Of a stretch of DNA of 64,000 bases, positions 1-64,000 are shown one piece after another; positions within the stretch are counted from its first letter, which is position 1; each line of letters opens with the position of its first letter. The stretch lies in NCBI RefSeq assembly GCF_035084215.1, contig NC_090325.1, positions 121,954,001-122,018,000 on the forward strand, in the 5' to 3' direction. The position numbers and the translations under genes are program-made. The DNA comes from Heptranchias perlo. Lineage: Eukaryota. Below the pieces are notes generated by a model. It searched no databases. It was not told the origin of the DNA and worked only from the letters and a program-made list of their open reading frames with translations.

Positions 1-263
1 GAATCAACTGCATTTAGCTTTGAAATGTACCCCTTGGTTCCGGCCTGACTGCACCATATTGTATGTTTGGCATCGTCCTGCACTGAGAAATATTTCACAG
101 AATTCAATTAATCAGCCATGTCTCATAAATCTACTGTAATTCTTTGTGGAAGTAACCAAATCAGTGGTTGAGTCCTTTTTGAATGGTCTCGAAAGGGTTA
201 ATTCTCTGATTGGGTGCTCCCGGTGAGGAATGGTACTTGCAGGGTGCAATGGTGGGAAATCAT

Positions 264-915
264 GGCCAAGGAATGGGATCGCATTGCATCCATTTTGCGG
301 GGTCCATCATGGCGGGAAGCTTGTGCGTGCTCATTTCACGATGGAAGTGCACTGCCCACCATATTGGTAATGGCTCCTCCATCAGCGTCCAGGGTGCTCG
401 CCAGAAATAGACGTCAGTCTCTTTGCATGTACAAATCGGGGTGGGGGGTGAGTTAGTGCATGTGTAAGGCACCTTGCCAAAATTGGATTGTGCATGATCA
501 CAACATCTGCCATGCCTGCTGCGGTCAGTTTCTTCTGTCACTTGGCTGCGAAACCAGTGATCCAATGGAGGCTGCTACCAGAAAGGTAAGTTTTCATTTG
601 TTTACTTACCTTATTGTGGAGCCGGCTGCTGCCAGGCACAGCTCAAAGCACCTCCACCCCCCCTGCCCACAACCCCCCCCCCCTGGACTGTTCTTACGAC
701 CACAGATGGTGTCCGAGCCGGCCGATCTTTGTGCCTCCTGGAAACGGCGAGCTGACTCCAGGGCCGCGACTGGTGCCTTCAGCTGGCCGGGAATAAACAA
801 ATGAAACCGGTGGACCAATTTCCCATGGGAGCTGCCACTTTCTTCTTTTGGCACGTGTCGCGTGCGGTGCACCAAATCTTGCTCAGAATTGGGCGCAATC
901 CGATTTCTAGGTCCC
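264..915. mobile_element. Non-autonomous DNA transposon (MITE-like, probably Harbinger-type)
   Basis: Imperfect terminal inverted repeats (GGCCAAGGAATGGG ... CCGATTTCTAGGTCC). It is absent at the paralogous site near 33800, where the flanks are contiguous. Confidence 0.6.
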
Positions 916-1143
916 TGAGCCAATAGTGTATTCTTCCATTTGATCAAATCCACAATGCCTCTCTTCGGGAGACCGAGTTCAAAGCTTCTTCCCTTAAACC
1001 TCATCATTTTGAATGAAATTATAATCACCTCCAATCTCCCATTAAGTGACTGCAATGTGGTGACTTCTGTACATTTTGATGTGGGGAAGTCACGATCTAA
1101 CCACATTCTGCACTGTATTTATTGGGTACATTTTCAGACACTG

Positions 1144-1913
1144 GGGGGTAATTTTAACCCCCAAGAATGGGTGGGTTGGGGGCTGGTGCGCAGTAAAAAT
1201 AGTTGATTTTTGTAGTGGGACCACATCCCGGCTCCAACAGTCCCTCTTTCGGGTTTAACGCAGGTGCATTTCGATAACAGAAACCCAAAAATCCCGTCCC
1301 CACTTAAAGTTGGCGGGATGATATTTAAAGGGGCAATGTACCTCATTGCGATAGTTGAGGCACTTAATTCTTTGTGTATTAGAAACATCAAGTAAATGTA
1401 ACCATTCCTGTTCATGTTTCCCATCACTTATGATTCACGTCAGGTGAAAGCAGGTGAGAAGGAGCAGATCCATGAGATGAATGCCTTTATTGCACTGTCA
1501 GCAGGCCAGGAGGAGCAGGAGTTCTTCATCCAGACCCCAAGCTCACCAGGCATGATCAGAACCCCCACCATCGGCCGACCACTCCCCCCGATGCTGGACT
1601 GCCCCTGATGCTGGACCCCTTCACACCCCGGATGCTAAACCCCCACATAATGCTGGATCCCCCACCCCGATGGTCTCGAAGGCCAACCCGATTTCTTCCA
1701 TGGCCCACGATTTATCTCTCCCCCCTCTCCAACTCACAGCTCCATTCCCTTCCGACAGGCAGCCAACCTGTCAATCTGGCTGCCTGGTGCACACATACTT
1801 ACCTTCAATTGAGTTGCGATTACAGTTTGCGATGCACTCACTTGACCTCCGGTTTCCCCGCACGAATATCTAAGGACACACTGGGTTCCTGGACCCGAGC
1901 TAAAATCATGCCC
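1144..1913 (+). mobile_element. Harbinger-type non-autonomous element (partial copy 14836-15378)
   Basis: Ends GGGGGTAATTTTAAC ... GCTAAAATCATGCCC with 3-bp flanks CTG/TTG. The empty site CACTTGCTCTCC is in the paralogous region near 34025. Related copies lie at 11548-12357 and ~26200-26992. Confidence 0.7.
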
Positions 1914-2855
1914 TTGCTCTCCTGGTGCTGAATCTCACGCGAGGATTTCCAGATCAGAAAATCTGATGCAAAGATGATCGTGTGTCTTATGTGGCACTCC
2001 CAATCTTCAAGGTATTAAAATGATCCATATATCAATGATCACTAGTCAAGGACAGTTGTCAATAGAATAGAAATTATGATAATTTCTAGTCTATTGGTTA
2101 CTGACCTTGACTAGTGATCATTGATATAGAGATAAATTAATCACTTGAAGATCGTTTGAAGAAGAAGGCTCACCACCACCTTCTCAGGACGACTAGGGGT
2201 GGGCAATAAATGCCAGCCTTCTAGTGATGCCCATATCCTGAGAATGAATCATTTAAAATAAAGACTAGAAATCACCGTCGATCACATCATGCTGTGGACA
2301 CTTAATGAGCATTTATCAAATTCTTCTGTCTGGCACCAAACTTGCAAGAAAACATCTCTGTACGTGCAATAACACTGAAGATATTTCTATTCCTGAGTTC
2401 GAGCTGCTGCATCATCAGGCTGAAAATTCATTGCAAGTGGCAAGTGTAATTTACTTTAGAACTACATTTACACCATTGCAGCTCTTTTGAAACTTGGGAC
2501 ATTAAAGTCTAAAGAGTCACGGCATGAAGTTCAGACAGTGAAAGAGAGAGTTATTTCCTCTAAATCACAAGCTTTAGCTCCATTGTCTGGTCTGGTTTTC
2601 TCTAATTATAGTGAGAAAGATCAGTGTTAAAAATGCATCGAGGAGTTCCCCAGTGGGTCAGGTGTAAGACCTGGAACTGGATTATTCTGCAGCTTATCTG
2701 AGGCTACTTGCTTGGGGAACAACATTAAACAAATTATGTGGCACGACCTTATCAGTGTTTAATTGTCTGTCATTTACGGTTGTGTAAAAACAAAAGGAAG
2801 ATTTTATCAACAACACTCCATAAGGAATTGACCACATGATCTTTGACATAAAAAA

Positions 2856-3014
2856 ATCGAAAAATTCAATTTCAGAGGGGGCACAAAATGGGCAGTAGCA
2901 GATCAGCCATCAATGGAAATTAAATGGAAAGAAACATTCAGCAGGATATGTAACGGGTGACTGACCTGCAACCACCCTTTTCATGCCCTTGCCTCAGTTG
3001 AATATTATCCCCAT
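2856..3014. mobile_element. Short MITE remnant in the upstream region of gene 1 (copy at ~16320-16477)
   Basis: Absent from the homologous upstream regions of genes 3 and 4. It ends in AATATTATCCCC and resembles the hairpin MITE at 42646-42809. Confidence 0.5.
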
Positions 3015-3136
3015 TTTTCTAAAAATTGCAGGTAAAACTTTAAAATGAACACATAATTCACCACCAATAGCAACAGATTATCTGCCTTTTGCCATTGTAA
3101 ACTATGTAAAAGTTATGAATATATTTAACACTGCAG

Positions 3137-3254
3137 AAGTGAAGGAACCTCTGACTCAGGAGCAGGGAAATTCCCTTCCACAGGAGCTTCCTATGTTTGA
3201 CAATTTTTACTGCTCGAGATTATGCAAATTGAGAGTAGAGGATCTCAATAAATG
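3137..3254 (+). promoter_or_regulatory. Proximal promoter of gene 1: AP-1, NF-kB, octamer/C-EBP-like site, TATA-like box
   Basis: TGACTCA 3152-3158; GGGAAATTCCC 3165-3175; ATGCAAAT 3222-3229; AATAAAT at ~3248. All lie 110-210 bp upstream of the ATG and are positionally conserved in the paralogs. Confidence 0.75.
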
Positions 3255-3363
3255 GGAGCTCATTGGACCTCTCTTCAACAGAACTTCATTCAGCAGAGAG
3301 AGAGTCACTGAGGTGGACAGAAGATCCTTCAGCAGAAATCCATTCAGCATCTCAAAGTCAAAG

Positions 3364-5243
3364 ATGAGCAGAGCAGCTACTGTGACGATTCTCATCCTGT
3401 TTCTGTGTGCCATTACTACACAGGGTATGTTGTCCTTTGTAATCTTGTGTTTTATTTCTCATTTCACTGTAATTACATAGAATTATGTAAAATAGTACAA
3501 TTCTAAAGGGGGTGCAGGATCAGAGAGACCTGGGGGGTATTCAGTAATTTTAAACCCTTTAACCCAGCACTTTATGATGATAAAAGATTTCCTTATAAAA
3601 AATATGATAGTCATCTCCAGTTTAATGTAATCAGCATGATTAATTTAGACAGATACCTAATATTTCCTTGTGGACCATATGTTGAAAAGATTAAAATATC
3701 TCAACTCTGATACAAAGTGCCAGGATTCTCTCCACCTCAATCGATAATTAAATCTAAGTTAAATGGATCTTTTCACAGGTATTCCAATTCCAGGCACTCA
3801 AGGTCGTTGCCTGTGCACTCAGAACAGCTCCAATTTTATCAATCCACGGCTCATCCGGAGTTTGAAATATATTCCCAAAGGATCCCACTGTGAGACACCA
3901 GAGATAATGTGAGTAAATGTGTCAGAACATCACCATTAACATTTCTCCTTCTGTGACGTTCATTTAATAAACTGTGCTCTTTATTCAAAATATGTTGGAT
4001 CAATCACAGTTTGTTTATGAGGCACATTCGAAGGATTTTCTTTTAATACTTTTGCTAATTTCTCACCTTTCAGTGGGAGACATCCAATTTCTGTGGATTA
4101 GATTTTAAAGGTTTACCTTCTCTTCACAGTGTTACCAAAAGAAATGGGAATAAATTATGTGTGAGTCCTGATGCCGAGTGGGTGAAGATTATCATTAAAG
4201 CCAAGAAAGGTTGGTGTTTGGCAGAATTAAGACTTTGCGTATGAATAAAAGCAGATACAGTGAATTGTTTTTTTAAACCATGTTTGCCCCTCTCCTCCTC
4301 GGTTGAAGGCGTTGACTCCTCTCTGCTATACATTCCCACAGGCTTTTGATGCCCCTGGTACTTTATTCAAGTGCTCATCATTTATGTGTGAGCCTTGACA
4401 GTGAATGTTAGCAAGCTATTCAACCACAGTTGGCATCAGGGCTGAGCCTTACACAAGCCTCACCCAACATCCAAATATGGCACTTCCAGGAGGGGGGGTC
4501 ACTGGATAGCAATCAGGTGAAGGAATGCTGGGTGATTTTATGCTCTCTCTCCCAACAATGCTGAGACCAATTGTCGTACCTTTAGGACCCAGCTGAGATC
4601 AGCCAATTAAGCACAAAACAGGGTCCTTAAGAATAAAATATTTAATATATATCTTCACTTTCATTTCCTTTTCCTGCTGCCTTCTTTCCTTTATGTTAGG
4701 CTCCACAATTTTCTGTTCTGCTGTTTGAAAACTGTAAACTACTTTTTGCGTCATGTTTTAACTTTTTATTATCCGTTCTATTTTACTCTTTAATGTAATG
4801 TGTTCCTGCAGACTCCCATCAGAACGAGGATTTTAAATCCATTTATTTTTTCAAGTTATACAGAAAAGTTGTTTGTGAAAATCTCGACCATCTATTCTCA
4901 CAGTTTTGTGTCATCCACCGTTGTCAGAACTCAGGATTTTGTTCAGCATTTACTGCCTTTGTATTATTCCGCAAATTTGCTTGATTCAACAGGATGGAAG
5001 GAAGAGAAATAATTTTTCTCTCTGGCCCCATGCATCCTGCATGTTAAACCATATTGCAAAATCAATGACTTGGGAATAAAATCATCAGTGTTAGCAATGC
5101 TGCTCATCTTGTGTAAAAGTCAGATTAATAATGCTCCATAATTATATTGCTGAAGATATTGTGCACTATATTAAAGTAAATATCTGTAGTTCGTGGTTAA
5201 AAGTAACTTTTATTTTATTTCAGGTGCCAGACGACACAACTGA
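3364..5243 (+). CDS. ELR-negative CXC chemokine gene 1 (CXCL9/10/11- or CXCL8-like), 96 aa; exons 3364-3424, 3779-3908, 4130-4209, 5224-5243
   Basis: Manual splicing with GT-AG introns (61+130+80+20 nt) gives MSRAATVTILILFLCAITTQG-IPIPGTQGRCLCTQNSSNFINPRLIRSLKYIPKGSHCETPEIIVTKRNGNKLCVSPDAEWVKIIIKAKKGARRHN*. It has a signal peptide, a C-X-C motif, C3 and C4, and a C-terminal WV helix. Exact orthology is unresolved. Confidence 0.95.
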
Positions 5244-5432
5244 GAAATGAAGCCGCAATGGGATGGACTCGACTCCACACCTGGTTAACCTAAAGTACAA
5301 TGAACGTTGAAATGAAGGAAGCTTTGTCCAGGGTGTTAATGCTCTGATATCACCTTCTGATAGCTTGTTCAAGTATTTTCCCTTCAGTGTTTTCTGAAAA
5401 TGATGTCACTGTTCAACCCTGTCACATTGTAA

Positions 5433-6400
5433 GCCTGGATATTAACTTGGAGCCGGGAAGAGAGTGGGGGGATGCTTATTGGACGGGAAACCTGGAAGTG
5501 AAGTTGGCGGGTCGGAATCTGCGATCCCAACTTAGTTGAAGGATAAAAATGTTACTTCTGTATATTGTGCCCAGTTGCCATCCAGATTGACAGGTTGACT
5601 GGATATCAGCCAGGGAGAGATCAGAGTCTTCGGTGTTTGCACGGTGGCGGCGGAGGGGGGCAGTCGGGGAGAGATCGGGATCCTTGGGGGCATGATGGGG
5701 AATGGGGGATGGGAGGAAGGTGAGCAGTCAGCCATTGCTGGGGAGGTAAGAAGTAGGCCATCGTTGTGGAGGTAAGAAGTAGGCCATCGCTGGGGAGGTA
5801 AGAAGTAGGCCATCGCTGGGGAGGTAGGAAGTAGGCCATCGCTGGGGAGGTAAGAAGTAGGCCATCGTTGGGGAGGTAGGAAGTAGGCCATCGCTGGGGA
5901 GGTAAGAAGTAGGCCATCGCTGGGGAGGTAAGAAGTAGGCCATCGCTGGGGAGGTAAGAAGTAGGCCATCGCTGGGGAGGTAAGAAGTAGGCCATCGCTG
6001 GGGAGTGGAGCAATCGGTAATTGTGGTGGTCTCGACAATCAGGAGGGGATCTATGTCATTGGGGGGGGTCCAGAACATCAGGGCGGGTCGGCCGATCATG
6101 GGGGTTACGATCGTGTCGGTGAGCTTGTTGGGCCTGGTGGAAACGTTCCTGCTCCTGGTCCACAAGCAGTGCAATAAAGGCACTGACCTCATCATCCAGC
6201 CCTTCTCGCCTCCTTTTCACTGGCGAGATGCACGAGCCCCGGGAAAGCATGCTGGAGGCGTAAAATTTAAAGTTAAGTCAAATTCAATTTATAAAGATCT
6301 ACTAACGTCTCACAGGGACGTTAATTGATTCTAGAAATACCCACCCACCTGAACTAATTAAGGTCCTGACTGCAGTGAGTAGGCTACTCGCACACATCTA
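5433..6400 (-). mobile_element. Non-autonomous element related to 1144-1913, inserted downstream of the gene 1 stop (copy 18897-19838)
   Basis: Reverse-complement matches to the family motifs CAACCTGTCAATCTGG and GCCTTTATTGCACTG. The right boundary is approximate. Confidence 0.65.
5732..6004 (+). repeat. 26-bp minisatellite (GGGGAGGTAAGAAGTAGGCCATCGCT) x10
   Basis: GGTA recurs every 26 bp from 5745 to 5979. This explains the repetitive ORFs in three frames. Confidence 0.97.
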
Positions 6401-7267
6401 AATGCGCCTCCGTTTGTGGAAGCAATTTCTCTGTAGAAATGATTTAGCGTGTAAAATACCGACATTTTCGAAGGTAGTGCTCCTTATTGTATGATATTAA
6501 CTGGAAGAAACAACATTTTTAAATAGAACTAATCTCTGTGCAGTGAGCAGTAGAAATCTTTGGCACTGAGGGATTTTTCACTGGGTCCAGTTGGCTGGAA
6601 GTTGTGTTGAGTATAACACTGATTTATCAGTCAGTAACGTTGCTACAAGTGACTTTTGTTGTGAATTAATCTTTTGAGTATTTTTGTACCTTTATCTTCA
6701 AATGTATTCAAGTGATTAAAATAAACATGATTTCATATGAAGAATGTATTGTCACTGTTCTTCAATCACCAGCAAAACAGTCGTGTGTCTCTCCAGTAAA
6801 TAAATTTAGTGGACTGACTAATAAAGAGAAATCTGTTCAGGATACACTTTAGACAATGATTGGCATCAACGAGGTGGGCAGGTTATTAAAATGGCAGGTG
6901 GAGGGAGTTCACACAGGGGCCTACTTTACAATCAAAACTCACGCCCAATTATGTCATTGGTGCCGCAATGCAATTTCAACTCAGGGATTCGGTGGGGACG
7001 GTGGGGGGGCGCTTCACGGGTCCAAACCAGACAGGCAGGTCATGGCGGTAGTCAGCAGAGTGGCCGGATGAGGCCATGGTAACTATTTTTATTTAACTTT
7101 TCTGAGGATTTGTCTGGGTCTCAAGGAGCAGGAGTGCTCCCCCGGGCCCAGCAAGGAGTCGTTGGGCCTCCCCTGCCCAGGCCTTCTTTCTCTCTCCCAG
7201 CAACAGCACCTGCTCTCAAATACCTTCAGCCATCCCAGCACTAACTTTATGCTGGGGGCTGTTCCCT

Positions 7268-8146
7268 TAGAAAGGATATGTTGGCCTCGGAGGGAGTGCA
7301 GTGTAGATTTACTAGAATGATGCCTGGACTCCAGGGGTTAAATTATGAGGAGAGATTACACAAACTCGGGTTGTATTCCCTGGAGTTTAGAAGATTAAGG
7401 GGTGATTTGATCGAAGTTTTCAAGATATTGAGAGGAACTGATAGGGTAGATAGAGAGAAATTATTTCTGCTGGTTGAGGAGTCTAGGACATGGGGATATA
7501 GTCTAAAAATTAGAGGCAGGAGTGAAGTTAGGAAACATTTCTATACGCAAAGGGTGGTAGAAGTTTGGAACTCTCTTCCGCAAACGACAGTTGATGCTAG
7601 CTCAATTGTTAATTTTAAATCTGAAATTGATAGATTTTTGTTAACCAACGATATGAAAGAGATATAGGGCTAAGGTGGGTATATGGAGTTAGGTCACAAA
7701 TCATTGAATGGCGGAACAGGCTCGAGGGGCTAAATGGCCTACTTCTGTTCCTGCGTTAAGGGGAGATTTAATAGAGGTGTTCAAAATCATGAAGTGTTTT
7801 GATAGAGTAAATAGGGAGAAACTGTTTCCAGTGATAGAATGATCAGTAATCAGAGAACACAGATTTAAGATAATTGGCAAAAGAACTAGAGGCGACATGA
7901 GGAAAAAATTTTTACACAGCGACTTGTTATGACCTGGAATGCACTGCCTGAAACGGTGGCGGAAGCAGATTCAACAGTAACTTTCAAAAGGAAATTGGAA
8001 AAATACTTGAAGTGGAAAAATTTGCAGGGCTATGGGGAAAGAGCAGGGGAATGGGACTAATTGGATAGCTCTTTCAAAGACCCGGCACAGGCACGATGGG
8101 CTGAATGGCCTCCTTCTGTGCTGTATTATTCTATGATTCTTATTCT
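7268..8146 (+). mobile_element. Two adjacent CR1-type LINE 3' fragments
   Basis: LEGVQ.RFTRMMPGL..LNYEERL.KLGLYSLEFRRLRGDLIEVFK is the CR1 ORF2 C-terminus. A second GDLIEVFK fragment starts at ~7757 and ends in an (ATTCTATG)-type tail. Confidence 0.9.
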
Positions 8147-9049
8147 ATCCCGGTGACTTCAAGCTCCCATTCAAATATCTGCTCCCATCCACCGGCCCTG
8201 ATGTCAATCCCGCTGGTTTTGGGCAGGAGCCAATGCTGCACTATTCAAATGAAGCCCAGGAACTAAAATGACTTGAGCATTGCGCTCATATCTCCGTGGG
8301 AGTTTCCCTCCTGCCCACACCCTGCCCAGGATGCCCTGAGTTAAAATCACCCCCCATAAGTGTTGGTTTCTCCAGAGTGAGCACTTGTCAGACGTCGTAC
8401 TTTTATTGAAGTGAAGTATCGGATAACTGTAACGTAACCAAGTTCTATAAAACTCTTAATACATGTGTGTGGAGACAATGTCAGTTTAGAGATCTTTGTT
8501 CATCACCGACAGGATGTTGGTTGCCCCCCATTTAATGTGGCAATAACCAATGAACTGATGAGGTTTAAGATCCAATCTTCCTGGGCCACCGTTGCTAAGG
8601 ACGCCAAATCAATTCCTGGGACCTTCATTGAGCTGAAACGTTGTCAAAGTTTTTTAGATTTTCTAATTAGATTAGGATTGGTCCCGGTCATGTCACCGGG
8701 CAGATCTTTTCCTCTCTGCTGCCTGAATAATGCAGTCATGCGGTGTTAACTGGGGTTGCTATTGAATTCTAACCAGGGGAAATATTATGGTGAATCGCCA
8801 AGTGGGAGGCAAGCATTCTACAGACATTGGAGGCACTAATCTCCCTTAGGTGTATGATCCGCCTGAATCCTAAGTGCTAATAACACTCAATTTTGTGGCC
8901 TAGCCTCATTTGGATATTTATTCACAATTGCTATGGAAACCCAGGTGGGTCGAGGGATGAAACAACTGGGAGGAGAAGAAAAGTGCGTGCAAGTCAAATT
9001 GAAAGGGATGGAGGCAAATAAAGAGGAGTGTCACAAGAAAGGAGACTAA

Positions 9050-9713
9050 GGCCCCGAATTTCCTGAAATTTGCACCAAAACAGCAGCAGAAGTGCAGCAT
9101 AATGCAAATTTTCAGGGCGAAGAATTAAGGAAATTTGTGCCTAAGTGACTTATGCCAGTTTTACGCTACGTCTCCGTTACCTTCATCTTTTGAATTGAAT
9201 CAGCGAAACCTCTACCGATTCCCTCTGCCGTTCATTAAAGCAGCGCAGGACGCCATCTTGGTAAAGGGCGTATTGAACACTGGCAGTATGCTCCTGGCAT
9301 TTACCTCCTCCACTTTTCCTCCACTTTTCCCTCCAACATATGGCTGGAGGGCCTCCTGGCCCCCTGTGGATACAGGATGAACCTCCTTCTCTCCATCTCT
9401 TGCAACAAGGCCTGCAGTGCATCATCAGAGAACCTTGGTGCACACTCCCTCCCAGATGCAGCCTTCCTTCAAAGTATCGTAGCACAGATTCAATTTTGAA
9501 ACGACTCCCACCACTTCTTGCAGCCACAATGTACCTCCCCTTTAAGAGGTGCAGGCTGCCTTCAAGAAGCGCGAGCAACTCGCGATATCGGGACTCCCTG
9601 CTGATGCGTGCAGCCAATCAACAGTGCAATTAGCGCTGGCTGCATGCAGCAGTCATTTAAAACAGCAGGCAGCGTTAATGTAACCTTTTCAGGGGATTAT
9701 CCAATTTAACCCT
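9050..9713. mobile_element. Probable Harbinger-derived non-autonomous element (copy ~21605-22268)
   Basis: GGCCCCGAATTT ... AATTTAACCC ends. Internal motifs (GCCATCTTGG, TTTAAGAG.TGCAGGCTGC, AGCAGGCAGC) are shared with the subterminal regions of the Harbinger at 28849-32945. Confidence 0.5.
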
Positions 9714-9934
9714 CGCCGTGCCTAATGTACATAAATCGTCGTCTGATGGCTTCACATTTTAATTTCGATACATAAAGTGGGGCTTCAATAAAAACATGGA
9801 GTAACTTCTGCACTGTCCTCAGGCCCCATTAGTTTAAGTTGATTTCCATTTGGTTTACGCTGGTTTTTACGTTCCTGAGATTATCACAAATTTTTCGTGT
9901 ACTTTTCTATATAGAAGTTGTTAAAACAAATCAA

Positions 9935-10065
9935 AGCATCTTACAGCACAGAACGATGCCATTCGAACCATCATGCCTGTGCTGGATCTTTGAAAGAGCT
10001 ATCCAATTAGTCCCACTCCCCTGCTCTTTCCCCATAGCTTGCAAATGTTTCCATTTCAAGTATTT
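9935..10065 (-). mobile_element. CR1 3'-end fragment (others at 10688-10817 and 22490-22620)
   Basis: Reverse complement of the CR1 tail at ~8000-8140. Confidence 0.75.
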
Positions 10066-10961
10066 ATGAAGTATGATTATCATAAAAGGGACAAGACTAC
10101 ATTGTGTTAAATCAAAACTGGAAAAATAGAACGATGCCCTCTCTTGTGAATATTCTTTTCATTTATTCATTTATTGTCATTTGCCTATTTATTGCTGAAC
10201 CAGGCAAACGTACGATACAAATATACAAACAGGTCAGGGAGCAGCAGAACATGTGATAAAATGTATTGCTTTTATGACATCCATTTCTCTTTCAACAGTA
10301 ATTGAATGAATAAAATCCGATGCTACTAATGGAGTCTTAAAACAAATTATCAGTGATAAGTAGATGGGAGCAAAGCCAAACATTGACCCAAAGAGTTACT
10401 TGGTGTATAAAACAATCTGATTTCTTGGAATTCACACGGGTTCACCAACACAGGCTGCTGTTTGAATGAAGTCTAACTCTGGAACTTCCTTAACCACTGA
10501 ACAAACCCCAGGGGGTGGAGTCACCACAGCTACACACTCAACATTTTCCAAATCTGGAAACTGAAACTTGAACCAGCTCCAGATATCCCTGAAGCTCTTA
10601 CGACATCACCAATGTACTAATGGACAGTGACTGTGATCGACATTTGTTGAGGGAAAAAGTGATATCAGCACAAGTTTTCTTACATTATAGAATCACAGAA
10701 TCTTACGTGCAGAAGGAGGCCATTCAGCCCATTGAAAGAGCTATCCAATTAGTCAAACTTTCCCGCTTATTCCCATAGCCCTGTAAATTTTCCTTTCCAT
10801 GTATATATCCAATTCCCATCACTCGCAGATTACTTGTGTGGTTGCTCTGGTTAGCGAGGGAGGGGGGATAGGCCTCGAGGTCTGAAAAGATTGGTGAGGG
10901 GTTAACAAGTGTTTGGTATCATTGGGATTGTGGAATATGGGGTCTGGTTTAGCACATGATT

Positions 10962-12357
10962 CCTGGATCTCAATGTTAACCCCCACATGATGGGTGGGAG
11001 AGAGTCGGAGTGGGGGGGTTAAAAAATTAAAACGGGGACTGCGTCCGGAAACCATCGCGTCCGTGCCCAGTGCCATTTTTACAGCGGGGGTTAGAGTGAC
11101 ATGAGAGTCTCCCACCCTCGAGGGATGGGACATTTTATTAACATATTTAAATCAGGCTCCCCCGGTCCCTCAAAGAAGCCTTCGGCCTCCCCACTGCTTA
11201 ACGCGGCCTCTCTCTACCCTCTACTACGACCACCCCCACAAAAGCTCCGTACTCTCACTCCCTCCCTCCCGATGACTGCTCTCTTCCACCCCCCCCACAA
11301 GCCCCGTTCTGTAGCTCCCTCTATCCCGATTGCCACGGAGAGCCCCGAAGTTTCCTCTTCTGCCTCCTCCTGCCACTGGTTTTCCCGTCCAGCCAGCCTG
11401 TCAATTTGGCAGAAAATGGAAGGAAAACATTTGAATGAGGTGCTGCCGTTAAATTCGGCAGGACGTCCGCGTCCCCGGCCTTGCCAGGTTTTCCCCACTA
11501 CCGCAGCCCCCTGCAGACTCCCTGCCGCCCTGTAGATTTCAGGCCCCTGGGAGGCAATTTTAACTCCCAAAAACAGGTGGGTTGGGGGTGGGTGGGCAGT
11601 AAAAATAGTTTGTTTTTGGAGTGGGACTGCATCCAGACTCAAATGCGCTCACTTCCGGGTTTAATCAATGGGTGTTTCGATAACAGAAACCTGGAAATCC
11701 GGTCCCCATTTAAAGCCGACGGGCCAATGTTGAAATGGGCAATGCGCCTCATTGCAATAGTTGAGGCACTTAATTTTTTGTGTATTAGAAATGTCAAAGG
11801 AATTTTACCTTACCGTTCGGGTTTCCCATCGCTTCTGATTCACGTCAGGTGAAAGCAGGCGGGAGGGACTGGATCCATGAGGTGAGTCCCTTTATTGCAC
11901 TGCTTGTGGGCCCGGAGGTGCTTCATCCAGGCTCAACAGGCCCACTTGGCGTAATCGGACCCACCCGATCAGCCGACCCCTGCACCTCCCCATGGTGGAC
12001 CCCCCGATGCTAAACCCCAACCCCCTGCTGCTGGACCCCCTCCGATCTCCGATCTTCTCCAAGGCCTACCCGATGTTGTCCACGTGCCCCCACCTCTCCC
12101 CACCCACCAATTTCTTCCACGGCGCATGATCGCTCTCTCCTTCTCTCCCCCTTCTCCGATTTGCGACTCCTTTCCCTCCTGACAGACAACCATCCTGTCA
12201 ATCTGGCTGACTGATGTGTGGGAAACCCGGAAGCACAAATACCTACCTTCAATTGAGTTGTGATCGGATATCGTGATGCACTCACTTGACTTCTGGGTGC
12301 CCCATGTAAATATCTACGCACACACTGGGTTCCCAGTCCGAGCTTAAATCATGCCCC
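10962..12357. mobile_element. Two abutting Harbinger-type non-autonomous elements (10962-11547 and 11548-12357); copies ~25600-26992
   Basis: The second element has the same ends and internal motifs as 1144-1913. The first shares the AGCCAGCCTGTCAAT motif and ends GATTTCAGGCCCC. Confidence 0.6.
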
Positions 12358-15300
12358 ACACGTAATAACACTGAGATGGAGATCCTGATGTCTGATGAAA
12401 AGAGACAGCCTGTCAGCTCGGGAAAGATAGGAGACAGCACTTCAGGCAGGTATGGGTGTAGGACAGGAAGATCACTGGAGGGGGAAGTGCTGTAATCATT
12501 GAAATGAATTTAAAGGAGCTTGGTACGATTATTGCACGTAATATCATATTATTTTTAATTAATATGAAATGATATTTAAGTTAAACCTAAAGATGCTGGA
12601 ACTGATGGTTGGAGTTGCTGACAGCAGGGTCACTCTGAGTTGGGAGATTCAAGTCAGGAATTAGGAGAACTGGGGGGGGTGGTGTCATGTGAGAAGAAAG
12701 AGACAATCAGATAAATAAAGGAATCGGGTTAAAGGTAGTGGAGCCAAGATTTGTGGGGTGGGAGAGGGATGAACTGGAATAGATCACCCGCAAGAGGCCA
12801 GGAATCTGGGGCAGAGCCTGGATCCAACAGATTTAAGAAGTGGCCCATGGATTGATTGGGGTGGGCTGTGGGTAAGTCTTACGTTGCGTGACCCGTGCCC
12901 GCAGTCAGCATTGAGGACATGTCAGGTGGTGTTCCCAGTCTGTGCTGTGAATTCCACTCAGCATTGCTTCGTTCAGCTCAGTAGAAGCCACGTCTGATGA
13001 GATTAGACATTGGCTCCATTCTGGGCCTGGTGAATTCTCCAGACAACTCAAGAATTAAAGGTAATCGATCCCAGAGGGGATGGATATCCTCACACTGCTG
13101 GACTTTATCTTCCTGTGGAAAAGTTATTTTTAATTTTAATCTTGCACCTTTGGCCCTGTGAGGACCTCTGCCTCCCCCATCCCCATTGGAATGGCAGGGT
13201 GCAGCTCCAATTTTATGGCTCATCCTTGGGGTGGGTACCTCTGCAGCACTGAAATAGGTCAGGCAGCCTGCTTCATTTACTAAAAGGGATCCAGCCCTGT
13301 GATTTAGGACCGGGCCAACATCCTCACCCGTTGTCAAATAGGATCCTGCTCTGCTGCACTTCCAGTGGTGGAGCCAGGACCCTGGATTTTCAGGTCAGTA
13401 AGTTTCATCGTGATCGAAAAGCATTTCTGATAGGTGTGACCACCCACACTCGCTCCCAGTGAGGATCCTGTCATTGATCAATTGGAATACTCAATCTTTC
13501 ATCCATTTTTATATATAATGTTGAATACTCTGACCGAAAACGCATTGCAGATGAAAATTCATCACATCCAACATCCACAAATATATCTGCACCATTACAG
13601 CTTTTCACAATCAGAACATGCACTTTTTAAATGAGCAAAGATGCATCTCAGCTGTGCACCTCATGTTATCAAGTTCGAGGATGGCTCATTTCCTGTAGTT
13701 CACAAGTTTCAGCTGAGCGATGTGTTTCCTTTTTATTTTTACCCAAGGATCAGTTCCAAGTCTGTAAATTGACCTCGTCCCGTGGGTCAAATACAAAATG
13801 TGGAACTGGAATATTCTGCAGTCAATCTGAAACTGTTCACCTGGGGAAAAACAGCTAATGTACGAATAATCATACCTTGTGATATGTGGATCTCTGCAAA
13901 GTCTCAATCGCATTTTAACTTTGTGTCAACCATGGCTGTTTAATTAAAAAACAATTAAGAAAATATCCACTAACTAAAGAATATTCAGGGATGAGAAAAG
14001 GTCACTTTGCCCATTGAGCTCATCACTGGTGTTTATTAACTCACTCAACCTAAAATCCCACAGCATCTGGAACTTGTCTAAAGTCTCTGATTTCATTACC
14101 CTGCCTGGCACATTATTTGAAATGTTTATCACCTTTTGAGTGAAAGATTTTTTTCTAAAATGTTTCAATGTACTTTTTACTATTTTAAACATATGTTCTC
14201 CTATTCAGCCGTCCTGACTGACCTTCCAGCAATATTGTGGGCTTACCTTATTTATGCTATTTGATAGCATATAAGTAGTAGCGAGATCTCCCATTAACCA
14301 AAGTGTTGGCTTTATGAGCTGTGATTGTATATTAAAAATAGAATGATAGAATATGCAAATGACTGCTGTCAAATTTTGAAAAATGTCAGCAGATATTATA
14401 ATAAATGATCAAGATTCTCTTCTGTTGTTAAATATATGAACCTCCTTTTGTATCTTCAGAACTACATACATTGGAAAGAATTACAAGGAATGGGTATGGA
14501 GCAAACTCCAATACCCATTGACGTAGTGTTCACTAATATACCACTCGTCCCTGTATAATATAATACAGCCCTGACTGTAATAACAACTGAAGTAACACTC
14601 ATTCATTTACAACAGCTCCTGATGGAGCATGTAGGGACAATGAGACTCTAACATAGGAAATATACACAGTAAAATGTTCTCTCTATAGCTTGCATGTCTC
14701 AATAGAAACGCCCTCATGTGTACAACATTAGTTATCACATTCTCATATTTCATGACACCTGATCCCTATTCTCTCTAATGTTGAAATAAAGGAATATAAA
14801 ACACCTTGCACGCTTTTAACTATGACCTACATACAATTAGAAACATCAAGTAAATGTAACAGTTCCTGTTCATGTTTCCCATCACTTCTGATTCATGTCA
14901 GGTGAAAGCAGGTGAGAAGGAACAATCCATGAGATGAGTGCCTTTATTGCACTGTCAGCAGGCCAGGAGGAGCAGGAGTTCTTCATCCAGACCCCAAGCT
15001 CACCAGGCATAATCGGACCCACCCCATCGGCCGACCACTCCCCACTGATGCTGGACTGCCCCTGATGCTGGACCCCATCACACCCCGAATGCTAAACCCC
15101 CACATAATGCTGGATCCCCCACCCCGATTGTCTCGAAGGCCAACCCGATTTCTTCCATGGCCCACGATTTATCTCTCCCTCCCTCCCCCCTCTCCAACTC
15201 ACAGCTCCATTCCCTTCCGACAGGCAGCCAACCTGTCAATCTGGCTGCCTGGTGCACACATACTTACCTTCAATTGAGTTGCGATTACAGTTTGCGATGC

Positions 15301-16600
15301 ACTCACTTGACCTCCGGTTTCCCTGCATGAATATCTAAGGACATGCTGGGTTCCTGGACCCGAGCTAAAATCATGCCCTTGCTCTCCTGGTGCTGAATCT
15401 CACGCGAGGATTTCCAGATCAGAAAATCTGATGCAAAGATGATCGTGTGTCTTATGTGGCACTCCCAATCTTCAAGGTATTAAAATGATCCATATATCAA
15501 TGATCACTAGTCAAGAACAGTTGTCAATAGAATAGAAATTATGATAATTTCTAGTCTATTGGTTACTGACCTTGACTAGTGATCATTGATATAGAGATAA
15601 ATTAATCACTTGAAGATCGTTTGAAGAAGAAGGCTCACCACCACCTTCTCAGGACGACTAGGGGTGGGCAATAAATGCCAGCCTTCTCGCGATGCCCATA
15701 TCCTGAGAATGAATCATTTAAAATAAAGACTAGAAATCACCGTCGATCACATCATGCTGTGGACACTTAATGAGCATTTATCAAATTCTTCTGTCTGGCA
15801 CCAAACTTGCAAGAAAACATCTCTGTACGTGCAATAACACTGAAGATATTTCTATTCCTGAGTTCGAGCTGCTGCATCATCAGGCTGAAAATTCATTGCA
15901 AGTGGCAAGTGTAATTTACTTTAGAACTACATTTACATCATTGCAGCTCTTTCGAAACTTGGGACATTAAAGTCTAAAGAGTCACGGCATGATGTTCAGC
16001 CAGTGAAAGAGAGAGTTATTTCCTCTAAATCACAAGCTTTAGCTCCATTGTCTGGTCTGGTTTTCTCTAATTATAGTGAGAAAGATCAGTGTTAAAAATG
16101 CATTGAGGAGTTCCCCAGTGGGTCAGGTGTAAGACCTGGAACTGGATTATTCTGCAGCTTATCTGAGGCTACTTGCTTGGGAACAACATTAAACAAATTA
16201 TGTGGCACGATCTTATCAGTGTTTAATTGTCTGTCATTTACGGTTGTGTAAAAACAAAAGGAAGATTTTATCAACAACACTCCATAAGGACTTGACCACA
16301 TGATCTTTGACATAAAAAAATCGAAAAATTCAATTTCAGAGGGGGCACAAAATGGGCAGTAGCAGATCAGCCATCAATGGAAATTAAATGGAAAGAAACA
16401 TTCAGCAGGATATGTAACGGGTGACTGACCTGCAACCACCCTTTTCATGCCCTTGCCTCAGTTGAATATTATCCCCATTTTTCTAAAAATTGCAGTTAAT
16501 TCTTTAAAATGAACACATAATTCACCACCTATAGCAACAGATTATCTGCCTTTTGCCATTGTAAACTATGTACAAGTTATGAATATATTTAACACTGCAG

Positions 16601-16718
16601 AAGTGAAAGAACCTCTGACTCAGGAGCTTGGAAATTCCCTTCCACAGGAGCTTCCTATGTTTGACAATTTTTACTGCTCGAGATTATGCAAATTGAGAGT
16701 AGAGGATCTCAATAAATG
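16601..16718 (+). promoter_or_regulatory. Proximal promoter of gene 2
   Basis: AAGTGAAA (IRF-core-like) 16601-16608; TGACTCA; TGGAAATTCCC 16629-16639 (GGGAATTTCC on the minus strand); ATGCAAAT. Confidence 0.7.
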
Positions 16719-16827
16719 GGAGCTCATTGGACCTCTCTTCAACAGAACTTCATTCAGCAGAGAGAGAGTCACTGAGGTGGACAGAAGATCCTTCAGCAGA
16801 AATCCATTCAGCAACTCAAAGTCAAAG

Positions 16828-18707
16828 ATGAGCAGAGCAGCTACTGTGACGATTCTCATCCTGTTTCTGTGTGCCATTACTACACAGGGTATGTTGTCCT
16901 TTGTAATCTTGTGTTTTATTTCTCATTTCACTGTAATTACATAGAATTATGTAAAATAGTACAATTCTAAAGGGGGTGCAGGAACAGAGAGACCTGGGGG
17001 GTATTCAGTAATTTTAAACCCTTTAACCCAGCACCTTATGATGATAAAAGATTTCCTTATAAAAAATATGATAGTCATCTCCAGGTTAATGTAATCAGCA
17101 TGATTAATTTGGACAGATACCTAATATTTCCTTGTGGACCATATGTTGAAAAGATTAAAATATCTCAACTCTGATACAAAGTGCCAGGATTCTCTCCACC
17201 TCAATCGATAATTAAATCTAAGTTAAATGGATCTTTTCACAGGTATTCCAATTCCAGGCACTCAAGGTCGTTGCCTGTGCACTCAGAACAGCTCCAATTT
17301 TATCAATCCACGGCTCATCCGGAGTTTGAAATATATTCCCAAAGGATCCCACTGTGAGACACCAGAGATAATGTGAGTAAATGTGTCAGAACATCACCAT
17401 TAACATTTCTCCTTCGGTGACGTCCATTTAATAAACTGTGCTCTTTATTCAAAATATGTTGGATCAATCACAGTTTGTTTATGAGGCACATTCGAAGGAT
17501 TTTCTTTTAATACTTTTGCTAATTTCTCACCTTTCAGTGGGAGACATCCAATTTCTGTGGATTAGATTTTAAAGGTTTACCTTCTCTTCACAGTGTTACC
17601 AAAAGAAATGGGAATAAATTATGTGTGAGTCCTGATGCCGAGTGGGTGAAGATTATCATTAAAGCCAAGAAAGGTTGGTGTTTGGCAGAATTAAGACTTT
17701 GCGTATGAATAAAAGCAGATACAGTGAATTGTTTTTTTAAACCATGTTTGCCCCTCTCCTCCTCGGTTGAAGGCGTTGACTCCTCTCTGCTATACATTCC
17801 CACAGGCTTTTGATGCCCCTGGTACTTTATTCAAGTGCTCATCATTTATGTGTGAGCCTTGACAGTGAATGTTAGCAAGCTATTCAACCACAGTTGGCAT
17901 CAGGGCTGAGCCTTACACAAGCCTCACCCAACATCCAAATATGGCACTTCCAGGAGGGGGGGTCACTGGATAGCAATCAGGTGAAGGAATGCTGGGTGAT
18001 TTTATGCTCTCTCTCCCAACAATGCTGAGACCAATTGTCGTACCTTTAGGACCCAGCTGAGATCAGCCAATTAAGCACAGAACAGGGTCCTTAAGAATAA
18101 AATATGTAATATATATCTTCACTTTCATTTCCTTTTCCTGCTGCCTTCCTTCCTTTATGTTACGCTCCACAATTTTTTGTTCTGCTGTTTGAAAACTGTA
18201 AACTACTTTTTGCGTCATGTTTTAACTTTTTATTATCCGTTCTATTTTACTCTTTAATGTAATGTGTTCCTGCAGACTCCCATCAGAACGAGGATTTTAA
18301 ATCCATTTATTTTTTCAAGTTATACAGAAAAGTTGTTTGTGAAAATCTCGACCATCTATTCTCACAGTTTTGTGTCATCCACCGTTGTCAGAACTCAGGA
18401 TTTTGTTCAGCATTTACTGCCTTTGTATTATTCCGCAAATTTGCTTGATTCAACAGGATGGAAGGAAGAGAAATAATTTTTCTCTCTGGCCCCATGCATC
18501 CTGCATGTTAAACCATATTGCAAAATCAATGACTTGGGAATAAAATCATCAGTGTTAGCAATGCTGCTCATCTTGTGTAAAAGTCAGATTAATAATGCTC
18601 CATAATTATATTGCTGAAGATATTGTGCACTATATTAAAGTAAATATCTGTAGTTCGTGGTTAAAAGTAACTTTTATTTTATTTCAGGTGCCAGACGACA
18701 CAACTGA
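16828..18707 (+). CDS. CXC chemokine gene 2, duplicate of gene 1; exons 16828-16888, 17243-17372, 17594-17673, 18688-18707
   Basis: Same exons at offset +13464. The coding sequence appears identical to gene 1 and the splice sites are intact. Confidence 0.94.
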
Positions 18708-19195
18708 GAAATGAAGCCGCAATGGGATGGACTCGACTCCACACCTGGTTAACCTAAAGTACAATGAACGTTGAAATGAAGGAAGCTTTGTCCAGGGTGT
18801 TAATGCTCTGATATCACCTTCTGATAGCTTGTTCAAGTATTTTCCCTTCAGTGTTTTCTGAAAATGATGTCACTGTTCAACCCTGTCACATTGTAAGCCT
18901 GGATATTAACTTGGAGCCGGGAAGAGAGTGGGGGGATGCTTATCGGACGGGAAACCTGGAAGTGAAGTTGGCGGGTCGGAATCTGCGATCCCAACTTAGT
19001 TGAAGGATAAAAATGTTACTTCTGTATATTGTGCCCAGTTGCCATCCAGATTGACAGGTTGACTGGATGTCAGCCAGGGAGAGATCAGAGTCTTCGGTGT
19101 TTGCATGGTGGCGGCGGAGGGGTGCTGTCGGGGAGAGATCGGGATCCTTGGGGGCTTGATGGGGAATGGGGGATGGGAGGAAGGTGAGCAGTCAG

Positions 19196-19442
19196 CCATT
19201 GCTGGGGAGGTAAGAAGTAGGCCATCGCTGGGGAGGTAGGAAGTAGGCCATCGTTGTGGAGGTAAGAAGTAGGCCATCGTTGTGGAGGTAAGAAGTAGGC
19301 CATCGTTGTGGAGGTAAGAAGTAGGCCATCGTTGTGGAGGTAAGAAGTAGGCCATCGTTGTGGAGGTAAGAAGTAGGCCATCGTTGTGGAGGTAAGAAGT
19401 AGGCCATCGTTGTGGAGGTAAGAAGTAGGCCATCGCTGGGGA
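19196..19442 (+). repeat. 26-bp minisatellite x9 (paralog of 5732-6004)
   Basis: One unit fewer: the duplication offset drops from 13464 to 13438 across the array. Confidence 0.97.
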
Positions 19443-22400
19443 GTGGAGCAATCGGTAATTGTGGTGGTCTCGACAATCAGGAGGGGATCTATGTCATTGG
19501 GGGGGGTCCAGAACATCAGGGCGGGTCGGCCGATCGTGGGGGTTACGATCGTGTCGGTGAGCTTGTTGGGCCTGGTGGAAACGTTCCTGCTCCTGGTCCA
19601 CAAGCAGTGCAATAAAGGCACTGACCTCATCATCCAGCCCTTCTCGCCTCCTTTTCACTGGCGAGATGCACGAGCCCCGGGAAAGCATGCTGGAGGCGTA
19701 AAATTTAAAGTTAAGTCAAATTCAATTTATAAAGATCTACTAACGTCTCACAGGGACGTTAATTGATTCTAGAAATACCCACCCACCTGAACTAATTAAG
19801 GTCCTGACTGCAGTGAGTAGGCTACTCGCACACATCTAAATGCGCCTCCGTTTGTGGAAGCAATTTCTCTGTAGAAATGATTTAGCGTGTAAAATACCGA
19901 CATTTTCGAAGGTAGTGCTCCTTATTGTATGATATTAACTGGAAGAAACAACATTTTTAAATAGAACTAATCTCTGTGCAGTGAGCAGTAGAAATCTTTG
20001 GCACTGAGGGATTTTTCACTGGGTCCAGTTGGCTGGAAGTTGTGTTGAGAATAACACTGATTTATCAGTCAGTAACGTTGCTACAAGTGACTTTTGTTGT
20101 GAATTAATCTTTTGAGTATTTTTGTACCTTTATCTTCAAATGTATTCAAGTGATTAAAATAAACATGATTTCATATGAAGAATGTATTGTCACTGTTCTT
20201 CAATCACCAGCAAAACAGTCGTGTGTCTCTCCAGTAAATAAATTTAGTGGACTGACTAATAAAGAGAAATCTGTTCAGGATACACTTTAGACAATGATTG
20301 GCATCAACGAGGTGGGCAGGTTATTAAAATGGCAGGTGGAGGGAGTTCACACAGGGGCCTACTTTACAATCAAAACTCACGCCCAATTATGTCATTGGTG
20401 CCGCAATGCAATTTCAACTCAGGGATTCGGTGGGGACGGTGGGGGGCGCTTCACGGGTCCAAACCAGACAGGCAGGTCATGGCGGTAGTCAGCAGAGTGG
20501 CCGGATGAGGCCATGGTAACTATTTTTATTTAACTTTTCTGAGGATTTGTCTGGGTCTCAAGGAGCAGGAGTGCTCCCTCGGGCCCAGCAAGGAGTCATT
20601 GGGCCTCCCCTGCCCAGGCTTTCTTTCTCCCTCCCAGCAACAGCACCTGCTCTCAAATACCTTCAGCCATCCCAGCACTAACTTTATGCTGTTCCCTTAG
20701 ATTCCCGGTGGCTTCAAGCTCCCATTCAAATATCTGCTCCCATCCACCGGCCTTGATGTCAATCCCACTGGTTTTGGGCAGGAGACAATGCTGCACTATT
20801 CAAATGGAGCCCAGGAACTAAAATGGTTTGAGCTTCACGCTCATATCTCCATGGGTGTTTCCCTCCTGCCCACACCCCGCCCAGGATGCCCTGATTTAAA
20901 ATCACCCCCCATAAGTGTTGGTTTCTCCAGAGTGAGCACTTGTCAGACGTTATACTTTTATTGAAGTGAAGTATTGGATAACTGTAACGTAACCAAGTTC
21001 TATAAAACTCTTATTACATGTGTGTGGAGACAATGTCAGTTTAGAGATCTTTGTTCATCACCGACAGGATGTTGGTTCCCCCCCATTTAATGTGGCAACA
21101 ACCAATGAATTGATGGGGTTTAAGATCCAATCTTCCTGGGCCACCGTTGCTAAGGACGCCAAATCAATTCCTGGGACCTTCATTGAGCTGAAGCTTTGTC
21201 ATTGTTTTTTAGACTTTCTAATTAGATTAGGATTGGTCCCGGTCATGTCACCGGGCAGATCGTTTCCTCTCTGCTGCCTGAATAATGCAGTCATGCGGTG
21301 TTAACTGGGATTGCTATTGAATTCTAACCAGGGGAAATATTATGGTGAATCGCCAAGTGGGAGGCAAGCATTCTGCAGACATTGGAGGCACTAATCTCCC
21401 TTAGGTGTATGATCCGCCTGAATCCTAAGTGCTAATAACACTCAATTTTCTGGCCTAGACTCATTTGGATAATTATTCACAATTTCAGTGGAAACCCAGG
21501 TGGGTCGAGGGATGAAACAACTGGGAGGAGAAGAAAAGTGCATGCAAGTCAAATTGAAAGGGATGGAGGCAATTAAAGAGGAGTGTCACAAGATAGGAGA
21601 CTAAGGCCCCGAATTTCCTGAAATTTGCACCAAAACAGCAGCAGAAGTGCAGCATAATGCAAATTTTCAGGGCGAAGAATTGAGGAAATTTGTGCCTAAG
21701 TGACTTATGCCAGTTTTATGCTACGTATCAGTTACCTTCATCTTTTGAATTGAATCAGCGAAACCTCTACCGATTCCCTCTGCCGTTCATTAAAGCAGCG
21801 CAGGACGCCATCTTGGTAAAGGGCGTATTGAACGCTGGCAGTATGCTCCTGGCATTTACCTCCTCCACTTTTCCTCCACTTTTCCCTCCAACATATGGCT
21901 GGAGGGCCTCCTGGCCCCCTGTGGATACAGGATGAACCTCCTTCTCTCCATCTCTTGCAACAAGGCCTGCAGTGCATCATCAGAGAACCTTGGTGCACAC
22001 TCCCTCCCAGATGCAGCCATTCATCAAAGTATCGTAGCACAGATTCAGTTTTGAAACGACTCCCACCACTTCTTGCAGCCACAATGTACCTCCCCTTTAA
22101 GAGGTGCAGGCTGCCTTCAAGAAGCGCGAGCAACTCGCGATATCGGGACTCCCTGCTGATGCGTGCAGCCGATCAACAGTGCAATTAGCGCTGGCTGCAC
22201 GCAGCAGTCATTTAAAACAGCAGGCAGCGTTAATGTAACCTTTTCAGGGGATTATCCAATTTAACCCTCGCCATGCCTAATGTGCATAAATCGTCGTCTG
22301 ATGGCTTCACATTTTAATTTCGATACATAAAGTGGGGCTTCAATAAAAACATGGAGTAACTTCTGCACTGTCCTCAGGCCCCATTAGTTTAAGTTGATTT

Positions 22401-23193
22401 CCATTTGGTTTACGCTGGTTTTTACGTTCCTGAGATTATCACAAATTTTTGGCGTACATTTCTATATAGAAGTTGTTAAAACAAATCAAAGCATCTTACA
22501 GCACAGAACGATGCCATTCGGCCCATCATGCCTGTGCTGGATCTTTGAAAGAGCTATCCAATTAGTCCCACTCCCCTGCTCTTTCCCCATAGCTTGCAAA
22601 TGTTTCCTTTTCAAGTATTTATGAAGTATGGTTATCATAAAAGGGACAAGACTACATTGTGTTAAATCAAAACTGGAAAAATAGAACGATGCCCTCTCTT
22701 GTGAATATTCTTTTCATTTATTCATTTTTTGTCATTTGCCTATTTATTGCTGAGCCAGGCAAACGTACGATACAAATATACAAACAGGTCAGGGAGCAGC
22801 AGAACATGTGATAAAATGTATTGCTTTTATTACATCCATTTCTCTTTCAACAGTAATCGAATGAATAAAATCCGATGCTACTAATGGAGTCTTAAAACAA
22901 ATTACCAGTGATAAGTAGATGGGAGCAAAGCCAAACATTGACCCAAAGAGTTACTTGGTGTATAAAACAATCTGATTTCTTGGAATTCACACGGGTTCAC
23001 CAACACAGGCTGCTGTTTGAATGAAGTCTGACTCTGGAACTTCCTTAACCACTGAACAAACCCCAGGGGGAGGAGTCACCACAGTTACACACTCAACATT
23101 TTCCAAATCTGGAAACTGAAACTTGAACCAGCTCCAGATATCCCTGAAGCTCTTACGACATCACCAATGTATTAATGGACAGTGACTGTGATC

Positions 23194-26100
23194 AATAAAG
23201 GCACTGACCTCATCATCCAGCCCTTCTCGCCTCCTTTTCACTGGCGAGATCCACGAGCCCCGGGAAAGCATGCTGGAGGCGTAAAATTTAAAGTTAAGTC
23301 AAATTCAATTTATAAAGATCTACTAACGTCTCACAGGGACGTTAATTGATTCTAGAAATACCCACCCACCTGAACTAATTGAGGTCCTGACTGCAGTGAG
23401 TAGGCTACTCGCACACATCTAAAGGCGCCTCCGTTTGTGGAAGCAATTTCTCTGTAGAAATGATTTAGCGTGTAAAATATCGACATTTTCGAAGGTAGTG
23501 CTCCTTATTGTATGATATGAACTGGAAGAAACAACATTTTTAAATAGAACTAATCTCTGTGCAGTGAGCAGTAGAAATCTTTGGCACTGAGGGATTTTTC
23601 ACTGGGTCCAGTTGGCTGGAAGTTGTGTTGAGTATAACACTGATTTATCAGTCAGTAACGTTGCTACAAGTGACTTTTGTTGTGAATTAATCTTTTGAGT
23701 ATTTTTGTACCTTTATCTTCAAATGTATTCAAGTGATTAAAATAAACATGATTTCATATGAAGAATGTATTGTCACTGTTCTTCAATCACCAGCAAAACG
23801 GTCGTGTGTCTCTCCAGTAAATAAATTTAGTGGACTGACTAATAAAGAGAAATCTGTTCAGGATACACTTTAGACAATGATTGGCATCAACGAGGTGGGC
23901 AGGTTATTAAAATGGCAGGTGGAGGGAGTTCACACAGGGGCCTACTTTACAATCAAAACTCACGCCCAATTATGTCATTGGTGCCGCAATGCAATTTCAA
24001 CTCAGGGATTCGGTGGGGACGGTGGGGGGCGCTTCACGGGTCCAAACCAGACAGGCAGGTCATGGCGGTAGTCAGCAGAGTGGCCGGATGAGGCCATGGT
24101 AACTATTTTTATTTAACTTTTCTGAGGATTTGTCTGGGTCTCAAGGAGCAGGAGTGCTCCCTCGGGCCCAGCAAGGAGTCATTGGGCCTCCCCTGCCCAG
24201 GCTTTCTTTCTCCCTCCCAGCAACAGCACCTGCTTTCAAATACCTTCAGCCGTCCCAGCACTAACTTTATGCTGGGGGCTGTTCCCTTAGAAAGGATATG
24301 TTGGCCTCGGAGGGAGTGCAGTGTAGATTTACTGGAATGATGCCTGGACTCCTGGGGTTAAATTATGAGGAGGGATTACACAAACTCGGGTTGTATTCCC
24401 TGGAGTTTAGAAGATTAAGGGGTGATTTGATCAAAGTTTTCAAGATATTGAGAGGAACTGATAGGGTAGATAGAGAGAAATTATTTCTGCTGGTTGAGGA
24501 GTCTAGGACTACGGGACATCGTCTAAAAATTAGAAGCAGGAGTGAAGTTAGGAAACATTTCTATACTCAAAGGGTGGTAGAAGTTTGGAACTCCCTTCCG
24601 CAAACGACAGTTGATGCAAGCTCAATTGTTAATTTTAAATCTGAAATTGATAGATTGTTGTTAACCAAAGATATAAAAGAGATATGGGGCTAAGGCGGGT
24701 ATATGGAGTTAGGTCACAAATCATTGAATGGCGGAACAGGCTCGAGGGGCTAAATGGCCTACTTCTGTTCCTGCGTTAAGGGGAGATTTAATAGAGGTGT
24801 TCAAAATCATGAAGTGTTTTGATAATGTAAATAAGGAGAAACTGTTTCCAGTGACAGAATGATCAGTAATCAGAGAACACAGATTTAAGATAATTGGCAA
24901 AAGAACCAGAGGCGACATGAGGAAAAAATGTTTACACAGCGACTTGTTATGACCTGGAATGCACTGCCTGAAAGGGTGGCGGAAGCAGATTCAACAGTAA
25001 CTTTCAAAAGGGAATTGGATAAATACTTGAAGTGGAAAGATTTGCAGGGTATGGGGAAAGAGCAGGGGAATGGGACTAATTGGATAGCTCTTTCAAAGAC
25101 CCGGCACAGGCATGATGGGCTGAATGGCCTCCTTCTGTGCTGTATTATTCTATGATTCTTATTCTATCCCCAGTGACATCAAGCTCCCATTCAAATATCT
25201 GCTCCCATCCACCGGCCCTGATGTCAATCCCGCTGGTTTTGGGCAGGAGCCAATGCTGCACTATTCAAATGAAGCCCAGGAACTAAAATGGCTTGAGCAT
25301 TGCGCTCATATCTCCGTGGGAGTTTCTCTCCTGCACACACCCTGCCCAGGATGCCCTGATTTAAAATCACCCCCCGTAAGTGTTGGTTTCTCCAGAGTGA
25401 GCACTTGTCAGACGTTGTACTTTTATTGAAGTGAAGTATTGGATAACTGTAACGTAACCAAGTTCTATAAAAGTCTTAATACATGCGTGTGCAGACAATG
25501 TCAGTTTAGAGATCTTTGTTCATCACTGGCAGGATGTTGGTTGCCCCCCATTGGTATCATTGGGATTGTGGAATATGGGGTTTGGTTTAGCACGTGATTC
25601 CTGGATCTCAATGTTAACCCCCACATGATGGGTGGGAGAGAGTCGGAGTGGGGGGGTTAAAAAATTAAAAACGTGGATTGCATCCGGAAACCATCGCGTC
25701 CGTGCCCAGTGCCATTTTTACAGCGGCGGTTAGAGTGCCATGCGAGTCTCCCACCCTCGAGGGATGGGACATTTTATTAACATATTTAAATCAGGCTTCC
25801 CCGGTCCCTCAAAGAAGTCTTTGGCCTCCCCACTGCTTAACGCGGCCTCTATCTACCCCCTACTACGACTACCACCCACAAACGCTCTGTACTCTCGCTC
25901 CCTCCCTCCCGATGACTGCTCTCTTCCACCCCCCCACAAGCCCCATTCTGTAGCTCCCTCCATCCCGATTGCTGCGGACAGCCCCGAAGTTTCCTCTTCT
26001 GCCTCCTCCTGCCGCTGGTTTTCCCGTCCAGCCAGCCTGTCAATTTGGCCAGCTGACAGGCAGAAAATGGAAGGAAAACATTTTAATGAGGTGCTGCCGT

Positions 26101-28848
26101 TAAATTCGGCAGGACGTCCGCGTCCCCGGCCTTGCCAGATTTTCCCCACTACCGCAGGCCCCTGCAGACTCCCTTCCGCCCCGTTGATTTCAGTCCCCTG
26201 GGAGGCAATTTTACTCCCAAGAACAGGTGGGTTGGGGGCGGGTGGGCAGTAAAAATAGTTTGTTTTTGGAGTGGGACCGCATCTCAGCTCAAATGCGCTC
26301 CCTTCCGGGTTTAATCAATGGGCGTTTCAAAAACAGAATCCTGGAAATCCCGTCCCCATTTAAAGCCGACGGGCCAATGTTGAAATGGGCAATGCACCTC
26401 ATTGCAATAGTTGAGGCACTTAATGTTTTGTGTATAATAAATGTCAAAGGAATTTTACCTTACCGTTCGGGTTTCCCATCGTTTCTGATTCACGTCAGGT
26501 GAAAGCAGGCGGAAGGGACCGGATCCATGAGGTGAGTCCCTTTATTGCACTGCTTGTGGGCCCAGAGGAGCAGGAATCCTTCATCCAGACTCAACAGGCT
26601 CACTTGGCGTAATCGGACCAATGCAATCAGCCGACCCCTGCACCTCCCCATGGTGGACTCCCCGATGCTGAACCCCACTCCCCTGTTGCTGCTGCAAGGC
26701 CTACCTGATGTTGTCCACGTGCCCCCACCTCTCCCGACCAACCAATTTCTTCCATGGCCCATGATCTCTCTCTCCTTCTCTCCTCCCTCTCCGATTAACG
26801 ACTCCTTTCCCACCTGACACACAGCCAGCCTGTCAATCTGGCTGACTGATGTGTGGGAAACCCGGAAGCACAAATACCTACCTTCAATTGAGTTGTGATC
26901 GGATATCGTGATGCACTCGCTTGACTTCTGGGTGCCCCATGTAAATATCTACGCACACACTGGTTTCCCAGTCCGAGCTTAAATCATGCCCCACACGTAG
27001 CAACACTGAGATGGAGATCCTGATGTCTGATGAAAAGAGGCAGCCTGTCAGCTCAGGCAAGATAGGAGACAGCAGGTCAGGCAGGTATGGGTGTAGGACA
27101 GGAAGATCACTGGATGGGGAAATGCTCTAATCATTGAAATAAATTTAAAGGAGCTTGGTGCGATTAATGCAGGTAATATCATATTATTTTAAATTAATAT
27201 GAAGTGATATTTAAGTTAAACCTAAAGATTCTGGAAATGGTGGTTTGAGTTGTTGACAGCAGGGTCACTCTGAGTTGGGAGATTCAAGTCAGGAAGTAGG
27301 AGGACTGCGGTGGGGGGGGTGGTGTCATGTGAGAAGAAAGAGACAATCAGATAAATAAAGGAATCGGGTTAAAGATAGTGGAGCCAAGATTTGTGGGGTG
27401 GGAGAGGGATAAACTGGAATAGATCACCCGCAAGAGGCCAGGAATTTGGGGCAGAGCCTGGATCCAAGAGATTTCCATGTCCTTAAGAAGTGGCCCATGG
27501 ATTGATTGGGGTGGGCTGTGGGCAAACCTTACCTTCCGTGACCCGTGCCCGCAGTCAGCATTGAGGACATGTGAGGTGGTGTTCCCAGTCTGTGCTGTGA
27601 ATTCCACTCAGCATTGCTTCGTTCAGCTCAGTAGAAGCCACGTCTGATGAGATTAGACATTGGCTCCATTCTGGGCCTGGTGAATTCTCCAGACAACTCA
27701 AGAATTAAAGGTAATCGATCCCAGAGGGGATGGATATCCTCACACTGCTGGACTTTATCTTCCTGTGGAAAAGTTATTTTTAATTTTAATCTTTCACCTT
27801 TGGCTCTGTGAGGACCTCTGCCTCCCCCATCCCCATTGGAATGGCAGGGTGCAGCTCCAATTTTATGGCTCATCCTTGGGGTGGGTACCTCTGCAGCACT
27901 GAAATAGGTCAGGCAGCCTGCTTCATTTACTAAAAGGGATCCAGCCCTGTGATTTAGGACCGGGCCAACATCCTCACCCGTTGTCAAATAGGATCCTGCT
28001 CTGCTGCACTTCCAGTGGTGGAGCCAGGACCCTGGATTTTCAGGTCAGTTAGTTTCATCGTGATCGAAAAGCATTTCTGATAGGTGTGACCACCCACACT
28101 CGCTCCCAGTGAGGCTCCTGTCATTGATCAATTGGAATACTCAATCTTTCATCCATTTTTATATATAATGTTGAATACTCTGACTGAAAACGCATTGCAG
28201 ATGAAAATTCATCACATCAAACATCCACAAATATATCTGCACCATTACAGCTTTTCACAATCAGAACATGCACTTTTTAATTGAGCAAAGATGTATCTCA
28301 GCTGTGCACCTCATGTTATCAAGTTCGAGGATGGCTCATTTCCTGTAGTTCACAAGTTTCAGCTGAGCGATGTGTTTCCTTTTTATTATAACCCAAGGAT
28401 CAGTTCCAAGTCTGTAAGTTGACCTCGTCCCGTGGGTCAGATTATAAATGTGGAACTGGATTATTCTGCAGTCAATCTGAAACTGTTCACCTGGGGAAAA
28501 ACAGCTAATGTACGAATAATCATACCTTGTGATATGTGGATCTCTGCAAAGTCTCAATCGCATTTTAACTCCGTGTCAATCATGGCTGTTCGAATAAAAA
28601 CCAATCAAGAAAATGTCCGCTAGCAAAAGAATATTCTGGTTTGAGAAAAGTCCACTCTGCTCATCGAACTCATCACTATGGTTAATAAATTCACTCTGCC
28701 TAACATCCTAAAGCATCTGGAACTTGTCTAAAAAAAATTCTGATTCCATTACCCTACCTGGCACATTATTTGAAATGTTTATCATCTTTTGAGTGAAGAA
28801 TTTTTTTCTAAAATGTTTTAATATACTTTTTACTATTTTAAACATATG
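23194..28848 (+). repeat. Gene-less third copy (unit C) of the gene 1/2 3' flank, with an internal ~2.4-kb deletion
   Basis: Matches 6173-8532, then jumps to 10914-14193. Confidence 0.9.
24288..25166 (+). mobile_element. CR1 LINE 3' fragments (duplicate of 7268-8146)
   Basis: Same sequence and same insertion site as in unit A. Confidence 0.9.
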
Positions 28849-29357
28849 GGGCGCTAAATCGGGCCATATAGCGCCCATTGTTTCTGTGCTACACGGCCTC
28901 TCTGACATCCAAGATGGCGTCTTGGATGCGCACGCACATTTCCAGTGTGATGTGCGCCGGACGCCATCTTGGTATAGGAGTTAGCGCATGCACAAATACC
29001 GAATGCTGGAAGCATGTAAAGTAGGGAGAAAATGCGTGCAATCAGTGTGCAATGCTGATTTGAACACCATTTTGGACCTTAACGCTCAACTCAATGCACA
29101 TTCTTAACCCCGACCATCTGAACGTGTCTTACAGTGCCTGAAGGACCCCCCCCACCAGCGCTATTTAAAGGGGCCATGCAGATGTTGCAGGTTAGTTGCT
29201 GGATTGTTGCTTCTGGCTGCTGGTGGACTAGGAAATGTTTTTTGAAGCTCCCCATACTTATTGAGAGTTCTTAGAGTACATTTAAGAGTGGTTTGGCACG
29301 TACTGCCTTACGGTTCGGAAAGTTACAACCCATGGTTAAACAACATTCCTGACAACC

Positions 29358-30586
29358 ATGGGTGGTCTGCAAGGGCTCCCGCTGGGCATTGAGCATGACT
29401 GGGCAGAGGCAGAGAGGCCACTCACAGCAGGTCAAGCTGCGAGGAGACGGAGGACAGGGAGGCGCAGGGCACTGAGCAGGAGACCCTACCCAGTGAAGGC
29501 CTTCCGGGATCAATTCTCTTACCTCAACATGACCGAGGAGGATTGCATCCGACGCCTGAAGTTCACCAAGGAAGCCGTCACCGAGATCTGTCAACCGGTG
29601 CGGCCACAACTGCAGCCTCAGAGCAGGGCGAGGACAGCATTGCCTGTGGCTGTGAAGGTCACTGTGGCAATGAATTTCTACGGCTCAGGATCATTCAGGC
29701 CTCTGCTGGCAACAAGTGCAAAATCTCGCAGTATGCAGTGCACTGCTGCATAAGGGAAGTCACAGACGCACTGTACCAGATGAAGAACAGGTTCATCACC
29801 TTCCCTCTGCACAAAGTCAAGCAGAACAAGTGAGCACAGGGGTTCGCCCACATTGCTGGCTTTCCCATGGTGCAGGGTGCCGTTGACTGCACGCATATTG
29901 CACTGTGTGCCCCACATAGCAATTCAACCATCTTCTTCATTGGAAAGGGCTTCCACTCCCTCAACATGCAGCTGGTGTGCGACCACATGCATCGAATCAT
30001 GGAGATCGATGCCCGCTACCCTGGGAACAGTCACGATGCCTTCGTCATGCGGCAGTCCAACGTGCCAGTTATCTTTCACCCAACTCGGCAAGTCAAAGGC
30101 TGGCTACTGGGCGACAAGGGCTATCCCCTCACGCCGTGGCACATGACACCAGTCAGGAATCCACACTCACGTGCACAGCAGGCCTATAACGATAGCCATG
30201 CTGCCACATGCAACATCGTAAAGCACACCATAGGCCTCCTCAAACAACGCTTCAGCTGCCTGGACCGCTCTGGAGGAGCCCTGCAGTACTCCCCTGAGCA
30301 GGTGGGCAGATTTGTGGTGGTCTGCTGCATGCTGCACAACCTCGCCATCATGAGGGACCAGCCTTTGCCACCAATGATTGGAGAAGACCCTGAGCCAGAG
30401 GTGGAGGAGGAGGAGGCTGAGGAGGAAGAGGCGGAGGAGCAGGAGGAGGAAGAGGCTGAGGAGGAGGAGGAGGAGGGGGTAGAGCCAGAAGAGGAAGTGG
30501 AGGAAGACGCAAGGGTGCAGCAGGAACCACACGCCTTGTCCGCAAGGGCTGTGCGTGCTCGCCTGATCCGTGCCCGCTATCAATAA
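29358..30586 (+). pseudogene. Harbinger (HARBI1-like) DDE transposase, disrupted
   Basis: Motifs VKVTVAMNFYGSGSF, GAVDCTHI, KGFHSLNMQLVCD, YPGNSHDAF, LLGDKGYP, LKQRFSCLD and CCMLHN. There is a frameshift near 29697 and a TGA at 29831-29833. The third catalytic residue position reads K (NIVKHTIG). Glu-rich tail. Confidence 0.92.
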
Positions 30587-30781
30587 TTGGAACTACATCC
30601 CCCAACTCACCAACAGTCCTACACTCCCCACCTTTCCCATCACAAGGCAATCAAATCGCTCTCCATCTGATTGTACATTGGTGTCCCTCTCAGCTCATTG
30701 CATAAATAAAAACCACCACCAAATGCAAATTCAAAGTTTCATTTATCAATGAATAAATGAAATTATGCAAACATAACAGAA

Positions 30782-32715
30782 CTATTCACCCTTGTACATT
30801 CCCTTAGTGCCTTTTGTTCGTGTGCCTTTACCTATCCTAGTGCTCCTATGAGGTGATTCCCCGGTGGCTGGAGCATGGGTGGTGGAAGGCTGCTGGCTTT
30901 CAATGCAGGAACGTCCAGATGGCCTTGGAGGACGACTGCGAGCAGCTCTGGGCCTGGAGGGCCCGGCTTCAGACAGCACCATCTCATCATGGGCTGCATC
31001 AGTCTGGCCTGGCTGGCCGATAGGCAACAACAGGGGCACTGGGGGAGTGGCAGGGGTGGGAACAGGAATGCTGTCGTCCTGAGAGAGGACAGCAGGTCCG
31101 ACTGCCATGGCGCCACTGCCACTCTCCCAGGGCAGCGCCTCAGCACTCCTGGTGATCGGCTGGAGAACGGATTGCTGGAGTGCTGTGATGCCCTGGAAGC
31201 CCCTTTCCACAGTGGTCCCCAGAGCCACGATAGCAGTAGTCTGAGCTTCCAAGGCAGCAGTCTGAGCTCCAAATGCAGCAGTCAGATCTTGGATGGCAGA
31301 TGTTTGTGATGCAATGGAAGCTGTGACATCAGTCATCAGATGCTGCATCATGGTGGGTTCCACATGTGCGCTGATGGAGGTGACCACCCGTTCCATGTCG
31401 GAAAGGATAGGCTCCAAGCTCTGCACAAAGCCCTGCGCCAAGTTGGAGCTGGAGCTGGACTCCTCCATGCCCCTTCTCATTGTGCGCAGGCTTTCTGGAA
31501 GGTTTTCCAGTGCCCCAAGCATTTGGTGGTGTACGCCCATCAGCCGTCTTCTGTGACATGGCCCATCGAAGTCCTCACCTGACTCCTCTGCAGCAGAACT
31601 AGTGAGCGACCTCGCCCTCTGGTGAGCTGGCACCTGTGGTATCCGTTCCCCCTGCCTCGGCTCCTGCGCACTTGTGCTCGGTGTCTCACCACGTGCAGAT
31701 CCCTCCTCTAACCTAGCCTATAAAGGATGCGCAGTATCAGTCTCTGAGCTGGTGGAAGCAAGTGTCAGATCGAGTGACGGTGTGGCTTCAGCATCCCCCT
31801 CCTCCTCCTCCTCCTCCTCCTCCTCGGATGTTGCTGCCACGTGTTCTTGGGTATCTGCGATGACAAAGGGAAACAGGTTGAGTTGTGGAGTGGAGAGAGG
31901 AGCAAGTAAGATGTGCGGTCTGACAGCATCTGCAGCACGTGATTCCGAAAAGATTATGGGAGGAGAGAGATGTGGGAAAGGAGAAGGAGCATTAGATAGG
32001 CAGAGACCCCTTTCATTGGGACCTCCAGCATGGCATGTTGTCACGGCTGCAGTGACGGCCTGCCCAACGATCCTGAGCACAGTCTCCTCTGGGGGGGGTT
32101 AGGATGTGTAAGCCCATCAACCCTCAGGTCCCTCCTGCTGCCGGCTGTTATGCACCACCTTCTCCGGCAAGACAGAGGTCAGTGTGTCAGTGAGTGTCCT
32201 GCAAGGTGTGTGGGTGATGTGCCTGTCATGGTCGAATAGCTTCCAGTTTGTGTGACCTGTGAGTGGTGGTTATGTGGCCTGCAAGTGTGGTACTATGTGC
32301 AGGTGAGATGCAGCAATCCGAGAGCAGCATTGCATATGGATGGGCAGTGTTTGTTGGTGGGTGGTTGAGGGGGAGTGTGATGTGTGCAGCAATGCTACAG
32401 TTGGTAGGATGTGCCACTTGACACTTGCATTCACTCACCTTGACCACTCGTGTCAAATCATTGAACTTCTTTCTGCACTGCACCCACATGCGTGGTGCAA
32501 TGCACCTGGCGTTGACTTCCTGCGCCACAGCCTGCCAATGCCTGCAGAGCTGCAGACTGGAGGGTCTCCTGCCACCCTGCGGGTACATGTTGGCCCTCCT
32601 TTCATTCACGCCTTCCACCAGTGCCTCCAGAGCATCATCGGAGAAGCATGGTGCCCTCTCTCGTGCCGGTCCTGCTATCCTCTTGGCCCTCTTTCCCTTC
32701 TCCTAGTAAGCTGCA
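30782..32715 (-). pseudogene. Harbinger Myb/SANT-like (trihelix) DNA-binding protein gene, spliced and disrupted
   Basis: RERAPCFSDDALEALVEGV...WQAVAQEVNA...WVQCRKKFNDL, followed by a GTGAGT donor at 32438. The next exon (EKVVHN, from 32164) has a mutated CCG acceptor. An acidic tract and a heptad-rich, Pro/Ser-rich last exon (30782-31633) follow. Confidence 0.85.
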
Positions 32716-34186
32716 TCTTTAAGAGCTGCAGGCTGCTGATGACGTGCACTGTGCAGGCCCCATTTCCAACTTCCTCATTCTCCGTGCAGCCTCTCAGCAC
32801 GGTGGCGCTGGCTGCACGGAGATGTCATGGTAAGTAGCAGGCAGCATGAAGTTCACATGTGGCCTGCGTAGGGGCCATTGGGCGCTGGGTACTAGTGCAT
32901 CACGCTACCCGCGCCCGAAAACGACCCTTATCGAACTATTCCGCCGTGTTCTCCTATTCTGCCGTCCTGACTGGCCTTCCAGCAATATTATGGGTTTACC
33001 TTAATTATGCCATTTAATATTGCAGAAATATCAGCTAGATCTCTCCTTAACCAAAGTGTGGGCTTTGTGAGCTGTAACTAATATACCACTACCCTCCTTA
33101 TAACAGCATTTGATTTAATACAGCCCTTACTGTAATAACAACTGAAATGTGTGAAATCTCAGTGAAATACATCCTGATATTCCAGTACTCGACTGTAACA
33201 TACATTTACAACAGTTTCTGCTGGAGCATGTAGGGACTATGAGATTCTCTCGCACAGGAACTATACACAGTAAAATGTTCTCTCTATAGCTAGCATGTCT
33301 CTATAAAAACTCCCTCATGTGTACGACCTTAGTTATCACATTCTCATACTTCATGACACCTGATGTCTATTCTCTCTAATGTTGAAATAAAGAAATATAA
33401 AACACCTTGCGCAGTTGTAACTATGACCCACATACAATTTGATAAATTAAGAACTGGATACATTACTGCATGTCTCGCATCTTCCTTTACTGGGAAACAT
33501 TTCATACATTAGAATTTAAGCAATAATATTACAATAAAGTGATTTTCTTGATGAATCAATGATTTGATTAAAGGCATGATTCAAACTGGACATACTTAAA
33601 CAGGAGCGAGATATGAAATTACAGGGCAGTCAGCCCTACATCTCTGTTGGGGGAAGTGCTCGAGAATTTTATGGGATAAATTCCTTGAAGGAGTAACTAA
33701 ATCTGTGGCTGAATGCTATTTGAATGGTCTCTAAAGGGCTAATTCCCTGATTGGGTGCTCCCGGGTGAGGTATGTTGCTGGCAAGGACCATCTGTGGGAA
33801 ATCAGGGACCAACAGTTTGTGATTTTCCATTCATTTAAATTAACATTGCTTCTCACTGGGAGAGTGAGATCAACACATCTTCCCCTAAGGATCATCATTC
33901 TCAGCCAAATAATTATTCCTCCAATCTCCCATTAAGTAATAGTAATATAATGACCTCTGTATATTTTTGTGTAGGGGAGTCACTACCTAACCACATTCTG
34001 TACTGTATCTATTGTGTCAATGTTCACTTGCTCTCCTGGTACTGCATCTCACTCGAAGAAAGCTGGTTCAGAAAATCCTTTGCAACGGACATCGCTCCTG
34101 ATTTGCTGTGCTCCCAATCTTCAAGTCATTAAAATTATCCTTGTATCAATGGTCACTCGTTGAGAACAGTTGACAATAGTCCATTC

Positions 34187-34548
34187 CAGAGAACGTGAGT
34201 TCAAATCCCACCATGGCAATTTGAGAATACAAAATCTTGCAAAGCTATCGGATTGTCGTAAAAACCCAAATAGTTCATTAATATCCTTCAGGGAAGGAAA
34301 CCTGTCATCCTTACCCGGTCTGGCCTATCTGTGATTCCAGTCCCACACCAAGATGGTTGACTCTTAACTGGCTTCTGAAGTGGCTTAGCAAGTTACTCAG
34401 TTGTATCAAACCGCTAAAATACAGTACCTCATGGACTGCAAGTGGTAAAAGAAGACCCACTACCACCTTCTCAGGGCAACTAAAAATGGGCCATAAATGC
34501 CCGCCTTGCCAGCGACACCCACATCCTGAGAGTAAATAATAAAAAAAG
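34187..34548 (+). mobile_element. HE1-like shark SINE (duplicate at 37451-37812; tail fragments ~2160-2260 and ~15625-15725)
   Basis: tRNA B-box-like GAGTTCAAATCC. The 3' tail CACCTTCTCAGGGCAACT...AATAAATGC...CACATCC is shared with the LINE at 50619-52829. Family name recalled, not searched. Confidence 0.7.
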
Positions 34549-35623
34549 ACTAGAAGTTACCATTGATGAAGTTATCCTGTGAACACTTAATGAGCGTTTA
34601 GCAAATTCTTCTCTCCTGTATCTCAATCAAAAAGTTAACCCATTTAAAATATAAAGATTTATAGCATTAAAACAGCAGAGAGAAAAATATGATATCACGC
34701 TGACAATTATTTACTGGCTAATATATCTAAGTTGCACTGTCTTAGCTTTGTTATTTCTGAAAGAAAATTTGTTTGGAAACAGTAAAGAAGGCAAAAAAAA
34801 AATGCACCAGACATGCAAGAAAACATCTCTGTGGGTGGAACAATATTTGAAGTTATTTTTATTCTTGAGTTGGAGCTGCTACATCATCAGGTTGAAAATT
34901 CATTGCAACTGCAACCAACTTTAGAATTAGATTTCCCTACATTACACTTCAAAAGTACTGTATTGATCATCCTGAGGTTTTGTACGGTGCTGGAGAAATG
35001 TAAATCCTTTCCTAGCCTTTAGATTTACATTATTGCAACTCTTTCCAAACTTGGAGCGTTTAAGTCCAAAAATTCACACTATAAAGTACAACCAGTGAAA
35101 GTGAGAGATGTTTCTTGTAAATCATAGACATTAGTCCCATTGTCTGGTCTGTGTTTTCTCTTTAAACAGTGATAAAGATCAGTGTTAAAAATACATTGAG
35201 GGGTTCCCCAGTGAGTCAGGTGTAAGATCTGGAACTGGATTATTCTACAGCTCATCTCTTGCTACTTGCTTGGGGAAAAACATTAAAAAGCATCAAATTA
35301 GGTGGGCTTTGATCTTATCAATGTTTTACTGTCCGTCATTAACAGTTGTGTAAAAATAAAAGGAAGATATACTATCAACGCCACTCCACAGTAAGGACTT
35401 GATTAGATGATCTTTGACATTAAAAAAAATTGTCCTTGAGGTTGCAGTTAAATATTTAAAATCTACACTTATAAACATATTACCACCTATCACAATCAAT
35501 TATCTGCCTGTTGCTGCTGTAAGCTATACAAAAGGTTTGAATATATTTAGAATAACAAGAGTTAAAGAACAAAACCAAAACACTGTGGATGCTGTAATCT
35601 GAAATAAAAACTGAACATGCATG

Positions 35624-36209
35624 GAGCAGTGATTCAATTGGTAGGATGTGCCACTTGACACTTGCATTCACTCACCTTGACCACTTGTGTCAATTCATTG
35701 AACTTCTTTCTGCACTGCACCCACGTAGGTGGTGTCATGCTCCTGGTGTTGACTTCCTGCGCCACAGCCTGCCAATGCCTGCGAAGCTGCAGTCTGGAGG
35801 GTCTCCTGCCACCCTGCGGGTACATGTTGGCCCTCCTTTCGTCCACGCCTTCCACCAAGGCCTCCAGAGAATCATCGGAGAAGCATGGAGCCCTCTCTCG
35901 TGCCGGTCCTGCTATCCTCTTGGCCCTCTTTCCCTTCTCCTAGTAAGCTGTGTACCTGCCATTTGAAATGTGCACCTGCATCTTTAAGAGCTGCAGGCTG
36001 CTGATGACGTGCACTGTGCAGGCCCCATTTCCAACTTCCTCATTCTCCGTGCAGCCTCTCAGCACGGTGGCGCTGGCTGCACGGAGATGTCATGGTAAGT
36101 AGCAGGCAGCATGAAGTTCACATGTGGCCTGCGTAGGGGCCATCGGGCGCTGGGTACTAGTGCATCACGCTACCCCGCCCGAAAACGACCCTTATCGAAC
36201 TATTCCGCC
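35624..36209 (+). mobile_element. Second, partial Harbinger right end including Myb exon 1
   Basis: Homologous to ~32385-32945, with the same end and flank (TATTCCGCC-GTGTTCTCC). Confidence 0.88.
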
Positions 36210-38831
36210 GTGTTCTCCTATTCTGCCGTCCTGACTGGCCTTCTAGCAATATTATGGGTTTACCTTAATTATGCCATTTAATATTGCAGAAATATCAGCT
36301 AGATCTCTCGTTAACCAAAGTGTGGGCTTTGTGAGCTGTAACTAATATACCTCTAAACTCCTTATAACAGCATTTGATTTAATACAGCCCTTACTGTAAT
36401 AACAACTGAAATGTGTGAAATCTCAGTGAAATACATCCTAATATTCCAGTACTCGACTGTAACATACATTTACAACAGTTTCTGCTGGAGCATGTAGGGA
36501 CTATGAGATTCTCTCGCACAGGAACTATACACAGTAAAATGTTCTCTCTATAGCTTGCATGTCTCTATAAAAACTCCCTCATGTGTACGACCTTAGTTAT
36601 CACATTCTCATACTTCATGACACCTGATGTCTATTCTCTCTAATGTTGAAATAAAGAAATATAAAACACCTTGCGCAGTTGTAACTATGACCCACATACA
36701 ATTTGATAAATTAAGAACTGGATACATTACTGCATGTCTCGCATCTTCCTTTACTGGGAAACATTTCATACATTAGAATTTAAGCAATAATATTACAATA
36801 AAGTGATTTTCTTGATGAATCAATGATTTGATTAAAGGCATGATTCAAACTGGACATACTTAAACAGGAGCGAGATATGAAATTACAGGGCAGTCAGCCC
36901 TACATCTCTGTTGGGGGAAGTGCTCGAGAATTTTATGGGATAAATTCCTTGAAGGAGTAACTAAATCTGTGGCTGAATGCTATTTGAATGGTCTCTAAAG
37001 GGCTAATTCCCTGATTGGGTGCTCCCGGGTGAGGTATGTTGCTGGCAAGGACCATCTGTGGGAAATCAGGGACCAACAGTTTGTGATTTTCCATTCATTT
37101 AAATTAACATTGCTTCTCACTGGGAGAGTGAGATCAACACATCTTCCCCTAAGGATCATCATTCTCAGCCAAATAATTTTTCCTCCAATCTCCCATTAAG
37201 TAATAGTAATATAATGACCTCTGTATATTTTTGTGTAGGGGAGTCACTACCTAACCACATTCTGTACTGTATCTATTGTGTCAATGTTCACTTGCTCTCC
37301 TGGTACTGCATCTCACTCGAAGAAAGCTGGTTCAGAAAATGCTTTGCAATGGACATCGCTCCTGATTTGCTGTGCTCCCAATCTTCAAGTCATTAAAATT
37401 ATCCTTGTATCAATGGTCACTCGTTGAGAACAGTTGACAATAGTCCATTCCAGAGAACGTGAGTTCAAATCCCACCATGGCAATTTGAGAATACAAAATC
37501 TTGCAAAGCTATCGGATTGTCGTAAAAACCCAAATAGTTCATTAATATCCTTCAGGGAAGGAAACCTGTCATCCTTACCCGGTCTGGCCTATCTGTGATT
37601 CCAGTCCCACACCAAGATGGTTGACTCTTAACTGGCTTCTGAAGTGGCTTAGCAAGTTACTCAGTTGTATCAAACCGCTAAAATACAGTACCACATGGAC
37701 TGCAAGTGGTAAAAGAAGACCCACTACCACCTTCTCAGGGCAACTAAAAATGGGCAATAAATGCCCGCCTTGCCAGCGACACCCACATCCTGAGAGTAAA
37801 TAATAAAAAAAGACTAGAAATTACCATTGATGAAGTTATCCTGTGAACACTTAATGAGCGTTTAGCAAATTCTTCTCTCCTGTATCTCAATCAAAAAGTT
37901 AACCCATTTAAAATATAAAGATTTATAGCATTAAAACAGCAGAGAGAAAAATATGATATCATGCTGACAATTATTTACTGGCTAATATGTCTAAGTTGCA
38001 CTGTCTTAGCTTTGTTATTTCTGAAAGAAAATTTGTTTAGAAACAGTAAAGAAGGCAAAAAAAAAATGCACCAGACATGCAAGAAAACATCATGTGGGTG
38101 GAACAGTATTTGAAGTTATTTTTATTCTTGAGTTGAAGCTGCTACATCATCAGGTTGAAAATTCATTGCAACTGCAACCAACTTTAGAATTAGATTTCCC
38201 TACATTACACTTCAAAAGTACTGTATTGATCATCCTGAGGTTTTGTACGGTGCTGGAGAAATGTAAATCCTTTCCTAGCCTTTTGATTTACATTATTGCA
38301 ACTCTTTCCAAACTTGGAGCGTTTAAGTCCAAAAATTCACACTATAAAGTACAACCAGTGAAAGTGAGAGATGTTTCTTGTAAATCATAGACATTAGTCC
38401 CATTGTCTGGTCTGTGTTTTCTCTTACTACAGTGAGAAAGATCAGTGTTAAAAATACATTGAGGGGTTCCCCAGTGAGTCAGGTGTAAGATCTGGAACTG
38501 GATTATTCTACAGCTCATCTCTTGCTACTTGCTTGGGGAAAAACATTAAAAAGCATCAAATTAGGTGGGCTTTGATCTTATCAATGTTTTACTGTCCGTC
38601 ATTAACAGTTGTGTAAAAATAAAAGGAAGATATACTATCAACGCCACTCCACAGTAAGGACTTGATTAGATGATCTTTGACATTAAAAAAAATTGTCCTT
38701 GAGGTTGCAGTTAAATATTTAAAATCTACACTTATAAACATATTACCCCCTATCGCAATCAATTATCTGCCTGTTACTGCTGTAAGCTATACAAAAGGTT
38801 TGAATATGTTTAGAATAACAAGATTTAAAGA

Positions 38832-38968
38832 ACAAAACCAAAATACTGTGGATGCTGTAATCTGAAATAAAAACAGAACATGCTGGAAACATTTAGCAGG
38901 ACAGGCAGTATATGTGGAGGGTGAAACAGAGTTAACATTTCACGTCGATGACCTTTCATCAGAACGGT
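38832..38968 (-). mobile_element. Short Penelope-type repeat with a degenerate hammerhead motif in the gene 3 promoter
   Basis: Minus strand reads GTT-CTGATGA-A-AGGTC-ATC-GACGT-GAAA-TGTT-AAC. It is flanked by AAGA(T/G)TTAAAG repeats and is homologous to 55078-55208. Confidence 0.7.
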
Positions 38969-39075
38969 TAAAGAGTTAAAGGTCATCTGATCAAGTCTTT
39001 ATTATGGAGTGGTGTTGATAATATCTTCCTTTTATTTTTACAGAATCATTAATGACAGAAGAGTTACAGAACGTC

Positions 39076-39178
39076 TGGCTCAGGAGCAGGGAAATTCCCT
39101 TTCCACGGGAGCTTCCCATGTTTGACAATTTTCACTGCTTAGATTGTGCAAAATGAAAGTGGTGGATCTGAATAAAGA
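39076..39178 (+). promoter_or_regulatory. Proximal promoter of gene 3 with two kB-like sites
   Basis: GGGAAATTCCC 39089-39099 and GGGAGCTTCCC 39107-39117. The AP-1 position reads TGGCTCA. TATA-like AATAAAG at ~39171. Confidence 0.7.
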
Positions 39179-39287
39179 GCAGCTCATTGGACCTCTCTTC
39201 AACAGAACTTCATTCAACACCGAGAGAGTCACTGAGGTGAACAGAAGATCCTTCAGCAGAAATCCATTCAGCAACTCAAAGTCAAAG

Positions 39288-41403
39288 ATGAACAGAGCAG
39301 CTGCTGTGATGACTCTCATCCTGCTTCTGTGTGTCATTACTGCACAGGGTATGTTGTCCTTTGTGATCTTGTGTTTTATTTCTCATTGCACTGAAGTGTG
39401 AAAAAGAGTCTCGAAGCTGAGTTTGTAACATGTTTATTCAACCCTATTATATGCATCCCAGTCTGTTCCTCAGTTATATGGAGGCTTGAACAAATTTTAT
39501 TTTATAACTAAAATCTGCATATAGTAATATTTTTTGAAATGTGGTGATGTCACACTGAATCATTTTTATTTCCTTTTAATTTGAAACTTCACAGCCTGCT
39601 AATGACTGCTGCTGATATTAGTGAAGAAATGCTTAATGCGTTCATACAACAGTCCTCCATCTTTTTAATGTCGGTGTTCACCTTTTTAATGTAGCCTGTT
39701 TACATTCCATGGATTGATGCCTACACTAAAGCAATAGGCAGAGGAGTGGTATATGAAAGAGTTAACCATTCGCCCACTAAAATCAGCAACAGTAATTTCC
39801 AGGTTCATGTTTCTGAAAGTTGTCTTTGCAAAATCTTGTAAAATATGCAATATAAAAAAAATATAATGAACTTTTTTTATTGACCAAAAACTATTAAAAT
39901 AAGGAGTAATGAGACTCCACATTTTTAAAGGTTAATTTTTAGTTGTTTGGCCGTCATTAAGACTCACCGCGTTATTAAAACTTAATTTAATCGTACCTGT
40001 TTTTTGCCGATATTAGTTACTTTCCAGCTGGGCAGAAGAACAAGTTGACGCTGGTCCATTGATTCTGTTGATTGTAGCTGGCAATATCCCTTTAATACGA
40101 AGCTGTCATATCGCTGGCAAACCAGGAGGAGCAAGTTCCGGATTTCTGCGTTTCACTCTGCATGGGTGAACGCCAGAACTTGCTCTTCGATTTCGCCACT
40201 AACAACAGTGAACATTGTTGAGCTCACTGTGGCGTTAGTAATGGCATTCACCGTCATTTCATGGTTACTATGGTGCTACAACCTAGTAAATTCCAGGCCA
40301 TTATATTTTAATACCGTGCAGGTACGTCTCTCTGGATTTTGTAGGTGTGCTGCTAATTAAGGCTTCAGGAGCGATACTTTCTGGAAGTATTTGAGAATTA
40401 GGACAGATATATCAAAGCAGGCCACGTACAGAAGAAATAAAATTATCTCAATGCCGACACAAAATGTGCCAGGATTCACTCCACCTCAATCGATAATTGA
40501 ATATAACTTAAAATACCTTTTCACAGGCATTCCGATCCCAGGAAACCAAGGTCGTTGTAAATGTATCCGGCCTACCACCAGGCTTATTAACCCGAAGTAC
40601 ATGCGAAGTTTGAAATATATTCCCAAAGGATCCCACTGTGTGACAACAGAGATAATGTAAGTAAACATATCAGAGCATCACCTTTTAATCAAAGAACTGA
40701 AACCACTTTTCTCCTTTTACAATCTCCATTTGCTAAACTGTGTTCTTTGCTCAAGACACTTAGGATTAATCGGTTTGTTTATGAGGCAGATTTTAAGAGT
40801 TTTCTTTTAATTCTTTTACTTAGTTCTCTCCTTTCAGTGGGAGACATCCAATTTCTGTTGATTCGATTTTTAAGGTTTACCTTCTCTTCACAGTGTCACC
40901 ATGAAAAATGGGAAGAAATTGTGTGTGGATCCTAAAGCCAAGTGGGTGAAGATTATCATAGAAGCCAAGAAAGGTTGGTGTTTGTTAGAATTCGGACTTT
41001 TACTGTGAATAAAAATAACAAATGGCAAAAAGTAGCTTTTACTTCTCAATTTTGTCTCCTTCCCCCTTGTCCCCTCTCCTGAAGGTTTTAACTTCTTTGT
41101 GGGCAACAGTTCTGTTCATACTCATACTGACTTCATATGTGAATTGTTTCAGTATAGACAACATGAGCTTCCAACTTGCATCATTGTTGCAATGTGCCTT
41201 TTAATGGGGATAGAAGGGAGAGATTCTCTTTCTATTCCTGTGAATTGCATGGACGTTGATGGTGCTGCTCATCTTAAATAAAAGTCAGGTTTATAATGTT
41301 TCATAATTTATTTAATGAAGATATTGTGCAGTACGTTTACAGATGTGAAAGATTTCCAATTGAAAACGGAATTTACTTTTTTTCAGGTACCAAACTGCAC
41401 TGA
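39288..41403 (+). CDS. CXC chemokine gene 3, 95 aa; exons 39288-39348, 40527-40656, 40894-40973, 41387-41403
   Basis: Spliced product MNRAAAVMTLILLLCVITAQG-IPIPGNQGRCKCIRPTTRLINPKYMRSLKYIPKGSHCVTTEIIVTMKNGKKLCVDPKAKWVKIIIEAKKGTKLH*. Four Cys, and the same sizes for exons 1-3 and intron phases as gene 1. Confidence 0.95.
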
Positions 41404-41897
41404 GAAATGACAGAGTGATGGGATCCCACACCTGAATAATTTGAAGTATCACGAATGGTGCAATGAAGAAAGCTTTGGGGCAGTGCATTAAACCTCGGAT
41501 GTCATCCTCTGCTAGCTTGTTCTACCATTTCCTCTTTCTTTTTTGTTGAGAATGTTCCCACCTGTCAAGCTCATTGCTAATGTTAATGCAAAGTAATTTT
41601 TTTTGAATATTATAATTTTAACACAGACAAAGAGATCAATTAAAAAGTGCAATGTACATAAACTTTGTGCCACGGTTGAGGTTTTTTTCGCAGGGTGTAA
41701 TGCATGTGATTTTTACGATACTGTTACAAGTTACATTGTGACTGCATTCAATTTGCTTTCAGTTCTCCACAACTATTGGAAAATAATTTCCAATTAACTA
41801 AAGATTTAGGTACGGGAGGAAATTTCAATATATTTGTGTATTTGTGGAGGAATCTAAATGAGACAGGTAGTTTCAGTTATTACATTTTATTGTTTGA

Positions 41898-41903
41898 AAT
41901 AAA
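41898..41903 (+). terminator. Candidate poly(A) signal of gene 3
   Basis: AATAAA ~500 bp after the stop, in an AT-rich 3' region. Confidence 0.45.
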
Positions 41904-42645
41904 AGTGGGACATGGACCGTAGTTTTGGAATAACTCAAATTATTTTCTGTGGAAATATTGTTCAAAATGAACTTGTATAATTTCTTGATCACACACTACC
42001 TCCTCACCTCTCCATGTTTTGATTGGAACGAGAGGTTGACAATCCTTAAGTGTCCAGATTGGAACAACTATTATTTCTATTAAAATAGTCTGAGAGGGGT
42101 TTGCAGTGACCAATAATTTAATCAATTAAATAAACACATTCCTCCATTTTATTACTTGTAGATATATTGTAATGTTGCATTGTTTCAAACTAAATTTGGT
42201 GCAATTTTTCATTTCCTGTTAAAATCCTGTTGATATTCTATATAGTATATAGATGGCAAGGCAAAAGTTTTTAATTGTTGAATCAAATACACTCCTAGCT
42301 CCAATTTGAACCAAAACTTTTATATTAAAATACAACCACAACCATTGCCTGTCACTAACATTGATGGCATTTTACTTCAGTGTTTATTAGTCACTGACAT
42401 TTTAACTGTAACCTGGGTTTTTTCTGTAAAACATCAGACTTAGAATCTATCCGAAACTGAAGTTTGTGAGAAGCAAATTCTCTGTAGAAATGCTATTGTG
42501 TGTAAAGTACCTACATTTTAGAAGATAGTGCTCCTTATTGTATGATATTAACTGGAAGAAATGGCATTTGTAAATAGAACTATTCTCTATAAAGTGATCT
42601 TTTGCATTGAGGAATTTTTCACTGACTGGGACCAGTTGACTAAAA

Positions 42646-42809
42646 GGGATAGATTTTGTCATTGTGTGATAGTGTAAAATGGGTGATATTGAATCGGCAG
42701 CCTGTTTTACATCTCTCCTGATTTTTATTTCAATTTAAGTCAATGGAAATAAAAATCGAGAGAGATGTAAAACGGGCTGCTGATTATCGCACAAGGTCAG
42801 AATTACCCC
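42646..42809. mobile_element. Palindromic (foldback) MITE
   Basis: Outer inverted repeats GGGATAGATTTTGTCATTGTGTGATA / TATCGCACAAGGTCAGAATTACCCC and an inner 38-bp inverted repeat spanning 42697-42780. Absent at the homologous site near 6595. Confidence 0.8.
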
Positions 42810-42919
42810 AAAATCACAGAAGATTTTTGTGTAACAGTTGTGTTGCATGTAACTAGATTTGAGTATAAACTAGATTTCTCCAGTAGATAAGTTGAGTGAT
42901 TGACCTAATAAAAAGCGAT

Positions 42920-43225
42920 GGCCTAGAAATTTGATCATGCAGAGCCACTTTTCCAGTGCTAAATGGCTTCATAAGACTTCAATATGGTGGGCAGGAAGTG
43001 CACGCTGATTACAAGCCAAAAGTGTGCTGCCCGCCATATTGGTATAGGTAAAAACACCAGACAGCCAGGGCCTGAGCCTGAAACAGGTGTTAGGCCCTTA
43101 ACATATTTAAATAAGGGGCCCAATGCCTGTTTGAAGCCCCGTCTACAATATTGGGTTGATCTGAGGCAGTCGGCACTGGCTGCGCTCAGGAAAACTTGAT
43201 CTACATGTGGCCTAGCAGACTCTTT
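42920..43225. mobile_element. Truncated MITE related to 264-915
   Basis: Starts GGCCTAGAAATT and shares GGAAGTGC..TGCCC.CCATATTGGTA. Confidence 0.5.
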
Positions 43226-43412
43226 GTGCAACAGTTGTGTTGAGTATAATGCTGAGTATCACTCAATTAAGTTGCTACATGTAACTTGTTTGTGAATTAA
43301 TCTTTTATGCAAATTGTATTTAAGTTATTAAAATAAACTAGATTTCTTATTAAAAATGTGTTACCACTGTTTCTCAATCGCCACCAAAACAGTCATGTGT
43401 TCCAATAGATAA

Positions 43413-43646
43413 GGGTGGTAGAGGGTGGTAGAAGTTTGGAACTCTCTTCCGCAAACGGCAATTGATACTGGCTCAATTGCTAAATTTAAATCTGAGATAG
43501 ATAGCTTTTTGGCAATCAAAGGTATTAAGGGATATGGGCCAAAGGCGGGTATATGGAGTTAGATCACAGATCTGCCATGATCTTATCAAATGGCGGAGCT
43601 GGCACGAGGGGCTGAATGGCCTACTCCTGTTCCTATGTTCCTATGT
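43413..43646 (+). mobile_element. CR1 3' end
   Basis: RVVEVWNSLPQ-coding segment and a (TTCCTATG)2 tail; similar to 7550-7752. Confidence 0.85.
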
Positions 43647-43942
43647 GTTCCTCCGGTAGGTAAGTTTACCTTAGACAACGATTAATTTTAAAGATGTAAA
43701 GCGTCCACAGGATAGCAATTTTCATATTAAGTTAACTAATGATTGTATTTTTTTGGAAGTTTTAGAGGAGTTGTGTAACAGTTCAGGCTATTTCCCAATA
43801 CTTCTCTCATATCCAACTCAGAATTCTTCTTTCATCAGCAGTGCTTATTCACTGTGAACCAAAATATGACCACTGCACAAAGTAATCTGCATTTTTGGTG
43901 GACAAAGAATCCTTTCAGCTCTGAGGTATGCACTACATCAAA

Positions 43943-44615
43943 AACAGCTTGCATTTATATAGCGCCTTTAATGTAATAAAATGTGTCAAGGTGCTTCACA
44001 GGAATGTTATCAAACAAAATTTGACACTCAGCTACATAAGGAGATATTAGGCTAGGTGACCAAAAGCTTGGTCAAAGAAGTAGGTTTTAAGGAGCATCTT
44101 AAAGGAGGAGAGAGACGTAGAGAGGTGGAGAGGTTTAGGGAGGGAATTCCAAGGCTTAGGGCCGAGGCAGAATTGGAGGAGCGCAGAGATCTCGGTGGGA
44201 TGTAGGGCTAGAGGAGGTTACAGAGATAGGGAGAGGAGAGGCCATGGAGGGATTTGAAAACAAGGAGCCAATGTAGGTCAGCGAGCACAGGGTGATGGGT
44301 GAATGGCACATGGTGTGAGTTAGGATATAGGCAGCAGAGTTTTGGATGAGCTCAAGTTTATGGAGGGTGGATGATGGGAGGCCGGCCAGGAGAACATTGG
44401 AATAGTTAAGTCTAGAGGTAACAAAGGAATGGATGAGGGTTTCAGCATCAGATGAGCGAGGCAGGGGCAGAGACGGGTGATGTCACAGAGGTGGAAGTAG
44501 GCAGTCTTGGTGATGGAGCGGATATGTGGGCAGAAGTTCATCTCAGGGTCAAATAGGACGCCAAGGTTGAGAATGGTCTGGTTCAGCCTCAGACAGTGGC
44601 CAGGGAGAGGGATGG
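43943..44615 (-). mobile_element. L2-type LINE 3' fragment
   Basis: LNLGVLFDPEMNF.PHIRSITKTAYFHL.DI.RL.P is typical of the L2 ORF2 C-terminus. The tail is GCGCTATATAAATGCAAG. Confidence 0.8.
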
Positions 44616-46492
44616 AGTCGGTGGGTAGGGAATGGAATTTGTGGCAGGGGCTGATGACAATGGCTAGGAATAGTAATGCATTACACCATACGCTCATGAG
44701 GGGAAATGTAGAAATTTTTATCATTGGAAATAAAGTCAACCCTGAGATCTGTGACAAATTACAGGATTCAACCTCACTCCAAATGCTTTTTCCCATGTCC
44801 ATTGCCAAAAGTTCACTTTCCATACACAGTTCTTATTCACTATGGAACTGAATCTTGACCTCATGCTCAAAATAATTGGAGAAAAGTTTCTCTGGGTGAA
44901 CAATGAACAATGAATTTTTTTTATTATTTCTGGTTTGCATGTAGAAATTCCACAAAGTTTCACATCACTTCAGAAAATGAACAAAATCAACCATGTGAGA
45001 CACTTGTGTAGCACGCTAACTTATCAAACTGGTTTATTCATGAATAGCATTATTTACAACAGGGATCAGTAAATGCAAGATACTGAAATCAGTCCAAAAA
45101 AAGTCCAGAACCCGTTCATAAATTGATCAACAGACAAATTAGGCAGATGAAATCCTCTGAAAACTTTCTTTTAGACCTTCACATACCTTTTAGAAAGAAA
45201 TAGCAGACGTATCCCTAAGCAAGCAAACAGAATACAGTTTTGTAGGAAAGGCATAGGTGCATGCTACCTTTTCAGTGGCAGCCTCCAGCGGTCCCTTTAA
45301 GGAGCACTGGTTGCCAAGTGCCTGGAAAATCTGCAGTCATATGAATTCAATTCTGCAAATAGAGCCTAACATTTGTTTCAAGTACGGGGCTATGTCACCT
45401 ACAGAAAGAAAAAAAAGACTTAGAATCATAGAATCATAGAAAGTTACGGCACAGAAGGAGGCCGTTCAGCCCATCGTGTCCATGCTGGCTGAAAAAGAGC
45501 TATCCAGCTTAATCCCACTTTCAAGCACTTGATCTGTAGCCCTGTAGGTTATGGCACTTCATGTGCACATCCAAGTACTTTTAAATGAGTTGAAGGTTTC
45601 TGCCTCTATCACCCTTTCAGGCAGTGAGTCCCAGATCCCCACCATCATTTAGGTGAAAAAAAAATTTCCTCAGCTCCCCATTAATCCTTCTACTAATTAC
45701 TTTAAATCTATGCCCCCTGGTCACTGACCCCTCTGCTAAGGAAAATAGGTCCTTCTTATCCACTCTATCTAGTCCCGTCGTAATTTTATACACCTCAATT
45801 AAATCTCCCCTCAGCCTCCTTTGTTCCAAAGAAAACAACCCAGCCTATCCAATCTTTTCTCATAGCTAAAATTCTCCAGCCCTGGCAACATCCTCGTAAA
45901 TCTCCTCTGTACCCTCTCTAGTGCAATCACATCTTTCCTGTAATGTGGTGACCAGAACTGTATGCAGTACTCAAACTGTGGCCTAACCAATGTTTTATAC
46001 AGTTCTAGCATAACCTCCCTGCTCTTATATTCTATGCCTTGGCTAATAAAGGAAAGTATCCCGTACGCCATTTTAACCACCTTATCTACCTGTCCTGCTA
46101 CCTTCAGGGATCTGTGGACATGCACTCCAAGGTCTCTTTGTTCCTCTACATCTCTCAGTATTCTCCCATTTAGTGTGTACTCTCTTGCCTTGTTTGCCCT
46201 CCCCAAATGCATTACCTCACATTTCTCTGGATTGAATTCCATTTGCCACTTTTCTGTCCACCTGACCAGTCCATTGATATCTTCCTGCAGTCTACAGCTT
46301 TCCTCTTCACTATCAACCAAACGGCCAATTTTTGTATCATCTGCAAACTTCTTGATCAAGCCCCCCACATTCAAGTCCAAATCATTAATATAAACCACAA
46401 GGGACCTAGTACTGAACCTTGCAGGACCCCACTGGAAGCAGCCTTCCAGTCGCAAAAACACTGTCAACCATTACCTTTTGCTTCCTACCACT

Positions 46493-48018
46493 CTTGAATA
46501 AAGGTCAAAGTTTCTTGCACCAAAATCAGTTGTCTGCTGCACTTTGTCACAACCCCCAAATAAGTCCAAGGTCTAGAACCCAGGGAGTGGGAGCGATTCG
46601 GACTGCTCAGAAGTCAGAGGTGAAGCTGACACACACCACCACCCCCTACAAATAGCTCACCATGGACTACTCCTCAGAATCAGTTTCTTTCTTGGACACA
46701 CGAATCTCCATCAAAGACGGGCACCTCAGCACCTCACTCTTCCGCAAGCCCACGGACAACCTCACGATGCTCCACTTTTCCAGCTTCCACCCTAACCACG
46801 TCAAAGAGGCCATCCCCAATGGACAGGCCCTGCTCAGACGAGGAGGAACGCGATGGACACCTACAGACGCTGAAAGACGCCCTAGTAAGAACGGGATATG
46901 ACGCTCGACTCATCGATCGACAGTTCCGACGGGCTACAGCGAAAAATCGCATAGACCTCCTCAGAAGACTAACACGGGACGCAATCAACAGAGTACCCTT
47001 CGTCGTCCAGTACTTCCCCGGAGCGGAGAAACGACGCCATGTTCTCCGCAGCCTTCAACATGTCATCAATGACGACGAACACCTCGCTATGGCCATCCCC
47101 ACACCTCCACTTTAAACAGCCACCCAACCTCAAACAGACTATCATTCGCAGCAAATTACCCAGCTTTCAGGAGAACAGCGTCCATGACACCACACAACCC
47201 TGCCACGGTAACCTCTGCAAGACATGCCAGATCATCGACACAGATACCACCATCACACGAGAGGACACCACCCACCAGGTGCATGGTTCATACTCCTGTG
47301 ACTCGGCCAACGTTGTCTACCTCATACGTTGCAGGAAAGGATGCCCCAGAGCATGGTACATTGGCGAGACCACGCAGACGCTGCGACAACGGATGAACGG
47401 ACACCGCGCAACAATCGCCAAACAGGAGGGTTCCCTCCCAGTCGGGGAACACTTCAGCAGTCAGGGGCATTCAGCCACCGACCTTCGGGTAAGCGTACTC
47501 CAAGGCGGCCTTCGAGACACACGACAACGCAAAATCGTCGAGCAGAAATTGATAGCCAAGTTCCGCACCCATGAGGACGGCCTCAACCGGGATCTTGGGT
47601 TCATGTCACGCTACACGTAACCCCACCAGCGAACAAAAGCTATCTGTTTTTAATATAACGGGTCATTTGCTGGCTTTCTCTGCCTTCCGGATGTTTCTGC
47701 CTCTCTCTCTCTGTTTTTTTCTCCTGTTTGTTTTTTTTTTTGTTGACTATATATTCGGGGGCTCTGTAGGTAACACCTCTCTGTCTGAACATGGTGATTG
47801 CCTTGGCAACGGGCAGTTGCAAAGACTATCTGTAATCACCATGTATTGTTCTGTGATTTATAAATGCGTAGGCTTCGAGGAGTTCCTGACATTTACCTGA
47901 GGAAGGAGGAAGCCTCCGAAAGCTTGTAAATTTCAAATAAAATCGTTGGACTATAACTTGGTGTTGTAAAATTGTTTACAATTGTCAACCCCAGTCCATC
48001 ACCGGCATCTCCACATCA
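46493..48018 (+). mobile_element. 5'-truncated Penelope-like retroelement (RT C-terminus, GIY-YIG endonuclease, terminal repeat region)
   Basis: VSFLDT..LSTSLFRKPTD..LHFSSFHP and CKTC...NVVYLIRC..C...YIGET.QTLRQRMNGH...GLN. 7-bp TSD TACCACT at 46486-46492 and 48019-48025. Confidence 0.93.
47891..47931 (+). ncRNA. Minimal type I hammerhead ribozyme motif in the Penelope 3' repeat
   Basis: ATTTAC-CTGAGGA-A-GGAGG-AAG-CCTCC-GAAA-GC-TT-GTAAAT: perfect stems I and II, conserved core, and palindromic AGCT in place of stem III. Confidence 0.75.
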
Positions 48019-48752
48019 TACCACTGAGCAATTTTGGATCCAACTGGCCACTTTCGCTTGGATCCTATGAGCTTGTACTTTATTGACCAGTCTGCTATTT
48101 GGGACCTTGTCAAAAGTCCATGTGCACTACATCAAATCCATTACCCTCATCAATCCTCCTTGTTAACTCCTCAAAAAATTCAATCAAGTTAGCCAGACAT
48201 GACCTTCCCTTAACAAATCCATGCTGACTGTCCTTGATTAACTTGTGCCTTTCTAAATGACGATTTATGCTGTCCCTCAGAATTGATTCCAATAATTTGC
48301 CCACCACTGAGGTTGATTGACTGGCCTGTAATTATTCGGTCTAACCCTTTCTTCCTTTTTAAACAATGGTACAACATTAACAGTCCTCCAATCCTCCGGC
48401 ACCACGCCTGTAACCAGGGAGGATTGGAAAATGATGGTCAGAGCCTCCGTTATTTCCTCCCTTGTTTCTCCTAACAGCCTAGGATACATTTCATCCAGGC
48501 CTGGCGATTTATCTACTTTAAAAGATGCTAATCCCCTTAATACTTCCTCTCTCTATGTTTATCCCATCCAATATTTCACACTCCTCCTCCTTAACTGCAA
48601 TCTCTGCATCGTCCCCCTCTTTTGTGAAGACAGACGCAAAGTATTCATTAAGAACCATATCCACATCATCCGCCTCCATACATATGTTATCTTTTTGGTT
48701 TCTAATAGGCTCTACTCTTTCCTTAGTTATCCTCTTGCTCTTTATGTATTTA

Positions 48753-49130
48753 TATTGCATTTATATAGTGCCTTTCATGATCTCAGGACGCCCCAAAGCG
48801 CTTTACAGCCAATGAAGTACTGTTTAAGTGTAATCACTGTTGTAATGTAGGAAAAGCGACGTGTGTTGGTTGAGAGATAAATACTGGCCAGGACACCTAG
48901 AGAAGTCCTCTGCTCTTCAAATATTGTCATGGGATCTTTTACACCCACTTGAGAGGGAAGATCGAGCCTTGCTTTAACATTTCATCTGAAAAACAGCACC
49001 CCCAACAGTGCAGCACGGCCTCAGTACTGCACTGAAGTGATCAGCCTAGATGTGTTCAAATCTCTGGAATGGGACGTGAACCCTTAACCTTTTGACTCAG
49101 AGGCAAGAGTGCTACCACTGAGCCAAGGCT
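48753..49130 (-). mobile_element. tRNA-derived SINE with an L2-like tail (DeuSINE/SacSINE1-like)
   Basis: Minus-strand head with A-box GGCTCAGTGGTAG, and a tail ACTATATAAATGCAA shared with L2. The central domain is recalled as Deu-like, not searched. Confidence 0.6.
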
Positions 49131-49779
49131 GAAGAGCCTTTACGAATGTGATGGGCGGCACATTTTGATGCAGAGTGAGCACGCACACACCACCGCTACA
49201 TTGGTTTTATGTTGGTAGAACATACAGCTGAGAGTGGAAAATCCAGGCTAAATTTCATAACTTGGCTCAGACACTGGTATAAACCCCAGATGCATCTTGA
49301 ACAGATTTCGGTTTCATTTTCGAGGCTTGAAAGGTGCTGTAGTGACTCATCCGTTTGCAGTTTGTACAGTGGTTAAGAGAATTCCAGAGCAAACTTCATT
49401 CAGCCAGCAGCCTGTCTTGGTGAATTTGTGCAAATTCCAGGAAATCACTTTGCTCTAACCCTTAGTGACACTTGTTTCAGAATTTTTACCTCACCAGTTA
49501 AATGGAAGGGAAAGGTGTTTAACATTAGGAACATAAGAAAATAGAAAAGTAGCTGACTGAAAAAGACTGATAAGAAAAAGGGAACTTGCCTTTGGGTTCA
49601 GTGGAAGATCAGTCGAAACCCTATTTATGAGTGTATCCGGGGTTTTTGCCGATCTTCCACTAAAATTATGGGGGTTGACCGGAAGAACAATGCGGAAATT
49701 CCCAGCATATGCACTCCATCTAGCCAATCCTAAAATTAATCCCTCTTATTTACACACTCCATCAAATTCAAATCACTCG

Positions 49780-50082
49780 ACAGCACCTCCAAAACCTGCG
49801 ACCTCCACCACCTAGAAGGACAAGGGCAGCAGGTGCATGAGAACACCAGTACCTCCAAGTTCCCCTCCAAGTCACACACCATCCTGACTTGGACATATAT
49901 CACTGTTCCTTCTTCATTGCTGGGTCAAAAAGCTGGAACTCCCTACCTAACAGCACTGTGGGAGTACCTTCACCACACGGACTGCAGAGGTTCAAGAAGA
50001 CGGCTCACCACCTCCTTCTCAAGGGCAACTGGAATTCTGGCCTTGCTAGTGATGCCATATCCTGGGAATGAATTAAAAAAAT
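49780..50082 (+). mobile_element. HER1-like LINE 3' fragment
   Basis: SFFIAGSKSWNSLPNSTVGVPSPHGLQRFKK; reverse complement of ~50620-50930. Confidence 0.8.
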
Positions 50083-50291
50083 ATTAATTTCTAAGTTACT
50101 TGAAGAAGGAGGTGCAGCAACCTCTCCTGGATGCTAGGGAAAGACACCACTGTAGGAGGAGAAAAACACATCCTGGCTGTTACCCTGTCTTCTGCATTTA
50201 TTGCCCTGACCATTGTTTCTGTACCTTTCTGAGCAGCATTCAGGCGGTTAATTCAATAGGGAAGTAATCACGGATTTATGTCACCTTAAGT

Positions 50292-53200
50292 TACATCGAA
50301 ATTACAGCACACAAACAGGTCATTCGGACCAATTGGTCTATGCTGGTGATTATGCTCCATAGTAGCCTCCTCCCTCCCTACTTCATCTAACCCGATCAGC
50401 ATATCCTTTTATTCCTTTCTCCATCAGGTTCTTATCTAGCTTCTCCTCAAATGTTTCTATGCTATTTGCCTCAACTACTTCTTGTGGTAGTGTGTTCCCC
50501 ATTCTTACCATTTTTTGGGTAAAGAAGTTTCTCCTGAATTCCCTATGGGATTTATTACGGATATTGATGGCCTTTAGTTTTGGACTCCCCCACAAGTGGA
50601 AACATTTTCTCCACGACTTTTCATGGGATGTGGGCATCGCTGGCAAGGCCAGCATTTATTGCCCATCCCTAATTGCCCATGAGAAAGTGGTGGTGAGCCG
50701 CCTTCTTGAACTGTTGCAGTCCGTGTGGTGAAGGTTCTCCCACAGTACTGTTAGGTAGGGAGTTCCAGGATTTTGACCCAGCGATGATGAAGGAACGGCG
50801 ATATATTTCCAAGTCGGGATGGTGTGTGACTTGGAGGGGAACGTGCAGGTGGTGTTGTTCCCATGTGCCTGCTGCCCTTGTCCTTCTAGGTGGTAGAGGT
50901 CGTGGGTTTGGGAGGTGCTGTCGAAGAAACCTTAGCAAGTTGCTGCAATGCATCCTGTAGATGGTACACACTGCAGCCACGGTGCGCCAGTGATGAAGGG
51001 AGTGAATGTTTAGGGTGTTGGATGGGGTGCCAATCAAGCGGGCTGCCTTTGTCCTGGATGGTGTCGAGCTTCTTGAGTGTTGTTGGAACTGCGCTCATCC
51101 AGGAAAGTGGAGATTATTCCATCACACTCCTGACTTGTGCCTTGTAGATGGTGGAAAGGCTTTGGGGAGTGAGGAGGTGAGGCACTCGCCGCAGAATACC
51201 CAGCCTCTGACCTGCTCTTGTAGCCACAGTATTTATGTGGCTGGTCCAGGTAAGTTTCTGGTCAATGATGACCCCCCAGGATGTTGATGGTGGGGGATTT
51301 GGCGATGGTAATGCCGTTGAATGTCAAGGGGAGGTGGTTAGACTCTCTCTTGTTGGAGATGGTCATTGCCTGGCACTTGTCTGGCGCAAATGTTACTTGC
51401 CACTTATGAGCCCAAGCCTGGATGTTGTCCAGGTCTTGCTGCATGCGGGCTCGGACTGCTTCATTATCAGAGGGGTTATGAATGGAACGGAACACTGTGC
51501 AATCATCAGCAAACATCCCCATTTCTGACCTTACGATGGAGGGAAGGTCATTGATGAAGCAGCTGAAGATGGTTGGGCCAAGGTCACTGCCTTAAGGAAC
51601 TCCTGCAGCAACGTTCTGGGGCTGAGATGATTGGCCTCCAACAACCACTACCATATTTCTATGTGCTAGGTATGACTCCAGCCACTGGAGAGTTTTCCCC
51701 CTGATTCCCATTGACTTCAATTTTATTAGGGCTCCTTGGGGCCACACTCGGTTAAATGCTGCCTTGATGTCAAGGGCACTCACTCTCATCTCACCTCTGG
51801 AATCCATGTTTCGACCAAGGCTGTAATGAGGTCTGGAGCCGAGTGGTCCTGGCGGAACCCAAATGGAACATCGGTGAGCAGGCTATTGGTGAGCAAGTGC
51901 CGCTTGATGGCACTGTCGACGACACCTTCCATCACTTTGCTGATGATTGAGAGTAGACTGATGGGGCGGTATTTGGCCGGATTGGATTTGTCCTGCTTTT
52001 TGTGGACAGGACATGCCTGGGCAATTTTTCACATTGTCGGGTAGATGCCAGTGTTGTAGCTGTACTGGAACAATTTGGCTAGAGGTGCGGCGAGTTCTGG
52101 AGTACAAGTCGTCAGCACTACAGCTAGGATGTTGTCGGGGCCCATAGCCTTTGTTGTATCCAGTGCACTCAGCCGTTTCTTGATATCACGTGGAGTGAAT
52201 TGAATTGGCTGAAGACTGGCTTCTGTGATGGTGGGAATCTTGGGAGGAGGCCGAGATGGATCATCCACTCGGCACTTCTGGCTGAAGATGGTTGCAAACG
52301 CTTCAGCCTTCTCTTTTGCACTTACGTGCTGGACTCTGCCATCATTAAGGATGGGGATGTTCACAGAGCCTCCTCCTCCCGTTAGTTGTTTAATTGTCCA
52401 CCATCATTCACGACTGGATGTGACAGGACTGCAGAGCTTTGATCTGATCCATTGGTTGTGGAATCGCTTAGGTCTCTCTATAGCATGTTGCTTCCGTTGT
52501 TTAGCATTCATGTAGTCCTGTGTTGTAGCTTCACCAGGTTGGCACCTCATTTTTAGGTATGCCTGGTGCTGCTCCTGGCATGCTGTTCTACCAGCCTCAT
52601 TGAACCAGGGTTGACTCCCTGGCTTGTTGGTAATGGTAGAGTGAGGAATATGCCGGGCCATGAGGTTACAGATTGTGCTGGAATACAATTCTGCTGCTGC
52701 TGATGGCCCACAGCGCCTCATGGATGCCCAGTTTTGTGCTGCTAGTTCTGTTCTGAATCTATCCCATTTAGCACGGTGGTAGTGCCACACAACACATTGG
52801 ATGGTGTCCTCAGTGTGAAGACGGGACTTCGACTACTCTATCAGACCCTTTCATTACCTTAAAGACCTCTATCAGATCACCCCTCAGCTCTCCTTCTGTT
52901 TAATCTTTCCTGATAAGTATATCCTCTCAGTTCTGGTATCATTGTCGTGAATCTACTTTGCACCCTCTCCAAAGCCTCTATATTCTTTTTATAATATGGA
53001 GACTAGAACCATTCACAATACTCCAAGTGTGGTCTAACCAAGGTTCTATACAAGTTTAACATAACTTCTCTGCTTTTCAATTCTGTCCCTCTAGAAATGA
53101 ACCCCAGTGCTTGGTTTGCCTTTTTTATGGCCTTATTAACCTGCATCACCACTTGTAGTGATTTGTGTATCTGTATCCATAGATCCCTTTGCTGCTCTAT

Positions 53201-54650
53201 CCCATTTAGCGTCTTATTATTCAAGCAGTATGTTCATATTCTTCCTGCCAAAATACACCACCTCACACTTATCTATATTGAAATTCATTTGCCAATTACA
53301 TGCCCAATCTGCAAGTTTATTTATGTCTTCTTGCATTTTGATGCATTCTTCTTTTGTATTTACTGTACCTACCAATTTGGTGTCGTCCTCAAATTTTGAA
53401 ATTTTACTTCCGATACCGGAGTACAAATTGTTTATGTAAATTGTGAACAACAGTGGTCCTAGCACTGATCCCTGTGGAACACCACTTCCCACATTTGGCC
53501 AGTCTGAGTAGCTACCCTTAATCCCTACTTTCTGTTTTCTGTTTTGTAGCCAACTTGCTATCCATTCTGCTACGTAGCCCCTGACTGGACATGCTCTGAC
53601 CTTTGTCATGAGTTTAGAATGCGGTACCTTATCGAAGGCCTTTTGAAAATCCAAATATATTAAATCTACTGCATTACCCCTGGCTACTGTTTCTGTTACT
53701 TCTTCAAAGAATTCAATAAGGTTGGTCAGACTTTCCCTTCTGAAATCTATGTTGACTATTCTTTATTATATTTTCATTCTCTAGATGTCTTTCTGTTACA
53801 TCTTTGAGTAAAGATTCTATTATCTTTCCTACCACCGATGTTAAGCTAACTGGTCTATGTTTCCCTGGACTTGTTTTAGCTTACTTTTTAAATATGAGAC
53901 CAGCAATAGCTGCCCGCCAGTCCTCTGGCACTATTCCCTTTTCTAATGAATTTTTATATATATGTAATAGTGCTTCTGCTATCTCCTCCCTAACTTTTAA
54001 TATTCGCGGCTGCAAACCATCTGGACCAAGGGTTTATCCTATCTAAGTTTGATTAGTTTATCACTTATTTCTCCTCTTTCATGGTTCCTCTTTGCTTTCA
54101 TAATTGATCTTATGGCTTGTTTCCTAACCTTTTCATATTCCCTTTTGTCATCCTTTCCTTTATTGTCTATTTACTTAGAGTATGCCCTTTTCTTTAGTTT
54201 CAATTTTATCCTTATCTCTTTATTCATCCATTGTGTTTCATTGTTGGCTAATCTGTTCTTGCTTTTTAAGAGGAATATATTTCTCCTTACTCTATTGATC
54301 ATTGTTTTAAATATTTCCCACTGCTGTTCTATCTCTTTGACTGTCAACATTTTTTTCCAGTTTACCTTCTCTAGTTTCACTCTCATCCCCTCAGAATTAG
54401 CTTTTTTCCAATCTATTAATTTGGTCTTTGTCTTACTCAGTCATTATTTTGAACCTTATTATATTATGATTACTATTGCCTAGATATTCTCCTACGCTTA
54501 CTTCTCTTATATGCTCTGGTTCATTTCCCATTACTAGATCCAGCAATGATTCCTCTCTTGTTGGGCTTCTCACTTACTGGGCAAGAAAGGAGTCCTGTAC
54601 ACACTGTAAAAACTCTGTTCCCTTTTCTCCTTTCCTTACCTCTTCTTGCC
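50292..54650 (-). mobile_element. CR1 LINE (RT and part of the endonuclease/linker), split by a nested LINE
   Basis: [38 protein letters not shown] and LVRPHLEYC. The 3' end lies at 50292-50618. Confidence 0.88.
50619..52829 (-). mobile_element. HER1-like LINE nested in CR1
   Basis: ALDIKAAFNRVW..GVP, MFADDCTVF, KAMGPDNI..LAAPLAKLFQ and PWFNE. Candidate TSD CGACT at 50614-50618 and 52830-52834. Confidence 0.88.
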
Positions 54651-55077
54651 AGTTTATTTGCATTTCCCTTTTACTGTTGTAAATAATGCGATGCATTAAT
54701 AAACCCATCTGCTAGGTTAGTGTGCTATAAAGATGTCTCACATGGTTGATTTTGTTCATTTACTGAAGTGATGTGAGGTCAGTTTTTAATTTCATAGTGA
54801 ATGAGAACTTGCCTATGGAAAGTGGACATTTTGCACTGGGCATGGGAAAGAAAGGATTTGAAGCGAATCTGAATCCAACAATAGTCACAGATCTTAGGGT
54901 TCACCTTTCTTCAGATCATAAAATTCTCTACAATGTTTATATTTTTATTAGGAATTTGTAGCTTGTCAGTACTTTAGTAACCTTAATAATGTCTTCTCTG
55001 ACTACCTTGGATGACTATCTGTGGTTCTCTGGATGAGAGAAGTTGAGATGTACACAAAACAGACTAGTACAAACTCT

Positions 55078-55208
55078 GACGACAGGTCATTGACCTGAAA
55101 CATTAAATTTGTTTCTCTCTCCACATATGCTGCCTGACCTGCTGAATATTTCCAGCATTGTCTGTTTTGATTTCAGATTTCCGGCATCCGCAGTATTTTG
55201 CTTTTGTT
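55078..55208 (+). mobile_element. Short Penelope-type repeat with hammerhead-like core and 14-bp TSD
   Basis: CTAGTACAAACTCT at 55064-55077 and 55209-55222. CTGACGA-C-AGGTC-ATT-GACCT-GAAA at 55076-55100. Confidence 0.8.
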
Positions 55209-55782
55209 CTAGTACAAACTCTATTTATTTGGACTAACAAATATGGACTCTGAATTGCTAAGGCTTCTAGTTATAATATTTGCAACATCAGCAGAGCCTG
55301 TGCCAAGACTCTGGCAGTGTGTTGTGTCCTGAATAAAAGTGAGTTGCATGCTTGGTACGCAAGGTCTGCCCTGTTACTCTTCAAAACCCAACATGCTGAA
55401 TAGGAGTCTTTCACTGCAGTAAGTGCTTCATAATGGGCTGGCTTTGATTAATTGTGAACAATAATATCTTTCTATCTTCCTTTGTACTGACCTGGATCAA
55501 AGGTAAAGAGAAATGTATCTGGGAGTGGAACCTTTGCTGGTCAGCCCCTTCTTGCTGAACTGCTGTATGTGCAAAAGCTAATGACAGGGTTCATATCTAT
55601 GGTAAAGCTTTGCATCAAGGACATATGGTCCAAGATACTGAGGGATTCTTAACTTGCATTGTTTGGGGAAGAACACTAAGTTAAGTGATGTATAAAAATC
55701 TAACTAAATCTGCTATTTAATCTGGCTTCTGTTAATCTTACTACTGAATGCATTTGATTCACAGTTTTCAGTCTATATCTTA

Positions 55783-56376
55783 TTTTTTTTATTCATTCAT
55801 GGGATGTGGGCATCGCTGGCGAGGCCATCATTTATTACCCATCCTTAATTGCCCTTGAGAAGGTGGTGGTGAGCCGCCTTCTTGAACCGCTGCAGTCCGT
55901 GTGGTGAAGTTTCTCCCACAGTGCTGTTAGGAAGGGAGTTCCAGGATTTTGACCCAGCGACGATGAAGGAACGGCGATATATTTCCAAGTCGGGATGGTG
56001 TGTGACTTGGAGGGGAACGTGCAGGTGGTGTTGTTCCCATGTGCCTGCTGCTCTTGTCCTTCTAGGTGGTAGAGATCGCGGGTTTGGGAGGTGCTGTCGA
56101 AGAAGTCTTGGCGAGTTGCTGCAGTGCATCCTGTGGATGGTACACACTGCAGCCACAGTGCGTCAGTGGTGAAGAGAGTGAATGTTTAGGGTGGTGGATG
56201 GGGTGCCAATCAAGCGGGCTGCTTTGTCCTGGATGGTGTCGAGCTTCTTGAGTGTTGTTGGAGCTGCACTCATCCAGGCAAGTGTAGAGTATTCCATCAC
56301 ACTCCTGACTTGTGCCTTGTCGATGGTGGAAAGGCTTTGGGGAGTCAGGAGGTGAGTCACTCACCGCAGAATACCC
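55783..56376 (-). mobile_element. HER1-like LINE 3' fragment
   Basis: KAQVRSVMEYS.LAWMSAAPTTLKKLDTIQDKAARLIG; near-identical to 50620-51200. Confidence 0.88.
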
Positions 56377-56923
56377 TATGGCCTATCACTGTGGTAATTT
56401 CTATTAATTGGAGAAATCAGTGGGTAAATGTTTGGAGACTCCATTCCTGAAGGGGATTTTCACTTGATGGGAGTGGGGAATGGATATTCAGATCTACAGG
56501 TCAGTGTGTCCAGTCCACAGTGCTTCTGATTAATTTTAATGGGCAAAAATTTGTGAACACCAGGAAAAGGGCACGTAAAACCTCTGGGTCTGAATCTCCA
56601 GTCCAGGCTCCATCAATTTACATTCCGCATCTGAGTCAGAGTCCGAACATTTGAGTGTTATTCATCACTATTTCTAGTGGGTAACTCACAGATGCAAGGA
56701 ATCATTGTTGACTGCAATTGCATATTACTTTGTGCATAAATAGCCTGAACTGTAACACAAACTACTCTAAAACATCTAAAAAACACAACCACTAGATAAC
56801 TTTATGTGAAAATTGATACCCTAAAGATGCTGTACATGTTTTATATTAATCATTGTCTAAGGTGAACCTTGAACTAAATGCCCTTTATTAGTCAGTTCAT
56901 TAAGCTTATCTACTCGAGATATA

Positions 56924-58752
56924 CAACAACTTGCATTTATCAATACCTCTAACGTAGTAAAACGTCCCAAGGCGCTTCACAGGAGGGTTAACAAACAAAA
57001 GCTGACACCGAGCCACATAAGGAGATAGGACAAGGACAAAGTCAGCATGGCTTTATGAAGGGGAAGTCATGTCTGACAAATTTGCTTGAGTTCTTTGAGG
57101 ACGTAATTTACAGGGTGGATAAAAGGGAACCAGTGGACGTAGTGTATTTAGACTTCCAGAAGGCATTCGACAAGGTGCCACATTAAAGATTATTGCTCAA
57201 GATAAAGAATCACTGGATTGGGGGTAATATTCTGGCATGGGTGGAGGATTGGTTATCTAACAGGAAGCAGAGAGTTGGGATAAATGGTTCATTCTCGGAC
57301 TGGCAACCAGTAGCCAGTGGTGTTCCGCAGGGGTCGGTGCTGGGTCCCCAACTCTTTACAATCTATATTAACAATTTGGAGGAGGGGACCGAGTGTAACA
57401 TATCAAAGTTTGCAGATGATACAAAGATGGGAGGGAAAGTGGTGAGTGAGGAGGACATAAAAAACCTACAAGGGGATATAGACAGGCTGGGTGAGTGGGC
57501 GGAGATTTGGCAGATGCAAATACAATATTGGAAAATGTGAGGTTATGCACTTTGGCAGGAAAAATCAGAGAGCAAGTTATTATCTTAATGGCGAGAAACT
57601 GGAAAGTACTGCAGTACAAAGGGATCTGGGGGTCCTAGTGCAAGAAAATCAAAAAGTTAGTATGCAGGTGCAGCAGGTGATCAAGAAGGCCAACGGAATG
57701 TTGGCTTTTATTGCTAGGGGGATAGAATATATAAACAGGGAGGTATTGCTGCAGTTATATAAGGTATTGGTGAGACCGCACCTGGAATACTACATACAGT
57801 TTTGGTCTCCATACTTAAGAAAAGACATACTTGCTCTCGAGGCAGTACAAAGAAGGGTCACTCGGTTAATCCCAGGGATGAGGGGGTGGACATATGAGGA
57901 GAGGTTGAGTAGATTGGGACTCTACTCATTGGAGTTCAGAAGAATGAGAGGCGATCTTATTGAAACATATAAGATTGTAAAGGGGCTTGATCGGGTGGAT
58001 GCGGTAAGGATGTTCCCAAGGATGGGTGAAACTAGAACTAGGGGACATAATCTTAGAATAAGAGGCTGCTCTTTCAAAACTGAGATGAGGAGAAACTTCT
58101 TCACTCAGAGGGTAGTAGGTCTGTGGAATTTTCTGCCCCAGGAAGCTGTGGAAGCTACATCATTAAATACATTTAAAACAGAAATAGACAGTTTCCGAGA
58201 AGTAAAGGGAATTAGGGGTTACGGGGAGCGGGCAGGAAATTGGACATGAATTTAGATTTGAGGTTAGGATCAGATCAGCCATGATCTTATTGAATGGCGG
58301 AGCAGGCTCGAGGGGCCGATTGGCCTTGTCCTGCTCCTATTTCTTATGTTCTTATGAGGTACTAGGACAGGTGACCAAAAGCCTGGTCAAAGAGGTAGGT
58401 TTTAAGGAGCGTCTTAAAGGAGGAGAGAGAGGTAGAGAGGTGGAGAGGTTTAGGGAGGGAATTCCAGAGCTTAGGGCCTAGGCAGCTGAAGGCACGGCCG
58501 CCAATGTTGGAGTGCTAAAAATCGGGGATAGAATTGAAGGAGTGCAGAGATCTCTGACGATTGTAGGGCTGAATGAGGTTAGTTAGATAAGGAGGGGTGA
58601 GGTCATGGAGGGATTTGAAAACAAGGATGAGAATTTTTAAATCGAGGCATTGCTTGACCGGGAGCCAATGTAGGTCAGTGAGCACAGGGGTGATGGGTGA
58701 ACAGGACTTGGTGCGAGTTAGGATATGGGCAGTAGAGTTTTGGATGAGCACA
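56924..58752 (-). mobile_element. L2-type 3' fragment interrupted by a CR1
   Basis: ITPVLTDLHWLPV.Q...KILILVFKSLH. Homologous to 43943-44350. Halves at 56924-57030 and 58357-58752. Confidence 0.78.
57032..58356 (+). mobile_element. CR1 LINE RT and 3' end
   Basis: [34 protein letters not shown] and LEFRRMRGDLIETYK, with a (TTCTTATG)2 tail. Contains a stop and a frameshift. Confidence 0.92.
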
Positions 58753-60241
58753 CAACTATTTTGGTGATGATTGAGAAAAAGTATTAAAAAAATATTCTTC
58801 ATAAGAAATCTAGTTTATTTTAATCGCTTAAATACATTTTAGTTAACAAGTACAAAAACATTTAAAGAATTCATTCACACACACAGGTCAAATGTGGAAA
58901 CTCTACACTCAATATAACTGTAACACACAGTTCTTTCATGAGACTTTTGGTCAATCGGACCCAGTCAATGAAAAATTCCTTAGTGCTTTTGTAGCAACAG
59001 ATTTTTACTGATCACTGTACAGAGGTCAGTTCTATTTACAAACGTTAGTTCTTCTTATAATATCATACATTAAGGAGCACTACCATCCAAAATGTGGGTA
59101 CTTTATACAGAATAAGACTGATTGAAACTACCATCCGAGAATGGGTGGGCATCGGCCAGATGGCAGCATAAACGGGGCGATGAGTGACCCAATGCCATTT
59201 CGGGCCACTGATGCCCCATTTACACCAGGGGTAGGGCATTAAGATTGGCCTTAATATCATTTCTACAGAGAATTTCCTTTTCACAAACTTCAGTTTTGGA
59301 TAGATTCTGAGGTGTGATGTTTTATAGAGCAAACCACAAGGTTCCCTTAAAATGTCAGTGACCAATAAACACTGCAGTAAAATGGTATCAATATTAGTGA
59401 CAGGCAATGTTATTGTATTTTAATATCTTGCCATCATTATATCATATAGGATTTCAGCAGGAAAGGAAAAATTGCACCAAATTTGGTTCGTGAATGAGTT
59501 TGAAATAACGTAACATTACAGTATATCTACAAGTAATAAAATGGAGGAATGTGTTTATATAATTGACAAAATTAATGGTCACTGCAAACCCCTCTCAGAC
59601 TATTTTAGTAGAAATAACAAAGGATAATTATTCCAATCTGGACACTTAAGGATCGTCAACCTCTCATTCTAGGCAAAACATAGAGCAGTGAGGAGGTAGT
59701 GTGTGATCAAGAAATTATACAAGTTCATTTTGAACAATATTTCTGTGGAGAATTGGGTGACATGCAATGCACGTAATAACTGGTATTTTTTGTCCCATTT
59801 TGTCCCATTTAGATTCCTTTGCAAGTACACAAATCTATTCATATTTCCTCCTGTACCTGCATCTTTTGTTGATTGGAAATGATTTTCCAAAAATTATGGA
59901 GAACTGTAAACAAATTGAATTCAGTCGCAATATAACTTGTAACAGTCTACACTTAAAAATCGTACACATCACACCCTGTGAAAGAAACCTCAGTCTTGGC
60001 ACCAAGTTTCACAACAAACCTCTGACTGTTTCCTTAGGCCTCGGCTAAACAATTACAGTGTGACAAAGTTGAAATGTGAAATCATTTTCAGAAAACAATG
60101 ACGTGAAAATACTCAAACAAACTATCGGAAGGTGACATCAGAGAGTTAACACCCTGGACAAAGCTTCCTTCATTGCAACGTTCATTGTACTTCAGGTTAT
60201 CCAGGTGTGGAGTCGAGTCCATCCCATTGCGGTTTCATTTC

Positions 60242-62273
60242 TCAGTTGTGTCGTCTGGCACCTGAAATAAAATAAATTGCATTTTTAATTGAAATCTTTC
60301 CAACTAATATTCACTTTAATATAGTGCACAATATCTTCAACAACAAAATTATGAAACATTAGTCGATCTCCTGTGGCATTGCACATGGAGAGTCAAGACA
60401 ATGTATAATCTTCAAGGCAGCAGAATGGGGGGCAGGGGATAACTGGACATGGGCGAGCAGATGTAATTCAGTATCTATTTTAACTTCATACTTTCTGTCC
60501 TTATTTTTAAAGTTCCATTATAAGTTCCTATGTCCAGATTGCTAATGGAAACCGCCTGTAATTAAACCCCCCTGCAGTTGTGGTGCTGGAGCGCTGAAGT
60601 CAAATATTTGATGTATTATAAATAGAATATGAACCTCACTTTAATACAAGGTGACTAGCATTGCTAATGGTTGTGATTTTGTTAATAATTCATTCTAATT
60701 TAATTGACCTTGCATAATAATTTTAATGTGCATGATATAGGGGAGCGGAGAGAAAGGCTCTGAATTTCCCGGGGACAGCCGTGCACTCCCAGTGTAGGTC
60801 AGTCAGGAATGCAGCACAGGGCGCAGAAAATTGTACAGGAACCAGAAACACCAGGTGCTAGCTCAGGTGATGAATTTCCCTCGGGGCCATTTTGGGATGG
60901 AAACTCCATCTGCTCCAATTACAATTCATGACTTAGGAAGGAGTGGGGCCGGGGGAGGAAATTCCTTGTGGCTGGCCTCCCTAATGCTGAGTGACCTGGT
61001 GTACAGGTCTGCTCTGCAGTGGAAGTGGTGTCCACTTGGAGGTCCAGCCCTGGGTGCTTGCCTGAGACCCTAATGAGAATTCCAGCACAACAATTGTTTT
61101 CGGTCCCGATATAAATGTGCGGAGGATTTTCAACCGTAAAAACTTTCTATCCTGGAGATTCAGGCACATTTAAACAATAATGGAGAAGCAGTAAATTATA
61201 AATCAAATTTTGAGAGCTGGCAACAGCGAATAACTCAAAAATGGCAGGATAGATGGTCTGCCTTTTGCTTAGCATCTTCTCTATTTAACATGAAAAAATA
61301 TATGCATTTAAAATCTTAATTCTAGTTTTTTTTTATTCATACGCAAATTCTGAATTCTGACAAACACCAAACACCAACCTTTTTTGGCTTTAATGATAAT
61401 CTTCACCCACTCAGCATCAGGACTCACACATATTTTGTTCCCATTTCTTTTGGTAACACTGTGAAGAGAAGGTAAACCTTTAAAATCTAATCCACAGAAA
61501 TTGGATGTCTCCCACTGAAAGGTGAGAAATTAGCAAAAGTATTAAGAGAAAATCCTTCAAATGTGCCTCATAAACAAACTGTGATTGATCCAAAATGTTT
61601 TGAATAAAGAGCACAGTTTATTAAATGGACGTCACAGAAGGAGAAATGTTAATGGTGATGTTCTGACACATTTACTCACATTATCTCTGGTGTCTCACAG
61701 TGGGATCCTTCGGGAATATATTTCAAACTCCGGATGAGCCGTGGATTGATAAAATTGGAGCTGTTCTGAGTGCACAGGCAACGACCTAGGGTTCCTGGAA
61801 CTGGAATACCTGTGAAAAGATCCATTTAACTTAGATTTAATTATCGATTGAGGTGGAGAGAATCCTGGCACTTTGTATCAGAGATGAGATATTTTAACTT
61901 ATTCTACAATGGTCCACAAGGAAATATTAAGTATCTATCCAAACTAATCATGCTGATTATATTAACCTGGAGATGACTGCCTTATATTTTTTATAAAAAT
62001 CTGCAAGGAAATCTTTTATAAACATAAAGTTCTGGGTTAAAGGGGATTAAGATTATTGAATGCAGCTCTGTTTGAGAATTCAGCATTATTCGATGCATAA
62101 CCAAACATCACACCGGGACATGTGTAGCTGGATCAGTAACTCAACAGAAAGACTCCTTTCCACAATACAGTATAATGAGAAATAAAACACAAGATTACAA
62201 AGGACAACATACCCTGTGCAGTAATGGCACACAGAATCAGGATGAGAATCGTCACAGTAGCTGCTCTGTTCAT
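60242..62273 (-). CDS. CXC chemokine gene 4 (inverted), 96 aa; exons 62273-62213, 61809-61680, 61458-61379, 60261-60242
   Basis: Reverse-strand spliced product MNRAATVTILILILCAITAQG-IPVPGTLGRCLCTQNSSNFINPRLIRSLKYIPEGSHCETPEIIVTKRNGNKICVSPDAEWVKIIIKAKKGARRHN*, with GT-AG introns. Confidence 0.95.
60756..61086. mobile_element. Probable MITE in intron 3 of gene 4
   Basis: GGCTCTGAATTTCC ... GAGAATTCCAGC ends. GC-rich and absent from intron 3 of genes 1/2. Confidence 0.4.
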
Positions 62274-62382
62274 CTTTGACTTTGAGTTGCTGAATGGATT
62301 TCTGCTGAAAGATCTTCTGTTCACCTCAGTGACTCTCTCGGTGTTGAATGAAGTTCTGTTGAAGAGAGGTCCAATGAGCTCC

Positions 62383-62501
62383 TATTTATTGAGATCCTCT
62401 ACTCTCACTTTGCATAATCTCGAGCAGAGAAAGTTGTCAAATATAGGAAGCTCCTGTGGAAGGGAATTTCCCTGTTCCCTGAGTCAGACGTTCTTTCACT
62501 T
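62383..62501 (-). promoter_or_regulatory. Proximal promoter of gene 4
   Basis: Plus-strand GGGAATTTCCC 62462-62472, TGAGTCA 62480-62486, TTTCACTT (AAGTGAAA on minus) and TTGCATAAT. Confidence 0.7.
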
Positions 62502-64000
62502 ATGCAATAATAAATATATTCAGAACTTGTACATAGTTTACAGCAGCAACAGGCAAATAATCTGTTATGATAGGTGGTGATTTGTTTATAAGTGTGGATT
62601 TGAAAGGATTAATTGGAACAATGTCTTTTTTTCATGTCAAAACTCTTCTGATCAAGTCTTTTGCATGCAGTGATGTGTATAATCTCTTTTTAATTTTGCA
62701 CAACCATTAATGACAGATGATTAAACATTGATAAGACTTGTCTGTCTGTCACATAACCTGGTCCTTATTATTGTTATTCCCAAGTAAGTAGCATCACATG
62801 AGCTGCAGAATAATCCAATTCCCAATCTTACATCTAACCCACAGGGGAATTCCTCACTGTATTTTTGATCCTGATCTTTCTCATGTGGAAAGAGGAAACA
62901 CTGGCCAGACAACAGAACTAAACTCTGTGATTTACGGGAAATATCTTTTCCCTTTTACTAGCTGCATTTTATTATTGTGACTCTTTAGATGCTAATGTTC
63001 CAAAATTGTAAAGATTTTTGCTAGTTTAAATGCTTACAATGTACAAGTTAGTTACAGTTGCTACTTGTGATGAATTTTCACCTTCAATGTACTTTCAGTT
63101 TGATGATGTAAAATGTCAAGTTAAGGATTAGAATTATCTACAAATCTTGAATCGCCAGAAGTGTGTTCTTGCATATCTGGTGCCTCTGCTATATTCCATG
63201 CTATTTCCAATCAAAATTTGTCCCATAAATAACAGAGTTAAGACAAAGAATCTTAAACACATTTGTGAAGTTGCCTCAATTTTTGACCAGTGATTTAGAG
63301 CTCAATTATGTGGTCGCAATTCAGTGGTGGCAGGACTGCTGTCCTTTGAGTGTGATGCGCTGAAAGTTAATCTACATAATGTCCGGGTGCTTGGATGCTG
63401 GATGATGCATTGGGAGTGCACTTGTTAAGGGTGCGGAATCTGGTGGCAGCAGCTCTTAAAAGTCTGTTGGTCTCCTTGTTCTGCTCCTGAAGCAGTAGGA
63501 ATGGTTGTAGTCATCAAAGAAGACATTTCAATTTGCAGCTTTGGAGATCCAATTACATGAGATCCTTCACAAAAAGATACTCCTTTTTGGAGTGGTGGGA
63601 CATCCACCTGTAGAGAGCAGCACCAGTGAAGCCTGCATAGAGGTTGCACAAACGGGGTTTCTGCCAAATGTCCACTGAAGTTACGGCGGTGGAGCAGGAC
63701 AAGCCCCGGGGAAATTCCCAGTGTATATTCCAAAAGCCATTAATTGGCTTTGAAGTGGGTTATGATGTCCTGAGGGTATGGAAGCTGTAATGCAAATGGG
63801 AATTCTTTCTTCTTTCACCAGCCTTAGTTAAAAATTAGCATAAAAAGGATGATTTTAAATGCTCCCTTCCGGCATAAATGGGGCAGTAGAAGCTTTAAAA
63901 TGGAGTTGTTAACTCATTGCCCTGCATACGGTGGTACTCCGGCTGCTGCCATCTTGGATAGGGTCCTGAAATAGGTGGCCGGAGTACTCGCCTGTTTCAG

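What the first reader, a model, noticed from the sequence alone, without database searches (positions are those of the whole stretch)
3364..62273. Actively expanding cluster of four ELR-negative CXC chemokines with mixed CXCL8 and CXCL9-11 features
Seen: four intact 4-exon genes. Established: a 61-nt first coding exon, an X-Pro mature N-terminus and GRCLC resemble CXCL10/CXCL11, while GSHC..EIIV and C.{5}WV..II resemble CXCL8/CXCL13. Inference: this may be a lineage-specific cartilaginous-fish chemokine subfamily rather than a 1:1 ortholog. The genes are easily missed because the exons are short.
Basis: partly seen in the sequence, partly recalled or inferred. Interest (0 to 1): 0.7.

Follow-up and report, generated by a model that had tools for sequence, protein, structure and literature searches.

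The report
Shark CXCL22-type chemokine tandem array
These are four of seven neighbouring, spliced copies of a shark immune-signalling (CXC chemokine) gene, in a cluster already catalogued in other sharks and rays; they likely attract white blood cells during inflammation, through a receptor that is still untested.

Summary
The four intact 4-exon, ELR-negative CXC genes are real. RNA-type contigs join all three introns of the g1 type and of g3. Three more copies lie just upstream, so the array has seven. It is not a new subfamily. Exons of 61/130/80 nt, intron phases 1-2-1, QGR before CXC and the order CNOT6L - two CXCL13-like genes - array - AGR gene - TNIP match the chondrichthyan 'cluster B' tabulated in eight elasmobranchs, with 5-11 rows each (PMC10801876 Dataset S1). 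An elephant-shark-only group at this position was named CXCL22a-d in 2013 (PMC3568907); that lead came from an earlier scan note on another locus and genome. NCBI already holds the proteins as 'interleukin-8-like'. Added here: g3 belongs to an old shark-ray lineage, while the other six form a young clade of this genome, in units about 98% identical. Promoters carry NF-kB, AP-1 and C/EBP motifs but no full ISRE or GAS. Affinity to CXCL9-11, CXCL13 or CXCL8 is unresolved. Ordinary birth-and-death cluster; receptor untested.

The parts
3152..3252 (+). g1 proximal promoter motifs: AP-1 (3152), NF-kB (3165), second kB-like site (3183), C/EBP (3220), TATA-like AATAAA (3247)
   Evidence: Consensus scan; consensus patterns recalled; function untested
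3364..3424 (+). g1 exon 1 coding part (61 nt, predicted signal peptide, phase-1 intron follows)
   Evidence: joint to exon 2 in contigs of 3 of 4 runs
3779..3908 (+). g1 exon 2 (130 nt; QGR then CXC at nt 30; third cysteine)
   Evidence: joint 3908-4130 in 2 of 4 runs
4130..4209 (+). g1 exon 3 (80 nt; fourth cysteine, WV; phase-1 intron follows)
   Evidence: joint to exon 4 in 2 of 4 runs
5224..5243 (+). g1 exon 4 coding part with stop; contig cover continues to about 6712 as a likely 3' UTR
16828..18707 (+). g2: exons 16828-16888, 17243-17372, 17594-17673, 18688-18707; coding DNA identical to g1
   Evidence: lies in a 5.9-kb block 97.9% identical to the g1 block
39288..41403 (+). g3: exons 39288-39348, 40527-40656, 40894-40973, 41387-41403; the old, divergent paralog (GRCKC type)
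   Evidence: all three joints in run X2 by pieces with no other letters; clade with shark and ray proteins 98/93
60242..62273 (-). g4: inverted copy; exons 62273-62213, 61809-61680, 61458-61379, 60261-60242
   Evidence: an exon-3 contig with 4 other letters than g1 equals g4's 4 differences, which suggests it is transcribed
1378..28848 (+). Recent segmental duplication blocks (93-98.5% identity) that carry g1 and g2
   Evidence: Self-BLAST

Best explanation
This is a seven-copy tandem array of spliced shark CXC chemokine genes belonging to the chondrichthyan cluster B (likely the CXCL22 group), whose products are predicted to be secreted, basic chemoattractants that are likely switched on by NF-kB during inflammation and likely recruit leukocytes through a CXC receptor, most likely a CXCR3-like one. 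Shown: gene structure, splicing, neighbours, family membership, copy history. Inferred steps: (1) the signal peptide is cut at the exon 1/2 boundary, leaving an Ile-Pro start that dipeptidyl peptidase 4 could trim; (2) the four cysteines form the usual chemokine fold, and the basic surface (pI 9.6-10.2) holds it on glycosaminoglycans as a gradient; (3) the AP-1/kB/C-EBP module drives induction; (4) receptor odds: CXCR3-like about 45%, CXCR1/2-like 30%, CXCR5-like 15%, other 10%. Six copies arose by recent unequal crossing-over with some gene conversion and mainly add dosage; g3 is an older paralog with a different N-loop and so perhaps a different receptor preference.
For: Structure 61/130/80/17 nt without stop, phases 1-2-1, CXC at nt 30 equals the cluster B rows of PMC10801876 Dataset S1. 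Neighbours: CNOT6L exon at C1:121.641 Mb (best PDB hit CNOT6L, E 3e-27); two NSR genes at 121.70 and 121.76 Mb, minus strand; AGR gene at 122.037 Mb, minus strand; TNIP-type exon at 122.205 Mb. The catshark order is the same, down to a last plus-strand gene with a 14-nt exon 4 like g3. JCHAIN and the CXCL8-like cluster are 40 Mb away. Spliced joints. Pro23 is kept in 97% and the four cysteines in 97-100% of 39 family members. An NF-kB match lies at -197 to -211 in 7 of 7 copies, AP-1 in 5 of 7, C/EBP at -144 in 6 of 7; the human IL-8 promoter uses these three sites (PMC2213657, passages). The genome holds a CXCR3-like tandem pair. Young clade 100/96, g3 clade 98/93; units 98.0-98.7% identical over 17-25 kb.
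Against: No functional data for this family were found. The free trees keep the family apart from bony-vertebrate CXCL9-11 (separating branch 88/80; 89/86 and 81/88), although the AU test does not reject their union (p 0.28-0.31). No full ISRE or GAS in 600 bp upstream of 7 of 7 copies, unlike interferon-driven CXCR3 ligands (recalled); an IRF half-site is present in 6 of 7. The seven promoters are paralogous, so not independent, and a kB match occurs by chance 0.16 times per 600 bp. No elephant shark sequence was retrieved, so identity with CXCL22a-d rests on position and exon pattern. The runs are contigs guessed to be RNA; the X1-X4 runs are one sample, and g1, g2 and u2 cannot be told apart.
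Confidence: 0.72

Rival explanations
1. They work like IL-8: ELR-negative granulocyte attractants acting on the expanded CXCR1/2-like receptors, whatever their position in cluster B.
For: The family profile scores CXCL8 highest in PDB (63.8 bits against 56.7 for CXCL10). The WV motif and a G-x-H-C motif are shared with CXCL8-like proteins (alignment rows). IL-8-like promoter motifs. About seven full-length receptor ORFs cluster at C7:3.56-3.98 Mb; the one tested is closest to CXCR1/2. Most teleost inflammatory chemokines lack ELR (PMC6145007, start of abstract in listing).
Against: A separate cluster A with SLR/NLR-type genes lies next to JCHAIN and is the natural ligand set for these receptors. 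Exon sizes and phases differ from cluster A (64/136/84, 1-2-2). Union with shark cluster A had the lowest AU value (p 0.09, not rejected).
Confidence: 0.3
2. The family is a tandem offshoot of CXCL13, its direct neighbour, and acts on CXCR5 in B-cell zones.
For: Adjacent to the two NSR genes that group with CXCL13 (91/69). Forcing the family together with CXCL13 costs only 0.05 log-likelihood units (p 0.43). In the neighbour-joining tree of PMC3568907 CXCL22a-d are listed right after CXCL13 genes (text of the figure only). Both have a 61-nt exon 1.
Against: CXCL13-like NSR genes already exist, with another structure (61/133/84, 1-2-2). An inducible-type promoter and rapid copy turnover fit inflammatory better than homeostatic chemokines (established pattern, recalled).
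Confidence: 0.15
3. Part of the 'active expansion' is an assembly artefact: g1, g2 and u2 are alleles or duplicated contigs placed in tandem.
For: Three copies have identical coding DNA; RNA contigs cannot tell them apart.
Against: Flanks differ by 1-2% with indels and different unit lengths (13.5, 18.9, 18.9, 13.5 kb). The 204-kb region has no N. u3 carries a u1/g4-type exon 1 inside a g1-type unit, as gene conversion would leave. Other elasmobranchs show arrays of 5-11 rows.
Confidence: 0.08

Closest known systems
Chondrichthyan CXCL cluster B, phase 1-2-1 genes (Kawasaki et al. 2024, PMC10801876, Fig. 2 legend and Dataset S1)
   Same: Exons 61/130/80/17, phases 1-2-1, QGR or LGR before CXC at nt 30, E and WV, basic pI, position between cnot6l plus NSR genes and AGR gene plus tnip3, multi-copy array with inverted members.
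   Different: This species is not in the table. The paper gives no tree, promoter or function for these genes.
CXCL22G (CXCL22a-d of elephant shark; Nomiyama et al. 2013, PMC3568907, Table 1 and synteny supplement)
   Same: Group found only in a cartilaginous fish; tandem genes directly after CNOT6L-like and CXCL13.
   Different: Elephant shark rows in Dataset S1 have 58/130/77-nt exons and RAR/SAH instead of QGR. No elephant shark protein came up, so sequence-level orthology is untested.
CXCL9/10/11 (cluster B of bony vertebrates, CXCR3 ligands)
   Same: ELR-negative, basic; mammalian CXCL10-type proteins also begin G|IP after the signal peptide (P0156); GRC-x-C in caecilian and coelacanth cluster B proteins (P0154, P0181); assigned to the same cluster by PMC10801876.
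   Different: Not grouped in the free trees; WV motif kept; no full ISRE or GAS upstream.
CXCL8 and shark cluster A
   Same: Similar sequence scores, WV motif, NCBI's automatic name, AP-1/kB/C-EBP promoter motifs.
   Different: No ELR/SLR/NLR; other exon sizes and phases; 40 Mb from JCHAIN and cluster A.

Membership tests
CXC chemokines (PF00048) | CXC plus two further cysteines in an IL8 domain | tested here: met
CXC chemokines (PF00048) | Cleaved signal peptide ending at the exon 1/2 boundary | not tested
   No predictor run here; hydrophobic exon 1 seen; SignalP value of 2 given for the orthologs in PMC10801876 Dataset S1
Chondrichthyan cluster B (PMC10801876) | Four exons, intron phases 1-2-1, sizes 61/130/80 | tested here: met
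   7 of 7 copies; joints
Chondrichthyan cluster B (PMC10801876) | QGR-type triplet, CXC at nt 30 of exon 2, E and WV | tested here: met
   QGR in 4 of 7, LGR in 2, LGH in 1; LGR and QGH variants are also in Dataset S1
Chondrichthyan cluster B (PMC10801876) | Between cnot6l with NSR genes and tnip3 | tested here: met
   the TNIP exon's best PDB hit is TNIP1, so the name TNIP3 rests on position
CXCL22G (PMC3568907) | Tandem genes next to CXCL13 and CNOT6L in a cartilaginous fish | tested here: met
CXCL22G (PMC3568907) | Sequence clusters with elephant shark CXCL22a-d | not testable with these tools
   No elephant shark hit; one supplement (.doc) of the paper cannot be read
CXCL9/10/11 | ELR-negative, basic, X-Pro start | tested here: met
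   the start depends on the inferred cleavage site
CXCL9/10/11 | One clade with bony-vertebrate CXCL9-11 | tested here: inconclusive
   Not recovered; AU p 0.28 and 0.31; 70 columns only
CXCL9/10/11 | Interferon-response elements (ISRE or GAS) in the promoter | tested here: not met
   0 of 7 in 600 bp by recalled consensus; IRF half-site in 6 of 7
CXCL9/10/11 | Signals through CXCR3 | not testable with these tools
   CXCR3-like genes exist; binding needs an assay
CXCL8 / cluster A | ELR, SLR, NLR or DLR before CXC | tested here: not met
   0 of 7
CXCL8 / cluster A | Exons 64/136/84, phases 1-2-2, next to JCHAIN in sharks | tested here: not met
CXCL13 | Gene directly beside CNOT6L that groups with CXCL13 | tested here: not met
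   The two NSR genes hold that place and group with CXCL13 at 91/69; a sister relation is not rejected

The most novel reading that the evidence does not exclude
This array is the cartilaginous-fish counterpart of CXCL9-11, signalling through CXCR3-like receptors, but wired to an IL-8-type NF-kB/AP-1/C-EBP promoter. Interferon control of CXCR3 ligands would then be a later invention of bony vertebrates. One paralog (g3 type) has been kept since before sharks and rays split, while its sisters re-expand in each lineage.
Probability: 0.2. Interest if true: 0.55.

Novelty: new member of a known kind. Interest (0 to 1): 0.24.

Why it matters
As it stands, little: one more shark shows a cluster already tabulated in eight elasmobranchs. 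It does show that the database name 'interleukin-8-like' is misleading for these genes and that CXCL22 is the likely proper name. It also lays out a cheap test of an open question: what sharks use as CXCR3 ligands. Two ligand types (g1, g3) and candidate receptors (CXCR3-like pair, CXCR1/2-like cluster) are located in one genome.

Tried and rejected
A genome search with PF03372 for CNOT6L returned only long single-exon matches, as retrotransposon endonucleases give, and none near the locus; CNOT6L was then found by exon scanning. A search for sequence strings in the supplements of PMC10801876 found nothing, since the tables hold no sequences. No run was on record as RNA; the seven listed are guesses, so only their spliced joints were used, not depth. 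Broad tree: two rows were cut wrongly (P0207, P0069) and the family was not one clade (26% of bootstrap trees); 19 of 66 rows (bad cuts, long branches, redundant rows) were dropped. Group labels rest on source names for some rows (30 of 150 representatives were named) and on my reading of motifs for the rest. None of five AU tests rejected a placement. dN/dS gave no sign of positive selection: g1 against g3 dS 0.35, dN 0.19; young pairs have too few changes. The promoter control was weak: exon 1 was found for only 2 of 7 CXCL8-like loci, and one of them also has a kB site. The receptor tree picked a wrong frame for 3 of 15 loci. PMC10529500, PMC6238376, PMC10792014 and 10.1101/693333 (passages only) said nothing on this family. 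No structure or complex was predicted: the fold is not in doubt, and the controls offered would not tell one chemokine receptor from another.
Full report
Observation. A six-frame motif scan found four CXC exons in the window. Models built from the DNA give four intact genes, g1, g2, g3 on the plus strand and g4 on the minus strand, with coding exons of 61, 130, 80 and 20 nt (17 in g3), GT-AG introns and products of 95-96 aa. The exon sizes give intron phases 1-2-1. g1 and g2 are identical in coding DNA; g4 differs by 12 nt and g3 by 53 nt over 90 codons. Pfam IL8 is hit by 4 of 4 single exons.

Extent. A genome search with exon 2 gave 20 matches, seven of them at 67-100% identity within C1:121.906-122.016 Mb. 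The three outside the window (u1-u3) are intact too. Six copies differ by 0-12 nt over exons 1-3; g3 differs from all by 49-55 nt. Blocks of 17 and 25 kb are 98.0% and 98.7% identical, and starts are spaced 13.5, 18.9, 18.9 and 13.5 kb, which fits unequal crossing-over (inference). u3 has the exon 1 of u1 and g4 inside a g1-type unit, which fits gene conversion (inference).

Expression. No listed run was on record as RNA. Contigs of runs X1-X4, one sample, cover the exons and skip the three introns of g1 at GT..AG in 3, 2 and 2 of 4 runs. For g3 the three joints appear in 1, 3 and 3 of 4 runs; X2 pieces match without other letters, and run X5 of another organism shows a close relative. g1, g2 and u2 cannot be told apart. 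Contigs say nothing on level or tissue.

Relatives. The spliced g1/g2 and g3 products are already in NCBI/UniRef as 'interleukin-8-like' (P0001, P0010). Profile searches returned 66 of 69 and 73 of 74 hits with shark or ray labels; outsiders scored E 6.6e-13 or worse. In the unindexed search of 50% representatives (150 of 706 hits shown), single-domain family members scored 164, 137 and 120 bits and the best single-domain outsider 84; multi-domain proteins scored higher by summing domains. So no bony-vertebrate protein stands out as a 1:1 ortholog.

Prior description. PMC10801876 (whole text, Datasets S1 and S2 read; S3 and S4 only searched) states that chondrichthyan cxcl genes with phases 1-2-1 all lie in cluster B. 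Dataset S1 lists, for eight elasmobranchs, 5-11 rows per species, pseudogenes included, mostly with exons 61/130/80/17, QGR, CXC at nt 30, E and WV, between cnot6l with its NSR-type genes and tnip3. This genome has the same order: CNOT6L exons at 121.62-121.65 Mb, two NSR genes on the minus strand, the seven copies, an AGR gene on the minus strand, and a TNIP-type exon at 122.205 Mb. JCHAIN lies at 162.49 Mb beside the CXCL8-like cluster A. An earlier scan note on a different locus in another genome pointed to PMC3568907. Its Table 1 and synteny supplement (passages, section 8, supplement 6 part 2, supplement 7 part 1) name an elephant-shark-only group, CXCL22a-d, directly after CNOT6L-like and CXCL13. 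One supplement (.doc) could not be read and may hold the sequences. Membership in cluster B is therefore shown; the name CXCL22 is likely but rests on position and exon pattern.

History within the family. In a tree of 69 proteins (96 columns), g1, u1, u3 and g4 form one clade (100/96); g2 and u2 were left out as identical to g1. g3 sits in a clade of 11 with sawshark, horn shark, zebra shark, basking shark, catshark, smooth-hound and three ray proteins (98/93). Many other species also show their own small clades. So one old paralog persists while the others re-expand or homogenise lineage by lineage. g3's promoter and exon 1 are about 90% identical to g1's against 75% for exon 2; conversion or constraint could each explain this.

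Deeper affinity. With 47 rows and 70 columns the family is a clade (100/99) in an unresolved group with CXCL8-like and CXCL13-like proteins, apart from CXCL9-11 (88/80). AU tests reject no placement: with CXCL9-11 p 0.28 and 0.31, with CXCL13 p 0.43, with all CXCL8-like p 0.35, with shark cluster A p 0.09. The 'mixed features' are thus what a separate old lineage looks like in a short protein; they do not show a chimaera.

How it likely works. The mature protein is predicted to start Ile-Pro, from the cleavage site that Dataset S1 gives for orthologs; Pro23 is kept in 97% of 39 members, and X-Pro starts are DPP4 substrates (recalled). Mature pI is 9.6-10.2, and the six young copies carry one N-glycosylation sequon. 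Upstream, 7 of 7 copies have an NF-kB match near -200 from the ATG and AATAAA near -117, 5 of 7 AP-1, 6 of 7 C/EBP, 6 of 7 an IRF half-site, and none a full ISRE or GAS (patterns recalled; copies not independent). The human IL-8 promoter depends on such sites, chiefly NF-kB (PMC2213657, passages). The genome offers a CXCR3-like tandem pair at C45:12.03 Mb (first tested: CXCR3 296 bits, CXCR2 266) and a CXCR1/2-like cluster on C7 (one tested); a CXCR3-like gene was reported in little skate (PMC9252580, passage). I commit to an inducible inflammatory chemoattractant, with CXCR3-like as the likeliest receptor on the grounds of cluster position, absence of ELR-like triplets and the existence of a separate CXCL8-like set. 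The receptor step is weak.

Verdict. Real, expressed and correctly described, but a new member of a catalogued shark and ray cluster in its usual multi-copy state. Six paper searches found no functional study of the family, so receptor and inducer remain open. Interest 0.24.

Noticed in passing
window 29834-32702: A PIF/Harbinger-type transposon between g2 and g3: DDE_Tnp_4 ORF on + (29834-30583, E 4e-33) facing a Myb/SANT-like ORF on - (32229-32702) and a 311-aa open frame (30785-31717).
   Followed up: partly
window 32385-38887: A gene-free direct tandem duplication of 3.27 kb, 97.4% identical, just upstream of g3; it includes sequence like the far upstream region of g1 and g4.
   Followed up: no
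window 5731-6005 and 19195-19443: A 26-bp minisatellite (10.6 and 9.6 copies) inside the likely 3' UTR of g1 and g2, covered by contigs.
   Followed up: no
window 45814-47617, 53220-53762, 57482-58246: Retrotransposon remains: two reverse-transcriptase fragments and a weak GIY-YIG (Penelope-like) frame; the third frame had no Pfam hit.
   Followed up: partly
G000:C1:122036843-122039518 (L061, L062), minus strand: A divergent AGR-type CXC gene closes the array; its exon 1 is 83% identical to g1's over 47 nt, but the mature part is on a very long branch. Catshark and whale shark have it in the same place.
   Followed up: partly
P0070 (Scyliorhinus torazame label): A 249-aa shark protein with three chemokine domains in a row. 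Whether this genome has it, for example among the hits at C1:162.32-162.37 Mb, was not checked.
   Followed up: no
G000:C7:3.56-3.98 Mb: Seven full-length and two partial chemokine-receptor ORFs on one strand; the one tested is CXCR1/2-like: an expanded receptor cluster.
   Followed up: partly
G000:C4:95425680 (L013), C39:14.39-14.45 Mb, C4:4.45-4.49 Mb: Further chemokine exons off chromosome C1, including a CXCL8-like exon on C4 and CXC exons on C39; possibly paralogous loci.
   Followed up: no
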